Below, in pieces: positions 1 through 64,000 of a DNA stretch of 64,000 nt. Positions within the stretch are counted from its first letter, which is position 1. Each line of letters starts with the position of its first letter. A program made the position numbers and the translations under genes. The stretch is taken from the NCBI GenBank assembly GCA_963835065.1, contig CAWIEK010000003.1, positions 128,001 through 192,000 of the forward strand, in the 5' to 3' direction. Under the pieces are notes generated by a model. That model was not told the DNA's origin. It worked only from the letters and a program-made list of their open reading frames with translations, and did no database searches. Origin of the DNA: an uncultured Chthonomonadaceae bacterium (GTDB taxonomy: Bacteria > Armatimonadota > Chthonomonadetes > Chthonomonadales > Chthonomonadaceae).

Positions 1-176
1 AGCACGTGCGCCCCCAGCCGATCCAATTCCCCTTCCATTCCCGCTTGATACCCGCGCTGAAACGAAACGAGGCTGAACAGCGCGGCAACGGCAATCGCCA
101 CGCCCAAAATCGTGACCAGCGTTCGCAACCGCCTGCGCCGCATATTCTGCATTGTCAATCGAAACCACGAAGCCAT
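1..176 (-). CDS. ABC transporter permease, MacB/FtsX family (5' part, runs off window)
   Basis: Manual translation from ATG at 176: MASWFRLTMQNMRRRRLRTLVTILGVAIAVAALFSLVSFQRGYQ...; paralogous to the upstream permease N-terminus. Confidence 0.85.
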   Translation of the reverse strand, partial: MASWFRLTMQNMRRRRLRTLVTILGVAIAVAALFSLVSFQRGYQAGMEGELDRLGAHV

Positions 177-190
177 ACTTGATCCAATCA

Positions 191-338
191 GAATTTTCAC
201 CACCAAGACGCCAAGAACACCAAGAAAAGACATCGGGAAAGATAAGCCGTAAAAGATACGAAGCCAATAAGAATGTAGAGACAACTTCTGAGAATTGCTA
301 TCTTCTTGGTGTTCTTAGCGTGTTGGTGGTGAAAATTC
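191..338. repeat. Hairpin element A: 36-bp inverted arms of CACCAAGA-like repeats
   Basis: 191-226 vs 303-338, 2 mismatches; abuts the permease stop codon (337-339). Confidence 0.9.
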
Positions 339-1498
339 ACTCTGCTCTTAATGCCTGGGCGGGATGCAGGCGGCTGGCTTGCCAGGCCGGGTACAGACCT
401 GCCGCCAGTCCGACGCCCACGCTCAACAGCAGGCAGCGCGTAATCACGTCCGGCGTCAGGGTCAGCAGGGGCGCGGCGGGCGCGAGCGGAACTTGGGCTT
501 TGACAAGCGTTTCCAGCCCGTGTCCGCCGAACAGCGCCATTGCCAGGCCCAACCAACAGCCGGAAAGGGTCAGGAACAGGGCTTCAAGGACGAGCAGGCC
601 GAAGATGTGGCCGCGCCCCGCTCCTACCGCCCGCAGCATCCCCAATTCGCCCGCGCGCTCCAGAACTGAGGTCAGCATGGTGTTGAAAACCGACAGTGCG
701 CTGATGGCGACGGCGATTACGGCAATGGCGAATACCAGCGTTCGCACCGCGCCCATTAAATTCAGGAACGCGCCAAGCATTTCGGCCAGGGTTGCGGTTT
801 GCGCGCCCGGTATGGCCTGCAATCGGGCTTGCGCTTCTCCGGTCAGGGACGGGTCGCGCAGGCGGATGGCAACGGCGGTCACGCGGTCGGGCTGATGGAA
901 CATGGCCTGCGCTGTTGCTAAAGGCACGAAAAACTGGCTGTCGTCACTGGTTCCACTGCGCTCCAAAATGCCGCAAACGCGAAACCGCTTGCCGGTTTCC
1001 GGGCTGTACAGCGTATCGCCCACCTTGCGCATTTCCGTTGCGGCGGCTTCCGCGCCCAAAATCACATCCTCGGAGCCTGCAAACCAGTCCGCTCCCTCCC
1101 GCGCTTTCCACCAGGGCTTGAGCGGGCGTATGGACGCATCCACGCCCACCCACATATCCGTGCGCCCTTCGGAAGGGCCGCGGTACGGTCGCCAGCAGCA
1201 GGGGCGCGGCGCAGGCAACGGCGGGGTCGCGCCGCGCGGTTTCTACACAGGAGGCAGGCAGCGACACATCCAGCGCTTTGCCCTTCAACACGCGGGCGGC
1301 GGCATCATACGGACAGCCGAGCGGAACGAGCATCATCTGTACGCCCATGCCGTTCAGTTCGCGGCCCAACTCGCGCTGATACCCTTCGCCAAAAGCAAGC
1401 AAACACGCCAAAACGCTCACAGCAATGCCGACGCCAATGACGGTCAACGCGGTACGCAAACGGCGGCGCAGCAAATTCTGCAGGGCAAGTAACAGCAT
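337..1498 (-). CDS. ABC transporter permease, MacB/FtsX family (frameshift near 1170)
   Basis: ORF 944..1498 has the N-terminal LRRRLRTALTVIGVGIAV; ORF 337..1218 has SVLERAGELGMLRAVGA and GLYPAWQASRLHPAQALR. Confidence 0.85.
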
Positions 1499-1522
1499 TG
1501 TTTCTTCTTAATGTTTGGTCTT

Positions 1523-2240
1523 TTAATGTTTTGTCAGCGTTTGCTCGCCGATATGGAGCAAAATCAGGGCGGTACGCGCCCCATCCAAAAGGGCGGCGGC
1601 GGAAGGGTATGCCGCCTCCGATAGTTTCACGTTTTGAAAGTTTAGCGCCCAATCGGACTGCCACGTTTTGCCGACAAAGACGCGCAAAAAATTATTGGAT
1701 TGCAGTTCGCGGGCAACCGTTTCCGGTTCGCGTAAGCGCTGTAACCGCGCACCCAATACTTTGCCGTTGGCATCAACCGCCAACACCAGTTCAATCACGC
1801 CGGATTCGCCAGCCACGCAGCGGGTTACAATCGTGCCGACACTTTGCTCCGCGCTTCCGTTCTGCCGGAGGATGCGGTGAATCAGAATGGCGTTTTCCTG
1901 TGCTGTCGGCTGCCTGCCAAGAAACTTCGCTATCTGCGGACGCATCCGGGACAGAACAAGCGTATCTTCCCGCGTTGTGAGCGTATTTTCGCGTACTGCA
2001 GGCGCGTCTTTGCGCACTGTGTCGGCGGCTCCAAAAAACCGCTTGCGATCCGCTTCCGGCTTCCGCCAGGGACATAAGCCCGCTTCGTCGTCGCGCGGGT
2101 TGCGTATGGGGAAATCCTTGCCGATGTCCAATGTGGGCAGGTCATCGGGCCGTGACAGTCGCCAGGACGCAAGAGCGGTGATCCCAATCAGCGCGAGACT
2201 TATCCCTGCAAACAACGCGCGCGGCCTGCCTTGTTTCAGT
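1523..2240 (-). CDS. Membrane-anchored FMN-binding-domain-like protein (start uncertain)
   Basis: N-terminal TM segment; GESGVIELVLAVDANGKVLGARLQRLREP...FLRVFVGK resembles the FMN_bind/RnfG fold. Confidence 0.55.
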
Positions 2241-2628
2241 AGCGTACTCCGGTAGCGTTCACGCCGCCCGCCGCGTCTGCCCGCCCCTGCACCCGCAATT
2301 GTGCGTGAAGGGGAACATCCGAAACAACAAAGCCCGCCGCTTTGGTATCCACGCGCATCACGCCGGTCTGATCCCGCAACTTGAACCAGCAGCCGGCAAC
2401 GGGACACTTTTCAATCATTTCGCCCTGTAGCGTAACGGGCGCATTGGTGGTCAGGCGCGCGGCCTGTACGACGGTGACAACATCGCCGGTTGCGGGCGCG
2501 GTTCCCAACACGGTTGGCGCGGCAGCATGGCATCCCGCCAGCAACATCCCGCCAGGCAATGCCGACAGAACGGACAACAGGCGGACGGAAAGAATATAGC
2601 GGCGAAAGAAAATCTGATTTTTGCGCAT
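2236..2628 (-). CDS. Small OB-fold lipoprotein (DUF4920-like)
   Basis: Lipobox LLAGC; VTLQGEMIEKCPVAGCWFKLRD motif. Confidence 0.6.
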   Translation of the reverse strand: MRKNQIFFRRYILSVRLLSVLSALPGGMLLAGCHAAAPTVLGTAPATGDVVTVVQAARLTTNAPVTLQGEMIEKCPVAGCWFKLRDQTGVMRVDTKAAGFVVSDVPLHAQLRVQGRADAAGGVNATGVRY

Positions 2629-3025
2629 AATTGTATTGTCCATAACACCTGAACACCGAACACCGGCTTTAGAGATGTGCCGGGTTGAAGGCATGGAAAC
2701 ATTGTAACATGCTTTTCGTTCGCAGCGCAATATCAAGCGGAAAATAATCTATGCGAATGGTTCTATCTATGTGCGGAAGAGGGTCAATAAAAGGGTTGGG
2801 AACGAAATACTGGTACAAATACGTAGTTTAGAGTGTCTGCGAAGAAGGCAGCGCTGACAACCTCACCCAAAATCGGCTTTTCATTTGCGCTTCGTCTCCT
2901 TGTTGTGACGCCGAGCGCGGTGAAAAGCCGTTTTTGGTAGTAGGGTTTTAAGGTTCTACGGTTTTAGGGTTTTATGTTTTTAGGTGAAGTAACACGCATG
3001 TTGTGTCCTCTTCCTGAAATACGGC

Positions 3026-3049
3026 GGGCACAACATGTTGTGCCCCTAC
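3026..3049. repeat. GTAG-type REP palindrome
   Basis: GGGCACAACATGTTGTGCCC followed by CTAC; flanked by TAGGGTTT/AACCCTA low-complexity arms (about 2940-2985 and 3074-3095). Confidence 0.7.
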
Positions 3050-3091
3050 GAACTCTTATTTGAACGGTATTGACCCTAGAACCCTAAAACC

Positions 3092-3643
3092 CTACTCCCT
3101 GTTGCCATCCGTGATACTGGCTGCGGGAACGGGCAGGGGGGCGGGCATGTCGGCTTCCAGGGGCGGCAGTTGCTCCAGGTCGGCGAGGGCGAAGTAGTGG
3201 AGAAAGTCGGGGGTCGTGACGTACAGCATGGGGCGTCCGAGCGTGGCTTTGCGCCCGGCTTCGGCAATCAAGCGGCGTTCCAGCAGGGTTTTCAGTACCC
3301 CGCCCACAGACACGCCGCGCACGGCTTCAATTTCCGGTGCGGTAATCGGCTGCCGATACGCAATAATGGCAAGGGTTTCCATAGCCGCCCGCGACAGTTT
3401 GCTGCTGCCCCGCGTCAGCATCCGCCCGATCACTTCCGCGTGTTCCGGGCGCGTGGCCAATTGCCAGCCGCCCGCGATCCGCAACGCCTGCAGACCGCTG
3501 CCCCGTTCGGTCAAACTTGCCTGCAGGGAGCGCAGAGCCGCTTCGGTTTCGATTTCGTCCTGCCCAAGCGCGCGGGCAAGGTCGGGCAACGGTACAGGTT
3601 CTCCCGACACAAACAGCAGACATTCCAAAGCCGCTTCCGTCAT
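3092..3643 (-). CDS. scpB: SMC-Scp complex subunit ScpB
   Basis: ALECLLFVSGEPV, LSRAAMETLAIIAYRQPIT, IEAVRGV, GRPMLYVTTPDFL. Confidence 0.95.
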   Translation of the reverse strand: MTEAALECLLFVSGEPVPLPDLARALGQDEIETEAALRSLQASLTERGSGLQALRIAGGWQLATRPEHAEVIGRMLTRGSSKLSRAAMETLAIIAYRQPITAPEIEAVRGVSVGGVLKTLLERRLIAEAGRKATLGRPMLYVTTPDFLHYFALADLEQLPPLEADMPAPLPVPAASITDGNRE

Positions 3644-4464
3644 ATCGCCCCTTGTTCCACAACGGCAAAAAGCCAGATTAAAGCGTACACATCTTTTTGT
3701 TCGCAGCGGATGCGGCCATGCCGGAGCAGTTCCAGCAGGGCGAGGAACGCGAGAACAATGTCGTAGCGCGGGCAGGGCAGATCGAACAGCGAGTCGAAGG
3801 GAATACCGTCCGTACCCGCCCGCTCGATGCGGCGCGCGAGTTCCGCCATTTTCAGGCGCAGGCTCAGGCGCTTGCGCGGCGTGACTGAGGTGACGGGCCG
3901 CTCGTCCACGCCTGCTTCCACAAGCAGGCGGTGCAGGGCTTGATACAACTGCAAGCCCGTCGCTTCCCCCGCAGGGGTCGGCAACATGTAGTCGTCCGTA
4001 TTTTCCGCCGCGCCCCGAAAATAAATGCCCCGGCGCTGCTCTTCCCACTGGCGCAGGGTTTCCAGCGTACCCTGATACTGCTGATACTCCAGCAAGCGCT
4101 GCACCAATTCGGCGCGGGGGTCTTCGGGTTCCTCTTCCGCGCTTTCCGGTTTGGGCTGCGGCAACAGCAGGCGCGATTTGATTTCAATCAGCGTGGCGGC
4201 AATCAGCACGTACTCGCCCGCGACCGTCAAATCCAGCGATTCCCACAGGTCCATATAATCGAGATACTGCTGCGTGATTTCGGCAATCGGAATGTTGTAA
4301 ATGTCCACCTCGTGGGCGCGAATCAGGTGCAGCAGCAAATCGAGCGGGCCTTCAAACGCCGGAATTTTGAAGTGCGGCAGAGTGGTCAGGGAAACAGGGC
4401 GCGTCCCGGCAGGAAGCGTAAGCGAATGGGAAGGTTGTGGCGCGTCAACGGTTGCAGAATTCAT
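3640..4464 (-). CDS. scpA: Segregation and condensation protein ScpA
   Basis: FEGPLDLLLHLIR, IPIAEITQQYL, KSRLLLP, DPRAELVQRLLEY; 4-bp overlap with scpB. Confidence 0.95.
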   Translation of the reverse strand: MNSATVDAPQPSHSLTLPAGTRPVSLTTLPHFKIPAFEGPLDLLLHLIRAHEVDIYNIPIAEITQQYLDYMDLWESLDLTVAGEYVLIAATLIEIKSRLLLPQPKPESAEEEPEDPRAELVQRLLEYQQYQGTLETLRQWEEQRRGIYFRGAAENTDDYMLPTPAGEATGLQLYQALHRLLVEAGVDERPVTSVTPRKRLSLRLKMAELARRIERAGTDGIPFDSLFDLPCPRYDIVLAFLALLELLRHGRIRCEQKDVYALIWLFAVVEQGAI

Positions 4465-4537
4465 CGTGCCCATAAGCATACACGGCAGGCGCGGGTTTGT
4501 CAAGAGAGTCATTGACATTTGTTGCCGTTCTCGCGCT

Positions 4538-5743
4538 TCATCTCTCATTCTTGATTTCTACTCGGACCGTTGTTCCCTGTCCCGGCGCGCTTTCCAGGGT
4601 GAGCGTTCCTCCCAGCGCTTCCGCCCGTTCCCGCATGGAGTGCAGGCCGACGCCCGGTTTTTGCGTTTCCACATCAAAGCCCCGTCCGTTATCCTTGATG
4701 ACACAGGCGATTCGATTGGGCGGCAGGCGCGACAGCGTGACGGCAATCTCCGTTGCCTGCGCGTGTTTGGCCGCGTTGGTCAGCGCTTCCTGCGCGATTC
4801 GCGTCAGGGCGAAGGTGAGCGCGGGACTTAGTTGCCAGGCCGTTTCCTCCGCCTGCACGGAAACGGATTCGTCCTGAACGCGCAGGGAAATTTGCAGACT
4901 GGCGCGTTCGGCGAAGCGCGCGATGTGGCGGCGCAGCAGGGCAGGCAGGTTTTCCCCCTGCATCATTTCTTCCCAGGGGCGCAGGTGGAAGGCCAGGTCG
5001 CGCCCCTCGTTCCAGGCCGCGCGCAGGGCGGGAACTTCCTCGCGCAGAATGTTCTCGGCTTCTATGGGATCGCGCGTAACCAGCCTTCGCGCCAGTTCCA
5101 GGCGCAAAATTGTGCTGACGAGCGCGTGTCCCAGGCTGTCATGCACTTCGCGGGCGATGCGGGCGCGTTCTTCGGCTGCCGCGCGCTGTTCGCGCAGCAA
5201 TGCCAGTTCGCGGCTGCGCTCCTCATTGTTGACGCTGATGCGCCGCGCCACCGCGCTCACGATAATTAAAAAGAACAAATGCGACAAAAACAGGCGGGCG
5301 TAAATGTGAACGGGGTCGGCATACGCGGGCAGAAATTGCCGGGGCAGCGTTCCCATCAGGTAAAAACACGCCATTTTAAGGTCGAGCCAGTTTTTACGGC
5401 GGCGCGTGGCATACAGCGACTCGAACATCATCACAACAAAGTATAATAACCATAAATCGCTGTGGATGCCGCCGCTGATGCCGATGGCGACGGTCATCAG
5501 CGCGATTTCCAGATTGTTGAACAGGGCGGACGCGCGGGGATTGAGATTGCCATGCGTCCGCAGTCCAAGCCAGGTGCGCGCGCCGCCCTCCACAATCCCC
5601 GCGCAATACACGGCGCATACCACGCCGAACGGCGCTTCAAACACGCCCTGCCGGTACGCAAGGGGAATGTACACGAGCAGAAACCCCAGGCTCATCCACA
5701 AATATTTATTCAGTTGCCACATTTGCCGCGTCGTGGTGTTCAT
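4538..5743 (-). CDS. Membrane sensor histidine kinase (HisKA_3, DesK/NarX type)
   Basis: Several TM helices; ERARIAREVHDSLGH, QEALTNAAKHA, DNGRGFD, GVGLHSMRERA. Confidence 0.93.
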   Translation of the reverse strand: MNTTTRQMWQLNKYLWMSLGFLLVYIPLAYRQGVFEAPFGVVCAVYCAGIVEGGARTWLGLRTHGNLNPRASALFNNLEIALMTVAIGISGGIHSDLWLLYFVVMMFESLYATRRRKNWLDLKMACFYLMGTLPRQFLPAYADPVHIYARLFLSHLFFLIIVSAVARRISVNNEERSRELALLREQRAAAEERARIAREVHDSLGHALVSTILRLELARRLVTRDPIEAENILREEVPALRAAWNEGRDLAFHLRPWEEMMQGENLPALLRRHIARFAERASLQISLRVQDESVSVQAEETAWQLSPALTFALTRIAQEALTNAAKHAQATEIAVTLSRLPPNRIACVIKDNGRGFDVETQKPGVGLHSMRERAEALGGTLTLESAPGQGTTVRVEIKNER

Positions 5744-5889
5744 ATAGAGAAAATACGCGCCAGGCAGGAAAATGGCAGGCGCGTTGCGAATTTAGTTGTA
5801 TAGCGTCGCGGCTTCCCGTTTTCATCCGTTTTCCAACTTTTCCAACCCTTCCCGTTCTGATGGGAAATGTAATTAGAAAGAAATTCAGC

Positions 5890-7639
5890 ATGTCGTTCCA
5901 ACGCCGTTTCCGTTCGTTCAAATCGCTTCATCCTTTCCGAATCGCTTTCCTTCGAACTGCTTCCGTTCTGCCGGTTTTGCTTGGCGCGTGTGTTGCATTG
6001 CCATCCGCGTCCGTGTCTGCGGCGCATGGCAAGCGCGCCGGCAGTTCCGCGAGCGAGTTGTTTGCCGAAGGCAAGTTTAATCAGGCGCGCGACGCTTACG
6101 CGCAGGCCGCGCGCAGCGATCCGAAAAACGCCGCGCCGCGCCTGGGCTTATTGCGGACGTATCTGCGCCTGGATGACTGGCAAAGCGCCGTATCCGAAGG
6201 GCAGAAAGCGACAGCCGCGTTGCCTGCTAATCCCGATGTTCACGGCCTGCTTGGGATGGCGCTGATGCGCGCCGGACGCCCCAAACAGGCCGAAGCGGAA
6301 GCCGGTAAAGCGCTGGCGCTGAACCCCAAAAGTTACTGGGGATTGGTGGCGCGGGGCCGCGTTCTGATTTTCAACGAGCAAAAAGGCGAAGCCCACGAAG
6401 TTCTGACTCGCGCCTTTGACCTGCACCCCGAATGGCCGGAAGCGTCCTTTTACCTGCTGCGTACCCTTGACGACAAAACCAGCGACGAGGAAGGCCGGAA
6501 AATATACGGGGCTTATCTGAAAAGCAATCCCAAAGGCCACCCGCATAACCTCATGATGGATGGCTTGTCACGCATCTTAGATACGTATAACCCGAACAAC
6601 GCCTACGATAAGAAAACGGACGCAGACAAAAAGCCGGAGGCGAGTACAAAACCGGGTAAAAAAGCCGGGGAAATCACCTTTGAAGCCATTGGCGCAATCA
6701 ATGAGCAAACCCTCAAGGATGCCGATGCGGGCAAAATCAAGCCGGTCACGATTGTCATTCCGTTTGAGCGCTACAAAGAGGACAACCAGACGATCCTTAT
6801 TCCTCTGAGCATCAATGGCGTACGGATGCGCCTGCTTTTCGATACGGGAGCCGGGCATGGCATTTCGGTTGCCGGGCCTGCCGCCGAGCGCTTAAACCTG
6901 CCTGCCATTTACAAGACGTTTGCGCGGGGCGTGAGCGGCAAGGAAGAGGTGCGGGTTGGCCGCGCGCAGGAAATGAAAATCGGGCCGCAGATGTTCAAAA
7001 ACATCCCGTGTGGAAATGGCGGAAACCTCCATTTCCCCCGATTTTGACGGGCTGTTCGGCGGCGCCATTTTTGAAAAATACGCCATCACCGTTGATTACG
7101 AAAACAATAACTTGATACTGACGCGGGGCAAGACGGCTGCCGCGCCCGCGCCCGAAGAAGGCAACCACATCACGACGGTTCCGTTCCATGACTTCGGCGG
7201 CTATATTTTCGTACCTTTGAAACTGGAAGACCGCACCGAGGCCGAATGGGGCCTGCTGGACACGGGCGCGCAGGGCATGGGAGTTTTATCCTACATCACC
7301 GCCTCGCAATTGGCAAAAAAACAACATGCCGACGCGCAAGAAAAGGTTCATATTGACCGGCGGCTTGGCGTAGGCACGAGTAATACAGGCTTCGACGCCA
7401 TTCTGTTCACGTTTGCCATTGATATGGGGCTGGTGTACAATGCGGGAACGCCCTACTTCATGGAAATGACCCCGATCTACGGCGCGTCCATGATCGACTC
7501 GCAAGTAAACCGCCTTTTCGACTTTCATCTGAGCGCAATCGTGGGCATTTCCTATCTCGCCGAAGCCAAGCGCGTCACCTTCGATTACCCGCGCCACTTG
7601 CTGACGATGGAAGGCGGTCCCAAGACGGAGCAGCCGTGA
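5890..7639 (+). CDS. Secreted TPR protein with two retropepsin-like aspartyl protease domains (frameshift near 7008)
   Basis: Signal peptide, TPRs, LFDTGAG in the first ORF; FDGLFG and LLDTGAQ in ORF 7010..7639. Confidence 0.8.
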
Positions 7640-7789
7640 GGGGGTTGAGGGTTGAGGGGCAGTTGATAGTTGATAGTTTTTAGTTGATAGAGATGCGGGA
7701 ACTATGAACAGTCTTTGACTGCCTGTTTCGTGTCATTGATGAGAGTTGGTTCTTACCTTATTTGCCGTTTTCTGTCAGGAGGATTTACG

Positions 7790-9151
7790 ATGTCTGATTC
7801 CAATTTGCCTTCCGAATCTAACTTGCTTTGCGAATCGAATGTGCCTGCGTCGAGTGCGCTTGTGGATGCGCCCGATAAAATTGCCGATTGATATGCCGAA
7901 ACCGCGTCTTCCGGGCTGTCGCGCCGGCAACTGCTGACTTCCAGCGCCGCTCTGGGCGCGGCGGGACTGCTTGCGGTTCGCGTGGAAGTGACGGCGGAAG
8001 CGCAGGACAAAGCGCCGGACGGCAAAGCGCCTGCGGACAAGAGCGGCAAAGCCGACACGTCCAAAACCAAAATGCCGCTCGTTCCCCTGGGCAAGACCGG
8101 CTTCAAAACGTCGCGGCTGGCGATGGGCGGCTCGTGGGGCGTGGATGTGGAAGTGGTTGCGGCGGGCGTGGAGCAGGGCATCAACTACCTCGACACGGCG
8201 GAAGGCTACAATGGGGGACACAGCGAGCAGGCGTTCGGCGAGTTCCTCAAGATGCAGGGAGCGACCGGTAAAAGCAAGGAGCGGCAGAAATTCTGGCTCG
8301 TGACCAAAACGCACGACCACTACAATCTGGAAAGACGGCTGACGGGCAGCCTGAACCGCTTGCAGCAGGACTATGTGGACTGCTACTACATGCACCAGAT
8401 TCAGGACACCAAACTGGCGTCCAATCCCGACATCAAAGCCACTGCCGAACGTCTGAAAAAAGCGGGCAAAATTCGGTTCTTCGGGTTTTCCTGTCATGAC
8501 GGCAACGTGCCCGCCTGTCTCAACGCCGCAGCCGACAGCGACTTCATTGACGTGATTATGTTCCGCTACGATTACCACTACTACAAAAGCGATGAAATGA
8601 ACCGGGCCATAGACCGGTGCGCCAAAGCGGGCATCGGACTGGTAGCAATGAAAACGCAGGTCGGCGGCATGACGCTGCCGGACAAATTCAACCCGTTCAA
8701 GCAGCGCGGCCTGAACCAGCATCAGGCGGCGATTAAGGCGGTTGCGGTTGACGAGCGGATCGCGGCCATCTGCTCGGAAATGACCAATGAAAACATGATG
8801 CGGCAAAACGCCGAAGCCGTCGCCAGCAAACTGACCCTTGCCGAAGCGGACGCCCTTCAGGAACACGCGCAGCTTGTCAGCCATCTGTGGTGCCGGGGGT
8901 GCGATCATGTTTGCCGGGCGGCAAGCGGCGCGGGACAACAAATCGCGGTTGCCGACTCCCTGCGCTTCCTGATGTACCACGACCACTACGGCAAGCGCGA
9001 ACACGCCCGCAATCTCTATGCCGAACTGCCCGAACACGCCCGCGACCAAAACGCCCTTGCCGCCGCCGATTGGAAGGAAGCCAAATCCGCCTGCCCCTAC
9101 AACGTGCCCCTCGTCAAGCTGATGGAGCGCGTTCGGGAGCGGCTGGCGTGA
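7790..9151 (+). CDS. Tat-exported aldo/keto reductase with C-terminal Cys cluster (in-frame TGA at 7889)
   Basis: LSRRQLL Tat motif upstream of and in frame with ORF 7982; GINYLDTAEGY, DYVDCYYMH, CRGCDHVC...CPY. Confidence 0.85.
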
Positions 9152-9527
9152 GGAAAGATATAAGATATAAGATATAAGATATTAGTAAGGACAGATTCCT
9201 GCTTATCTGCTCCCTTAGTATTAGGAAGCGCTGGATTGCAGTTCCAATCTTATATCTTATATCTAACGCCTGCTTTATCGCGGCGTATACGGACGAATTG
9301 GACTGCGCCGTCGCGCTGCGCTTTCCCCTGTGGCTCATCCCGGAGTACGAACTGCAAATTGCCACGCGCCTGCTCACGATTGATCTTTACCGGGCGGGGC
9401 AACCTCCGGTGTCTGACCTGCAAAACGGCCCCGCCTCCTACCACCGCTACTGTAATTTCACGCCCTATATTGCTGATTTTCTTTCCGACCATCACGCACA
9501 GCGAGTTGTCATTCTGAGGAAGCAAAC

Positions 9528-11508
9528 ATGATGAAACCGGAAACGGAGCAGACCGGCAAAGATGTCAAAAGCCAGTTCAAGCCGATTGCCGAAGCCGATC
9601 TGCAAACGTTGGCGGGAACGGGCAGTTTCGGGCGCGGCCTGAAATACTTTCGGAGCAATTACATCACCGACGCCATTTTGCGCGGCGACACGCTGTATGC
9701 GCAATGTTACGGGTCGCAGGCTGCCGCGTACCGTTTGTCCGCCACGCTGGTTCGCGCGGCAGTGGATGAGAATATGCCGACAGCGGCAGCAAAGCAGGCA
9801 ATTCTCATTGGTGGCGTACCGATAACGGCGTATGCGTGCGAATGTGAAGCAGGCGGGTTTTGCAAGCATCTGGTCGCCCTCCTGCTGACGTGGCTCAATA
9901 AGCCGGAAAGCATCGGAGTTCGGGCGGAGTTTGCCGTTCGGCTTCAGGCTTTCAGTCAAGAACAACTGCTGAAATTGTGCTTGAAACTGCTGGAACGGCA
10001 GCCGGATATGGAGTACCTGATTGACGTGGTTCCGCCGCCGGTTACGCCATCTAGCGAAGCCGGGTCCGATGCATCGGGAGGCCCGGCAGTGTCTCCTCTG
10101 GCAAACGCGCGAACGGTGGACGTGAACGCTATCCGCCGCCGGGTGCAAAAAGCGTTTCAGCAAGGGGGTCGAGGCTACGATGAGTATTACGGCAGGGCAG
10201 AGCGCATTGCCGAAGAACTTCAGCCCCTTATGGAGACAGGCGGCGAGTACGCCGAAGCCGGGCAGTGGGCGAACGCGCAGGCTATTTATGAAACTATCGC
10301 GCTCGAAGCCATCGAAGAGTACGAAGACACGGACGATGAGGGCGACTTATCCAATCTGGTAAACAATTGCTGCGACGGCCTTGCCGGTTGCCTGGACGCG
10401 CAGGCGGCTTTGCCCGAAGCCGCGCGTTTAGATGCCAATGCCCGCCATCAACTCATCCAATCGCTGTACAAGGTGTGGGAGTACGACCGGCACATGGGCG
10501 GCATCGGGCTGGCGAACGACGCGCAGGAGGCGATAGCCCGCAACGTTACCCCCACCGAACGCGCCGAAGTGGAAACGTGGCTGCAAAGTGGAATGAAACC
10601 GGGCACGGACTTTTCCAGCAATTTCAATAACGGCGCTTACGCCCGGTTTCTCGTTGCCTTAAAAGTCCATTCCGGCATCAGCGATGAAGAAAAACTGGCC
10701 GAGTACCGCAAGCACGGCCTATACACGCAGATCACGGACTTGCTGCTGGCAATGGGGCGCGTGGACGAGGCGATGCAGACAGCCCTTGAAGAAACGCCCA
10801 CGCAAATGCAGTTGACTGCCTTCGCCGGTAAGCTGCTCAATCATGGGCGGTGAAAACGTCACGCGCGCCCTGGAGTTCGTGGCGAAACTACAGGAGAAAG
10901 CGGCAGCCGCAAACGCGATTTACGACAATGCGAGCTATCTGCGCTGGCTGGCGGATCGCTACGCCGTTCACAATCAGCCGGGCAAAGCGTTGGAAGCGCA
11001 AAAGCAACTGTTTACCACAACGCCGAGCCTGGCCGAGTATCGCAACGTCAAGAAAGCCGCGCAATTGCCGGGCAATCCCGCCGAGGCCTGGACACAGCAA
11101 CGCCCCGAACTGATTGCCGCGCTGCAAGAGCGCAAAGACTGGCACACACTGACCGAGATTTATATGGAGGAAGCGCAGGCGCGGGAAGCGCTGGATGCGC
11201 TGCAAGCCTACGACGAATCCGAAACACAGTGGCGCGGGAGTGACCTTCATGCCCGCGTCGCCGGGATAGCCGAAACCGAGTTCCCCGACGAGGCGCGGGT
11301 AATCTATCAGCTTCTGGCGGAAAACCTTATCGAGCGGCGTGGGCGCGACAACTATCAACTGGCGGCAAGCTACCTGGCGCGGGCCAAAGACCTGGCCGGA
11401 AAAGCGAACCGCCTGGTCGAATGGAACCGCTATTTCACCGCCCTGCGCGACAACAACACCCGCCTGACCGCGCTAAAGGAAGAATTGCGCGCCCGCAAGC
11501 TACTGTGA
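9528..11508 (+). CDS. SWIM zinc-finger protein with helical repeats (frameshift near 10845)
   Basis: SFGRGLKYF, CECEAGGFCKHLVALLL; C-terminus GRDNYQLAASYL...RLTALKEEL. Confidence 0.8.
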
Positions 11509-11613
11509 GATAAGAGATAAGAGATAAGAGATAAGAGTGAGAAAACTTCTCAAAGTCAGGCAAAATGTTCCTTGCTGACTTCTATCTTCTATCTCTTATC
11601 TCTTATCTCTTAC

Positions 11614-12111
11614 CTACTCCTTCTCCGCCTCCTGATTGATGACGCTTTCTGCCAGTTTGCTCAGGATTTTGTCCGTGTGCTTTTCCTCGGTGAGCGTCTT
11701 TTTCAGCAGGTTCACCGCGTCTTCTTCGCCCAGTTGCTCGGCATACGTAATTACCGTGCCATAAGAAGCGATTTCGTAATGCTCGATCTTCTGCGACGCG
11801 GCCAGCAGAGCCGCATCGCGGACGAACGGATCCGGCTGCTCCTTGAGGATATCCTCGCCCTCCCTGACAAGCCCGCTCATGGCTTTGCACGTTTTGCCCG
11901 TCGGCTTTTCGCCCAACTTGTCGAATATCTGCTCCAGGCGTTGCACATGCTCCTGGGTCTGTTCCATGTGCAATTGCATGGCTTCCTTGAGTTCCGGGTG
12001 CGTGACGGCTTCCAACAGTTTCGGATAGGCTTTGATGGCCTGATTTTCGGCGTTGTAAATGTCTTTCAAGTCTTCCAGGTACAGGTCTTGCAGCGAGGCC
12101 GTAGCGGTCAT
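11614..12111 (-). CDS. Ferritin-like DUF892 (YciE/YciF family) protein
   Basis: LKDIYNAENQ, CKAMSGLVREG, ASQKIEHYEIASYGT. Confidence 0.92.
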   Translation of the reverse strand: MTATASLQDLYLEDLKDIYNAENQAIKAYPKLLEAVTHPELKEAMQLHMEQTQEHVQRLEQIFDKLGEKPTGKTCKAMSGLVREGEDILKEQPDPFVRDAALLAASQKIEHYEIASYGTVITYAEQLGEEDAVNLLKKTLTEEKHTDKILSKLAESVINQEAEKE

Positions 12112-12446
12112 AGGGTTGGTCTCCTTACAGGTTCCCCATCATGAGGGGGAGGCCGATCACACAAGTTATGTCCGCAGCCACTCCGATACCATCCCCTGAA
12201 TTGGCATGGCAGTCGCTTACCCCGCGGATAGGAAGTTCAGACGCAAGCTGTAAAACAAGCGAGCGTTCCAAACTAAAAATGTCCATCATCCCTGGCGGAA
12301 GCGGGACATGGGCTGCTGCGCAAAGGACTAAAATGGCGCGTGGTATGTTCCCGCGCTTCAGCTCCATTGCTCCGTTATTTCGCTATACAATCTCCTCTTT
12401 ACGCCCCTAAAGCCTTGCCAAATATTTCCTTGCGGAAACTAACATT

Positions 12447-13616
12447 CTAAACGTTGACAGGGAGGACTGTAGCAGAAACAGCCTGCAACTGACACTCAGA
12501 TGCAGGAAGTTTTGTGTTGATCAGGCGACCATGTGGTGGCGCTTCCAAAAGGTTTGGCACAGATATTTGTCCATTGCTGAGGCGGACAAGGCAAAAACAC
12601 TCTTGCGGTTTTCGGATAGCATGAGAAAGCAGTGTCATGCCGCGAGGCGGCAAGCCGGACAGTCTTTGTGGAGTCCTGTTTATTCGATCAGGAGGAGTAT
12701 AGCGAATTGCTAATGATTGTGGGGGCAGATTACCGAGATCGTATGTTGAAAAGGGAATAAAGCTTATCGGCTGATTGTGGTACTTGACACGTCCGCTTTC
12801 GTACTCTGTCAGGAAGCCGAATACAGCATCTCCTTGTACGTTCGCATACAATCTAACGGCTCCATCAGGCAGAGCAATATTGAGGTCTACTCGCGTGATT
12901 GCTGCATCAGGCCAAAGAACAATATCATAGGCAGAGTTTGCATCATCTTCGATTCCATACGAGGGCGGAGTGGCATGAGCCAGCGAATGTGCCATTGCCC
13001 ATCCTTCCTGCATACGAATGTCGGACATTGTCATGCGATACAAGCGGCATAATCGGATGAAATCTTGGAGATTGCGGGGCTTAATCACAAGGAGTATCGA
13101 CATCAAAGCGGCTTCCGCTGTAAGATGTGTAAGTCTGCCGAATTCATGCGAGGGCCGTTGAATGACATTACATCGGCGGCATCGAAAAGCAATATTCTCA
13201 ATGGTATCTGCATCAAGCGGGTCCAGGAAACTTTCGCGCGCTTGAATATGGTCCGCCTGAAGTTCAAGACGAGTGCCGCAATCAGCACATTGGCTGGTTT
13301 GCTGATACATCCACTCCATCACAATTCTCATAGTGCTCCCCTTACCGTAATTGCGTTGGAAGCCTTTTGAGGAGGCTAAACTTGTGCCAACCTGAGAGGG
13401 GTTTAAGTGTCCCAACACTAATGCTGCCACTTCCTTCCACGAAAAGAACTTGGAGGCAACTAAGCTGCTGAGTAGATCAAGCCATTGCTGATCATCCCAG
13501 GTTTGGTCTTGCAATCCAAATGCGGCAGGCGTGGACATTGGCGCTGAAATATTGTGAGGAGTAGATTCGCCCGGCTGATGGTCTGCTATTACGTCCATAT
13601 CTACATCGTTATTCAT
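12447..13616 (-). CDS. HNH endonuclease, putative restriction endonuclease
   Basis: CADCG-x6-DH...ENIAFRCRRCN; ATGA overlap with upstream XRE gene; lower-GC region. Confidence 0.75.
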   Translation of the reverse strand: MNNDVDMDVIADHQPGESTPHNISAPMSTPAAFGLQDQTWDDQQWLDLLSSLVASKFFSWKEVAALVLGHLNPSQVGTSLASSKGFQRNYGKGSTMRIVMEWMYQQTSQCADCGTRLELQADHIQARESFLDPLDADTIENIAFRCRRCNVIQRPSHEFGRLTHLTAEAALMSILLVIKPRNLQDFIRLCRLYRMTMSDIRMQEGWAMAHSLAHATPPSYGIEDDANSAYDIVLWPDAAITRVDLNIALPDGAVRLYANVQGDAVFGFLTEYESGRVKYHNQPISFIPFSTYDLGNLPPQSLAIRYTPPDRINRTPQRLSGLPPRGMTLLSHAIRKPQECFCLVRLSNGQISVPNLLEAPPHGRLINTKLPASECQLQAVSATVLPVNV

Positions 13617-13882
13617 GATAAACCTCTGCGGTTCAGTTCTTGCTCAAAAGAGGCCACAAAGCATTGAAAATCCAGTCCTAATGCCTGGCAAATAGCGCGT
13701 AGTTCAATTACATCCAGGCGGCGTTCGGTCCGCTCGTACTTGCTGATATAGGATTGGTCCACTTCGAGACGGCTGGCAAGTTCCGTTTGCGTTACATCGG
13801 CTTTCTCACGCGCTGCGCGCAGACATTCGATGAGTACAAGGTAGCTCGCAGCGTGTATAGTTTTTGTGCGTCGCTCTATCAT
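13613..13882 (-). CDS. XRE-family HTH regulator, putative R-M controller (C) protein
   Basis: LRAAREKADVTQTELASRLEVDQSYISKYERTERRLD; position upstream of the nuclease and divergent from the MTase. Confidence 0.85.
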   Translation of the reverse strand: MIERRTKTIHAASYLVLIECLRAAREKADVTQTELASRLEVDQSYISKYERTERRLDVIELRAICQALGLDFQCFVASFEQELNRRGLS

Positions 13883-13894
13883 CTTGCAAATGGA

Positions 13895-13930
13895 ATACTC
13901 AAAAGGGTATATTTATGCCAAAATAGCATA
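13895..13930. promoter_or_regulatory. Tandem palindromic operator (C-box-like)
   Basis: ATACTC-AAAA-GGGTAT (13895-13910) and TATGC-CAAAATA-GCATA (13914-13930), 12 nt upstream of the XRE start. Confidence 0.6.
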
Positions 13931-13976
13931 TAGAAGTTTGGAAAGCAAACGTTTTGGCAGGGGGTATGTAATTGTC

Positions 13977-16320
13977 ATGTCGAGGGCTGTCGAACAATTG
14001 GTACAGGAGTTTAGGGAGACGCTCTGCTGTGAGTGGCATCCGCCAATAGATTTATTGGAAGCTGCCGGCGAGATTCTGGCGGGGAAGGAACAGTTGTTGG
14101 TTCAAGGCCAGGCAGAGCGTTGGCACGATCTGCTAACGGCCATCAATTCAAAATTTCATTTGAATCATGAACGATTGCAGCGCCTTCTTGATGGCGCTGC
14201 ACACCTGAAGGTATTTCCCAACTATCATGACAAAGCGAAACTCCTTGAATATCTTGATAGAAGTGACGCAGAAGGTTTTACATGCTGGCTAAAGACGCGA
14301 GATTACAACCCGAAGCTGCGAGAGTATTTCCAGCCCATCAAACGAAGTGAAACTCTTGCCGCTCTGGCCGAACAATTGGAACACGCAACCATCAAGCGTA
14401 GCGATGCTAAAAATTGCGATGTTGCTGAACGCAGAGAGAGCATACTACGGTCGCTTTTCGGCGGATATGTTTTTCATTCTCTGCCATTGCATATACTGCA
14501 TTGTTACTTCAACTCCGAGTGCCGTAAGGAGTACACTCCAAATTTTTACCAGCACCTACAGAAGCACTATCCGAAGGTTCTAAGCAGGAAATGCGCCCTT
14601 GTTTTTGCCGTACTGAATGAAACCTTTACCACAAATCGAGAGAACGCTTCCTGTATAGACAACATATTTGCATTGATTGCCGCGTCCTATGAGCGGCTTT
14701 CTAATCATGGCTATCTCTCTATTCTTATCAAACCATTCTTAAATACGAACGATGGCAAACAATGGGAACTCTTCTCTGATATTGTACTTTATGCGGAAAA
14801 GCATAGAGAAGTACAACTAAAAACGGGGTATTTTCACCCCGAACTTATCGCGCAAACAACGCAGGATTACATCCCGAACCTGAATGTCGCAGACGCTGAG
14901 TTCAAAACGGCCCATGAAGGGTTCTTTTACCGTGACTGTATGGTTCTGCCGCATCGAACCATTGAAAACCAGATTGTAACCACGCAGGAACCAGTTGATC
15001 TCCTGCTTCTTTTTCAGAAGAACGAGCGTGACGAAACCGTCATTCCATGTCCAGCCTGTCGTTCTCTTTCGGTGCGAGGGAATTCGTACCCTGCACTTGG
15101 AATCCGCAGTTGGGAATGTCAAAACCCCATCTGCCCGGAGCGCAGCGCATTTGATCGCGGCAACCGATACTCGTTAGAAGCGTTGATAAAGCAGGAAGCA
15201 ATCAACTGTGAGAACAATCAGATTCCAGAAGCAAGCCTGAAGAAGTGGAAATTGGATGTTGTTTCGGTGAGCGGCGAATTAGAGGTTGCTGAAATGCTTC
15301 TTCGGCATTTCAGCCTACATAATGATACGGCAGCGTTCATCAACTTTCCAAATATTTGGGTCTAATGTACTCGGTCGCCATGTCCTCTATGAGAGTTTGT
15401 CTTCCACGGCTGAAGCGACTGGCATCTACACTCGTTTCCAACAATCGTGTCTGTTTCGTCGCTTTCTCATAGATCGTAAGCCTTTGGAGAAACCACTGAT
15501 AAATGAATACGACTGTGGCCTGCCTGGCGTCCGTGTTTTTCAAGGAGACTGCTTTGAGGCGCTGTGTAAACTTGACAGGAATTCTTTTGACGGCGCGGTT
15601 ACATCCCCACCGTACTACAACGCCCGCAGCTACTCCACATGGCCGAACATTTACTGCTACCTCTATGATATGTACAACATAGGCAAACAGGTCTATGATG
15701 TTCTGAAACCCGGCGCGCTCTGGCTGTTCAACATCTTCGATTATTTCGATAATGAGAACATTGTCGCTTTGTCTGCAATGGGCAAGAAAAGAATGATTCT
15801 CGGCGCTTACATAATTAACCTTTTCAGACGCATCGGTTTCGAAATAGAGGGCAATACGGTATGGTTTAAGGGTGAAGTGGAAGGCAAGAGGAACTTCAAT
15901 CAAGGAAATCATTCGCCTTATTACCAGCTGCCTCTTAATGCGTGGGAGCATATCTTCATTTTCCGCAAGCCAGGTACTGCTGCTACGCGCTACTCCTTTC
16001 CTCGTATCTTAGCAACAAAGCCTGTGATTAAGATGAAGGGCGGCAAGAATGTTTTGGGACATACAGCGCCCTTCCCATCCAGCATCCCTGATTTACTGCT
16101 AAGTCAGTTGGAAGCGGGAAGGGCTGTTCTTGATCCTTTTTCCGGCAGCATGACAACCGGGCGGGCTGCTCACAAACGTAACATTCAATCTACATCTTTG
16201 GAACTTCATTCGGATTACTGTAAACTCGGCATTAATCTACTACGAGCCGAAAATGGGATGCCGACACTGTATACTCCCACGCATCCTTTTGGCGGCTTAT
16301 TTGATGAGCCATCAGAGTAG
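13977..16320 (+). CDS. Large beta-class N4-cytosine DNA methyltransferase with N-terminal extension and Zn ribbon (frameshift near 15350)
   Basis: GDC, VTSPPYY, HTAPFP, VLDPFSGSMTT; CPAC...WECQNPIC in the upstream ORF. Confidence 0.8.
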
Positions 16321-16326
16321 TTTGCC

Positions 16327-16893
16327 TCAGTACCCTCGGAATATAAACGCGCAGGACAACTGCCCGGCTATATTCAAGCGCCGCGCGTTATACAACGCCA
16401 TTCCCGCACAGGCGGCGAGCAAAAGGATGATGACAATGGGAATGCGCCTGGTTGCGGCCAACCCTGCGCTGCTTACGGCAATGGCAAGACTGCGCAGGTC
16501 GAGGCCGTTGCCGCGCAGAAAGCCCCACAGTACGACCCCAAAAATGCCGACAACCGCCAGTCCCAGGCCGCGCATAAATCCTTCCACTGCCGGATGGTGC
16601 TGAACCCGGCGATAAAGTTTTTCAACTCCCAGCACCAGCAGGGGCGGCAGGCAAATGGCGACAACCGCCAGCATCGCTCCGGTCAGGCCATTGGTCAGGT
16701 AGCCCAGGCACACGACCCACAGGCCGTTCGGTCCGGGTGAAATCTGGCCGATTGCCAGGGCTTCCACGAATTGACGCTCCACTGCCCACCGTCGCGCCAG
16801 CAGGTCGGCGTGGAGGCTCGGCAGGTTGCCCATGCCGCCCGTAGAAAACAACGACGCTTTCAGGAACAGGACGAAGTACAGCAGCGGGTTCAT
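16327..16893 (-). CDS. Short-chain chromate transporter subunit (CHR family)
   Basis: FSTGGMG, QFVEALAIGQISPGPNG. Confidence 0.9.
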   Translation of the reverse strand: MNPLLYFVLFLKASLFSTGGMGNLPSLHADLLARRWAVERQFVEALAIGQISPGPNGLWVVCLGYLTNGLTGAMLAVVAICLPPLLVLGVEKLYRRVQHHPAVEGFMRGLGLAVVGIFGVVLWGFLRGNGLDLRSLAIAVSSAGLAATRRIPIVIILLLAACAGMALYNARRLNIAGQLSCAFIFRGY

Positions 16894-17534
16894 GGCGCGT
16901 TGTCTCCGTCCGGGGTTGAATCCGGCGGCGAAGCGGGACGCCCGCTTTCCAGCAGAAAATGCGCCAGCGCGCCAATTATGCCCGCCCCGCCCAATATCAA
17001 AATTACGGAACTGCGCCAGCGCAATGCCGCCAGTACGCTTGCCGCCAACAGGCCAAGATACGCCCAAAAAGACAACGGGCTTTCCCGCCGCGCAGCCACA
17101 AGGGGAGAACGCGCCATCTGATACGCGGTTAATGCGCCCAGGCCAACGGTTGCGGGCACAACGCCGCGCAGAGCCGCCTGCATCAAAGGCAAGCGCTGAA
17201 TGTGCGCGTAGCTTGCCGTCAGCAGAAGGGTCACGGTCACGCTAGGCAGCAGCAGGCCGAACATGCAAATCGCAATGCCCTGCCATCCCGCAATGCGCTT
17301 GCCGATCAGAATGGTCATGGCAAGCAAGTTGATCCCCGGCGCGGCCTGCACCAATGTCCATTCGCGGGTAAATTCCGCTTCCGGCATCCACCCATAGCGC
17401 TCCACCACCGCCTGCCGAATCAGCGCCAGTGTCGCCACGCCGCCCCCAAACGATTGCAGCCCAAGCGCCAGCCAAACGCGCAGCAGCAATCCCGGCGAGG
17501 GTTTTTTCACGTCCGTATCCACAGATGCTTTCAT
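16890..17534 (-). CDS. Short-chain chromate transporter subunit (CHR family)
   Basis: GLQSFGGG, VERYGWMPEAEF, QAAPGIN. Confidence 0.9.
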   Translation of the reverse strand: MKASVDTDVKKPSPGLLLRVWLALGLQSFGGGVATLALIRQAVVERYGWMPEAEFTREWTLVQAAPGINLLAMTILIGKRIAGWQGIAICMFGLLLPSVTVTLLLTASYAHIQRLPLMQAALRGVVPATVGLGALTAYQMARSPLVAARRESPLSFWAYLGLLAASVLAALRWRSSVILILGGAGIIGALAHFLLESGRPASPPDSTPDGDNAP

Positions 17535-17544
17535 AACAACCCTG

Positions 17545-18846
17545 CTATACTTCCACAACGTCACCGGTATGCGTGGTATCATACCCGCCCAGCGCTTTGA
17601 GCTGCGAGACGATCCAGCGATGGCGCAAAGTGCCGAGTAACTGCTGTACAGGTTCAAAGCCCAGCGTTTCTTTGCGCAGCGCCAGATCATAGCGCACCGA
17701 ACGCAGCGGCACGAAGCCCAGCCCGTAAATCGCGGCTACGGACGACGCGCTGACGCCCGCATCCGCCGTTCCCGCCTGCACCGCCTGCGCCACTTCCAGA
17801 TGCCCCGCGACAATCTGTTCGTATCCTGCGACCTTCCCCGAATCTACGCCCTCGCTTTGCAGCAAACTGTCGAGCAGCAGCCGGGATCCCGCTCCGATTT
17901 CCCGGTTCACGATGCGAACGCCCGCCTGCGTCAAATCCGCTCCCGTTTGAATGTGCCGGGGATTGCCCGCTGCGACCACCAGCCCTTCCTCCCACACGCC
18001 CAGATTGACCAGAACAAGGGGATGAGGCTTCATGATCTGCCGCGCGAACGGCGCGTTGTCGTGCCCGCCATGCAGGTCGCACAGATGGACGCCCGCCGCG
18101 TGAACTTCGCCCCGCGCCAAACTTTGCAGCGCCCGCGTGCTGTTGGCGTGATGCCAGTGTACGCGCAGGCCGGGATGCCAGCGCTCCGCCGAACGCGCCC
18201 ACAGCGATAAGGCGGGCGCGCAGCCCGCCAACAGAACCGTGCGCAGCAGGGCGTCCGGCTCGTCCATCAGGCGCACGGAAATGTTCTCGAATGTACCCTG
18301 CGCGGTTCTCTCTCCAGCCCTCTTGGTCGGTAATTCAGCCAGTCCGTCCGCAGGGATCAATTCGGCTCGTACAGCCTGCACATTCTGCAAGGGATGCGCG
18401 ATCCATCTGCCGCCAATATGCGCCAGCGTCACGCGCAGCGGCAAATGCGTTCCACTTGCCACTGCTTTTGCGCTGTCGGCGGCAAGTCCGGGTTGGCCTG
18501 TAGGGGGCGCGTGGGCGCTTGCTTGTGTTTCGCCTTCTGCGGCCTGCGAAAACTCAGAGGAAAAGTCAGAGGGAGACGCAGGGGAAACCAATGTCGCCTG
18601 TATGGTCGGCAGGTCGTCCTCCAGCCAGAACAAATCTTCTACGCGGCAGCCCAACGCTTTCGCCAGCCGCAGCGCCACCGCCGCCGAGGGCGCGTACAAT
18701 CCCGCTTCAATCCCGCCAATGGTTTGCCGCGTGATACCCGCCGCGCCCGCCAGTTCCCGCTGACTCAGCCCAAGCCGCGTCCGCGTCGCCAGCAGCCGGT
18801 TCTTGAGACTGCCCTCTGTTTTCACTTCTTTGCCGTCCGCTTTCAT
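17545..18846 (-). CDS. XRE-HTH + PBP-superfamily (molybdate-binding-like) regulator
   Basis: N-terminal HTH (LSQRELAGAAGITRQTIGGIEAG); GEVHAAGVHL, VNREIGAGSRLLLD, GLGFVPL. Confidence 0.85.
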   Translation of the reverse strand: MKADGKEVKTEGSLKNRLLATRTRLGLSQRELAGAAGITRQTIGGIEAGLYAPSAAVALRLAKALGCRVEDLFWLEDDLPTIQATLVSPASPSDFSSEFSQAAEGETQASAHAPPTGQPGLAADSAKAVASGTHLPLRVTLAHIGGRWIAHPLQNVQAVRAELIPADGLAELPTKRAGERTAQGTFENISVRLMDEPDALLRTVLLAGCAPALSLWARSAERWHPGLRVHWHHANSTRALQSLARGEVHAAGVHLCDLHGGHDNAPFARQIMKPHPLVLVNLGVWEEGLVVAAGNPRHIQTGADLTQAGVRIVNREIGAGSRLLLDSLLQSEGVDSGKVAGYEQIVAGHLEVAQAVQAGTADAGVSASSVAAIYGLGFVPLRSVRYDLALRKETLGFEPVQQLLGTLRHRWIVSQLKALGGYDTTHTGDVVEV

Positions 18847-18975
18847 AGTTCTCCACAAAATCGTTCCCGACTACAGGAAATAGGCAATTATTTCTAACTC
18901 ATAGTCGTAAATACTTGCGTCACACCCACTTCTTTCCTTACTTCAAGTTCCATGCCAATAAGAGGAGTTCACGCC

Positions 18976-19905
18976 ATGTTCATCACGCATCCTTCATCCT
19001 TCAGCGCCACACGCCCTTTCAACACCCAACACCGAATACCCAACACAGGGAACAGGAAACAGGTCACAGGGAATAGGAACCTGTTACTTAATGCTCAACG
19101 CTCAACGCTCAACGCTCAACACTCTTCTCAACGCTCAACGCTCAACGCTTTTACTCTCATCGAATTACTCGTCGTGATCGCCATTATCGCGATTCTCGCC
19201 GCCATTCTGTTCCCCGTATTCGCGCAGGCGCGGGAAAAGGGACGGCAAACCGCCTGCATCAGCAACCAGCATCAAATGGCACTGGCGCTGTCAATGTACC
19301 GCAATGATTACGATGAGGTCAACTGCCGCTACCGATTTTGCGACCCCGCTTACGCCAACGACCCGCTTTGCGCGAATTTAGCGACGGCCACCAAATACAC
19401 CGGCCCGCTGGAAACGTGGTGGGCGCCCTACGACAACAACATCCTCCCGGAACCCACTCCCCTGCCCATGAACTATATGGGCCTGAAAGCCGGGTTTTTA
19501 CAGCCGTATGTGAAAAACCAGCAGATTTTCCGCTGTCCCTCGTATCGGGAAGGGCAGGTCGGCTACGCCATGAGCTACATCTATAACGGCCCGATGGGAC
19601 AGCCGGATGCGTTTGTCACTAATCCAACCGTATATTTCGTCTGGGATCATGCCAAAACGCCGGGCTGCGCCAATACGGGCAGCATGGGCGCGGCCAATCC
19701 GCCGGGCGCGGGCAACGGTTCGCCAGCTACGCCCGGCTTGCGCGGCCCCTTTCCCATCGAGCAGGATAGCGCGCATACGCACTACCCGGCGCGGCACACG
19801 GACGGTTTTGTCGGCCTGCGCTACGACGGCAGCGCGAAGTTCCGCAAATACTCCGGGCTGGACACCACAACCACGAGCAAAGATTTCATTGCCAACGTTA
19901 ATTAA
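18976..19905 (+). CDS. Prepilin-type N-terminal cleavage/methylation, DUF1559/H-X9-DG protein
   Basis: [43 protein letters not shown]. Confidence 0.9.
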
Positions 19906-19985
19906 AGGAATAGCGGCGTGGTGTGGTAAGATGAGAGGGACTGCCATCGTCCGACAGGCAGACCACTCAGGACACCAGAAAAACA

Positions 19986-21354
19986 ATGTCTTCTCAGCAC
20001 CCTGAAAGCCTGTTTGGGACAGAAGAAACAACCCCATCTGTTTCTGTTCCCGACGTTGATCCCAATGCGCCGCTTGCTGCCCGGATGCGCCCGCGTACTC
20101 TGGATGAGTTTGCCGGGCAGGAGGGCGTTGTCGGGCCGGGAACGGGACTGCGCCGCGCCATTGAAAACGATCAGCTTACGTCCGTTTTGCTGTGGGGACC
20201 GCCCGGAACCGGCAAATCCACGCTGGCCGAAATTATTGCCCGCACGACCCGCGCCCATTTTGAAAAACTCAATTCGACAACCAGCGGCGTGGCCGATGTG
20301 CGCAAAGTGATCGAAGCCGCCCGTGAGCGTCGGCGCAAATTGAAGCGCAAAACCATTCTCTTTGTGGATGAGATCCACCGCTGGAACAAGGCGCAGCAGG
20401 ACGCGCTGCTGCCGCATGTCGAGGATGGAACCGTTGTGCTGATCGGCGCGACAACCGAGAACCCGTACTTTGAAGTGAACGCGCCCCTGCTGTCCCGTTC
20501 GCGCCTGTTCCGTTTCGAGCGCCTGTCCGAAGAAGCGGTACAACAACTGCTAATTCGCGCCCTGGCCGATGGGGAACGGGGGCTGGGAGAATTGCATATC
20601 CACGCCGATGCCGACGCGCTGGCGTTTCTGGCGCAGATTTCGGGCGGGGATGCGCGGCGGGCGTTGAGCGCGCTGGATTCCGCCGCGCAGTCCCTGACGC
20701 CGGATGCTGAAGGCACAGCGGCATTTGACGCTGGCATTGGCGGAAGAAGGGGCGCAGGCGCGTTCCGTGTCTTATGACCGGGATGGCGACGAGCATTACG
20801 ATACGGTATCCGCCTTCATCAAGTCCATGCGCGGCTCCGACCCCGATGGGGCGCTATACTGGCTCGCCAAAATGCTTCTAGCGGGCGAGGACATCAAGTT
20901 TATCGCGCGCCGACTGGTGATACTTGCCAGTGAAGATGTGGGCAACGCCGACCCCCTTGCGCTTGTCGTGGCGAACGCAGCCGTGCAAACCGTGATGTTC
21001 GTCGGCATGCCCGAAGCGCAATTAACGCTGTCGCAGGCCGTCACCTATCTTGCATGCGCGCCCAAGAGCAACGCCGCCACCCTTGCTATCGGGCGAGCCA
21101 TGGAAACTATCAAGACGCAGGGCGCGCTTCCCGTTCCCATCCACCTGCGCGACAGCCACTATCCCGGCGCAAAACGCCTGGGGCACGGCGACGGCTACCT
21201 GTACCCCCATGATTTCCCCAACCACCACGTCGCGCAGCAATACCTTCCTGCCGGCGTGATCGGAACCCCCTTCTACGAACCAACCGAGCAAGGGCAGGAA
21301 GCAGCCATCAAAGCGCTTATGGAACGCAAAAGAGACGTTTCGGAACCCGAATAA
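19986..21354 (+). CDS. rarA: Replication-associated recombination protein RarA/MgsA (frameshift near 20720)
   Basis: PLAARMRPRTLDE, GPPGTGKST, DEIHRWNKAQQD, GATTENP; SAFIKSMRGSDPD, ASEDVGNADP. Confidence 0.93.
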
Positions 21355-21528
21355 AGCCCGCGAAAGGCACAAGCCGCAAGTTTGCACAGTCCGATTTGCG
21401 ATAAGATTCCGCGCCGGTTCTTTGCTGATATGTGGACTGCTGTGATATACTAATCCTATAATTTTTGTGTCGGAGGCTAGACTCATGGCTGTTGTAGAGA
21501 TTGAACCGAAAATTTTTTCTGTGGACCA

Positions 21529-23520
21529 ATGATGAGACTACTGGAAAGCGGGCTGGCGCAGGCGAAAGCGTGGTATGCGGCGCAGGCGCTCAGTTCGGAC
21601 AGCGAAGCAGAGCGAAAGCGAGCCATGCAGACGCTGCGCGAATTAGGCGCGGCCAGCCTGCCGTCCCTCCACGCCACCATTCGCCGCACGGGAGCGCCCC
21701 GCGCCCAATTCAGCGCGGCGGTGGTGCTGCACTGGCTTGGCAATCCCCTGGGGATCAGCGTTCTCCTGGACGGCTTGAAGTGGCAGTTGCCTTCCGAGCC
21801 TCAACTGGCGCGCGACCTTGAAGCCTGCTTTATTCAAATCGGCTCGCCGGACGCGCCCGCCGCCCTCATTCCCGTGTGGAAGCAATTGCTGACGACCAAA
21901 GACAACAAGCGCGTCCGCAAAACCATTTGCCGCGTTTGGGCCGCCTGCAAAGACCCCCGCGTACTGACGGTTCTGGCCGATACCGCGCTGGAACACGCGG
22001 AATTGTTCGAGGAAACCGTTCCCAAATTCGGCGAGGCCGCGCTGGATATGCTGGCGCAAATGCTCCTTGATCCCCTGCCCGCAAAACGCAGCCTTGCCGT
22101 CCGTACCGCGCGCCATATTCCTTCGCCGGATACCACAATGCTGCTGTTCCCCCTGCTGCGCGACCCCGACCACAGCGTTCGCGCCCTGATTCCGCACACG
22201 CTGGTGGGATTGGGGCGGCAGTACACCGGCAATCTGGACATTTACACCCCTATGCTGAACGCCCTGGAAGCCGGGTACAGCACGCCGCAGGCGATTGCCA
22301 TTCTGCTGAACCGTTTTCCGCTTCCTTACGATGCTCTGCTCCGCCTGGTACTGCGCTGGAATGGACAGCAGGAATCATCGGGAGATACGCTGGAAGCGGT
22401 TTTGACGGCACTGCCCGCGCTGGGCAACATGCCCCTGTACAGCATGGGCGCGCGCAGTGAACTCCAACAGCAGCTTTGCGGCGTACTTGCCCGCCGTCCC
22501 GAACCCGCCCTGATCGTCGGCATTGCGCGCATTCTCGCCATGCACGGACGCGGGCCGGAATACACCGGCGCGCAGACACGGACGGTTTTGCTTTCCCTGC
22601 TGCCGCACCCGGACGCCGAAGTTCGCATCCAGATGGGACACACGCTTGCCGTTTTTGAGGATCAGGTCGGCAAACAGATGCAGCAATTGGTGGAAGCGGC
22701 CTGGCCGCAGCCCAACCTGCGCGGCAAATTTCAATCCCTCCTGCGTGGTGGTTCTGATGCCACACAGGTCGCCAATCAGGCAATGCAGTGGTTCACAAAA
22801 TTCTCCAAAGACACGATGGAGCGCTGGAACGCCCCTCACTCCGGCAACGGCGACTCGCCTGTCCCGGTCCATGACCCGCGCTGTCCCGATCTGATACGGC
22901 AACTGCTGGACAATTCCCTGTCCGCGCTCCATGCCGGCGCGGGCGATCAGGCCGAAACCACGCGAGACCTGGCGATTGCCTGCATCCGCGCGCTTGTCCG
23001 CATGGACGCTCCCATTGCCCGAACCGCGCGCAGTCAGTTTGTTCGCGCCCTGCTTTCGGCTACCCTGCCGGTCAAACTTGCGCCTGCCAATGCCTATGGA
23101 CACGGCGAGCCTCAGCTTCAGGATGGCAGTGACGATGTGCGCCTTGCGGCAGGGCAGGCGCTGTTGTCCCTTTACGGCGCGGATAGTTTTCCCCTGTTCG
23201 TCGAGGCGATACACGCGCCCCAACTTGCTGTCCGACTGACGGGAATCGCGTTTTTGGGCGAGCTTGGCGAAGTGCGCGGTTTGTCCCTGCTGCAAGCCCT
23301 GGCCGCGCAAAACGATTTACTGGTATCCCCGGCAGCAAGCGCCGCGATTGCCCGCATCCGCCAGCGCAACCCGGAAACCATGACCCTGCTGCGCGCGTCC
23401 ACCCTAAGCGACGGGCGGCCCGAAACCCTGCTGCGCCCGGCTTTGGGGAACATCGCGCCCACGCCGCCCGACTTACTGCTGCGTCCCGCTGAACACCCCG
23501 CGCCATCTTCCCAAACATAA
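21529..23520 (+). CDS. HEAT-repeat protein with triple-LLR tail (paralogue 1)
   Basis: HEAT-like units (LLRDPDHSVR, LLPHPDAEVR); tail TLLRAS..ETLLRP..DLLLRP. Confidence 0.75.
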   Translation: MMRLLESGLAQAKAWYAAQALSSDSEAERKRAMQTLRELGAASLPSLHATIRRTGAPRAQFSAAVVLHWLGNPLGISVLLDGLKWQLPSEPQLARDLEACFIQIGSPDAPAALIPVWKQLLTTKDNKRVRKTICRVWAACKDPRVLTVLADTALEHAELFEETVPKFGEAALDMLAQMLLDPLPAKRSLAVRTARHIPSPDTTMLLFPLLRDPDHSVRALIPHTLVGLGRQYTGNLDIYTPMLNALEAGYSTPQAIAILLNRFPLPYDALLRLVLRWNGQQESSGDTLEAVLTALPALGNMPLYSMGARSELQQQLCGVLARRPEPALIVGIARILAMHGRGPEYTGAQTRTVLLSLLPHPDAEVRIQMGHTLAVFEDQVGKQMQQLVEAAWPQPNLRGKFQSLLRGGSDATQVANQAMQWFTKFSKDTMERWNAPHSGNGDSPVPVHDPRCPDLIRQLLDNSLSALHAGAGDQAETTRDLAIACIRALVRMDAPIARTARSQFVRALLSATLPVKLAPANAYGHGEPQLQDGSDDVRLAAGQALLSLYGADSFPLFVEAIHAPQLAVRLTGIAFLGELGEVRGLSLLQALAAQNDLLVSPAASAAIARIRQRNPETMTLLRASTLSDGRPETLLRPALGNIAPTPPDLLLRPAEHPAPSSQT

Positions 23521-23547
23521 ACAGGCTATAAGGAAGCCGCAAAATCT

Positions 23548-24552
23548 ATGTTGCCGTCCCGTTTTCAACATGCCGCGCCCAATTCCCTGCGTTCCCGCTT
23601 CCACGCCTGCCGCCTGCGCGTTCAGAACGGCTGGCAGTGGCGGCGGCAAATCGCGCATCTTGGCAGCGCAAACCACGCTGAGTACGCAAGCGCGGCGGAA
23701 TGGCTGTTGGCGCGGCACGAACCGGCGCGGCCTCAACTGCACCGCGCGCTCAGAGCGGCTTCCCCGGTTGCCTGCGGCGCGGCAGGGGTATTGCATCAGC
23801 TTGGCGATTCGCAGGGGGTGCGCTATATATTGCTGCGCGCCTATCAGGATGAGTGGTTTACCCACTATCCCGCACAGGACATTTCGGCGTCAGCGCATCA
23901 TCTCGAACAGCGCATCGGAGCAGAGCCAATACGGCAGGTGATATGGCAGGCGCTTGAAGACGCTTGCTACGCTCCCAACGCGCAAGCCTGCCTGCAAACC
24001 CTGACGATTGCCCTGAGCGGGCTGCGCGCCCTGAACGTAATCGCTTCCCATTCTGAAGCGCCTTCCAATAGCAAGAACGACACTTCCTTCTGGATGCAGG
24101 CATTTCTTTTTGGGACTGCCCAATTGCCTCCTTACAAGCAGGCGATCACCTCCATGCCCCTGCTTGCCAACATGACCGGCTGGATTCGCGCCGAAGCCAT
24201 GCGCGGACTATTGCGCGAACATTCTGCGGATATATGCCTGCCAGTTTTCTCGGACGCGCTGCAAGCGGAGGATCAATCCGTCGTCCGCAGCGCCATTATC
24301 GCGCTGCAATGCCTGGGGAATCCCCGCGCTGTTCCCGCGCTGGAAACCCTTGCGTTCACAACCGGGCATCCGCTTTCCCTGCCGGCCCGCCGCGCCATCG
24401 AGCGCCTTGCCGGGACACAAGCCGAAGTTCTCACGCTGGTACGCGCCTCCCGCGAAGACGTAGAAGCCGAAGAACTGCTCCGAGCCGCCCATCCCACGCG
24501 CCCCGAAGCGGCGGAAGGGGAACGGGAAACGCTGCTGCATGTGAGGCATTAG
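23548..24552 (+). CDS. HEAT-repeat protein with triple-LLR tail (paralogue 2)
   Basis: SVVRSAIIALQCLGNPRAVPALE; tail TLVRAS..EELLRA..ETLLH. Confidence 0.7.
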   Translation: MLPSRFQHAAPNSLRSRFHACRLRVQNGWQWRRQIAHLGSANHAEYASAAEWLLARHEPARPQLHRALRAASPVACGAAGVLHQLGDSQGVRYILLRAYQDEWFTHYPAQDISASAHHLEQRIGAEPIRQVIWQALEDACYAPNAQACLQTLTIALSGLRALNVIASHSEAPSNSKNDTSFWMQAFLFGTAQLPPYKQAITSMPLLANMTGWIRAEAMRGLLREHSADICLPVFSDALQAEDQSVVRSAIIALQCLGNPRAVPALETLAFTTGHPLSLPARRAIERLAGTQAEVLTLVRASREDVEAEELLRAAHPTRPEAAEGERETLLHVRH

Positions 24553-24633
24553 GCATCAGGCATTAGATACAAGAGAGAAGAGAGAAGACAGAAGGTACTT
24601 GTTCCTAATGCCTGATGCCTAATGCCTGATGCC
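24544..24633. repeat. AGGCAT(T/C) heptamer inverted-arm element, copy 1
   Basis: AGGCATT/C x3 ... TAATGCC/TGATGCC x4; spacer AGATACAAGA..AGAAGGTACTTGT shared with 33295-33362. Confidence 0.85.
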
Positions 24634-24675
24634 TACTCAGGAGGTGCTTTTCTGCGCGAACTTGTAGAAGATACA

Positions 24676-25701
24676 ATGGATTGGCTGACGGCGCGCTGCG
24701 GCCTGCCGGTTATGGAGCGGGGGCCGCGCCATCTGCGGGCGGCGGTTCGCCATCTGGACAGCCCAAATAATGCCCGCCGCTTGCGCGCCGAAACGGAATT
24801 GCAGGCGGCGCTTCCCGGTCATGCCCGCTCCCTGCTGCATCGCGCGGCGCGTTCCGGGGGGCGCAGCCGCGCCATCCGCGCAACCTTGCTGCTGACGCAA
24901 ATGCAGGATCGGCAGGGGCGCGAACTGCTGCACCAGTTGATACAGGAACCAGGGCTGCGGCAGGGAGAACAGGGCGAAAACTTGCGCCATGCCGCCCGAT
25001 TATTGCTCACGCCCGAACGCTACGCGCAGCAGGCGCGGGGCGCGCTGGCCCTGTTGGAACAGCGCCCGGAAAGCTGCCGGGCGATTGCGCTGTTTCGGCA
25101 GGCGACCGAAATACTGCGCTTCATGCGCGCGCCACTGCCCTCGGACATTTTGGATCGCGCGCTCGTCGTTCGCACGGTCGGGGGCGAAAACCTGAGCATG
25201 GCGCGGGCTGCCCTGCGCGGAACCCTGGGCGTAGACGTGGAGCATATCTGCCTGATTCGCAAGGAGGCCGTTCTGATGCTTCTCCACGCGCCCGACCATT
25301 CTTATGCCCTGAAACGCCTGCTGCGCGCCGCCGCGTATCCCAACCCTGCCGTGCAGTTGACCGCTCTGTTCGGACTGGCGGAACTCAACGATCCGCGCGG
25401 CGTTGACGTTGCGCTGCCTATCGCGCAGGATGATTCCAGTCCCATTCAGGAGGATGCGCGGGAAGTTTTGGCGCGGCTGAACCGACTCGCCTCCGCCCCG
25501 CTCACGCTCCTCCGGGCTTCCGAGCGGCAGCCGGAACCCGCAAAGGAACTGCTGCGCTCCACGCGCCCCTTTTCAGATGATTACGACGCCCTGTTGCGCT
25601 CCTCTCCTCATTTGCAGACGCCGGGTAAACCGAATGAAGGTAGGAATCAACAGAAAACAGGCGCAAACAGCCCTGAACAGCAGCAAATCAACGGCAACTG
25701 A
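24676..25701 (+). CDS. HEAT-repeat protein with triple-LLR tail (paralogue 3)
   Basis: AVQLTALFGLAELNDPRG; tail TLLRAS..KELLRS..DALLRS. Confidence 0.7.
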   Translation: MDWLTARCGLPVMERGPRHLRAAVRHLDSPNNARRLRAETELQAALPGHARSLLHRAARSGGRSRAIRATLLLTQMQDRQGRELLHQLIQEPGLRQGEQGENLRHAARLLLTPERYAQQARGALALLEQRPESCRAIALFRQATEILRFMRAPLPSDILDRALVVRTVGGENLSMARAALRGTLGVDVEHICLIRKEAVLMLLHAPDHSYALKRLLRAAAYPNPAVQLTALFGLAELNDPRGVDVALPIAQDDSSPIQEDAREVLARLNRLASAPLTLLRASERQPEPAKELLRSTRPFSDDYDALLRSSPHLQTPGKPNEGRNQQKTGANSPEQQQINGN

Positions 25702-25745
25702 AAATCAAGCAGGAAATTGAGGAACGCAGGAGCAAATAACCTTTC

Positions 25746-26705
25746 ATGCTTTCGGACACTTTTGGACGCTATTATTCCCTGTACCGAGTTCACCGCGCCA
25801 TTCGCCTGCTCAACGACCCGCGCCTTCCCCTGCGCGCGGACGCGAAAGAGCAGCTGCGGAGCGCGCGTTCGCTGAGCGTGAAACCTTTGCGGCAGGTCGC
25901 CTTTCGACAGCGCTCCCTGCTCGCCATCCATGCGGCGGAACTGCTCATCGAAATGGACGACGCGCAGGGATTGTACGCCCTGCTTGCGCAATACTCCGAC
26001 CGCTATCTGGCATCGTGGCATGGGCAGCATCTGCGCATGATTTTGGGGCGCGTGGGCAGCGAGCGGATTCTGCGCGTTCTGGAAGCCTCCCTGGACTGGA
26101 TGGAAACTTCGCCCCTGCTGCGCGAACACTGGTGTCTGTCGCTGTCCGTGTATGCCCTTCATGCGCTCGAAGCCCTGCGCGCCCGCGTCCCTTTTTCGCT
26201 GTGGCGGCGCGCGCTGTCCGCGTACTCGCCGGGTTTTGAGGATTTGCGCGCGTGCCGCGCAGTGGTTTCCATGAATGAGATTCTGGGCAGTTCCGCATCC
26301 GCGCATGACGACAACTGGCGCGTCGGTTCCACGCTTGCCGCCGTGCGCCGGGTTGCCATAGACGCCCTGCTCACCTTAGACCGCGCCCATGCGTTCGACC
26401 TGCTGCGCGACGCGCTGGCCCACTCTGCCCCGGAAGTGCAATTAACCGCGCTGTACGGCCTGGCGCACCTGCGCGACCCGCGCGCTTACGTGCTGCTTCA
26501 ACCTATCGCCGCGGATCGCCGCCATCCCCTGGCGCGGGATGCCCGCCGCGTCATCGAATCTTTCGGTTCGCGCCAGCCGGACGCGCTGACCCTGGTTCGC
26601 GCCGCCGCGCCGCAGGAAATCCGTCCGAACGAACTCTTGCGTCCCACCACGCCCGTAACCGACGCCGACCCGGATACGCTGCTAAGAGTAGTCAGTAGTC
26701 AGTAG
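25746..26705 (+). CDS. HEAT-repeat protein with triple-LLR tail (paralogue 4)
   Basis: EVQLTALYGLAHLRDPRA; tail TLVRAA..NELLRP..DTLLRV. Confidence 0.72.
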   Translation: MLSDTFGRYYSLYRVHRAIRLLNDPRLPLRADAKEQLRSARSLSVKPLRQVAFRQRSLLAIHAAELLIEMDDAQGLYALLAQYSDRYLASWHGQHLRMILGRVGSERILRVLEASLDWMETSPLLREHWCLSLSVYALHALEALRARVPFSLWRRALSAYSPGFEDLRACRAVVSMNEILGSSASAHDDNWRVGSTLAAVRRVAIDALLTLDRAHAFDLLRDALAHSAPEVQLTALYGLAHLRDPRAYVLLQPIAADRRHPLARDARRVIESFGSRQPDALTLVRAAAPQEIRPNELLRPTTPVTDADPDTLLRVVSSQ

Positions 26706-26805
26706 TCAGTAGAGGAACGCGCTCTGAAATTTTATACTGCGCCGCGCCTCTCAGGTAAACAGGCATTTACTGACTACTGACTACTGACTACTGACTACTG
26801 ACTAC
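26687..26805. repeat. GTAGTCA/TGACTAC heptamer inverted-arm element
   Basis: About 3 copies, a spacer, then about 5 inverted copies; supplies the upstream stop codon. Confidence 0.85.
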
Positions 26806-26820
26806 TTCAAGGAGACTGAT

Positions 26821-27630
26821 TTGCCCTACCCTTTGTGCGCGATTGATATGGACGATACCCTGCTCGATCCGAACCACGAGATTACGCCCCTGAGCGCGGA
26901 GGCAATACAGAAAACGCGCGCATTGGGTGTGACCGTCGTTGTCGCGTCGGGACGGATGCATGCGGCCACGCGGCGCTATACGCAGCAGTTGCAACTGGAT
27001 ACGCCCGTGATTTCCTACAATGGCGCGATGGTGAAGAATGCGGCAACCGGGGAAGTGTGGCTGGAAGAACACGTTGAGGCTGATTTAGCCGCCGAGATAC
27101 GGCAGTTTGCGCGGGAAAACGATCTACAGCTGAACTACTATCTGCGCGACATTTTGTATTCTGCCGCGCAAACGCAATGGCTTGACCTGTATCAATCCCG
27201 AACCGGAGCGCCCATCGAAATTTTGCCGGATTTTGAAACCCGCTTGCAGGGCACGACGCCGACAAAACTCGTGTTCGTGGACTCGCCCGAACGAATTGCC
27301 GGATTGCTCAAGCCGATGCAGGAACGTTTCGGGCAGAAGTCTTACGTGACGCGCAGCAACGACGAATACCTGGAATTCATGCCGCCCAACGCGGACAAGG
27401 GCAAGGCGCTGGCATTGGTGGCCTCGAAATTGGGCGTCACCGCCGCGCAGACAGTCGCTTTTGGGGATAGCTGGAACGACATTCCCATGTTAAAGTGGGC
27501 CGGCAAAAGCTGCGCGGTCGCCAATGCCAAACCTGAAGTGCGCAGCATCGCGGGGGAAACCATCGGCAGCAACAAGGAAGACGGCGTAGCCCACGCCCTC
27601 GCCGCCATCTACGGCTTCACCCTATCCTAA
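26821..27630 (+). CDS. Cof-type HAD-IIB hydrolase
   Basis: DMDDTLL, ASGR, DKGKAL, FGDSWNDIPML. Confidence 0.93.
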   Translation: MPYPLCAIDMDDTLLDPNHEITPLSAEAIQKTRALGVTVVVASGRMHAATRRYTQQLQLDTPVISYNGAMVKNAATGEVWLEEHVEADLAAEIRQFARENDLQLNYYLRDILYSAAQTQWLDLYQSRTGAPIEILPDFETRLQGTTPTKLVFVDSPERIAGLLKPMQERFGQKSYVTRSNDEYLEFMPPNADKGKALALVASKLGVTAAQTVAFGDSWNDIPMLKWAGKSCAVANAKPEVRSIAGETIGSNKEDGVAHALAAIYGFTLS

Positions 27631-27658
27631 ACTGCCCCCATGCGCCTTACATGAAAAG

Positions 27659-27708
27659 CCCCTCTCCTAGCGAGGAACGAGCGGCCAGGAGAGGGGTTGG
27701 GGTGAGGT
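27659..27708. repeat. CCCCTCTCC..GGAGAGGGG REP-like palindrome, copy 1
   Basis: 50 bp identical (inverted) to 51697-51746. Confidence 0.9.
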
Positions 27709-27729
27709 ATTCCTACAGGAGCAACAACC

Positions 27730-28560
27730 ATGTCACTATTGAAGCCGTTGGACGGCAGTAAGAAAGTACAGTTGAAGGATATAGACCCCGCTGATACGGG
27801 CGGGTTGGGGAAGGAAGACGGCAAAAAACACGCCGCAGAACTGCTGAACGAACTCAGCGAACTGCAAACCCTGCTGTATGCCGCGCAGGAAACGCCCTTG
27901 CTGATCGTGCTGCAAGGCATGGACACGGCGGGCAAGGATGGCGCGATACGCAGCCTGTCCATTGCGATGAACCCGCAAAGCTGCCGCGTGGCGACGTTCA
28001 AAGTGCCCACGCCCTCCGAATCCGCGCACGATTTTTTGTGGCGCGTCCATGCCGAAACGCCCGGTAAGGGAAGCGTGACGATCTTCAACCGCTCCCATTA
28101 CGAGGATGTGCTTGTCGTGCGCGTTCATAACCTGGTTCCCAAAAGCGCCTGGGAGAAACGCTACGATGACATCAACAACTTCGAGCGCCTGCTGACCGAC
28201 AACGGCGCGATTATTCGCAAGTTCTTCCTGCACATCAGCAAGGACGAGCAGGAACAACGCCTGCTGGCCCGCGAACAGGACCCGACGAAATCCTGGAAAC
28301 TGTCCACCTCGGATTGGAAAGAGCGCGAACTGTGGGACAACTATCAGGAAGCGTATAAGGATGCGCTGAACCGCTGCGCCACGCCGGATGCGCCCTGGTA
28401 CGTGGTTCCCGCTAACCACAAGTGGTTCCGGGATGTGGCGATTGCCGAATGTCTCGTGGAAACCCTGCGCCCCCTGCGCGACAGCTGGATGAAAGCGCTC
28501 AAAGCGCGGGGCGCGGAGGAATTACAGCAATTGCGCGCGATGCGCCAACAGCACTCCTGA
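27730..28560 (+). CDS. ppk2: Polyphosphate kinase 2 family protein
   Basis: LQGMDTAGKDG, HDFLWR, FNRSHYEDVL, APWYVVPANHKWFR. Confidence 0.93.
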   Translation: MSLLKPLDGSKKVQLKDIDPADTGGLGKEDGKKHAAELLNELSELQTLLYAAQETPLLIVLQGMDTAGKDGAIRSLSIAMNPQSCRVATFKVPTPSESAHDFLWRVHAETPGKGSVTIFNRSHYEDVLVVRVHNLVPKSAWEKRYDDINNFERLLTDNGAIIRKFFLHISKDEQEQRLLAREQDPTKSWKLSTSDWKERELWDNYQEAYKDALNRCATPDAPWYVVPANHKWFRDVAIAECLVETLRPLRDSWMKALKARGAEELQQLRAMRQQHS

Positions 28561-28690
28561 AAAGTGGAGAGTGAAAGTGGAGAGTGAGAGTTGAGAAGTT
28601 TTTGGTAACGCAAGCCAAAAATGTCTAACTGGCATGAATCTTGCAGTATTATATTTCAGGCAAATTTCGTTTCAGGAGTTATTTTTAATT

Positions 28691-29728
28691 ATGCAAGCAA
28701 CACCTCTATCCAGTCAGGAGACGCTTCCCCCTTCTGCTGAAAACGAGGCGGCGAAAGTTCCGCAAGCCGCCCGCGCGGTTCCCCCTTCGCCTGTGCGCCG
28801 TTCCCTGCTGCCCGGACTGCTCAAAGGTTCGGCGCTGTTCCTGCTGGGCGTGGGCGCGGCGCTGGCGTATGGGCGTCTGCGTCCCGGTTCCACGTTGCTT
28901 ACTGTCAACGGCGTTGCTATCAGCAGCGCGGAATTTCAGCATCGGTGCGAAGTGGCGGCGGGCGGGCAGGTGATGCGGCAGATGGTGCTGGACGAATTGC
29001 AATTGCAGTTCGCCAAAAAGCAGGGCGTGATGCCCTCACAGGCGGCAATTGACGAGAAATACGCGCAGGCTTCCAAACAGGACGGGTTTGCCAAGATGCT
29101 GGAAGACAGCCATCAGACGCCCGAAGATATCAAGCGCGGCATTGCCGTCAATCTGGCGCAGGCCGCCACCATCAATAAGAACGTCAGCGTGACCGAAGCC
29201 GACGCGCAGGCGTTTTACAAGCAAAACACCGACCCGCGCAATCCCAACGCCCGCTATTATCGCCCGGAAGCCATTCAAATCGCGGCCATCATCAGCGACA
29301 ATGACAGCGATATCAAAAGCGCCCTGCACGACCTTGCCAGCGGGCAATCGTTCGCGGCAGTGGCGCAAAAATACAGCAAGGACGCCAGCAAGCAAAACAA
29401 CGGCCTGCTGCCCGCCATTCGGCGCGGAGCCACCGATCCGAAGAAGTTCCCCGGCATGGAGCAAACGCTGTTCAAACTCAAGCCCGGCCAGCAGATTGAC
29501 GACATCAAGCTCGCCAACGCCTTCTGGCTGATCCGCTGCATCAACCACCAGACCGAAACCACCATTCCCTACGAACAGGTGAAAGCCGAGTGCCTCACGG
29601 GGGCCAGCCTCGCCAAAGGGCTGCAAACCAACGGCCAGGCGCTCCAGGCCGATTATGCCGCATTCCAGAAAAGCGCCGACATCAAACCCATTGATCCCGC
29701 CTACAAAAACCTGAATATTGTAAAGTAA
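28691..29728 (+). CDS. Membrane-anchored PpiC/parvulin-type foldase (PrsA/SurA-like)
   Basis: TM segment, TVNGVAIS, FAAVAQKYSKDASKQNNGLL. Confidence 0.8.
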   Translation: MQATPLSSQETLPPSAENEAAKVPQAARAVPPSPVRRSLLPGLLKGSALFLLGVGAALAYGRLRPGSTLLTVNGVAISSAEFQHRCEVAAGGQVMRQMVLDELQLQFAKKQGVMPSQAAIDEKYAQASKQDGFAKMLEDSHQTPEDIKRGIAVNLAQAATINKNVSVTEADAQAFYKQNTDPRNPNARYYRPEAIQIAAIISDNDSDIKSALHDLASGQSFAAVAQKYSKDASKQNNGLLPAIRRGATDPKKFPGMEQTLFKLKPGQQIDDIKLANAFWLIRCINHQTETTIPYEQVKAECLTGASLAKGLQTNGQALQADYAAFQKSADIKPIDPAYKNLNIVK

Positions 29729-29879
29729 GCCAACGCAGTAGCTGTTGATGTTCGTGCGGTCCACGTTCTTGCGCTTGACAATTGCTTGTTTGGCTGGTAA
29801 ACTGTTGTCGCCAAACTTTTTGAGTACCAGCAGGACTGGCATGGATGCACAACGATGTATTATTTATTCGGGAGGAAGT

Positions 29880-30479
29880 ATGACTAAGCGAGGATTTCGG
29901 ATGACCTTGACGCTGCTGTCCGGCAGCCTGCTGCTCGGCGTCAGCGCCCTGATGGGATGTGGCGGCGGGAGCAGCAGCAGCGCAGGCGTACCCAACGGCA
30001 AGGCCACGCGGGCGCAGGTGCTGCGCGGGCGCTACCTGGTGACTTCGATAGGATGTACCGATTGCCACAGCGGCGGCGCGGATCCCAGCAGCGCGAAATG
30101 GCTGGCAGGCTATCAGTCGGGCGCACCCAACAGCGTGTTCACTCTGGGGCCAAACACGGTTTATACCGCCAACATCACGCCCGATGCCACAACGGGTATT
30201 GGAACGTGGACATCAAGGGATATTTTCAATGCCCTGCGCAATGGCAAGGACAAGGAAGGCAAATTCCTTGCGCCCGTCATGCCCTGGACCTCGTTCCGCA
30301 ATCTGACGGACGACGACATCTACTCCATCGCCGCCTATCTTCAAAACCTTCGTGCCGTGACCAATGCCGTTCCCGCCAACACCGGGCCTGGCGGGACGGA
30401 GCCGGACTGGACTCATGCTTACGACGCGCTGACGCCGCTGCCCTCCTACCCGACTGCCAGCGAAAACAATGTGCCGTAA
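29880..30479 (+). CDS. Monoheme cytochrome c lipoprotein
   Basis: Lipobox LMGC, RGRYLV..CTDCH, NITPDATTGIGTW, MPW. Confidence 0.88.
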   Translation: MTKRGFRMTLTLLSGSLLLGVSALMGCGGGSSSSAGVPNGKATRAQVLRGRYLVTSIGCTDCHSGGADPSSAKWLAGYQSGAPNSVFTLGPNTVYTANITPDATTGIGTWTSRDIFNALRNGKDKEGKFLAPVMPWTSFRNLTDDDIYSIAAYLQNLRAVTNAVPANTGPGGTEPDWTHAYDALTPLPSYPTASENNVP

Positions 30480-30525
30480 GCCAGATTTCGGCAGTGGTTT
30501 TCAACCACCGCCGAAAGGTGTTGTG

Positions 30526-30564
30526 TAACAGGAGCCATCCCAAACTACGGGATGGCTCCTGTTA
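30526..30564. terminator. Hairpin between convergent genes
   Basis: 16-bp perfect stem TAACAGGAGCCATCCC / GGGATGGCTCCTGTTA. Confidence 0.6.
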
Positions 30565-30579
30565 TGTGGCCGGATACGA

Positions 30580-33306
30580 TCAGGGAACCTGAACGATAAA
30601 GTCCGCCGTCAGCGGCTTTCCCTTATGCTTAAACTGACCCCATATCTTGTACACGCCGGGGCGCGGAAATTTGGCATGGAAAACGATGTTCGGCCCGAAA
30701 CGCTCCCCGCCCATTTCGGTCGGGTGCGAATGGAGATAGTTTTGGGTGTCTTCACTTAAAATGACGCAGTGCCCGCCCGCGCCTAAAAATGGTTCCACGT
30801 CGGTTAATGGCAAGCCATCTTTTGATAACGTGAAGGTCAGCGTGGTTTCGTCATTCACCTGGGGCGGATTGGGAGTCATTGTCAGGGCGACGCGGTAGGG
30901 TCCGAATATTCGCGCCTGCGCGGGCGTCACCAGAAGCGATTGGGGAGTAGGCACATTCCCGACAACCATAACCGGGATGCGAAACACCTGGTTGCGGTCT
31001 CCGGTTGGTGTACAATCGGCATATAAAACGTATTCGCCTCCATGCGGAAATATGTAATTCTCCAGTATCAGCGGGTCGCCGTCCTGTCGCGCTTTTGGGT
31101 GAACGTGATCGAAAAACGACAGGTCGCGGCTGGCAATAATCAGGTGCAGTTTTTTTGTATGTACCACATCCAGGCTGCTGACAGGCTTGCCATCGGCGCG
31201 GCGCGGCGTCAGTTGCAGAATCGTCTTCTGCCCGGCAACAGGCTGCGTAATGGGCCGCGTAAACTCGGCGCTGTTACGGTGTTCCGGTACAAACAGATTC
31301 ACGTCCATACGGTACGTGTCATCGTGCAGTTTGTCGGCGGGGCGGGGTGGCTTGTTGGGTACGAGCGCCATTTTGCACAAGAGGCAGGTTCCCGGCGCGT
31401 CCGCGCCCTGCGCGTCGTGCATGGGACAGACGAATTTGGCCGCAGAATGGGGCGCAGTGAATTTCCGGTCAATATAAGGCTCGAAGTCGGCAACCAGTGG
31501 CGGCGTTGTCCTTTCCGCTCCTTTGGGAACAACCAGCATTTGCATTTGAAACAGGGGCACATTGCGCAGGAAATTGGCGTAGCCCGTAAAGTGACAACTG
31601 CCCTTCACCAACTTTTCCGCCGTTAAATCCACCGCCGTCGTATCCGTTCCCACTTTCACGAGGGCAATCGCGCTGTCCTCCACAATCATTTGCTCTTTGT
31701 CGTTACCCTGATTGAGAACATACACGTCTATCTTCTGCGTGGCCGGGTCGTACACAAACTCGGCGCGATCCTTTCCCAACGGCGCGATCAACCCGCCATG
31801 CGGCGCGCTCAACGCCAGGTTGCCATAGCCCAGAAACCAGGGCAACCCCTCATTGTAATTGATAAGAAAGACGGATTCTATCAGCATCAGAATCGGGTAC
31901 ACCCAGGCGAGGACGCGAGGCAGGAAATTCGGTTGAGGGCTTTTAGTTGATAGTTGATAGTTGATAGTTGATAGGGATGGCGTGAAGGATGAAGTTGGTT
32001 CGGGCAGGATGGCGGCAGAAGTGGGCTGTGATTCCAGATGGCTTTGGGGCGCTGACGCCGGCCCTGCTTGTGCAGACGCTTGTTCCCGCTTCTGCTGTAT
32101 CAGGGCATCTTCAATCAGTTTTACCGCGCCGATGCACAACGCGAGTACGCCCATAACGGTATGGTGAATGTACACGCCCGCCGCGACATTGGCATACGGC
32201 GCGTTGGAATGGACGTGCGTAAACAGCAATCCCCCGCCCACTAAGGCGAATATCGCCATCATGCGGGCATGCAATTGACGATTTTCGATTTTTGATTTTT
32301 GATTTTCGGTTGTGGATTGTGGATTGTGGATTGTGGATAGCGCGTCGGGCGCATGGTTCATGGCGGGCGCATGGTTCATGGCGGGCGCATGGTTCATGGC
32401 GGGCGCATGGTTCATGGCGGGCGCAATGAATTGCGCCCCTACGCTTTTTCCTTTTTCCCTTTTCCTTTTTCCTTCCTCAATCCACATCCGCACCCCGTTC
32501 AGGCCGGCGAGGAGCATCAGAATGGCGTAGGTTTTGTGCATCAGCACTTCTTTGTCGGACCAGGGGCGGAAGGGGCGCACCTGATACAGCGGCCAGGCGT
32601 CCTGATCGCTGAAAATCATCAGGAACACGCCGCCGGAGAGCAGCAGCAGGGGCGCGAAACGGCGCAGGCGATCTCCCCATTTAGGCGAAATTTGATCCGT
32701 CAGCAGCATCAGCGCGAGAATCATCACCATCACGCCGAAAACGTGGTGCATTTTGTTGGAATAAAAGAGCGCGTCGGGGTCCTGCTTTTGCAGCAGCACG
32801 GCCATGTCTTCATGCGTGGCAAGGGGCAGCAGTCCCGCCGCATGAACGCCCGCGCCGTGATTGTACACCAGCATCGCGCCCTGATGCCCCGTATAAATCA
32901 GCATCCCGCAGGCCAGGATTGCCGTTACCAGGTACGCGGCCATCCAGCCCCGCTTTTTGCCCACGCCCAGGAACAGCCTCGCCGCCGTCAGGAACACGAA
33001 CGTCCAGCTTGTGATCGTCGCCAGCAGTTCGTGAAATTCCATCGGTTCCTGGGGAATGCCGTCGCGGGCGGCCCACACTTCCGCAAAGTTGCCCGCCACA
33101 AACGCGAAAAGGGTTGCTGTCGTGCCGATTAGCAGCAGGCTTTGCGCCGCCCACGCGAATCGCCGATCCTGCCGCGCAAAGCCGACCAGTTCCAGCAGCA
33201 CGGAAACCAGCAGCAGCACCAGGGGAAAATGTACCAGAGCGGGGTGCAGAAAGCCAAAAAATCGGGCGAGTTCCAATGCGGTAAATCCTTGAGAGGCATT
33301 AGGCAT
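30580..33306 (-). CDS. Multidomain membrane heavy-metal (copper?) protein: DUF2231 + His-rich TM region + CPMH metal-binding domain
   Basis: LHPALVHFP, GHQGAMLVYNHG, FVCPMH..CLLCKMAL, HTKKLHLII, FLGAGGH, YLHSHP. Confidence 0.8.
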   Translation of the reverse strand: MPNASQGFTALELARFFGFLHPALVHFPLVLLLVSVLLELVGFARQDRRFAWAAQSLLLIGTTATLFAFVAGNFAEVWAARDGIPQEPMEFHELLATITSWTFVFLTAARLFLGVGKKRGWMAAYLVTAILACGMLIYTGHQGAMLVYNHGAGVHAAGLLPLATHEDMAVLLQKQDPDALFYSNKMHHVFGVMVMILALMLLTDQISPKWGDRLRRFAPLLLLSGGVFLMIFSDQDAWPLYQVRPFRPWSDKEVLMHKTYAILMLLAGLNGVRMWIEEGKRKREKGKSVGAQFIAPAMNHAPAMNHAPAMNHAPAMNHAPDALSTIHNPQSTTENQKSKIENRQLHARMMAIFALVGGGLLFTHVHSNAPYANVAAGVYIHHTVMGVLALCIGAVKLIEDALIQQKREQASAQAGPASAPQSHLESQPTSAAILPEPTSSFTPSLSTINYQLSTKSPQPNFLPRVLAWVYPILMLIESVFLINYNEGLPWFLGYGNLALSAPHGGLIAPLGKDRAEFVYDPATQKIDVYVLNQGNDKEQMIVEDSAIALVKVGTDTTAVDLTAEKLVKGSCHFTGYANFLRNVPLFQMQMLVVPKGAERTTPPLVADFEPYIDRKFTAPHSAAKFVCPMHDAQGADAPGTCLLCKMALVPNKPPRPADKLHDDTYRMDVNLFVPEHRNSAEFTRPITQPVAGQKTILQLTPRRADGKPVSSLDVVHTKKLHLIIASRDLSFFDHVHPKARQDGDPLILENYIFPHGGEYVLYADCTPTGDRNQVFRIPVMVVGNVPTPQSLLVTPAQARIFGPYRVALTMTPNPPQVNDETTLTFTLSKDGLPLTDVEPFLGAGGHCVILSEDTQNYLHSHPTEMGGERFGPNIVFHAKFPRPGVYKIWGQFKHKGKPLTADFIVQVP
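32347..32442. repeat. In-frame 18-bp tandem repeat x4 plus GTAG-type REP inside the CDS
   Basis: GGGCGCATGGTTCATGGC x4 then GGGCGCAATGAATTGCGCCCCTAC; encodes VGAQFIAP(AMNHAP)4. Confidence 0.9.
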
Positions 33307-33362
33307 TAGGCATCAGATACAAGATAGAAAATAGAAGGTACTTGTGCCTAATGCCTAATGCC
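33295..33362. repeat. AGGCAT(T/C) heptamer inverted-arm element, copy 2
   Basis: Same arms and spacer as 24544-24633. Confidence 0.85.
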
Positions 33363-33794
33363 TTCCAAAAGCGCAATCGTTTGCAGCGCGTCGGGGCGGG
33401 GAACCTGGCGTATCTCGAAGCCGTTGGACAGACGAAAGGCGCGGCTGTCATGGAGATGAAAATTGGCCCAGTGGGCGGCGGACAGGCCGAAATGGTCGCG
33501 CAGAGTGGTATTTGCGCCATGCGCGAGCAGAACGCGCGTCACATCGGGATGCGCGTTACGGGCGGACATCATCAGGGGCGTATCGCCAAAACGATCCCGC
33601 GCGTTAATGTTCGCGCCCCGGTCAAGCCAGTACGCGGCTTCCTGCGCCTGCCCATCGCTTGCGGCCTGCGCCAGATGCGCGCTTGCATACGCGGCGCAGC
33701 AGGCGCGGCCAAGCGTACACCACGCCAACGCTGCCAGCAAAACGACCAAGCCTGCCCGCAAGGGAAGAGAGGTTTTCACGCCGTTAGTAACCAT
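33348..33794 (-). CDS. Secreted ankyrin-repeat protein
   Basis: Signal peptide; LDRGANINARDRFGDTPLMMSA, LLAHGAN. Confidence 0.85.
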   Translation of the reverse strand: MVTNGVKTSLPLRAGLVVLLAALAWCTLGRACCAAYASAHLAQAASDGQAQEAAYWLDRGANINARDRFGDTPLMMSARNAHPDVTRVLLAHGANTTLRDHFGLSAAHWANFHLHDSRAFRLSNGFEIRQVPRPDALQTIALLEGIRH

Positions 33795-34221
33795 GCTCTG
33801 ATTTCTCCACAAGTTGAGGAACGCGCGAGTACGTCCTCAATACCCTTGTTCTGCTATGCAAGTATAGCAGAAAACCTTTCTGCTATAAAAGTAAAAATGG
33901 GGCAAAAATAACAACTTTCGCAAGGGAACAATCCTAATTTTCCTGCCGTATGGCAATCTACGTAGTAAGCTTTCCACCCATCCGCATAGCTTCCGTTTTT
34001 CCTGCAAGCGCCGACGCAATTCCTCTTCGGCGCGACACCTGGTCTTCCGTTTTTCCCAGCCAATTTGAAAGACGTATCAACACATTCGTTCGCGTTTCCC
34101 GGCGCGAACGCCGATAATGACGCCAGCAAAGAATGCAGCGTGGCATTCCCAATTGCGCGCCTGATCGTGCGCCGAGAAACGGCGCGGCCATCGGCAGCCG
34201 GCGTCACAGGAGTATTTTGAC

Positions 34222-35160
34222 ATGACACAAACCTTGCATCCTCAGACATGGCATCCGCGAACATTACATTCTCAGAAATCCGCAGGCGCAAACGCCGCTC
34301 CTTTCGTCAGGGAAAGCGCCGATGTTTTGCCTGCCCGCTCAAACCTTGAACTTCAACCCGCAACCCAGGTTCTGATGTGCGCGCCTACCGCGTATGCCCT
34401 CAAGTACGAAATCAACCCGTGGATGCGGCTGGAAAACGCGCCGGACATTCCGCTCGCCGTACAGCAGTGGCATGAACTGTACCGCATATTGACCGCAGAC
34501 GTTGGCGTTACGGCCCATGTTGTGCCGCAGGCTGATAATGCGCCAGACATGGTATTTACCGCCAATGCAGGGCTTGCGCGCGGAAAAACGGCGCTGCTGT
34601 CCAACTTCCGGCATCCGCAGCGGCAGGTGGAAGAACCGCATTTTCAGGCTTGGTTCGAGGCGCAGGGCTATACCGTGCTGCTTCCGCCGCGTGAATACAA
34701 GTTCGAAGGCGAGGGCGATGCGCTGTTTGCGGGCGATAGGCTGATTGCCGGGTACGCGAAGCGCAGCGACATTGGCGCGCACCACTGGATGGCTGAGGCG
34801 CTGAACGTGTCCGTGCTGTCGCTCGAACTGGTGGATGACCGCTGGTATCATCTTGACACGTGCCTGTTCCCGCTGACGCCGGAAACGGTTGTGTATTATC
34901 CCGGCGCGTTCAATGCGTATGGACAGCGGGCTATCACAAGCGCCTTCGACACGATTGAAGTGAATCAAGAGGAAGCGCTGCGGTTCGCGTGTAATGCGGT
35001 TGTTGTCGGCTCACACGTTGTTTTGCCGTCCGGCTGCCCGCGCTTGACCCGCGCCCTGACCGAGCGCGGCTGCACCGTTCACAGCGCCGAGTTGTCCGAA
35101 TTCCTGAAAGCGGGCGGCGCGGCAAAATGCCTGACGCTGCTGCTAAATCCACGCCTATAG
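34222..35160 (+). CDS. Amidinotransferase/DDAH (pentein) family protein
   Basis: YEINPWM, PDMVFTANAG, FEGEGD, YHLDTC, EFLKAGGAAKCLTL. Confidence 0.9.
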   Translation: MTQTLHPQTWHPRTLHSQKSAGANAAPFVRESADVLPARSNLELQPATQVLMCAPTAYALKYEINPWMRLENAPDIPLAVQQWHELYRILTADVGVTAHVVPQADNAPDMVFTANAGLARGKTALLSNFRHPQRQVEEPHFQAWFEAQGYTVLLPPREYKFEGEGDALFAGDRLIAGYAKRSDIGAHHWMAEALNVSVLSLELVDDRWYHLDTCLFPLTPETVVYYPGAFNAYGQRAITSAFDTIEVNQEEALRFACNAVVVGSHVVLPSGCPRLTRALTERGCTVHSAELSEFLKAGGAAKCLTLLLNPRL

Positions 35161-35192
35161 CCTTTTGAGCCTTTCCCACAGGCGCGGCATTT

Positions 35193-35387
35193 GCGTCCGC
35201 AGGACGCTTGACCTTTCCTGCCGGTGTTTTCAACGCCTGCTGTGAAATTGGCTTTTCCTGTTTGTTGCCGGGTACTGAAAGTACCCGGCAGGACAAAACA
35301 AGCGTCTTTCAGACGCGATGCTCTAGTCACAAATTCCCGCGTCCGTAGGACGCTTGACCTTTCCTGCCGGGATTTTCAATCCCCGGC
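35193..35387. repeat. BIME-like cluster of three double-hairpin units
   Basis: GCGTCCGYAGGACGC-TTGACCTTTCCT-GCCGG.. at 35193 and 35339; inverted variant at 35267-35316. Confidence 0.8.
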
Positions 35388-35436
35388 CAATTGGGAGAGG
35401 CTCTTAAAAAGAACGAGAAAAGAACGAGCGGCGCGG

Positions 35437-38019
35437 TCACTTTTTCATCAAGCCCTGACGGGCATCGTTGGCGCATGGGCCGTTGGGAGAAAGCCGCAGC
35501 GTGGTCTGCCATTCGGCGCGCGCCTCCTCCTTTTGCCCCATCTTGTACAGCGCTTCCGCCAGGTTGAGGTGGGGCGTCGGGTCATTCGGAACGAGCCGGA
35601 GCGCGATGCGGCACTGTTCGGCGGAAAGTTCCTGTTGATTCAACTCGCCGTAAGCGTAACTCAGGGACACATGCGCGGCTTCATCGTAAGGGTTGAGTTG
35701 GAGCGCCTTCAGCCCCGCCGCGATGGACGGCTTGAACTGCTTCATTTCCGCAAGCACTCCACACAACAGCGAGTACCCCTCAGCGGACATCGGACTGAGC
35801 GCAATCGCGCTTTTCAGTTCTTTAGCGGATTCGGGAAAGCGCTTCGCTTCCAGCATGATTTTTGCCAGCCCGAAATGGACGTTTGCCTCATCGAGATCGG
35901 TCAAAGGATAGGCAAGGGTTTGGCGTAACTGCTTTTCCGCTTCCGCCATCTGCCGGTCTTCCTTGAGCGCCCACCCCAGGCGCAAATGCGCGTGTCCCCA
36001 ATTGGGAGCCAGGCGCAAGGCTTCCTGATACTCCTTGACGCCATCGCGGTAGCGGCCCCGGCGAACCAGATGCTCGGCCAGATCGAAATGGGCGGGGGCA
36101 TCGTTGGGACGGAGGGCGACAACCGTTTTGTATTCGCCCGTCGCCAGCGCGTCCAGATGGAGCGCTTCATAGCAGGCGGCGAGATCGAAATGCGCCTGCG
36201 CGTTGTTGGGTTCGCGCGCAACCGTCGCCTGCTCCTCGTCTTTCATTCGGGCGTACATGGTGGCGGCCTGCGATTGACAGCCCGCCTCCTTCAAATCCCA
36301 GGCGATGCGGCGGCGGGCGGCCATTGTTTTCAAGGGCGCGTCCACGGCAATGTCGGCCACTTTTTGCAGATCGGACGGACTGCCGCCCCACTTTTCCTGA
36401 AACATTTGCAGGCCCCAGGCGTGTACATCCGGGTCGGACTTGTCCAATTCTACCGCTTTCCAGTAACATTCTTCCGCCCACATCTTGCCGCCGGAAAAGG
36501 TTCCGGCTTCTGCCGCCGCAAGCCACGCGGCTCCGTTTTGCGGGTCTACTTCCGTTGCTTTTCGCGCCGCCTGCGCCTGCGCGACGTACAAACCGTTCAG
36601 CTGCCGCCATTCCGATTCGGCCAGTTGCCTTGCCCCGCGCCCGTAGCGAATGTCGTTGGCGATATGCGCAAGCGTGGTCGCCTGTCCCAGCCAGGCATTT
36701 ACATTATGCGGCGAAACGCGGGTAGCCCGCGTAATGGCGCTGTATTCCGTTCGTCTGTCGCCCACAACCCGCGCAAGCCGCGCGCTCGCGCCCATGGCAA
36801 GGTAATTGTTCGGATAGCGCTCCGCATTGCGGGAAACGGCTTTGGCAATTTCCCGCGGCATCAACTGTGCCACAATCGCAAGTTCCGACAGCGCAATGCC
36901 GTTGTCTTTACCCTGCTGAAGCAGCGTTTGCGCGATCTGCCTTGCCGCGTTCGTATCCTCCATGAAGTGATTGGTAAGCAGCAGGATGATTCCCGCCGGA
37001 GCCAGGCGGGGCGCAAGGTCGCGCGCTGTTTGCGTTTGCTGCGGCGTCAGGCCGTCCTCGCCCGTCCACGGCAATCCGCCCAACGCCGCCAGGTCATTAC
37101 CATTTGCGCCAATGGCAGACAAATTCGCCGGATTATGAACGCCCACAGCCTGCGCGATCTGCCGGCCCAACTGCGGCAATCCGGCGGCAATCTGATCCTG
37201 CGTACCGGACAGCGTGAGCGGACTGCCGACAGGCTTGCCGTCAGGAACCGAGAAAACTTGATAGGTGAGAACGCAATGGGAAGCATCGCCCGTGATTTGC
37301 CCCGAAGCCGCATGCGTTACGCCCAAAATGTTGTACAAAGCGGGCGCATCGGCAGGCGAAATCTGATAATTAGCGCGTTTGGCGCGCGTTTCAAATCGAG
37401 TAGCGCTGAACCATGTGGGAGTACGGCCCATTTCCGGCAGCCCGCCCACCGCATAGTTCAGCCACCGGGCGCAGCCGGCTCCAAACGCCGTTAGTGGCGC
37501 ATCATTGCCATCCGGCTTCGGTTCGCCGATAGTAATTCCCGGTTCCAGCGCGACAGGGGCTTTGGGATCAATTTTGGGCATTGGAAGCGATTTCAGGCTG
37601 ACAGGAGGAATTGCTTTTGGAGCGGCAGCCGAAGACAATGGTTTTGCAGCGCCGGCAGCGTGGCTACTTTGCGCGGAAACAGGCGGAGCCTCATTATCGT
37701 CCGCGCCATGCTGCAAGGGCGGGGCATTAGTGACTACACCCGCTGCCTCCTTGTTGTCGGCAAGGGAAGAATTCGCGGGCAAAGCAGCGTTCGGCGCATT
37801 GCCTTTCGCTGCCGCGCCAGTCTGCGGTGAGGAACTCCCGGCGATATTTTGATGCGGCAATTGAATAGGCTTGGAAAAATCGTCTTCGCTATTGTTATGG
37901 CAGCCGGCAATCGCTAACCCACAGGCGAGACTCAACGCCGTAAACCCGATTTTCTTCCATGAATAAGAACCTGAATAAGAACCGGCTGTCGGCAGGAAAC
38001 GAGAAGAACCTACGCGCAT
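35437..38019 (-). CDS. TPR-repeat lipoprotein
   Basis: Lipobox IAGC; Pro/Ala linker; many C-terminal TPRs (PNNAQAHFDLA etc.). Confidence 0.85.
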   Translation of the reverse strand: MRVGSSRFLPTAGSYSGSYSWKKIGFTALSLACGLAIAGCHNNSEDDFSKPIQLPHQNIAGSSSPQTGAAAKGNAPNAALPANSSLADNKEAAGVVTNAPPLQHGADDNEAPPVSAQSSHAAGAAKPLSSAAAPKAIPPVSLKSLPMPKIDPKAPVALEPGITIGEPKPDGNDAPLTAFGAGCARWLNYAVGGLPEMGRTPTWFSATRFETRAKRANYQISPADAPALYNILGVTHAASGQITGDASHCVLTYQVFSVPDGKPVGSPLTLSGTQDQIAAGLPQLGRQIAQAVGVHNPANLSAIGANGNDLAALGGLPWTGEDGLTPQQTQTARDLAPRLAPAGIILLLTNHFMEDTNAARQIAQTLLQQGKDNGIALSELAIVAQLMPREIAKAVSRNAERYPNNYLAMGASARLARVVGDRRTEYSAITRATRVSPHNVNAWLGQATTLAHIANDIRYGRGARQLAESEWRQLNGLYVAQAQAARKATEVDPQNGAAWLAAAEAGTFSGGKMWAEECYWKAVELDKSDPDVHAWGLQMFQEKWGGSPSDLQKVADIAVDAPLKTMAARRRIAWDLKEAGCQSQAATMYARMKDEEQATVAREPNNAQAHFDLAACYEALHLDALATGEYKTVVALRPNDAPAHFDLAEHLVRRGRYRDGVKEYQEALRLAPNWGHAHLRLGWALKEDRQMAEAEKQLRQTLAYPLTDLDEANVHFGLAKIMLEAKRFPESAKELKSAIALSPMSAEGYSLLCGVLAEMKQFKPSIAAGLKALQLNPYDEAAHVSLSYAYGELNQQELSAEQCRIALRLVPNDPTPHLNLAEALYKMGQKEEARAEWQTTLRLSPNGPCANDARQGLMKK

Positions 38020-38058
38020 GTAAATTGTCCTCCGAGCGTATCATAAAGCATGTTTGTA

Positions 38059-39403
38059 TCAGGGTTTGGCAGGAGCGGGGTGGTCTTGCATTTTTTGCAG
38101 CCCGGTTTTCACGCCGTCGAGCAGGGTTGGGCCGAACTGGTCGCCGTAAAACGACATGACCGCCTCGTATTTGCCCGCTTTGTATTGGGGCGGCGTCAGG
38201 GCGTAGGCGAGCCAATCATTGACAAGCGCGACAACAGCAGGCGTTTTGTAACCGGCCTGCCGCGCCATTGCTTTCGCCGCCAGCCCCACATCGCCCGTTG
38301 GTTCGCAGGGAAAGCCTATCAGCAGCAGGTCGCCCACGCGCACAAAATTGATCTGCGTTTCCGTCGGCATCAGGGCGTTGACAAGGTCTTTGGACTGCGA
38401 TATGGACGCGCCCATTTGCGCGGCTGCGAGGAAAAACAGGGCGTTGGGCTTGCGCGGCGGCAGGGCAACGGTCTGCGTCCACATCGCAAGCGGCATTTCC
38501 CCGGCTGTGGCTGCGCCCGCCAATTGCTCCAAAACGCGCTTGCCCATCCGATGCCCATAGGTGGACACTTTGGCGTCACCCGATGCGACATCATCAACCC
38601 CGTTGGGCGAAGCGTCTCCTTCCGCGCCGTTGAGGAACAGGCACACGCCCGCGCCGTTCGCTTCCCCTTTCGCGCCCGCGCTTTCCACATCCCCGGTCAT
38701 CACGCCCGGCCAGTCGGCGGATATGTCCATCATTTTATCATCGTACAGCGTGGGATGCGCGGCGAAGTTGACGATTGCCGCCAGAGGCTTACCATCGGAG
38801 ATTTGCGTCACTTTCAAGACGGTCAAAGCGGGGTCAACAGTCGGGTCGCCCCGCCGGTTGCGGTTGGCTCCCGTCGCGTCCTCCGTCTTCACGCCCACAG
38901 AAACCGGAACCATACCCTTGACAGCCTGGGCGATGACTTTTGCGATTTGCGCGGCGGTGAAGTCCAGCAGTTTGGCGTCGAACGGCGTCCAGCCTTTCAG
39001 GTTGGTAAACGTGTTGCCCGTGTGCATGGCAAGTGGGTCAGGCGCGGTATGCGTGTGCGTTGCCGCCAGAAACAAATGCGCGGCGTCAACGCTCGTTTCC
39101 CCGTCCATTTTCAAGTGTTTCAGCGTTTCCGTTTTCACGCTTGCCGGCACAAAGCACAAATCCAGCGATACGACAACAACGGTCGCCTTGCCGTCCGAAA
39201 GCGCCAATGCCCGCGCATACACCGGGATCATGCACCCCCGTTGCCCGCGCCGCTTTCCGCGCCGCATACCCGCCGAGTGGAACCGCGTTCGCCTTCACGT
39301 CCGGTGTAATGTCCACCTTCGCCGCCCCGCCCCTGAGTTCCGCCCGCGCCGTGAGGGCAGAGAACACTATCACCACAGAGACACAGAGACACAGAGGGGT
39401 CAC
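38059..39403 (-). CDS. Neutral/alkaline ceramidase N-terminal-domain family protein (frameshift near 39225; start uncertain)
   Basis: GAAKVDITP..PLGGY..GVHDP | VYARALAL, ATHTHTAP, NFAAHPT, ISADWPG, NGAEGD. Confidence 0.8.
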
Positions 39404-39552
39404 AGAGAGAATACGAGAGGAATCAAAACCAAGCGAAAAAGCCCGGTTTGTATTGATGTGATTTATTCCCTTTCGTTGTCGCGTTCCCCTCTCTCTCCCC
39501 TCTCCCCCGTTTTTCTCTGTGAATCCTCTGTGTCTCTGTGTCTCTGTGGTGA
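39370..39552. repeat. Hairpin element B: 39-bp inverted arms of CACAGAGA repeats
   Basis: 39370-39408 vs 39514-39552, 2 mismatches. Confidence 0.9.
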
Positions 39553-39601
39553 AAGTTGTCTTGCATAGTTTTGTTACTCTTCTCGCATGATGTGCAGTTT
39601 T

Positions 39602-40609
39602 TTAGCCGACAGTCACTGTTAGCCCTGCTTGCGGCTTGGGAACCAGCAGGCGTTCCGCGCCCGCTGCGGTCAGGGCCGCGCCGACGGTTTGCGGATCGTG
39701 GGTCAGGGCGAGAATGGTTCCGCCGCCGCCTGCGCCTGCCAGTTTCGCGCCATACGCGCCGGCTGCGCGGGCCGTATTGATAAGATGCTCGTTAGCCGGG
39801 CCGGAGCCGCCGAGCGCGGCGACAAGGGCGTGATTTTCATTCATCAATGCGCCCAAATCCTGCCAGCGCTGTTCGACAAGGGCGCGTTTGCCCAATCGCG
39901 CCAGTTGCGCAATGCGAACGTAACTGTCGCGCACAAGGGTTTCGCCGGCCAGCCAGCGTTCGCGGGGCGATTTATGGACGGTTCCCGAATGGTGCTGTAT
40001 GCCCGTGTGCGCAAGAAGCAACGGAGGCGCGTTCAATGCTTCGCCCATCCAGAGCGACAGCGGTTCTACGGTGACAAGCGGTTCCTCGTCGCGCTGTTCC
40101 AGTTGTTCCTTGCCCGCGCAGTCCATGAAATTCAGGCCACCGAAAACCGCCATGTGCTGATCCTGCAAGCCGCACACGATGCCCATAACGCGCGATTCGA
40201 TTTTGCGGGTGGTTTCCGCAAGCGCGTAGCGGTTCAGGTTCAATTGTAAATACGCATCAAGCGCGCCCACAATCGCCGCCAGCATTGCGGTAGAACCGGC
40301 TAATCCCGCCCGCATGGGAATATCGGTTTTCAAATGCAGATGAAAACGCTGCTGCTGCGGGTCAATCTGAAAGTACGTGAGCGCGGCGCGGGCAATGTCG
40401 AGTTTGTCGCCCTGCGCGGCAAAATCCGCCTGTGTTCGTACAATGGCCTGCTCATCTTCATTGGTCAGAACAAGAGTGTCCGCAGAGGGCGCTAACCGGC
40501 ACTCCGCCCGCTCCTGCGTAGTGCAGGAAACAACGCAACCCCCGTACATATCGGTCGGATTGCCGATCAGCCCACACCGCCCCGGCGCAGTAGCTATGAT
40601 TTCCGTCAC
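39602..40609 (-). CDS. GHMP-family sugar kinase
   Basis: APGRCGLIGNPTD, IPMRAGLAGS, CGLQDQ, GAKLAGAGGGG. Confidence 0.9.
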   Translation of the reverse strand: MTEIIATAPGRCGLIGNPTDMYGGCVVSCTTQERAECRLAPSADTLVLTNEDEQAIVRTQADFAAQGDKLDIARAALTYFQIDPQQQRFHLHLKTDIPMRAGLAGSTAMLAAIVGALDAYLQLNLNRYALAETTRKIESRVMGIVCGLQDQHMAVFGGLNFMDCAGKEQLEQRDEEPLVTVEPLSLWMGEALNAPPLLLAHTGIQHHSGTVHKSPRERWLAGETLVRDSYVRIAQLARLGKRALVEQRWQDLGALMNENHALVAALGGSGPANEHLINTARAAGAYGAKLAGAGGGGTILALTHDPQTVGAALTAAGAERLLVPKPQAGLTVTVG

Positions 40610-40890
40610 CCGTTGCTCTCCTTACATGCTGGTGTTCAGGTATTCGGTGTTCAGGTGTTGGGTATTGGGCTTCTGTCTTCTGTCTTTTGTCTTATCCCTT
40701 ACCACTTACCTCTTCATCACTAATTTCGCCAAAACACTGCCGGGTTCCTACGGGTTTTCATTTCTTTATGCTACAATAACACAACAAGGAATAAGGGATA
40801 AGTAGGCATCAGGCATCAGGCATCAGCCGAACACCGAATACCTGAATACCTGAATACCGCACACCTGAACACCGAAAGGAATTGACTTAA

Positions 40891-41325
40891 ATGGCGAACC
40901 GAACAGCCGTACTGGATACCAACAAAGGCGTAATTCGCTTTGAATTGTTTGAAGACCTTGCCCCAATTACCACGCAGAACTTCATTGACCTGGCGCAGTC
41001 GGGATTTTACACCGGCCTGACGTTTCACCGCTACGAACCTGGCTTTGTGATTCAGGGCGGCGACCCGACCGGAACCGGCACGGGAAGCTCCAAGCGCACC
41101 ATCCCGCTGGAAGTCTCGCCCAAACTGAAACACGACGACGCGGGCGCGGTGGCGATGGCGCGCTCGTCCGACCCCGACAGCGCTTCCTGCCAATTCTACA
41201 TTACCCTGAAGGCCACGCCGTTTCTGGACGGTAATTATGCCGTGTTCGGCAAAGTGACCGAAGGACTGGAAGCCGCCCTCGCCCTGCGCAAAGGCGATAC
41301 CATGAATACGGTTACGATTGAATAG
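40891..41325 (+). CDS. Cyclophilin-type peptidyl-prolyl isomerase
   Basis: [37 protein letters not shown]. Confidence 0.95.
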
Positions 41326-41435
41326 GTGTTCAGGTGTTCGGGTATTCGGGTGAGAAGTGTTCTCTTGAAAGCTGCATTACCCGAATACCTGAACACCTGA
41401 ATACCTGAATACCTGCACTTATAAGGAGGCACTCT

Positions 41436-42815
41436 TTGGAACCACTGGAACCGGGCGATAAGTCGGACGCGCAAATGGACGCGAACCCGTCTGCTGCCGA
41501 ACTGTCACGGCGTGACTTTGTAAAGAAGTCCGCCCTTTCCGCCGCCATTATCGGGATGCCGACGGTTATTCCGAACCACGTTCTGGCCGCGCCCGGACGC
41601 CCCGGCGCGAATGACCGCATTATCTATGGGCATATCGGCGTGGGCGGCATGGGGCAGTCGCATGTCGTGGCCGATTCCGCCGCGTTCATCTGCGACGTGA
41701 ACCGGGGTCGCGCCCAATCCATCGCCGCTAAGTGCAGCAGCAATCCCAAAGTGACGCAGGATTACCGGGAAGTGCTGGACAGCAAGGACGTGGACGCCGT
41801 GACCATCGGCACACCCGACCACTGGCACGCCATTATGACCGTTGATGCGTGTCAGGCTGGCAAGGATGTGTACTCGGAAAAGCCTGTTTGTAAAACCATT
41901 CAGGAAGCCCACGCGATGGAGAACGCTACCAAACAGTACAAGCGCGTGGTGCAGATCGGAGCGCAGGGGCGCTCCAACCGCAACGCCTGGTACGCGGCGC
42001 AGTTTATCCGCAACGGACAAATCGGCAAAGTGAACCACGTCAAAATCTGGCATCCGGTCAACATGCGCAGCGATATGAACGGCGGCTGGGGGCAGGAAAT
42101 GGCTCCCCCGGCTGATCTCGATTGGAATATGTGGCTTGGCCCGGCCCGCTGGCGTCCCTACAACCCCGCGTATGTAGATTTCCACTTTCGCTGGATGATG
42201 GACTTCGGCGCGGGCTTCATTCGTGACCGGGGTAATCACGCTCTGAGTATCGTCAGTTGGTGCATGGGCGCGGATCAAACCGGCCCGGTCAGCGTGGAAG
42301 CGACGGGAACGCCGTCCCTTGACAGCGTGTACGACGCGCCGCCACAATTAAACGTCAAGTGGGAATTCAAAAACCCCGATTGGACGCTGACGTGGGGACA
42401 GCCCGGCGAACCCGAAGCGTTCCCCGGCCTGGATGATAAAATCGAATGGGGCGCAAAATACTATGGCGACCGCGATACCCTGATTGTGGAGGGCGGCGAC
42501 GGCGGCTGCAACACGGAGCAGAAGGCCAAGCAGTACAAGCCCGATTCCAGCGGCGTTCATCTGTTCCTTGACCCCGCGGAAGTGGACCCGACCGAGCGCC
42601 ACCGCCAGAACTGGCGCAAGTGCATCAAAACGCGCGAACAGCCCGTGATGAATACCACTGTCGGCAGGCACGTTATTGTCCTGCCTATCATCGCCAACAT
42701 TTCCTACCTGCTGAACCGCAAGCTGAACTGGGACCCGGTCAACTTCCGCTTCATCGGCGACGAAGAAGCCAATCGCTATCTCGCGCAGCCGTATCGCGCG
42801 CCCTTCCATCTGTAA
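41436..42815 (+). CDS. Tat-exported Gfo/Idh/MocA oxidoreductase
   Basis: SRRDFVK, IGVGGMG, TPDHWH, GKDVYSEKP, DWNMWLGPA. Confidence 0.93.
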   Translation: MEPLEPGDKSDAQMDANPSAAELSRRDFVKKSALSAAIIGMPTVIPNHVLAAPGRPGANDRIIYGHIGVGGMGQSHVVADSAAFICDVNRGRAQSIAAKCSSNPKVTQDYREVLDSKDVDAVTIGTPDHWHAIMTVDACQAGKDVYSEKPVCKTIQEAHAMENATKQYKRVVQIGAQGRSNRNAWYAAQFIRNGQIGKVNHVKIWHPVNMRSDMNGGWGQEMAPPADLDWNMWLGPARWRPYNPAYVDFHFRWMMDFGAGFIRDRGNHALSIVSWCMGADQTGPVSVEATGTPSLDSVYDAPPQLNVKWEFKNPDWTLTWGQPGEPEAFPGLDDKIEWGAKYYGDRDTLIVEGGDGGCNTEQKAKQYKPDSSGVHLFLDPAEVDPTERHRQNWRKCIKTREQPVMNTTVGRHVIVLPIIANISYLLNRKLNWDPVNFRFIGDEEANRYLAQPYRAPFHL

Positions 42816-42849
42816 GAACGAGAGGGAGCCGCGAATTCTAAAATACTGC

Positions 42850-42949
42850 TTACCACGGATGAAACGGATGAAACGGATACACACGGATGGAGAAAAACAT
42901 TTTCGGTATAATCCGTGTTCATCTGTTTCATCCGTTTCATCCGTGGTAA
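42850..42949. repeat. Hairpin element C: 39-bp inverted arms of ACGGATGAA repeats
   Basis: 42850-42888 vs 42911-42949, 3 mismatches. Confidence 0.9.
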
Positions 42950-43004
42950 AGCCCCGCTCCCTGTTTGCGCAAATTTGTGGTTTCCTGGAATATGGAGGTT
43001 TGAC

Positions 43005-43535
43005 GTGTTTATTGACGCAAAAGATTTGCTGGATCAACTGCAATCGCCGGACGCGAGTGTACGCCTGAAGGCGTGTCAGAGCGCGGGGCCGGCGGGCGCG
43101 GGCGCAATCCCCGGATTGGCCGACCTGATGGCATCGCCGGACAAGAGCGTTGCCAAAGGCGCAAAGGTTTCGATGCAAACCATTGCGCATTATTCCGCGC
43201 GTCCCGGCGCGGGCAAGGAAGCGCAGGCCGTGACGACAGCCTTGCTGAAAGTGGCGGACTCGACGCGCCCGCGCATGATACGGGCGGACGCGCTGAACCT
43301 TGTCGGCGTGGTGGGCGATGGCCGCGCCGTGCCGACGCTGACCAAGCTGCTTTCCGATAAGGAAGTTCGGGAAGATGCGCGGATGGCCTTGGAGCGCATC
43401 CCCGGCAGCGCGTCCCTGAATGCCCTGAAGAAAGCGATGGCAAGCGCGCCGGACGATTACAAGGCCAGTCTCAAACAATCCATACAGGCGCGAAGCGTAT
43501 CACCGCAAAACGTCGGATTGGCGATGGCGCGTTAA
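43005..43535 (+). CDS. HEAT-repeat protein
   Basis: GTG start after GGAGG; AVPTLTKLLSDKEVREDARMALERIPG. Confidence 0.8.
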   Translation: MFIDAKDLLDQLQSPDASVRLKACQSAGPAGAGAIPGLADLMASPDKSVAKGAKVSMQTIAHYSARPGAGKEAQAVTTALLKVADSTRPRMIRADALNLVGVVGDGRAVPTLTKLLSDKEVREDARMALERIPGSASLNALKKAMASAPDDYKASLKQSIQARSVSPQNVGLAMAR

Positions 43536-43567
43536 TTTTCCTCACCAAGCGTCCATAAGCGAACATG

Positions 43568-43605
43568 CCCCTCTCCTGGCCGCTCCTGCGCTGCTAAGAG
43601 AGGGG
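43568..43605. repeat. CCCCTCTCC..GAGAGGGG REP-like palindrome, degenerate copy
   Basis: CCCCTCTCCTGGCCGCTC..AAGAGAGGGG. Confidence 0.7.
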
Positions 43606-43708
43606 CTTTGCTTTCGTAATAAGCCCTTACAGGGCAAAGGTAGCCGTAAGCCGGATGAGGGCAGAAGCTCCCGTCACGCATGGTATAATATTCTGAGCAA
43701 ACTTGACA

Positions 43709-44962
43709 ATGAAGCCTACACAACCTATCACTATCGCTGTTCAACCGCCCTCCTCCTCACCTGCCTGGCCGGATTTTCAATTCTCCGTTACCCATGCAAG
43801 CGTGGAACTGGGCGTTTGGGGCCGGCGCGGAACCTTGCAGTTACCCCATGCCACGCTGGAAACGCCCGTTTTCATGCCGGTTGGGACGCAGGCGACCGTG
43901 AAGGCGATGACCCCAACGGAATTGCGCGAAATCGGCTTTGCTCTCATTTTAGGCAACACGTACCATTTGCACCTGCGTCCGGGAGAAAAACTGATTGCGC
44001 GGGCGGGCGGGCTGCATCAATTTCAGGGCTGGCCGGGGGCGCTGCTGACGGATAGTGGCGGCTTTCAAGTGTTCAGCCTGTCGGGACTGCGGCGGATTGG
44101 CGAGGATGGCGTACAGTTCCAATCGCACCTTGACGGCTCCAAGCACGTCTTTACCAGTGAAAGCGTGATGCAGATCGAGCGGGATTTGGGCGCGGATATT
44201 ATCATGGCCTTCGATGAGTGCGCCCCGTATCCCTGTACGCCCGACTATGCGCGGCAGGCAATGGAACGGACGCACCGTTGGGCGGAACGCTGCATTGCCG
44301 ATTATAACGCGCATGACAGGCGGGCGACGGGCGGGTGGCCGCAGGCGCTGTTCGGAATCGTGCAGGGTGGGGTGTTTCCTGAACTGCGAACGGAAAGCGC
44401 CCAAACCCTTGTGGCGATGGATTTTCCGGGTTATGCGGTGGGCGGATTGGCGGTTGGTGAAAGCATGGAGCAGCGCAACGAAACGATTGCCAATGTCACG
44501 CCCCTGCTGCCGCGTGACAAGCCCCGCTACTTGATGGGAGTGGGTACGCCCGTTGACATTCTCGACGCCGTGCAGCGCGGTATAGATATGTTCGACTGCG
44601 TACTGCCCACGCGCAACGCCCGCAACGCGCAAGTCTTCACAAGCCGGGGCGTCCTGAACCTGCGCAACGCCAAATACGCGGACGACTTTACGCCCATAGA
44701 CCCGGATTGCTCGTGCGCCGTCTGTCGGCAGCATACCCGCGCCTACGTTCGCCACCTGTTTCTGGCAAAAGAGATACTCGGCCCGCGCCTGACAACCTAT
44801 CACAATCTCGCGTTTTACCACCGCCTGATGGCAAACATCCGTAGCGCAATCCGAATGGGAGCGTTTCTCGCCTTCCGCCGCGAGTTTCTGAACAACTATC
44901 AGGCCAATCCGTCCGATGAAGCGGATACTGCTTCAGCGGAAGCAATAAACATTATCGAATAA
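43709..44962 (+). CDS. tgt: Queuine tRNA-ribosyltransferase
   Basis: ETPVFMPVGT, NTYHLHLRPG, TDSGGFQVFSL, PRYLMGVG, DMFDCVLPTRNAR, CSCAVC. Confidence 0.97.
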   Translation: MKPTQPITIAVQPPSSSPAWPDFQFSVTHASVELGVWGRRGTLQLPHATLETPVFMPVGTQATVKAMTPTELREIGFALILGNTYHLHLRPGEKLIARAGGLHQFQGWPGALLTDSGGFQVFSLSGLRRIGEDGVQFQSHLDGSKHVFTSESVMQIERDLGADIIMAFDECAPYPCTPDYARQAMERTHRWAERCIADYNAHDRRATGGWPQALFGIVQGGVFPELRTESAQTLVAMDFPGYAVGGLAVGESMEQRNETIANVTPLLPRDKPRYLMGVGTPVDILDAVQRGIDMFDCVLPTRNARNAQVFTSRGVLNLRNAKYADDFTPIDPDCSCAVCRQHTRAYVRHLFLAKEILGPRLTTYHNLAFYHRLMANIRSAIRMGAFLAFRREFLNNYQANPSDEADTASAEAINIIE

Positions 44963-45062
44963 CCGGGCAAAACTGTTGTTCCTCACCTGTTCTAATGAAG
45001 CGCCAAAGCTCACCCGAACACCTGAACACCGAACACCTGAACACCGGCATTTGAGGAATAAA

Positions 45063-45890
45063 TTGAACAAATCTACTGATATTATCGCTGAGGATCGCGT
45101 GGCTGTCCCTGTAGACCAACTCCACGTCCCGGCCAAGCCCGAAACGGAGCGCCCGCGCAATGGGCGGCATGAATCCATTCCCGTCAAAGACGCCGCCAAC
45201 GCGGTACAGGCGGCGGAACAGGCCGCGCCCAAACCTGTTTCTTACAGAGACGTGCGGAGCAATCCGAAAATCCGCGCTTACATTGAAAAAGCCAACGAGC
45301 AGATGCTTGTTATTGGCTACAGCGAACACGGCCTGCGCCATGCCGCCCTGTCCGCCGCCATTGCCCGCAACATCCTGCTGGAACTCGGCATGGAAGCGCG
45401 CGCCACCGAACTGGCCGCTATCGCCGGTTACATGCACGACATCGGTAACTGCGTCCACCGCATTTATCACCCGCAAATCGGCGCGACGATGGCAATGCAA
45501 TTGCTCGACCAGATGGGCATGGACGCCCGCGAAATCGGAACGGTTATCGGCGCTATCGGCAACCACGAGGAACCCGAAGGCGTTCCCATCAACACCATTG
45601 CCGCCGCCGTGATTATCGCCGACAAATCCGACGTGCATTTTACCCGCGTCCAAAATCCCGACCCCACCACTTACGACATCCATGACCGGGTGAACCACGC
45701 CGTGCAGAAATCACACATTATGGTTGACCGCGACGCCAAAATCATCACGCTTGACCTCATCATTGACGTGACCGAAGCGACCGTCATGGAATACTTTGAG
45801 ATATTCGTGATCCGCATGAGGCTGTGCCGCCACTCCGCAGAAAAACTCGGCTGCAAATTCCGCCTCATCATCAACGGCACGGAACTGTAA
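45063..45890 (+). CDS. HD-domain phosphohydrolase
   Basis: GYSEHGLRH, YMHDIGN, AIGNHEE, IIADKSDV, DIHDRVN. Confidence 0.9.
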   Translation: MNKSTDIIAEDRVAVPVDQLHVPAKPETERPRNGRHESIPVKDAANAVQAAEQAAPKPVSYRDVRSNPKIRAYIEKANEQMLVIGYSEHGLRHAALSAAIARNILLELGMEARATELAAIAGYMHDIGNCVHRIYHPQIGATMAMQLLDQMGMDAREIGTVIGAIGNHEEPEGVPINTIAAAVIIADKSDVHFTRVQNPDPTTYDIHDRVNHAVQKSHIMVDRDAKIITLDLIIDVTEATVMEYFEIFVIRMRLCRHSAEKLGCKFRLIINGTEL

Positions 45891-46580
45891 AAACATTTGA
45901 ACCGCAAAGGGGCAAAAGAGAGCAAAGAAAAGCAAAGAACGAAGAAACAGAAGAACAGGCATGGTAAAGGAGAATGGCGATAATTCCGCTCTACATTCCC
46001 ACAGGTCCACCGACCTCTTCTTTGTCTTTGTCTTTTCTTTGCCTCCTTTGCCCCTTTGCGGTTCACGTTTTCGCTGTGTACACGACGCGGTTGATGCCTG
46101 ATTTCAGGATGGTGACATTGAAGTTGATGAGCAGGCCGAGAGGAAGTTTGGTGGCTTTCAAGTACGACATCAACTGCGCGGTGTGTATGGGCAGCAGGGT
46201 TTCCACGGCTTTCAATTCCACGATCAGGCACTCATCCACGAGCAGATCAAGCCGCCCCTCGCCTACCTCAACACCTTTGTAGGCTACGCCAACAGGAGCC
46301 TGCCGCGCAACCGGAATGCCACGCAGTTGACACTCACGCTCAAGCGCGTATTCGTACACGCTTTCCAGATAGCCGGGGCCAAGCAATTTATGAACTTCAA
46401 TCGCCGCTCCGATAACCTCGTGTGAAAGCGCATTGATTTCGTCAGAAGGTTCCTGCATATTCTTCTCCATGTGTATACTGTTGTTCTCTGCGACTGCGGA
46501 ACGTAACTCGCCGTGTCTATTCTGCTTTTCTCTTCGTATTTCCTTTGCTCCCTTTGCCTCTTTGCGGTTCAAATGTTTTT
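45889..46580. mobile_element. Inverted-repeat-bounded GxxExxY cassette (putative mobile element)
   Basis: Perfect 21-bp inverted repeat AAAAACATTTGAACCGCAAAG at 45889-45909 and 46560-46580; third arm at 46032-46065. Confidence 0.6.
46063..46470 (-). CDS. GxxExxY protein (PD-(D/E)xK-like nuclease fold)
   Basis: IGAAIEVHKLLGPGYLESVYE, RLDLLVD..IVELKAV, AQLMSYLK, GLLINF. Confidence 0.95.
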   Translation of the reverse strand: MEKNMQEPSDEINALSHEVIGAAIEVHKLLGPGYLESVYEYALERECQLRGIPVARQAPVGVAYKGVEVGEGRLDLLVDECLIVELKAVETLLPIHTAQLMSYLKATKLPLGLLINFNVTILKSGINRVVYTAKT

Positions 46581-46663
46581 TGCAGGAGGGGTTTTCGCGC
46601 GGGATGTCGAATAAACGTTTGCGGTGACTTCCCGCGCCAACATTTTCTTTCAGGACAATTGCC

Positions 46664-47971
46664 ATGCTGCGTTTTCAGCGTTTGATTTTGTGCTTGCTTG
46701 TACTTTGCGGTGTTCACCTGTGCGGTGCGGTACGCGCCGAGGATAAGGGATTTGTCAAGATTTTTGACGGAACCACGCTTAACGGCTGGACGCTCGTGGG
46801 CGGTTCGGGGCCGGGGTACGTGCCGCAGAACGGCATACTGGATTGTCCCGCCGATGGCGGCGGCAACCTGTTCACCGTGAAAGAGTACAGCGACTTCGTG
46901 TTTCGCTTTGAGTTCAAACTGTTCGCCAACAGCAACAACGGCATCGGCATCCGCGCCCCGCTGGAAGGCGACGCGGCGTACATGGGGATGGAGTGCCAGG
47001 TGTTGGACGACAGCGGCTCCATGTACACGAACCTGCTGCCCGGCCAGTACCACAGTTCCCTGTACAAGATCGTTCCCGCCAAACGGGGTTCGCTCAAGCC
47101 CGTCGGGGAATGGAACAAAGAAGAAATTACGGCTATGGGGCGGCACATCAAAGTGGTCGTCAACGGCAAAGTGACCGTAGACGCGAACCTCAACGATATT
47201 ACCGACCCCGCCATTCTTGCCGAACATCCGGGGATGCTGCGAGACCGGGGGCACGTCGGCTTTTTGGGGCACGGGCCGAGCGAAGTGCAGTTTCGCAACG
47301 TTTTTATTAAAGACATGGGCAAGCCAGAGCGCGACAACACGCCGCCGATGGGATTCACGGCTCTGTTCAATGGCAAGGATTTGAAGGGCTGGAAGGGACT
47401 GGTGGCCGATCCGCCGCATCGCGCCCTGATGAAGCCGGAAGAGTTAAAGGCCGCCGAGGAAAAGGCGACAACGGAAGCCTTGAAGCACTGGAAAGCCCTG
47501 AACGGCGAAATCGTATACGACGGTAAAAATAACAGCCTTTGCACCGTAAAAGACTATGGCGACTTTGAAATGCTGGTAGACTGGAAGATACCGCCGCGCG
47601 GCGACAGCGGCATTTATCTGCGCGGCAGCCCGCAGGTGCAGATTTGGGACCCGGTCAATCATCCCGGCAGGCCGAATGAAGGCTCCGGCGGGCTGTACAA
47701 CAACATCAAAAATCCGAGCGGGCCGACACACACGGCGGACAATCCCATCGGCGAATGGAACCGCTTCCGCATTTTAATGGTGGGCGACAAAGTGACCGTT
47801 TATTTGAACAATCAGCTTGTGGTTCAAAACGTCACGATGGAAAACTACTGGGAGCGCGACAAGCCCATTTATCCTACGGGGCAGATCGAACTCCAGCATC
47901 ACGGCGACTCGCTTTACTTCAAGAACATCTATATACGTGAGTTGAAGACAGGCGCGAAGCAGCAGCAGTGA
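46664..47971 (+). CDS. Secreted tandem DUF1080 (3-keto-disaccharide hydrolase-like) protein
   Basis: Two domains: FDGTTLNGW..NNGIGIR..GEWN and FNGKDLKGW..DSGIYLR..GEWN..ELQHHG. Confidence 0.92.
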   Translation: MLRFQRLILCLLVLCGVHLCGAVRAEDKGFVKIFDGTTLNGWTLVGGSGPGYVPQNGILDCPADGGGNLFTVKEYSDFVFRFEFKLFANSNNGIGIRAPLEGDAAYMGMECQVLDDSGSMYTNLLPGQYHSSLYKIVPAKRGSLKPVGEWNKEEITAMGRHIKVVVNGKVTVDANLNDITDPAILAEHPGMLRDRGHVGFLGHGPSEVQFRNVFIKDMGKPERDNTPPMGFTALFNGKDLKGWKGLVADPPHRALMKPEELKAAEEKATTEALKHWKALNGEIVYDGKNNSLCTVKDYGDFEMLVDWKIPPRGDSGIYLRGSPQVQIWDPVNHPGRPNEGSGGLYNNIKNPSGPTHTADNPIGEWNRFRILMVGDKVTVYLNNQLVVQNVTMENYWERDKPIYPTGQIELQHHGDSLYFKNIYIRELKTGAKQQQ

Positions 47972-47979
47972 GGTTTGCA

Positions 47980-50842
47980 ATGGTAACACCGGACGCGCGT
48001 ATCGCCCCCGCCGGCGACGTGACCCTGATGTTCACGGATATTGAAGGCTCCACGCGGGGTTGGGCCACTTATGAGGGGCGTTTTCATGCCGCGTTGCTGC
48101 GCCACAACGAACTGCTCCGGCAGGCCATCGCCCTGCACGACGGCTATGAAGTAAAGACCATCGGCGACGCCTTTATGGTGGCCTTTGCCACGCCGCTTTC
48201 CGCCGCCCTGTGCGCTTTGGAAATCGAACGGCTGATTGAAGCCGAGCCGTTTACGGAAGTGAACGGCCTGCGCGTTCGCATCGGGCTGCATACGGGCGAC
48301 ATACAGCCGAGCGGCGGCGATTACTTCGGCAACCCCGTCAACCGAACCGCCCGCATCGAAGCCGCCGCGCACGGCGGCATGATCTTGATGTCGGAAGACA
48401 CGGCGGAACGCCTGACAGCCGATTTGCCGGAGGGAGCCGCCCTCATAGATCACGGCTTCCACCGGCTCAAAGATTTGGGCGCTCCGCTCAAACTGTTCGG
48501 GCTGACCCATGTGGACCTGCCCGTCCGCGAATACCCTCGAACTCAACACCCTCGTTCCTGAAATGCACAATTTCCCGGCGGAACTGACCAGTTTCGTCGG
48601 ACGCGAACGCGAAATCAAAGAATTGACCGAGATGCTGGTGGAAGGCAAGCGGCGGCTGATTACCCTCACCGGGCCGGGCGGAACGGGCAAAACGCGGCTG
48701 TCGCTGCAAGTGGCGGCGGAGTGTTCGCAGCACTTCAAGAATGGCCTGTGGCTGGTGGAACTGGCGGGCGTGTCGCGGGCGCAGGACGTGCCCGCGGCCG
48801 TTGCCATTGCGCTCGGTATCCCCCTGTCCACAGATGGCGATGTGAAAACGCAGGTGTTCGCGCACCTGAAAACCCGCGCGTGCCTGCTGGTTCTGGACAA
48901 TTTCGAGCAGGTGATAGACGCGGCCCGTTTTGTAAATGATTTAATGAAGCAGTGCGCGAATGTTTCCGTTCTTGTCTCGTCGCGGGAACTGCTGCAAATC
49001 GCGGGCGAACAGGACTATCCCTTAGAGCCGCTCGGCCTGCCCCCGGACAGCGTGACCGTAAAAACGTGGCAGCAGTATGCCAGCCTGCGCCTGTTCGTGG
49101 AGCGCTGCATGGCCGCGCGTCCCGCGTTCACCGTTACGGAAGACAATTTAGGGGATGTGGTCACGATTTGCCGCCGGGTGGACGGCCTGCCCCTTGCGAT
49201 GGAACTGACGGCGGCCTTGTCACGGGGCATGACGCCGCAGCAGATCGTGCCCCGCTTGCAGGACAGATTGCGCCTGCTCGCCTCATCGCGCCGGGATCTG
49301 GAACCCCGTCAGCGCTCCATACGCGGCGCGATTGACTGGAGCTACGACCTGCTCACGGAAGACGAGCGCGTCCTATTCGCGGAATTGTCCGTGTTCGTGG
49401 GCGGGTTCAGTCCCGAAGCAGTGGAAGCCGTGTGCGAAACCCCGATGGCATTTGATCTCATTTTCACGCTGCGGGACAAGTCGCTGGTGAAAAGCGTGGA
49501 AGTGGACGGCGAAATGCGCTATTCCATGCTGGAAACCCTGCGGGAATACGCCAAAGAAAAGCGCGAAGCCGAAAACATCAGCCCCGACCTCTGCGCCCGC
49601 CACGCCGCATATTATCTGGAACTGGCGCAGGACGGCAGCGCGCAATTGAACGGACCGGAAGCGGCCGCCGCGCAAAAGCGCCTGCAGTTTGACATTGACA
49701 ACATGCGCGCAGGTATGGATTGGGCGGCGGAACAGGACGATTGCGAACTTGTTTCCGGTTATGGCCGCGCCCTGGCGCGTTTCTTTATTACGCGGGGTTT
49801 ATACGAAGAAGGAGATCAGCGGCTGGCTACGGCGGAAGAGGCATGCCGTCAGGGCGGCGATCAACAATCTCTGGCGCTTCTTCTGCTGCAGCGCGGACGC
49901 ATCGCTGATCAGCGGACACATTTAGAAGCGGCCCGCGCGTTTTATCAGGCAAGTTATGACATCAGCAAAGAAATTGGAGATACGAAACGCCTGGTTGCGC
50001 CAATGGTGAATTTAGGCAACATCGCGTATGCGCGTAACGATTACCTTCTGGCCGAAAGCACCTGGGAAGAGGGCCTTCGCCTGGCGCGAGAAACACAACA
50101 GCCGCGCTATGAAGCCATAATGCTGGCTAGTCTGGGCATCCTTGTCATGGATAGAGGCGATTTTGAAGCTGCGACCCGTTATTACGAGCAGGCTTTGAAT
50201 ATTCACCGCAAGGCCAAAGACAACCGGTTGACGGCTTATGCGCTAATGCACATTGGGGAAGCCTTGCAGGGACAGGAGCGATACGTGGAGGCTATCGCAA
50301 ACGCGCAGGAAAGCCATAACCTGTTCCTGGAACTTGGATCGCGTATGGAAATCGCCGTTACTGCCATTCACCTGGGACAAAACTTTCTGGAAATCGGCGA
50401 TCTGCACAACGCGGCGCGGCACATTGATATAGGTTTAGCAACCGCGCGTGAAATCAAGGACACGCGCGTCGAAATGTACGGGTTGATGGCGCAGGGCTGC
50501 CTGTTTCTGAAACAAAATGATCCCCGTCAGGCGCTTTCCTGCCTGCGCCAATCGCTGCGCCTTGCGCACCGGATCGAAGACCACAAGCAAACCGTCCAGA
50601 TTTTGTACCATGCGGGGCTGTGCTTGCAATTGCAGGAGCAGTGGAAAGCGGCGTATCGGATTTTTGCGGTTGCGCTGCGGGAACACCGGGCGCGCAACCT
50701 GTGGGGCGGCCACCTGCTTGAACCCGTGATGCAGCAGTTGCGAATCGTGCTGAATGCGGCTGCCGTACAGTCGCTCGAAGAGCAGGCGGAAACCTGCGAG
50801 ATTGTGTCCCTGCTCGATATATTTGAGCCGAGTTCCCCGTAA
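47980..50842 (+). CDS. Class III adenylate cyclase + STAND/NB-ARC-like ATPase + TPR (frameshift near 48535)
   Basis: FTDIEGST, KTIGDAF, GDYFGNPVNRTAR; FVGRE, GPGGTGKT, LLVLDNFE, DGLPLA, IDWSYDLL; TPRs. Confidence 0.9.
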
Positions 50843-51001
50843 AACAACGGTTTTTTCTTTTTTTGCGCTAAAACAAGGAAAACGTCATACTTGGCACGAA
50901 TTATGCAATCTATTAAGTTGATACATGGCTTCCGCCCTTTTGCGGCACAAACTGTACCCAACCTTCTTCGCGTTCTCAATCCTTTGCCAATGGAGTCTCT
51001 G

Positions 51002-51697
51002 ATGAAACCACTGTTTTTGCCGCTGCTCTTATCCGCGCTTGGCCTCGCGCTTTTTGCCGCTCCCTCCCGGGCGCAGACGGGACAGGGAACCGGCCCGCCG
51101 CCTTTGGGAACGCCCGTAATGGCGACATTCACGATTCCCGCCAACACCGATCCCGATTCGGTTACGTTTACCTCCACCGGGCAGACGTTTGTCATCACGG
51201 ATCAGACCAACCCGATTACGGGGCAGTTGTTGACACCCGGCTTCCTCGGTGGCGGCGGCGGTTTGGACATCTTCGCCGCTGTGCCCGGCCCTCCCGGCGG
51301 CGCGATTACGACCATACCGATTGTGGAAGTGGATTTCTTCACAACCTACACCGGCCCCATTTCACTGACAAGTCTCTCCGGCTTTTCCGCCTTCGATCCC
51401 TGGTTTGCGGAGACGTTGAATCCTCCCGTCGGGCAGGGCTTTCGCTTCTACAAAACGCTGTCCACGCAGGCCAACATCAACACCACCAACCCCGGTTTCG
51501 ATCCGACTGAGTACGCTTTTTTCACCCTCACGCCCGCTGTGAATGACCCCACCTTTTTGACTTCTTTGTTCACTATCACCGGCTACACGACGGTTCAGAA
51601 CACGCCGGAACCGGGCACATGCGCCCTGTTTGGGGGGCTTGTCGTTGCCGGGGGAATGGCCTGGCGTCGCCGTCGCCGCGCCACTCTTGCTGTGTAA
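51002..51697 (+). CDS. PEP-CTERM exosortase-target surface protein
   Basis: Signal peptide; C-terminal TPEPG + TM helix + WRRRRR. Confidence 0.9.
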   Translation: MKPLFLPLLLSALGLALFAAPSRAQTGQGTGPPPLGTPVMATFTIPANTDPDSVTFTSTGQTFVITDQTNPITGQLLTPGFLGGGGGLDIFAAVPGPPGGAITTIPIVEVDFFTTYTGPISLTSLSGFSAFDPWFAETLNPPVGQGFRFYKTLSTQANINTTNPGFDPTEYAFFTLTPAVNDPTFLTSLFTITGYTTVQNTPEPGTCALFGGLVVAGGMAWRRRRRATLAV

Positions 51698-51746
51698 CCT
51701 CACCCCAACCCCTCTCCTGGCCGCTCGTTCCTCGCTAGGAGAGGGG
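51697..51746. repeat. CCCCTCTCC..GGAGAGGGG REP-like palindrome, copy 2
   Basis: Inverted identical copy of 27659-27708; between convergent genes. Confidence 0.9.
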
Positions 51747-51772
51747 TTACTGTTTTCTCACCTGTGTAAACG

Positions 51773-51952
51773 TTACTGTTCGCCGCGCTTCTTGTGTTCG
51801 GCGATGAGGGCTTTTTGCTGAGGCGTCATGGCGCTGTTCATTTCGTCGCCGGGTTTGTCGCCCACCTGTTTGGCCTGGCAGCCGACAAACGAAAACGCGC
51901 AAAGCAGGCATAGCAGCAGAAACGAGGCGTTGCGGAATATCAAATTTCTCAT
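51773..51952 (-). CDS. Small lipoprotein
   Basis: GGAG RBS; hydrophobic signal ending FVGC; follows the DUF1559 gene. Confidence 0.65.
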   Translation of the reverse strand: MRNLIFRNASFLLLCLLCAFSFVGCQAKQVGDKPGDEMNSAMTPQQKALIAEHKKRGEQ

Positions 51953-52038
51953 GGCTAACTCCAAAATAAAATTGCGGCACAGACGCGACAATGCCATGCA
52001 AGAGAATTATACTTGCATGGCATTTGTCACGTTATGGT

Positions 52039-52920
52039 TTACGGGGTTTCCGTCCATGCGCCGGAATAGAACTCGTGTACGGCCTGCTGACAGGATTCGG
52101 TTGCGGACGAAATCGGGTAGCCGCTGACGCCGCCGAGCGCGGCATAGTCGGAAGGCGCGTTGGGATCGTAGCACCATTTCAGCGCGTTGACTTCGCTTGA
52201 TGGGCGGGCGGTCAGGCCGAAGCCTGCGTACTGACCGGCCTGCATCTTGATGATTTTGGCGTGTCCATCCACAAAGGCGTAGTTCAAATTCGTCATGTGG
52301 CGAATGGAGCCGGTGTTTTTGGGGCCATCCGCGCCGCTGATGATGTTGTCCATAGCAATCGAGTAACCGGGCGTATCGTAGGTATCGCCGAACGCCACGC
52401 AATCCGTCGGCGTGGTAATGGCGGCAATGGAGCGTCCAGGGCGGGAACCGTCGGGCATTTGCAGGGTCAGGCCATAGCCGCTGTCGCTGATCCAGCCGTC
52501 GTTGTAGCCGTAGCCTTGCAGCCGAGTGCCGAGGGCGGCAGGATAGTTTTGCGGCTTGGACGCAGCCGAAGCCGCGCTCGCGTTCAGGCTGCGGTCGGGG
52601 CAAACCATCAATTGCCAGTTTTTTACGTAAGGCTGGATCAGGTTGAACCAGTAGCCACCCGACACGTATTTGCCAGTCGCATCTTTAATCACGGGCGAGT
52701 TCTGAAGCGGCGTGGTTTCGTCGAAGTCCTGCGTGTACATGGCATACGCGAGGCTGGACTGCTTCAGATTGCTCAGGCAGGAAATGGCGCGGGCTTTTTC
52801 GCGCGCTTGGGCGAAAACGGGAAATAGAATCGCCGCTAGAATGGCGATGATAGCAATCACGACGAGCAATTCTATAAGCGTGAACGCATGAGCGCGCGTT
52901 CGCAATCCGGTACGGGGCAT
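52039..52920 (-). CDS. Prepilin-type N-terminal cleavage/methylation, DUF1559/H-X9-DG protein
   Basis: [52 protein letters not shown]. Confidence 0.92.
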
Positions 52921-53175
52921 GAAGGTATCTCCTTTGAAAACAAATGAAAACAAAGCGCGACGCCAGGCAAAGCGCAGCGTGTTCGTCACTCTCCTTTATT
53001 CTAGTCTATGCCGCATTAAGGACGTGTTAAATTTTCACGGCCATTGTTAAGGGAAGGTACATGAGAAAGAAAGGGTACATTGACAGAACGCGGCAACGAC
53101 TGTATAATGCGGTCAGGCGTTGGCATCCGCGCCCTTTTCACCACCTTTATTTTAGCGATCATCAGGAGACGCGCA

Positions 53176-54336
53176 ATGGCGATTATGACGGGTTTATCAG
53201 GCAACGAAATGTTCTGCCTGCACAAAAAGGGGCTGTCGCCCGGTGATCTGGTCATCGGCAACAGCGTGTACTCGATAGGCTTCATCGGCAGCGTTGGTTC
53301 GGGGCTGAAAACCATGACCGGCGGGGAAGTGACGCAGATCACGAGCATCATTCACGACGGGCGGCAGAGTTCGTACAACCGGATGGTGGCGGAAGCGGAG
53401 CGGCATGGCGGCATCGGCATCACGGGCGTAAGCAGTGAACTGGTGCAGCAAATGGGAAATGTGGAATTCCTGTCGGTCGGGTCGTGCGTCCATCAGGAAG
53501 GGGCGAAATCGGAGCGGCTTGGGTTTTCTTCGAGCGCGGACGGGCAGGAATTGTACTGCCAGATAGATTCCGGCTTTCGGCCAATCAAGTTCGTGTTCGG
53601 GAACGTGGCGTACTCCATCGGCATCGGCGGCGGCATCGGCGGCATGTTCAAGAGCCTGCAGCGGGGCGAAGTGCCGCAGTATTCGCAGGTGTTCAATGAA
53701 ACGCGGCATTTGGCCCTGCTGCGCATCGCGGAAGAAGCGCGTAACGCGGGCGGCAACAGCGTGATCGGGATACAAACATCCATTATTCCGTTCAAGGGGA
53801 TGCAGGAAATGGTGATGATCGGCACGGCCTCACACCATCCGGCCCTGCCGCCGGAGTACGCGCAGCGCCCCATCACAAGTGACCTGACGAACGAGGAGAT
53901 GTGGAATCTGGTTCACATGGGCTACATGCCGATCCAACTGGTATTGGGCGTGTCGGTCTATTCGCTCGGCTTTGTGGGCGGGATCACGGCGGCGTTCAAG
54001 TCGTTGGGCCGGGGCGAAATCAACGAACTGACGACCCTGATTTACGAGGCGCGGGAAAACGCCATTGCCCGCATCGCCGCCGATGCAACGGCCTGTGGCG
54101 CGGATGACGTGGTGGGCATCAAGACCAACGTGTACCAGTTAGGCGGCGGCCTGATCGAGTTCATGGCAATCGGCACGGCAGTGAAGCGCATCCCCGGCCT
54201 GACAACCGTTACGGATCAGCTTCCGCCGCAAGCCATCATCCGCGACAAGGACACGTTCGTCAACACGGCGGAAACCGCATTGGGAACCAACCTCAATCAG
54301 CAAACCGGCCGCACCTCCGGCGGAACCGGGGATTAG
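53176..54336 (+). CDS. YbjQ/UPF0145-like protein with three tandem domains
   Basis: Three repeats of G-x-V-Y-S-x-G...GE(V/I)...R..(A/S)..R...A...G. Confidence 0.8.
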   Translation: MAIMTGLSGNEMFCLHKKGLSPGDLVIGNSVYSIGFIGSVGSGLKTMTGGEVTQITSIIHDGRQSSYNRMVAEAERHGGIGITGVSSELVQQMGNVEFLSVGSCVHQEGAKSERLGFSSSADGQELYCQIDSGFRPIKFVFGNVAYSIGIGGGIGGMFKSLQRGEVPQYSQVFNETRHLALLRIAEEARNAGGNSVIGIQTSIIPFKGMQEMVMIGTASHHPALPPEYAQRPITSDLTNEEMWNLVHMGYMPIQLVLGVSVYSLGFVGGITAAFKSLGRGEINELTTLIYEARENAIARIAADATACGADDVVGIKTNVYQLGGGLIEFMAIGTAVKRIPGLTTVTDQLPPQAIIRDKDTFVNTAETALGTNLNQQTGRTSGGTGD

Positions 54337-54399
54337 CCGCACATCGGGATGGTGGAAACACTTGCCTGCATCCAAAGCAAAGACAGGCAAGTGTTTCCA

Positions 54400-54705
54400 T
54401 TTGTTGACGCTGCTGCTTGCCACAAAGCAGCCGAAGCCGTCCATCATCAGCGTTCCTGTCACTGGCTGGCTGCTGTTTGTCACCGTTCGCTCGCTGCCAA
54501 GTCCATCAAAGAGCGGCGTTTCTCCATCCTTCCTGACAAGTTCGTTGCCATACGTGTATGTGGCTGTGGTTGTGCCGCTCTGCTTTTCCAGCAGCACTTG
54601 CCCGCCATCGTACAGGAAGTTCGTGGTTGTGCCGCCTGCTGTTCGGCTGGTTCTTCGGCCTGCCGCATCGTAAGTGAAACTCACGACATTGCTGCCCTGC
54701 GGGAT
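54400..54705 (-). pseudogene. RHS/YD-repeat core fragment
   Basis: FTYDAAGRRTSRTAGGTTTNFLYDG..TYTYG..FDGLGSERTVT; no start or toxin C-terminus. Confidence 0.8.
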
Positions 54706-55024
54706 CATGAAGGCGATTATAAGCTACTTCCATGACTTCCAACATTTGTATCTTCTGGGTGTCTGTCAATCTTTGCCACTCACTCTGAAAAAAGAAGAAA
54801 ACCTTATAGGGAAATTCATCATTACTATAAAAACGGACGTCATAAATCAATTCCTCTATGCGATTGTAAATATCATCATGGAGCATATCAAAGCCTGATA
54901 TGTCGCCTTGATTGAAAGCAAAACTTGCTTCTTCAGACAGCCACTCTTGTAGGTAAGTCCATTCGTTTTCGCGTAGCCCATGAGAGATTGCCTCATCAAG
55001 GCTTTCTACTTGTTCGTTGTTCAT
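54700..55024 (-). pseudogene. Lower-GC acidic ORF, possible immunity gene truncated by the RHS fragment
   Basis: AAGGAAG RBS + MNNEQVESLDE...; composition changes abruptly near 54705. Confidence 0.4.
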
Positions 55025-55124
55025 AGTTGCTTCCTTTGTTGAGCTGATGGCTCACTTACTAATGGGCAAACTAAGTAGACCGAAGGCTAAACTTCGTAGA
55101 AATTCAATCTCGAAACCTACGAAC

Positions 55125-58100
55125 TTACACCAACGGGTTACTTAGTGAAATCGTCAATGTTTCCCCGGCGTTAAGGATGAGAGTTGATGCAAGGGTGACA
55201 ATGGCTTTGCCGTCCTGCATGGCGACGGTTGCGGGTATGGTTTTGCTGCCGCGCGTGGCGGTTACTTTTTGAAATGTTCCTTGTAAGGCGAGCGTGTTCA
55301 GCTTCAGGACGCCGTGCCGGAGGGTGATTTCGGCTTTCAGGCTTTTGCCCTGCCTGCGCTGCGCGAACGTGCCCCAGCCCTGCGCGGAAGTGAAGGCGGC
55401 GCGGAAGTTTTCGGGCTGCCAGCGCGGGGCGAAGGCCAGATGCCCTTTTGGGCCGTGAACTTCAAAGCCACAGGCCGTGATGTAGGAGCCGTAGCTTGCC
55501 ATGGCGCGGGAATAGTGGTCGCTGCACTCGATTTCGTTGTAGGGGTTGCGGCGCGAAGCGTGGTAGCGGTCGTGAATGGCGCGGGTAACGGCCAAGCCTT
55601 CCTGTACCAATCCTTCCGCGATCATGTGGCTGGCCGCCTGATGCTCGAACCCGCTCATGCACTCGTTGAAATAGCCGTACTGCCAGTCCTTCACGTTCCC
55701 GAACGCATCCGGCACTTCTTTGGGGTTGGTGGACATAATCAAGCCACCATCGCCCGCAACGGCATACGGACGCCCCGCCGGGTTCCTGCGCCGAAACGCG
55801 CCGACATCGGGCGCAAAGTTGTATTTGTACAACGCTTTGAGGGCGCTGACGGTTTTCGTTTTGTCCAGTACGCGCCCCGTCCCCACCTGCCACGCCCAAC
55901 TTTGCCCGTGTACCTGATCTATGTGGCACGTATCATACGTGCCCAACGTCCGTTCGCGCCCCGGCTCCGGCTTTTGGATGAAATACTCGCCGTTGTACAA
56001 TTGCGCTTCGATAGCTTGCTGCGTTTGGCGGCATTTTTCCGCGCAGAGGTGGACAAATTCCCCATCGTTCATGTCCGTTGCCATCAGTCTCGCAGGCGCG
56101 TAATGCCCCCGCGTACAAGGAACTTATCCACGCGATTTTGCCGAACCACGCCGCATCCAGGGTGTTTTCCTGCGCCCCGTCGAGCAGGCCATCCTTGTTG
56201 CTGTCGTGGTTCATCAAGAACTGCATGGCTTTTTTGACATTGGGCCAGATACGGCGCAAAAACGCATCGTCCGCGCTCATCTGGTGTTCGCGCAACGCGC
56301 CCAGAATGCGCCCGCACTGTCCGTCCACAGCCGGCCCGGTTCCCTCGCCCCGGTAGTTTATCATGCCGGAATTGGTGTCTAAGGCGACGCCGAAGTCTAC
56401 GCGCTCGCGCATGTCGCGCTCCAGTTCGGGGAAAATCCTGCCGGGAGCCTGCGCGTAGTGCCAGACGTGGGTACAGGTTCCCTCGCAGCAGCCGATACCC
56501 TCCCAACCCCAGAACCGCCCCGTTTGAAACCGGTGCGCCGTACTCGTTGCCAGAATAGACGTGTTGACGAACGTTCGATCCAAAAACCAGTGCGGCAGGG
56601 TCGAGTCGTACCACGTTTCATGCCAGAGTTTCGTGGCTTTGCTCAGACGCGGGTACTCTTTGGCGACATAAGCGGCAACGGCGCGGGCATCCGCGAAGCG
56701 CTTGCCGTAATGGTTGCCCGAACGCGCGTCGGGAACGGGCAGGCCGCTGTTCGGAAAGTGCCACGCGACGACATACGTGGCCGTTTGCGATTTACCGGGC
56801 GCAAGGTCAACCACATGAGTAATGCCGCCAATCAGCCGCCTGTCCAACTCCACGCGCGCAAAGCCGCCGGGAACATGGCTGTCAAAGAGCGTTTCAGGTG
56901 TGGTGTTGGCATGGCCGCTGCCGCCGTCCAGCAGGGCTAAGGCCATTGTGCCCCAGTCGCGCGCCTGTTCCAAAGGAACGTCCCGGCGCGGGTTGTTTGT
57001 TTGCGCGATGCTGCCGACGCCGATGTTGCCCCATCCGCCGCGTCCATTGTCATAGATTTCGATGAACGCCTGTTTGTTGAGAAACTCGCGCACATCCCAC
57101 ACTTCCGCGCGCATCCGATTGTTATCCTGCCCCGCCGCGCGTCGCGCCGTTTTGCCGTCCACGATCAGGCGCATCCCGACTTCTTCCACATTGCGCCCGC
57201 CGCCAATGAAGAACGTCAGGTAATCCCGCTGGATGGTGAAGGATGGACTCGTCAATTTGCCTACCTGACTGTCCTTTTCGCCCACGTCATTACCCGGCGC
57301 TGACGCATGGGAGTTGACAACATATTTGCCTGTTCCGCCCACATCGCCCTGATACGCGGGAACCAGAGAGCGCAAGAGTGGCCCCGCTCCGAACGCGGTT
57401 CCCTCCACCTTCCACGCTCCCCAATCCGCGCGCTGAAAATCCTCGACGGAAATATCGAGCGGCATATTCAACCCTGTGGGAATGGGAGTGCGCCACAATT
57501 GCGAAAACAAAACCGTCGCCCCGGCTTCGGGGTAAATCCCATTGTAGCGCTGTCCGTCAGACGGACGCGCCGAGATGTGGGCACAAGCGTTTTCCAGCCA
57601 GCCGCCGATTTCCGCCTTGAGGGGCTTGTCGCTCGTGTTGTGCAGCGTGAATTCGCAAATGGTGGCGGGCAGGGCGGAGTCATCGAAGTGGAGCGGGATG
57701 AAGGGGGAGTAGGCTTTGAGCGTGACATGAATGGGGCAGGCCGGGTCGGAGTACGTGACGGTTCCAATCGGATACTCGCCCACAAACGTAATCTCGTCCC
57801 AACCGCTTGCGTCCAGACGGCGTACCTTACCATCCACTTTCACCGCGAAACCCTGCTCCAGGGGTGAGTGGGGTTCCGCCGGGGACACGTAATTCGCCCC
57901 ACTCGGCGCGTCAACGGTAATGTCCTTGCCGTAACCATTGAAGGGCACACTGCGCGGTTCGATGCCCGTTTGATTGGCGTTGAAAATATCCCACAGCCAT
58001 AATTTGCCGTCGCCGCCCAAGTACAGGGTTCCGCAGCAGAGGCCGCCAACCGGCATCCCGATGTGCCGCAATTCACCCCGCTTTTTGGAGTACACCTGCG

Positions 58101-58299
58101 AACTGCCCCGCGCCGTCAGCGATTGTACCCATTCAGGACGTAGCTTCTTATCGGGCGGTATCAGCGTCTGGAAGTCGGCGGCATCAAACGGCCCGGCCAT
58201 TGCGGGCGCATCGGGAAACAGGGCAGCAGTAGCAAGCGTCAGGCCGGACAGGGCAATAAAATCCCGGCGCGGCAGCGTAGGCGCAGTTTTTTCAGGCAT
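55125..58299 (-). CDS. Tat-exported GH116-family glycoside hydrolase (frameshift near 56085)
   Basis: PRRDFI; GMPVGGLCCG, WDIFN, GWEGIGCCEGTCTHVWHY, ENTLD; YNGEYF, NECMSGFEH, NPYNEIECSDHYSRAM. Confidence 0.88.
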
Positions 58300-58362
58300 A
58301 GTGGTTTCTCGTCGGACAGAGAACGTTGGACAGAAAACGTTGAGCAGGAAACTGAAGGAGTA

Positions 58363-59283
58363 TCACTCCCACTCGAGGCGCAGAATACGGTGATTGAGGG
58401 TATCGGACACGTAGATTTCGCCGCGCGGGCCGAGGGCGACGCCGGCGGGAGCGCGGAAACTGCCCAATTTTGCCATCGGCGTATCCATCGTGACAAGGGA
58501 GTTGCCGTGCATGTCGAAAACGTGCAGGCGGTTCGCGCCGGATTCGGCAAGGTAAAGCCGGCCTTCGTTGTCTACCGCCACTTGATGCGGCGCGTTTAAG
58601 CGGCGGATTTCGCCGAGGGCGTGGCCTTTTTGTCCGAAATAGGTGTAGCGGGTCACGTCGTTGGTTGTGGCGTCCGTGATGTAAACGTTTTGGGCGCAGT
58701 CGCAGGCAATGGCGATGGGGCGTACAATACCCTGAGTGCGATTTAAGCCGCCGATGTGCTGGCCGCTGTTAATGTTAAAGCGCAGGATTTGCGCGTTGCC
58801 CGTGTCCGCGACCCACAAATGCCCTTCCTGATCGAAAACGGCTCCTGAGGGGCTGCGAAAACCGGGCAAAATCCCCCGGTGCTGCCCGTTGAAATGGAAG
58901 CACTGGACGCGATTATTGCCCTGTTCGGCCACAAAAAAGAACTGCCCGCCCGGATGCACGGCAACCGCCTGCGGCCCCCACAGTTCCCCCGGCGCGCTGC
59001 CCGGACGCCCATAGATTTTCACATCCCCGTTGAGCGCGATACGCTGTACCCGGTGGTTGTTGCTGTCCACGACGTACAATGCGCCGTCCCGGTCTACCGC
59101 CAACCCCGTCGGCGCGGCGAACTGCCCCGCTTCCTTGCCGGGTTCCCCGATAACCTCGACGGCTTTGAGGCGCTGCGGTTTCCAGCCGGTTGCGCTCCCG
59201 CTCGTAATGGGAGGCGCAATCGGTTCCGCGCCCGGTTTGGGCGCGGTATTGCCGATTTCCAGAAAATCAAAGCGGTCGCTCAT
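58363..59283 (-). CDS. NHL-repeat beta-propeller protein
   Basis: Repeated P.G.AVD..G.LYV.D..N.R motifs. Confidence 0.9.
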   Translation of the reverse strand: MSDRFDFLEIGNTAPKPGAEPIAPPITSGSATGWKPQRLKAVEVIGEPGKEAGQFAAPTGLAVDRDGALYVVDSNNHRVQRIALNGDVKIYGRPGSAPGELWGPQAVAVHPGGQFFFVAEQGNNRVQCFHFNGQHRGILPGFRSPSGAVFDQEGHLWVADTGNAQILRFNINSGQHIGGLNRTQGIVRPIAIACDCAQNVYITDATTNDVTRYTYFGQKGHALGEIRRLNAPHQVAVDNEGRLYLAESGANRLHVFDMHGNSLVTMDTPMAKLGSFRAPAGVALGPRGEIYVSDTLNHRILRLEWE

Positions 59284-59336
59284 AAATGGTCTTTCACGAA
59301 CACGTACAGGGAAGAACCTAATAGAATCCTATCAGG

Positions 59337-62300
59337 CTACGCCGGGGTTTCGGTTCCGGGTTCCACGGTGGGCGGCGTAACGGCTTCTGCGTTCCCGGCA
59401 TTTCCCGCCGAGCCGTCGCCATGCTGCGCCCCGTTGGAAGTTGCAGATGTTGTGCCGTTGCCGTCCTGCCCAGATGTTTTATTGTCTCCGGCTGTTGATG
59501 CGCCGTCGCCGTTTGTGTTTGCATTGCTGCCGTTGTGCGCGCTGAGGAGCGGGGCAGGCGGCGTGGGATTAGAAACCACAGAAGTGGCTTCCTCGTCGTC
59601 ATCGTCGTTCAGTCCCAGTTTGGCAAGGGCAAGCTGTTCGGCAATGTCCTGCATGCTTTCGGCCTGCGCGCTGCTGGCGTCACGGGCGCGGGTCGTTGCC
59701 CATTCGCGCAGGTCTTCGATGCGTTCGCGCATGGTCATGGATAAGGGAACCGAGTGCGTTGCTGCGGCCACAATGGACTCGGTTGTCAGGGTTTTGTTTT
59801 CATCGAAAGCGTCGTACAGCGCTTCCACAACCGCCGCTTCGATTTCCGCGCCGGAAAAGCCGGGCGTGGCGTCGGCCAGTTTGTCCAAATTAAAATCATC
59901 GGGACTGCGCTTGCGTTTGTTCAGATGGATTTTGAAAATCTCCACGCGCTCGACATGGGAAGGCAGGTCAATAAAGAAGATTTCATCGAAGCGGCCTTTG
60001 CGCAGCAGTTCCGGCGGCAGGCTGGTCACGTCGTTGGAAGTCGCCACCACGAACGCCGCCGCTTTCTTGTCCTGCATCCACGTCAGAAACGTGCCGAACA
60101 CCCGACTCGTCGTGCCGCCATCCGAAGAACCGGAGCTTTGCGTACCACTAAAGCCCTTTTCTAATTCATCCAACCAAAGTATACAGTTGTGAACTGTGAT
60201 TGAGTTAGATAAAAAATTGTGTTCATTTACACAAAGTAAATCAAATACGTACTCCGGCGTTGGCGCTTGTTCAACGCTCTTGACACGACTCCAGCCAATT
60301 GGGCTGTTCACAAGCGCCTCAACCTGCATCAGTTCTGCCGTATCTAGTTGCCTTGCTTCCGCCCACTCGCGCAACTCCTGCGTAATCTCACGCAATCGTT
60401 GCCGATTGGGATGGGCTGTACCATGCTCGTACAAGTGGAACAAACCAGAACTTGTTGACTGAAACTTCTGCGACCCCATGCCCATAGCCTGCCGAACATG
60501 ACGCAGTTTGCTGCCAACAGGAATCATGTCGGTGCGGTCTTTGTGTTCTGTTGTCGGCGTTTTTGCCATCCATTCATCCATGCGTTGACGGCGGCACGGA
60601 TGCTGCGACCCAACTTGTTCAATGAAGCGCCGCACGTTGCGTATGCCTGTAACTTCGATGTTTTCCCACCCCGGATTAGTAGTCGGGAACCCAACGCGCT
60701 GCAGAACCGAGCGTATAACCAAGTTGTTGGCAGGAACTTTGCAGGTTATTATTATTTTCGGATTAGCCGCTGTTTTGCTGTTCGAAACATGCCCGTCGCC
60801 ATCAATGTAGCCGCGCAACCAAGCGTTCAGGAATGTTGCCGGCATGGTCAGCAATTGCGCTTTTACATTGTTCAGGATACGGCACAGCAACGCGCTGTAG
60901 ACGTAGCTGGTGTAGCAGGGCTTGAAAACGCTTTGCTGGCTTGTGCCTGCTAACTGCGAATTCTTGTTGTCGTAGTCGTTGAGCCGAATTCTTGTTTCCA
61001 AACCGAAGATGTTTTTCAGCGAGGCGGAGAACAGACGGTGCAGCGTCATGTCGGTATTGACAAAGCCCACTGCGCCGCGCTTGCCCAAGAAGCCGTCACT
61101 GCAAATCAGGCCGAGCAGGTAGCCAATGTCTTCGTTGAGTTCTCCCGGCAGTTGGGTTAGGACGCTGCTGTTCGTGTTGCCTTTACTCTGCGCAAACTCC
61201 GTTATGTGATGGAAGCAGGGATACTCCTGCGGGTCGGCCAGTTCGTTGACAGCCACATAATCGTAGGCAAGGCTTCGTAGAGCGGCGAGACGGCGGCTTT
61301 GCTGCACGGACGGCAGCGCAAAGAACACTGCGCCGGGCGCGTACAGGCGCGTGTCTTCCGGCAGGAAGTCTATCATGGGCGGCATGTCGGGGCGAGTCGG
61401 AATCGTCTGCGGAATGGCGACGTAATCCGTATCGCGCAGGGCGTCCGCGCGTACCCATTCCAGTTCGCCGTCGCGCAGGACGGGAAACTCATGGTTGCTG
61501 GTGGCCTGTACGCGGCTGTGCTGCAATTCTACGGTGTACAGGTCGGGCGCTTCGCGGCGGGTGATGGCTTTGACCGGGTTGGGCACAATCTGCCAGTCGT
61601 CCGTCATGGACAGCACTTCCAGATGCGTTTCCTGACCGTTGTACAGCGACTCAATCGTCCGTTCGGAACCATCGGCAAGCGTAATCAGGGTATCGCCGGC
61701 GACGCAGGGCGCAACCGACTCCGCCGTGCGAATCGCTTTGCGCATGTTTTCTTCGGATTGACCAACAATACCGCCGAATATACGCCCAATATCTAAGCGC
61801 AAAAGCGGTAATCGCCATAAAGAACCGATTGCTTTTGCACTCAAGCTCTTGCCGCATCCTTGGACCCCTAGCAAAAGGACGCCGCGCGGGGCGGGCAGGC
61901 CGAAATCGCGGGCTTTTTCGGTGAACGCGACGGTGCGCTTTTCCATCCAGTCCTTGAGCAAGTCCAGACCGCCGACGTCGCCGATTTTCTCGTTGAACGG
62001 ATAGTATTCCAGAATGCCCGACTTGCGGATGATCTGCTCTTTTTCGCTTAAAATCACGTCTACGTCAAACTTGTGCTTTTCAATCAGCGATTTGGCGAAC
62101 ACGTTTTCCGCTTCGTTGGCGGTCAAGCCCTGCGCCGCTTTGAGAACTTGATCCCGCTCCAGTTCCGCGAGGTTAGCGTCAATCTGCGGATTTTCCTTGA
62201 CCGCCTGCACGACGCGCTCCAAAATCACGTCCAGATCGTCGTGGTCGGGCAGGCCGTAATCCACAACCGCGATGTCTTTTTCTAGTTCACTGGGCAGTTT

Positions 62301-62672
62301 CAGCACGGGCGCGAGAATGACGAGGGTTTTGTAACTTGTTTTCAGGGCGGCGGTCAGGTCGCGCAATCGCCGGATTACGGTCACGTCGCTCATGAAGGCG
62401 TGGTAATCCTTCAGCACGAAAAGCGCCTGTTCGCGGGAGTCGATCACGGCGTCCAGCGCGGCCATCGGGTCGCGGGTGGCGTTGTCGCGGTGGGCGGGGT
62501 TTTGCACCATGCCCTGCGTGACCGTCCAGAAGAAAATCTTTTTGCCGCGTTCGCGGGCGATTTCGCGCAGGGCGTCTTCTACGCGCTGCTCTTCCCACGA
62601 GACGATATAAATAATCGGGTAACGCGCCCGAATGAGGGTTTCCAGTTCTTTGTCAACCGAGGATGATGCCAA
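59337..62672 (-). CDS. Ycf46-like AAA+ ATPase containing an intein
   Basis: LIRARYPIIYIVSWEEQR, EKEQIIRK, GVQGCGKS, ILWLDELEK, PPELLRKGRFDEIFFIDLP. Confidence 0.92.
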   Translation of the reverse strand: MASSSVDKELETLIRARYPIIYIVSWEEQRVEDALREIARERGKKIFFWTVTQGMVQNPAHRDNATRDPMAALDAVIDSREQALFVLKDYHAFMSDVTVIRRLRDLTAALKTSYKTLVILAPVLKLPSELEKDIAVVDYGLPDHDDLDVILERVVQAVKENPQIDANLAELERDQVLKAAQGLTANEAENVFAKSLIEKHKFDVDVILSEKEQIIRKSGILEYYPFNEKIGDVGGLDLLKDWMEKRTVAFTEKARDFGLPAPRGVLLLGVQGCGKSLSAKAIGSLWRLPLLRLDIGRIFGGIVGQSEENMRKAIRTAESVAPCVAGDTLITLADGSERTIESLYNGQETHLEVLSMTDDWQIVPNPVKAITRREAPDLYTVELQHSRVQATSNHEFPVLRDGELEWVRADALRDTDYVAIPQTIPTRPDMPPMIDFLPEDTRLYAPGAVFFALPSVQQSRRLAALRSLAYDYVAVNELADPQEYPCFHHITEFAQSKGNTNSSVLTQLPGELNEDIGYLLGLICSDGFLGKRGAVGFVNTDMTLHRLFSASLKNIFGLETRIRLNDYDNKNSQLAGTSQQSVFKPCYTSYVYSALLCRILNNVKAQLLTMPATFLNAWLRGYIDGDGHVSNSKTAANPKIIITCKVPANNLVIRSVLQRVGFPTTNPGWENIEVTGIRNVRRFIEQVGSQHPCRRQRMDEWMAKTPTTEHKDRTDMIPVGSKLRHVRQAMGMGSQKFQSTSSGLFHLYEHGTAHPNRQRLREITQELREWAEARQLDTAELMQVEALVNSPIGWSRVKSVEQAPTPEYVFDLLCVNEHNFLSNSITVHNCILWLDELEKGFSGTQSSGSSDGGTTSRVFGTFLTWMQDKKAAAFVVATSNDVTSLPPELLRKGRFDEIFFIDLPSHVERVEIFKIHLNKRKRSPDDFNLDKLADATPGFSGAEIEAAVVEALYDAFDENKTLTTESIVAAATHSVPLSMTMRERIEDLREWATTRARDASSAQAESMQDIAEQLALAKLGLNDDDDEEATSVVSNPTPPAPLLSAHNGSNANTNGDGASTAGDNKTSGQDGNGTTSATSNGAQHGDGSAGNAGNAEAVTPPTVEPGTETPA
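60186..61706 (-). mobile_element. Intein (507 aa) with LAGLIDADG homing endonuclease
   Basis: N-terminal CVAGDT, block B ATSNHEF, YLLGLICSDG and WLRGYIDGDG, C-terminal VFDL..HNF..TVHN followed by Cys(+1). Confidence 0.95.
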
Positions 62673-63025
62673 CGCGAAATTCCTCCACCCCGCAGCGAAC
62701 CGCCAAAACGGATACGAAACCGAAGTTCAGCCGATGCCAACGGATAAGCGCACATACAGTGAAAACTAAGATGGAACCAAATTCCAGCCGAAAAGGGAGC
62801 GCCACAGCAGCAACAGCGAAATTGGCAGATATATGTATTATACAGGGAATAGCGGCACATCGTCAACGAACTGTGAAGGGATTCACAAAACAGTAGGGGG
62901 GCAGTGCGCAATCATGGCATTTTGGGCTAGCGCGCTGCCTTTATTAAGGCAAGCGCGCTGTTAAAAAACGGAAACTATAATTGAGGGGATGGTTGATAGT
63001 TGATACAGGCTTTTCGCAAAGAAAT

Positions 63026-63055
63026 GCCTGCTGGAAGAAACTCTTTCCAGCAGGC
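63026..63055. terminator. Hairpin, possible terminator
   Basis: GCCTGCTGGAA-N8-TTCCAGCAGGC. Confidence 0.45.
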
Positions 63056-63092
63056 GTTCGCGGCGCATTTCCGTATGGAGGCGTTCACGCCT

Positions 63093-63490
63093 TTACTCTG
63101 TGGAGGGGGGCGTTCCGTTCAGAAAAGTCATGGGAAAGAGCGCCGATTTGCCGTTGAGTAAGACGCCTCCCGTCAGAGTCTGGCCTTGTGCCGGGAGATA
63201 TTTTTGAATACCGTTGAGCGAGGCCCATGTCGAAATGTATATCGGTAGGTAGCGGCTCTCATAGGGCGCGAGGCTGAAGGGCCAGGAATACGTGAAGACC
63301 TGGAGATTTAATCCCTGGACATGAAATGACCCGGTGAACTGTAGGCCGCTGACAGTGGAACCGCTCGTGTTGCGCGCCTGAACCTGTATCATCGTGCCAA
63401 AGGACTGGCCCACCAGGAAGAAAGGTCCCTGAGGGCTATGCTGCGGGTCCAGCCAACTGCCGACGGTGATGCACGCTGGAGCCGGCCCCG
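63093..63490 (-). pseudogene. Probable C-terminal fragment of a beta-rich exported protein
   Basis: Frame stays open upstream of GTG 63413 to a TAA near 63492 with no ATG/RBS; beta-strand-like sequence. Confidence 0.35.
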
Positions 63491-63497
63491 ATTTACG

Positions 63498-63896
63498 CTA
63501 CTTTTGCGGGGCGCTTGTCCACGCGCCTGCCTTGTCCTTGCGGAACGCGGCCCAGCCGGGTTTGAGGTCGGTGAGGATGCTGTGCAGGGTGTCGTCGCGC
63601 TTGACCATTTCTTCCAGACTGGCGGTTGTCAAATCCGAAACGCCGGGAACCTGGGCGTCGAGGAATTGCCAGCCGTTGTCTTTGGCGTCATGGAAGATAA
63701 ACAGGATCGGCTTGCCGCCCAAAACGTTCTTGGTGGTGACAACCGGCAGCGTCCGCGCTTCCTTGTACGGCCAATCCGCCGCCGCTGTCGGCACCACTGC
63801 GGGCGCAGGGTCGGGCTTGTGCAGCAGCCGAGGGATAATGAAAAAGGACAGGATGCTGTACCCGATAAACAAGTAGAGAAGGTTTTTATTTTTCAT
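63498..63896 (-). CDS. Membrane-anchored DUF2185/Imm33-like protein
   Basis: TM segment; VVTTKNVLGGKPILFIFHDAKDNGWQFL..SLEEMVKRD..DLKPGW. Confidence 0.6.
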   Translation of the reverse strand: MKNKNLLYLFIGYSILSFFIIPRLLHKPDPAPAVVPTAAADWPYKEARTLPVVTTKNVLGGKPILFIFHDAKDNGWQFLDAQVPGVSDLTTASLEEMVKRDDTLHSILTDLKPGWAAFRKDKAGAWTSAPQK

Positions 63897-64000
63897 GGTA
63901 TCCTTATTTTACCATACAAGTCCAGAAAGCCACTGCGTTTATACAGGGTGGAGGAATGGACTTTCTGCGAATACATCCGGCAGTCAAAGTGAAATATGAC

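Follow-up and report, generated by a model that had tools for sequence, protein, structure and literature searches.

The 64,000-nucleotide stretch of Chthonomonadaceae DNA analyzed here (the window) contains four hairpin-forming inverted repeats, three of them empty and one part of a cassette that carries a GxxExxY gene. They are named for the tandem word in their arms, and percentages give the identity of the paired arms.

191-338: word-A empty hairpin (CACCAAGA); arms 191-226 and 303-338, 36 nt, 94%
39361-39561: word-B empty hairpin (CACAGAGA); arms 39361-39411 and 39511-39561, 51 nt, 88%
42850-42949: word-C empty hairpin (ACGGATGAA); arms 42850-42888 and 42911-42949, 39 nt, 92%
45898-46065: word-D hairpin; arms 45898-45938 and 46025-46065, 41 nt, 80%
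45889-46580: whole word-D cassette, about 690 bp, flanked by an HD-domain gene and a 3-keto-disaccharide hydrolase gene
45889-45938: outer left arm of the cassette, starting inside the stop codon of the HD gene (45888-45890)
46020-46065: inner arm of the cassette, closing hairpin 45898-46065
46063-46458, minus strand: GxxExxY gene, 131 aa, PF13366 / TIGR04256
46527-46580: outer right arm of the cassette, on the upstream side of the GxxExxY gene, in direct orientation relative to 46020-46065 and inverted relative to 45889-45938

When the arms were relocated in the window, all four inverted repeats were found where the original prediction had placed them. In every arm, ACC(A/G)C stands close to the outer end, followed by three to four units of 8 to 9 nt, again as described. 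The word "near-perfect," which had been applied to all four, does not fit D, since the D arms are only 80% identical.

The word-A hairpin lies at the junction of two minus-strand genes (convergent-side ends), and one arm overlaps the stop codon of the ORF at 337-1218 (minus strand). The word-B hairpin has as neighbors a ceramidase-like gene (38059-39267, minus strand) and a GHMP-kinase gene (39602-40609, minus strand), and the word-C hairpin starts 35 nt past the stop codon of a Gfo/Idh/MocA gene (41436-42815, plus strand). In the cassette, the inner D arm supplies the TGA stop codon of the GxxExxY gene (46063-46065). The outer left arm has two complementary partners: positions 46560-46580 match its outer 21 nt, and the inner arm matches its inner units. 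The window also holds at least six additional tandem-armed hairpins of 7- to 8-mer families.

Word families across the genome

Across 1.04 Mb of the genome, an inverted-repeat finder returned 149 such repeats, compared to none in a shuffled copy; the hairpins are therefore not chance products. Hairpins A and C fold with z of about -12. Genome-wide, we counted 136 paired copies in six word families, and there are at least eight word families in all. Words A, B, and C are multicopy rather than single copy, as the prediction of MITE-like elements implied. Among the approximately 700 tandem-armed hairpins of the genome, those built of 8- to 10-mers are of the GxxExxY-arm type. The purine-rich arm had been reported to come first on the plus strand; this order is real (567 purine-first and 30 pyrimidine-first among 711 tandem-armed repeats), but since it is the same read from either strand, it is a polarity of the element and not a strand bias.

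None of the 136 paired elements lies inside a called gene. The hairpins are mostly found just behind stop codons, and the genes around B, Bx, and E pairs are convergent in 29 of 80 cases and divergent in one. No multi-arm cluster out of 192 faces outward, and nested arms follow a set order, B lying outside H in 36 cases versus 0 and outside D in 19 versus 0, and E lying outside C in 18 versus 3. The two arms of an element covary in the B core (0.993 versus 0.981) and the E core (0.894 versus 0.840), values reached by 0 of 2,000 shuffles in either case; covariation is weak for Bx (82 of 2,000 shuffles reach the value) and absent in the A core (1,084 of 2,000). At C41:193750 and C54:27597, both arms at one site have switched between B and Bx. 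Most F-word arms (43 of 52) stand alone and may be part of a different repeat. The fixed nesting order, the in-place type switch of both arms, and the IS66 ends on most A copies are newly described anatomy.

Most word-A copies end in GTAACTNT-TCAC, which is of the IS66 type, and 24 of 43 copies show an 8-bp duplication matching at 6 or more of 8 positions, compared to a shuffled mean of 0.8. An intact single-gene IS66 (C61:2459-4002) with ends GTAACTATTCAG is present in the genome. MITEs of the IS66 (ISBst12) group are recognized by GTAA ends that match a resident IS66 and by an 8-bp duplication, and the word-A family at large has both. Because most copies have IS66 ends and 8-bp target duplications, the word-A family in this genome was spread by a transposase; word A shows that a transposase can account for the copy number of a family. 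The label "MITE-like" thus holds for most word-A copies. It does not extend to the window copy at 191-338, which has neither GTAA ends nor an 8-bp duplication, and the IS66 signature is likewise missing in the A-armed cassette L047 and in five of the six empty A copies seen in a relative, G002. Nor does it extend to B, Bx, and E, in which no 2- to 10-bp duplication signal was detected at offsets 0 to 15 beyond their own arm ends. Families C and D have only four pairs each, and at the empty site in G002, divergence has blurred the position of the junction. The spacers had been called unrelated; that of the window A copy is at most 0.60 alike, but most word-A spacers in the genome are 0.6 to 0.99 alike.

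The GxxExxY protein and its flanking arms

The window protein matches the GxxExxY profiles with E values of 1.4e-40 (PF13366, Pfam) and 1.6e-41 (TIGR04256, NCBIfam). PF13366 is its sole domain match, and the GIY-YIG domain (cd10448) is not found on it. G29, E32, and Y35 are invariant, as are D71, E81, K83, Q95, and Y99, with D71, E81, and K83 identical in 27 of 27 aligned proteins; E32, D71, E81, K83, Q95, and Y99 correspond to a PD-(D/E)XK core with a QxxxY motif, and the protein is a predicted nuclease. Its predicted structure (pLDDT 95) has a modeled PD-(D/E)XK fold. Nearly all top matches of a structural search belong to the PD-(D/E)XK superfamily, with Z up to 8.0 (common range), and the top weak Foldseek matches are Cas4, lambda-exonuclease, and RecB-type nucleases, none reaching an E value of 0.001. 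A homodimer prediction gave a score of 0.00, which is no answer and is not counted as evidence. Orthologous GxxExxY genes differ by a dN of 0.054 and a dS of 0.55; at the sequence level, the putative nuclease motif is intact and under purifying selection. GxxExxY genes occur in 85 of 251 genomes of the phylum, and one clade spans many bacterial phyla and archaea. PMC3424549 describes the function of PDDEXK_3/GxxExxY as unknown and its horizontal transfers as many.

Inverted arms flank 213 of the 262 GxxExxY loci with full flanks, compared to 2 of 154 distal controls. Direct plus inverted arm matches occur at 55 of the 262. In the 206 loci sorted by layout, plain inverted arms predominate (104), and 10 have a hairpin-gene-hairpin arrangement; direct arms are a minority layout. 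Whether the word type tracks protein phylogeny had been proposed as a check, and the word class does follow the tree, changing 9 times among 215 proteins versus a mean of 83 in shuffles, and 7 versus 39 times among 99 loci from family-wide searches. Exact words within the AG clade keep some tree signal (55 changes versus 70 shuffled). Arms and gene inherited together as one cassette could give such a signal without recognition.

Words A, B, D, and E go with one protein clade, to which all three GxxExxY genes of this genome belong. Each of words A, B, and C flanks some GxxExxY gene, as had been surmised: word A at the gene G000:C19 and its G002 ortholog L047, B/Bx at L046 and as the left arm of G000:C19, and word C at L068 of G001. 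The expectation of one paralogue per word was not supported, with three genes for at least eight word families, and with a single gene, G000:C19, flanked by an A arm and, at its opposite end, a B-type arm, making its cassette an A/Bx hybrid. No gene matching word C was detected in this 92%-complete assembly. In G001 (97% complete), 23 AG-class doublets were counted, and the LGPGLLES type was absent among the four full-length genes examined. In other lineages (L105 and L163), CACCAAG-type words are found beside GxxExxY genes.

At least 10 word doublets are present in 9 of 19 genomes with a PF13366 gene and in 1 of 22 without, where kin are not independent and the 10-doublet cutoff was picked after the counts were known; the other 10 of the 19 have few words. 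Residues considered as specificity determinants (C-terminal 115-121, P28, Y30, G66-G68, S98, and A102) were rejected, as these columns merely mark the main tree split; with few independent word switches on the tree, no specificity residue was singled out. A search of the accessible literature listed no paper linking GxxExxY, PF13366, TIGR04256, or PDDEXK_3 to hairpins.

Orthologous sites in related genomes

At all four window sites, relatives have either nothing or an element of a different word; where a comparison in relatives was possible, as had been proposed, the same element was kept at none. The word-A site is occupied by a different heptamer element in G003, and the word-B site in G002 by an element that has GGAGAAAA arms and encloses CGCGAAA-type arms. 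At the word-C site, a CAGTAGA heptamer element is found in G002 and a CGCAGATT element in G001. The word-D cassette is absent in G002, and other repeats take its place in G003 and in a strain of sequencing run X2. A strain in run X3 has 25 extra letters of arm-like sequence at the inner D arm. A 12-bp duplication at the TGAACCGCAAAG core had been considered as an insertion scar of the window gene; this reading was dropped, since a later deletion fits the extra 25-nt arm piece of the X3 strain as well. In contigs from five DNA sequencing runs, no near-identical strain provided a clean empty-site junction.

Conservation of position, as in ordinary terminators, had been named as evidence against mobility, and it was found in part. 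Of 32 comparable sites in G002, 18 retain the same family and 7 are empty, counts that include F-word arms; without F-only rows, 13 of 26 retain the family, 7 have another element, and 6 are empty (two duplicated junctions included). With 18 of 32 sites retained at a flank identity of 83%, turnover must be slow and many copies inherited. Gain, loss, and replacement of elements at orthologous sites are seen.

Origin of the hairpins and comparison with known systems

On balance, we lean toward the view that the hairpins are gene-less copies of the arms that flank GxxExxY genes, likely spread and replaced through cutting in trans by GxxExxY proteins followed by copying repair. Hairpins and gene together would likely constitute a selfish DNA system. 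A GxxExxY protein would read the tandem words in hairpin or cruciform DNA, with a clade for each word class rather than a paralogue for each word, and would act in trans, cutting at words of its class with the nick placed near the outer ACC(A/G)C. Host repair synthesis, with the partner arm or another copy as the template, would then write new arms, which would land at tolerated gene ends or within the spacer of a hairpin already in place. Gene-bearing copies, which are rare, would stay long at one site, serving many empty ones. The additional amplification of word A by an IS66 transposase would follow from a fusion of the outer end of word A with the IS66 terminal repeat. It is conceivable, though we advance this more tentatively, that GxxExxY proteins are minimal word-reading nucleases, each clade matching a word class, that drive transposase-free copy-by-repair mobility, with hairpins overwriting and invading one another in a pecking order, competing with four-helix-bundle cassettes for gene ends, and at times hijacking IS66. 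The flanking arms are a candidate substrate for the family; if the proposal is true, a large class of unannotated intergenic repeats would be explained and a possible set of very small sequence-specific nucleases would come into view.

We consider it unlikely that the hairpins are instead host-useful, REP-like elements (transcript-end stabilizers, terminators, or processing sites) that stay alike through gene conversion, with GxxExxY genes as passengers or domesticated helpers that do not spread them. Such a use would suit the stable folds, the strong bias of B, Bx, and E to gene 3' ends, the cassettes fixed at one orthologous site across genera (L002, L064, and L053), and the occupancy by this repeat type in G002 of 21 of 32 occupied junctions versus 7 of 304 unoccupied ones. 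However, the occupant is swapped while the site persists, both at the four window sites and among 7- to 8-mer repeats (same word at 8 of 51 shared sites); 7 of the 32 sites are empty in G002, and up to three families nest with no obvious host use. The element stems are neither called terminators nor Rfam matches: terminator prediction over 38500-47500 made no call on the B, C, and D stems, only on a 5-bp stem within the D spacer, and Rfam gave no match in the window.

It is improbable that every family consists of ordinary MITEs mobilized by DDE transposases, with the GxxExxY gene as cargo in some. Such an origin holds for word A in this genome, with its IS66 ends, target duplications, and intact IS66, but B, Bx, and E have no duplication signal, several A copies, including that in the window, lack the IS66 signature, CACCAAG-type words adjoin GxxExxY genes in other lineages, and an in-place switch of both arms is not transposition. 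Equally doubtful, or slightly more so, is the strict form of the original prediction, which assigns every word a paralogue of its own and derives empty hairpins from gene deletion between direct arms. The window cassette is arranged as required, and recombination within the shared TGAACCGCAAAG core would yield a well-paired hairpin; loci with direct plus inverted matches, hairpin-gene-hairpin cassettes, and the tree signal of exact words in the AG clade also agree with it. Against it stand the excess of word families over genes, the hybrid cassette, the prevalence of plain inverted arms, and the absence of gene remnants from the spacers of 140 empty elements (tblastn with 282 proteins and blastn with 9 genes). 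Moreover, deletion cannot produce 30 to 50 copies per family unless a copying step is added.

If the hairpins do spread by GxxExxY cutting and copying repair, the reading we prefer, the combination of gene and hairpins known from RAYT and Ssn would extend to a third nuclease superfamily. In the Ssn-SRM system (Chenal et al. 2025, PMC11893778), a small single-domain nuclease gene lies between repeats of its own, numerous gene-less copies of the repeat are scattered genome-wide, and repeat variants match protein variants. Here too, the gene is flanked by the repeat and repeat abundance is tied to the gene. Ssn nucleases, which are GIY-YIG proteins characterized by site-specific activity on single-stranded hairpin DNA, cut beside their own flanking NTS/SRM hairpins (PMC11893778), whereas the PF13366 protein is a predicted PD-(D/E)XK nuclease; each SRM is itself a 20- to 50-nt hairpin, whereas the 8- to 10-nt words pair only across a spacer or gene, and their elements nest.

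REP/REPIN-RAYT systems (10.1101/119735 and PMC8266576) likewise combine a low-copy, long-resident gene with many nonautonomous intergenic inverted-repeat partners near gene ends, a proportion mirrored here by 136 pairs to three genes and by cassettes orthologous across genera. At the loci, the gene between the arms is PF13366, and no HUH tyrosine transposase (TnpA-REP) lies beside the repeats. REPIN arms are REP palindromes; those described here are tandem words, with in-place arm replacement and nesting. ISDge4, of the IS66 family and ISBst12 group, is described as having ends GTAACTGCTCAGCA, an 8-bp duplication, and a single ORF (PMC12898284). Most word-A copies resemble it in their GTAACTNTTCA ends and 8-bp duplications, and the resident single-ORF IS66 has matching ends; they differ from an IS66 MITE in that the likeness is confined to family A, the window copy excepted, and in a body that is a GxxExxY-type hairpin, its outer end overlapping the IS66 end. 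Xanthomonas and Nostoc also have dispersed tandem repeats, built of heptamers with about four units each (Rehm et al. 2015, PMC4692102), which lie between genes and close to gene ends and are scarce between divergent genes. Those are G-quadruplex-forming 7-mers, for which the abstract names no partner gene, while the repeats described here are nuclease-linked, inward-facing pairs of 8- to 10-mers.

Hairpin families in the genome

The four inverted repeats lie where the original prediction placed them, with complementarities of 94, 88, 92, and 80% at sites A (191-338), B (39361-39561), C (42850-42949), and D (45898-46065), each with its own word, the 8- to 10-nt unit repeated in tandem in both arms. 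In strict-pattern searches of the source genome (G000), words A, B, C, D, and E formed 47, 33, 4, 4, and 30 inward-facing pairs, respectively, and Bx, which is B with an insertion of 10 nt, formed 18; these totals include a few copies from duplicated contigs. Words A to C are thus multicopy, and no outward-facing pair of any of the six words was found in the genome. Across the 8.0-Mb genome, a repeat finder detected 1032 long inverted repeats, of which 712 have arms built from tandem units; in 1.04 Mb it reported 149 in the real sequence versus 0 in the shuffled control. By our own gene calls, none of 136 paired elements lay within a gene, and most started ~20 nt or less from a stop codon. B, Bx, and E favored convergent junctions (29/80) and avoided divergent ones (1/80); the junction orientation of word-A pairs matched the background. 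Element flanks were identical or near-identical across two contigs in four cases (C20/C44, C20/C8, C32/C63, and C55/C47), either because these segments are duplicated or because the assembly mixes strains.

Other repeats and genes of the window
11507-11609, 24544-24627, 26687-26799, 33294-33363, 40619-40876, 41324-41421, 45012-45057: hairpins or arms of tandem 7-8-mers
27655-27708, 43568-43609, 51697-51746: palindromes of a further, distinct GC-rich family, CCCCTCTCC...GGAGAGGGG
32346-32435: perfect 18-bp repeat, four to five units in tandem, within a long ORF (30580-33306, minus strand)
35193-35379: intergenic cluster of short inverted and direct repeats, GCGTCCGCAGGACGC..., REP-like in appearance
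12447-13616, minus strand: 389-aa ORF, weak HNH match
46063-46458, minus strand: GxxExxY gene (PF13366, TIGR04256)

The words of the 7-8-mer hairpins in the window are GAGATAA, AGGCATT, AGTAGTC, and CCGAACA/CCTGAA; the genome holds ~500 heptamer-armed inverted repeats. Two window copies of the GC-rich palindrome share 50 identical nucleotides.

GxxExxY genes, their arms, and the protein tree

Three word-D arms accompany the GxxExxY gene of the window: an upstream arm, an arm containing its stop codon, and an inverted arm at the far end, within the stop of an HD gene. G000 has three GxxExxY genes. Downstream of the gene on contig C19 lies a word-A arm, and upstream of it a Bx arm; word-A arms flank its ortholog in a relative, G002, on either side, and E arms flank the gene on C39. 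In another relative, G001, one GxxExxY gene lies between word-C arms. The anticipated linkage of further words to such genes was therefore found, for A with Bx at C19 and for C in G001. Searches for the whole family in relatives and across the phylum, plus scans aimed at two clades, yielded 287 loci, 282 with a near-full domain; the flanks contained an inverted match at 213 of the 262 loci with full flanks versus 2 of 154 distal windows. Distant GxxExxY genes on IMG/VR viral contigs (L325-L329) have long inverted repeats of another kind, comprising CGCTTCGC and AT-rich units. At G001:C2:2993739-2995479, a GxxExxY gene is split into two pieces ~1.3 kb apart, between arms of CACAGATT, the commonest word in G001.

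Arm words were labeled at 216 loci, and the tree comprised 215 distinct proteins, one labeled by hand; word classes were defined by a 7th base of G, T, or A, or by CRGGAT. Word type followed protein phylogeny, with 9 class changes versus 83 after shuffling, and the exact 7-mer changed 116 times versus 168; when only the 99 loci supplied by the family-wide searches were considered, the corresponding values were 7 versus 39 and 59 versus 79. The suggested match of each word to its own paralogue was supported for word classes rather than for single words: A, B, D, and E all go with one LGPG(L/Y)LES clade, so recognition, if real, would be by class. Word C goes with a different clade, of which the G000 assembly has no member. 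This signal falls short of proof of recognition, since an arm and a gene inherited together would produce it as well. At least 10 word doublets were present in 9/19 genomes with a GxxExxY gene versus 1/22 without, a cutoff picked after the counts were known and applied to 41 genomes that include related, nonindependent ones. Word class and gene class do not always match within one genome (G001 and G011).

Turnover of site occupants

All four sites were empty or differently filled in relatives where compared. Site D is empty in G002, holds a CCGAACA element in G003, and in a strain in sequencing run X2 has an AAGACAG element directly behind the same stop; runs X3 to X5 contain pieces of the D cassette of the window. 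Site B in G002 has a GGAGAAAA element, site C has a CAGTAGA element in G002 and a CGCAGATT element in G001, and site A has a CTACCAG element in G003; no site A ortholog was found in G001 or G002. Three four-helix-bundle genes (PF05635; L410, L411, and L412 on G000 contigs C25, C8, and C33) each lie between inverted 7-8-mer arms, with CAGGGAA-type, AGTAGTC, and AAAAGGAG words, respectively. Two four-helix-bundle arm words fill sites C and B in G002, indicating that both cassette kinds share sites.

In 1.6 Mb, roughly one fifth of G002, we matched 336 gene junctions (flank identity, 83%). G000 has a GxxExxY-type arm at 32 of them; there, G002 also has one at 21 (18 of the same family), another tandem repeat at 4, and nothing at 7. 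Of the 304 junctions without such an arm in G000, 7 carry one in G002. Repeats of 7-8-mers occupied 51 junctions in both genomes, 8 of them with the same word. By these counts, sites are long-lived and their occupants exchanged. The C39 cassette occupies one and the same site in two genera, and orthologous cassette genes are under purifying selection (dN 0.054, dS 0.55; pN 0.09, pS 0.76).

Two sites have both arms Bx in G000 and both arms B in G002. Arms were more alike within than between elements for the B core, the E core, and the outer extension of A, and weakly so for Bx; the A core showed no such difference. Arms of words D, H (CGCGAAA), C, and I (CAGGATT) mostly sit inside other elements, and their order is nearly constant (first word outside the second versus the reverse: B-H, 36:0; B-D, 19:0; E-C, 18:3; H-D, 14:4; H-I, 9:0; E-H, 14:7); none of 192 multiarm clusters had an outward-facing order. 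Nesting could reflect either the entry of new arms into the spacers of hairpins already in place or the copying of entire composite units.

Mechanism, rival explanations, and known systems

The GxxExxY structure model is confident (pLDDT 95). Foldseek returned no match at an E value of 0.001; its top rows, above that value, were lambda-exonuclease, Cas4, and RecB-type nucleases, and a wide structure search retrieved PD-(D/E)XK folds (Z up to 8.0). Invariant residues are E32, D71, E81, K83, Q95, and Y99; QxxxY is a mark of RecB-type nucleases. PDDEXK_3 is entered as a family of unknown function in PMC3424549.

We lean toward the hairpins being non-autonomous partners of this nuclease, which would bind one class of tandem words and cut the hairpin or cruciform, with the partner arm or a different copy serving as the template from which host repair copies arms. 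Such a route would leave the target unduplicated and would give rise to symmetric switching of arms, hybrid cassettes, and nested elements. That the hairpins are instead host-useful REP-like structures, with the gene a passenger, we consider unlikely. Movement of all families as MITEs by a transposase seems quite improbable, yet it holds for family A, for which IS66 transposition is a second driver. Most word-A copies have GTAACTNT-TCACCACCAAG ends, their spacers fall into subfamilies, and 24/43 show an 8-bp duplication at ≥6 of 8 positions (shuffled mean, 0.8; maximum, 5). One intact single-ORF IS66 in the genome (L413, G000:C61:2459-4002) has 12-bp GTAACTATTCAG ends and an 8-bp duplication (7/8), which fits the ISBst12 group as exemplified by ISDge4 (PMC12898284). 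The window A copy, the A-armed cassette, and 5 of the 6 empty A copies observed in G002 do not carry this signature, so the burst looks restricted to one lineage. The genome also has GTAACTNTTCA ends that are not accompanied by word A. For B, Bx, and E, no target duplication was detected. Least probable, in our judgment, is strict deletion, in which empty hairpins are left by gene loss from cassettes, as the original prediction had allowed: none of 140 empty elements retains any gene remnant, and plain inverted arms make up 104/206 cassettes, besides 10 hairpin-gene-hairpin and 11 arm-gene-hairpin or mirror layouts.

A search of the openly accessible literature found no description of GxxExxY arms. 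The GxxExxY-hairpin system is real, widespread, and testable. It works like Ssn-SRM (PMC11893778) and like RAYT-REPIN but belongs to neither.

Follow-up and report, generated by a model that had tools for sequence, protein, structure and literature searches.

Introduction

Immunity proteins of bacterial toxin systems include both HEAT-repeat families and families with two transmembrane (TM) segments (Imm-CdiI, Imm17), both of which are catalogued in the part of Zhang et al. 2012 (PMC3482391) drawn on here. In the RHS polymorphic toxin and polyimmunity loci treated there, an RHS core is followed by a variable C-terminal domain with the immunity gene directly downstream, and polyimmunity loci add orphan cassettes and co-oriented arrays of immunity paralogues; the loci that we describe below share these traits. 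They differ in their proteins: the HEAT immunity family of that catalogue pairs with Tox-REase-7 and stands apart from the TM families, whereas our proteins have a TM hairpin within the HEAT solenoid and a shared tail at its end. The word 'Armatimonad' has no occurrence in the first 300,000 characters of PMC3482391.

Two further systems are close. The ionophore toxins of CDI (Halvorsen et al. 2024, PMC11630599) resemble the RHS domain described below in being predicted five-helix membrane toxins with a putative glycine zipper, with a highly polymorphic hydrophobic immunity protein encoded immediately downstream; our domain differs in its delivery by RHS, in its four invariant Cys and in matching no Pfam family, and the protein in the immunity position differs from CdiI in its large cytoplasmic HEAT domain and its tail. 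The glycine-zipper toxin EsxX is countered by soluble ExiAB and by membrane ExiCD, the latter also found as an orphan (PMC12744356), and orphan membrane immunity genes in toxin-free strains, as well as the coexistence of soluble and membrane protectors, have parallels here. That likeness is by description only, and EsxX belongs to a T7SS/LXG system of Staphylococcus for which the abstract describes no shared docking tail.

The HEAT bodies themselves are of the PBS-lyase repeat type (Pfam HEAT_2/HEAT_PBS; NblB; alphaRep), members of which, unlike the proteins studied here, have neither the tail nor a TM hairpin. Cofactors of the AAA+ ATPase p97/Cdc48 bind through the short motifs VIM, VBM and SHP, and Vps4 is docked through MIT-MIM contacts. 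Our proteins recall both in pairing a folded recognition domain with a flexible Leu/Arg-motif tail, for which recruitment of a classic-clade AAA+ hexamer at membranes is proposed below; to our knowledge, the LLR triple matches none of VIM, VBM, SHP and MIM.

Results and Discussion

Four tailed HEAT proteins

The window, that is, the whole 64,000-nucleotide stretch analysed, comes from an uncultured soil bacterium of the Chthonomonadaceae. It encodes on the + strand four co-oriented HEAT-repeat proteins, all carrying the triple L-[LV]-R tails quoted in the preliminary description. Gene A (21529..23520) encodes a 663-aa soluble solenoid with its tail (TLLRAS..ETLLRP..DLLLRP) at 23359..23496; it is followed by three shorter soluble HEAT proteins, gene B (23548..24552, 334 aa; tail TLVRAS..EELLRA..ETLLH at 24409..24549), gene C (24622..25701, 359 aa; tail TLLRAS..KELLRS..DALLRS at 25480..25611) and gene D (25746..26705, 319 aa; tail TLVRAA..NELLRP..DTLLR at 26565..26699). 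The shared N-terminal unit described earlier is present and ends L-x-x-[LM]-x-[ND]-x-x-G, and the bodies are indeed highly diverged: with the tails removed, B and D share 27% identity (E 7e-11) and C and D 31% (E 4e-16), while A against B, C or D gives E>=0.02.

All four proteins pass Pfam HEAT_2 (E 7e-24 to 1.4e-6; 84.4, 29.0, 37.4 and 29.9 bits for A to D, gathering cut-off 27.7), and no other Pfam family scored above its cut-off. They do not fall within the NblB / CpcE-F lyases, three scoring 21-31 bits against NCBIfam NF045915 (cut-off 300) and the fourth having no match to the NblB-like model; these sub-threshold matches are the only ones in NCBIfam. No TM helix is predicted in any of them, and an amphipathic-helix scan (moments 0.3-0.55) did not find a clear membrane anchor.

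Gene A is apparently a single-copy conserved orthologue throughout the family, with 17 orthologous loci in GTDB, all of them assigned to Chthonomonadaceae/Chthonomonadales/Chthonomonas. The order of genes A and B recurs in G002, G006, G011 and G162, gene C has orthologues in G001, G002, G004 and G007, and gene D lies beside Cof-type HAD and PPK2 genes in G001, G002, G004, G005 and G018. The flanking genes of the window set are mgsA/rarA, Cof-HAD and PPK2, its GC3 is host-like (0.67-0.74), and adjacency to a toxin gene or cassette was looked for there and not found; among the orthologous loci compared, an RHS gene lies nearby at one (G011), with an SMI1-like gene in between. Genes A-D are old, vertically kept orthologues without the hairpin and are likely to act as soluble adaptors or regulators on the same dock as the membrane-bound carriers.

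A portable tail found in one order of the phylum sample

The tail had been described from four paralogues, and it is present on these, but they are not a private set. Scanning the genome in six frames with an HMM of the tail gave 72 segments of at least 20 bits, more than chance would give (top reversed-sequence decoy 15.5). The genome has 66 tail-bearing ORFs, the window proteins being 4 of these. As a C-terminal array of motifs, the triple-LLR tail is portable: it lies near the C-terminus in all 66 proteins and is carried by at least three unrelated body types (42 HEAT-type, 14 unrelated 2-TM proteins without HEAT and 10 singletons); a TM helix is predicted in 48 of the 66. One of the singletons is a DUF3592-like protein. 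Up to 50 residues can follow the tail, and in three proteins an extra HEAT unit lies C-terminal of it; three database proteins, fusions of Clp_N, TM and HEAT regions, are tailed as well. The tail genes form tandem arrays amid other small membrane proteins and have a GC3 of 0.63 versus 0.69 for the genome.

Across genomes the tail is found in 63 of the 68 of the order Chthonomonadales, at 2 to 89 copies each, and in none of the other 181 of the phylum sample. It is retained across the two families of the order, both of which also have in common several slowly evolving orphan subfamilies; body and tail were lost together in G024, G025 and G019. Tail residues had no Pfam match in 52 whole proteins and the four window proteins, 56 tails had no NCBIfam family match (best E 0.066), an Atlas search with the tail gave no usable match and plasmid and phage searches none; 56 proteins, for which no taxa were given, came from a word-based search. 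In the literature searched, which included PMC12419801 and few subscription papers, the tail, the TM-HEAT family and the ATPase discussed below are undescribed. Within the phylum sample the triple-LLR is thus an order-specific motif, and it has no existing name.

Conservation of the tail and what it might bind

Among 11 orthologues of gene A the tail is the top-conserved segment, with a mean identity of 57% versus 27-43% for the other segments. Mean pairwise identity is 14% for the hairpin, 25% for the HEAT part and 34% for the tail, and the tail follows in frame in 36 of the 40 body matches that reach 35 bits, the remaining 4 looking frameshifted. The spacing of the LLR units is nearly fixed (first step 13-16 residues in 60/62, second 14-16 in 59/62). 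The tandem arrays, and the identical 3' ends of neighbours in RHS arrays, could indicate that the tail serves recombination at the DNA level, as a handle, or is left over from duplication. This explanation is largely refuted and we give it almost no credence: the Leu and Arg codons vary synonymously while L-L-R stays fixed, the spacers keep their length as their sequence diverges, and the tail is maintained across two families. We count the reading frame, spacing, codon and identity results as support for selection acting on the tail peptide.

An AF2 model built from 85 sequences predicts the HEAT domain confidently (pLDDT >90) and the tail poorly (about 55), with the tail undocked on its own HEAT domain; a folded domain followed by a predicted disordered tail with a conserved short motif is the layout of AAA+ adaptors. 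A fold search with the HEAT body returned alphaRep and armadillo designs as top matches (E>=1e-3), that is, generic HEAT only. HEAT solenoids are peptide binders, and together with the joint loss of body and tail in three genomes this could mean that the tails bind the HEAT domains of the family to form a multivalent membrane lattice with no separate receptor. We regard such a lattice as very improbable, given the undocked tail of the model, a polar HEAT surface that is less conserved than the tail, and the 14 carriers that have no HEAT domain.

A C-terminal, predicted disordered and Leu/Arg-rich segment might also be a degron or turnover tag for a general protease (FtsH, Clp, or ARC/proteasome with UBact) rather than the recruiter of a third protein; the genome encodes proteasome subunits and ORFs that we take to be ARC and UBact-like, and the Clp_N fusions exist. 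The proteasome/UBact range (73 of 121 genomes), however, far exceeds that of the tail and is too widespread for a partner, and the arginine kinase McsB of the pArg/McsB-ClpC degradation route (PF00217) was not found in the 92% complete genome G000, while the B. subtilis control was positive. In three proteins a HEAT unit lies beyond the tail, and a triple fixed-spacing unit with up to 50 residues after it is unlike the C-terminal degrons known to us; we consider a degron improbable.

The tail is not a relic confined to four genes, it matches no Pfam or NCBIfam family, and it is better conserved than the bodies; this supports the earlier reading, a docking signal that is specific to the lineage and serves a common partner, with the partner itself only a candidate. 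Of the 'docking, sorting or degradation' first proposed, docking is favoured. A role in sorting or secretion is less likely, since the majority of carriers are integral to the membrane and have the tail after a cytoplasmic HEAT domain.

RHS domains and TM-HEAT neighbours

A Cys-rich hydrophobic RHS C-terminal domain without an existing name was found at 22 loci, and at 12 of these a TM-HEAT family gene follows directly (6 matches at E<1e-9, 6 weak, at 10-19 bits); other proteins lie downstream at the remaining 10. Of the 11 loci that were set aside at the start, 4 have a TM-HEAT match downstream, and all 11 have a downstream gene with at least 2 predicted TM segments. As controls, 2 of 27 other RHS loci have a family match, both weak and soluble, and none of 16 other RHS ends in the source genome is followed by a family gene. 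Clustering at 50% identity divides this polymorphic domain into 96 clusters; it has four invariant Cys and no Pfam match, and is modelled as five helices (pLDDT 69); a fold search gave generic helical bundles only (best Z 8.8), and metagenome contigs held no confirmed relatives of the source genome's copy. One RHS carrier has an N-terminal region that by eye is C39-peptidase-like.

By gene order, this RHS domain followed by a TM-HEAT gene is a toxin-immunity layout with predicted roles, and the TM-HEAT family is likely the immunity family of the domain. Only a minority of the family show this layout, with the gene directly after the toxin domain in cassette arrays. In G039, tail-less bodies directly follow RHS Cys-rich domains within RHS/orphan-cassette arrays. 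In the source genome one of the 66 tail genes is toxin-adjacent: at C3:102669 a tailed body of low GC3 (0.40 vs 0.69 for the genome) directly follows a homologous RHS domain (C3:100314) in such an array. Toxin-adjacent members are long-branched and scattered in a quick, poorly resolved tree, and their tail is often reduced (two motifs, often LLH) or missing; cognate immunity would thus not require it.

Much of this would also suit housekeeping membrane scaffolds or quality-control adaptors (coat-, repair- or signalling-like), a few fast members of which later became immunity genes, with the tail still docking a common partner. Both families of the order have old orthologous subfamilies that evolve slowly, which is not typical of orphan immunity genes; genes A-D combine conservation and synteny with a host-like GC3; in most genomes tails occur without a detectable cognate toxin (the predicted toxin domain is in 8 of 68 genomes, tails in 63); and tails decay in toxin-adjacent copies. 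Against this stand the spread in copy number, a hairpin that is the most variable part, the lowered GC3 of tail genes and their arrays among small membrane proteins, and the same toxin domain preceding tail-less relatives outside the order. A housekeeping origin is a reasonable explanation, if on the whole not a probable one.

A candidate partner

A co-occurring receptor had been suggested at the outset. Among the candidates, a single-copy TPR protein with a p97-like AAA+ ATPase domain (C57:147431; TPR region at residues of about 35-180) accompanies the tail in 61 of its 63 genomes; those without it are 80% and 64% complete. It occurs in only 20 of 121 phylum genomes and was not found in either tail-less g22 genome. 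The nearest solved structures of its AAA domain are VAT/p97/Cdc48; unlike p97, it combines a single AAA domain with TPRs at the N-terminus and has no p97 N-domain. Two genomes without tails, G025 and G019, and the families f14/f29 also keep it, with conserved TPRs. It is unlinked to tail genes at 19 loci, and its co-loss with the tail amounts to one event in one genus. This protein, about the seventh candidate tried, is the best one by distribution only, and we nominate it with considerable doubt.

The other candidates fell away. Conserved neighbours were not recurrent except Cof-HAD/PPK2, and paralogue clustering gave no obvious partner. PspA is in 5/5 genomes, tail-less ones included; dynamin has no full-length match in G000 and occurs in tail-less genomes; the first TPR-AAA+ protein (C44:318791) is in only 9 of 68 genomes; and C1:41516, which encodes a small soluble protein containing two LLR-like units, was found in 0/5, an uninformative result. 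Clp_N is only a weak Rosetta clue despite its three fusions, because in the source genome it is also fused to unrelated bodies. Likenesses of the tail to FtsZ tails and UBact were, by eye, superficial.

A proposed mechanism

We tentatively favour, at a little under even chances, a reading in which the tail docks the 66 carriers on one shared ring-shaped partner, most carriers being putative immunity-type guards against membrane-inserting toxins of competitors. Gene order and variability suggest that the two-helix membrane hairpin, which evolves fast, would capture membrane proteins that are foreign or damaged, and the cytoplasmic HEAT domain, in the AF2 model, would be a folded spacer. Its last long helix is predicted to end in the first LLR, with two further LLR units in the disordered tail; the three units would engage several hexamer subunits with high avidity, and the candidate TPR and p97/Cdc48-like ATPase would then pull the bound protein out of the membrane to be degraded. 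The fuller form of this reading, an ERAD-like innate defence made of dozens of variable RHS-immunity-derived membrane sensors, the tail, the TPR-p97-like ATPase and the proteasome, with the window proteins as adaptors or regulators, is speculative and we think it unlikely to hold as a whole.

Whichever reading holds, the order gains a specific, previously unnamed motif as a marker, an RHS C-terminal domain family without a name is described together with the family that likely confers immunity to it, and a poorly studied phylum gains a concrete candidate partner. Known immunity proteins act mostly by one-to-one blocking. If one docking tail serves a large family, this would point to a common clearing step in which toxins are actively removed from the membrane, and this would be a bacterial parallel to p97/Vps4 recruitment via short linear motifs.

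A portable C-terminal tail found in one order of the phylum

The four HEAT-repeat genes claimed in the preliminary description, here A-D, are present at 21529-23520, 23548-24552, 24622-25701 and 25746-26705, all on the plus strand, and all four proteins terminate, as quoted there, in a triple L-[LV]-[RH] motif array (the tail). HEAT_2 is the sole Pfam family passed by these proteins, a TM helix is predicted in none, and the bodies, already described as highly diverged, are only distant relatives. The genes are separate long-lived orthologues with partial synteny with Cof-HAD and PPK2 and a host-like GC3 of 0.67-0.74; all 17 gene A loci in GTDB are titled Chthonomonadaceae, Chthonomonadales or Chthonomonas, names that the database homologues likewise carry. 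In G004 (L121:6740-8548), the gene D orthologue keeps two LLR-like units and runs in-frame into the Cof-type HAD gene, either a fusion or a lost stop. Upstream in the window, mgsA/rarA (19986-21354) consists of two overlapping ORFs, the first with AAA and the second with MgsA_C; together with the frameshifts in several tail genes elsewhere, this suggests indel errors in the assembly. At 59337-62672 (minus strand), an AAA+ protein of 1111 aa is broken by a LAGLIDADG-bearing intein.

The tail is not restricted to these genes: the proteome scan that had been proposed finds it genome-wide and on unrelated bodies, with 66 tail-bearing ORFs in the 8.0-Mb genome (iterated HMM, converged), in every one of which the motif ends at most 50 residues from the C-terminus. 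A six-frame scan gives 72 segments at 20 bits or more, frameshifted pieces counted in; the best reversed-sequence decoy scores 15.5. The bodies comprise a 42-member HEAT-type cluster, ten singletons and an unrelated 14-member family with a basic N-terminal motif, two TM helices and no HEAT. The usual architecture is HEAT unit, TM hairpin, HEAT domain and tail (TM-HEAT), and 48 of the 66 carriers have a predicted TM helix. Nor is the tail a known Pfam repeat, as no family covers its residues in the 52 of the 66 proteins that were scanned; NCBIfam has no match to 56 tails, and the family libraries and literature searched hold no name for it. Near-identical stretches are duplicated between contigs (C57/C58/C36, C27/C29, C28/C53; the TPR-AAA+ gene discussed below lies within), and strain duplicates may therefore have raised some of the copy counts.

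Several variants were seen. One subfamily (L067, L075 and L077, in G005 and G004) has an internal triple motif followed by one further HEAT unit; P0017, P0019 and P0022 are TM-HEAT-tail proteins fused to a Clp_N domain, and three stand-alone Clp_N fusions with unrelated bodies also occur in the window's genome. A small soluble Trp-rich protein without a Pfam match (C1:41516-41896, L253; also L079) ends in two or three LLR-like units. In G002 (C4:28000-56000, L158-L159), a long island whose genes all point the same way combines small membrane proteins and ankyrin-like genes with eight or more tail genes; it resembles a heterogeneous polyimmunity locus.

The suggestion that the tail is lineage-specific holds: the profile is positive in 17 of 201 phylum genomes, every one in the window's order (family f1 10/10, f3 6/8, f2 0/1), and in 0 of the 181 others. 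Within the order, 63 of 68 genomes have it, with 2 to 89 matches each; in the three tail-less genomes examined the body family is missing too, bar weak generic HEAT matches.

Selection on the tail peptide

Selection on the tail works at the peptide level. Its Leu and Arg codons vary synonymously. L-L-R are the most conserved positions in 85 aligned HEAT+tail regions, a comparison biased by choosing rows by tail. The less biased set of 11 gene A orthologues, picked by whole-protein search, is 57% identical in the tail vs 27-43% elsewhere, so that the tail is better conserved than the rest. Among 40 body-only HMM matches in the genome, the tail is in frame in 36 and apparently frameshifted in four. 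The step from the first LLR unit to the second is 13-16 residues in 60 of 62 cases, and that from the second to the third 14-16 in 59 of 62. In an AF2 model the HEAT domain is confident, its last long helix continues into the first LLR, and the remaining tail is unstructured.

Some carriers sit behind RHS toxin-like genes

When the body was sought outside the order, two tail-less TM-HEAT genes emerged in G039, immediately downstream of an RHS protein whose C-terminal domain is hydrophobic and rich in Cys and Gly; an orphan cassette comes next. Of 17 RHS ends in the window's genome, one has a homologous domain, the sole one with a tail gene next (C3:100314 and C3:102669); this tail gene is AT-rich (GC3 0.40) and precedes another RHS fragment. 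Profile searches gave 20 domain loci in 8 of the order's 68 genomes plus the two in G039, and the next gene matches the TM-HEAT family in 12 of these 22 (six at E<1e-9, six weak at 10-19 bits), using a profile built without the cognate gene of the window's genome; at L199, where the gene seems to be split, the score is that of its longer second piece. Eleven loci came from the second round only; four have a matching next gene, and all 11 downstream genes have at least two predicted TM segments. The controls were 30 RHS loci in five other genomes; 27 had a scorable downstream ORF, and these gave two weak matches, both to one and the same soluble 127-aa gene. The resulting Fisher p of 4e-4 overstates the significance, since relatives do not count as independent. 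No Pfam family matches the C-terminal domain, which is modelled as five helices (pLDDT 69) without a specific fold-search match and spans 96 clusters at 50% identity.

Some TM-HEAT tail proteins occupy the immunity position. Against a simple immunity reading, 65 of the 66 carriers in the window's genome are orphans, and several subfamilies of such orphans are ancient and evolve slowly; toxin-adjacent rows are long-branched in a quick, unresolved tree, and of the 12 matches three have full tails, six reduced and three none. The RHS gene at C3:96604-102002 (partly L012) is broken up by frameshifts; it starts with what looks like a signal peptide and has a TPR-like region and a C39-peptidase-like domain, and Sec export would fit its Cys-rich tip. 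G013 has large cassette arrays containing 43 matches to the RHS core.

A candidate partner

Conserved neighbourhoods of tail genes revealed no partner, and the proteasome, McsB, PspA, dynamin and a first TPR-AAA+ protein did not fit. Proteasome subunits are encoded on contig C49 (30215-41576) of the window's genome, together with an ARC-like ATPase, a 62-aa UBact-like ORF that ends in GQ and two PafA/Dop-like genes.

Listing the genome's AAA+ proteins yielded a second TPR-AAA+ protein (C57:147431; 452 aa), with TPRs, one AAA domain and AAA_lid_3, whose ATPase domain is closest among solved structures to VAT/p97/Cdc48, by E-values that sum two domains. In the phylogenetic profiling proposed for finding a receptor, the gene occurs in 63 of the order's 68 genomes and 61 of the 63 tail-positive ones (the other two are 80% and 64% complete), and is found in neither of the two tail-less g22 genomes, yet G025 and G019 keep it without the tail. 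G021 (64% complete) has neither. In the phylum sample it occurs in 20 of 121 genomes, in f1, f3, f14 and f29 only; within the order the first TPR segment shows 47-83% identity, against 15-31% in f14/f29. None of 19 loci links it to tail genes. This nesting with one co-loss makes it a candidate partner, a lead and not a demonstration.

Proposed working

The tail, a triple motif with even spacing, is portable and restricted to this lineage, and sits mostly on membrane HEAT proteins. It would very probably dock its carriers onto one shared oligomeric partner, and the best reading of A-D is as conserved soluble proteins that use this dock too. The TM hairpin may or may not, with even chances, recognise membrane-inserted toxins. 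That the shared partner would be the TPR-p97-like ATPase, acting as extractor, is possible but doubtful, and a complete ERAD-like defence, in which TM sensors catch membrane toxins and the tail recruits this ATPase for extraction to the proteasome, seems improbable.

The RHS domain and downstream gene are arranged as polymorphic toxins and their immunity genes are (PMC3482391), and are akin to CDI ionophores with a hydrophobic CdiI (PMC11630599). The tail family is real, and is a new variation on the themes of polymorphic-toxin immunity and AAA+ adaptors.
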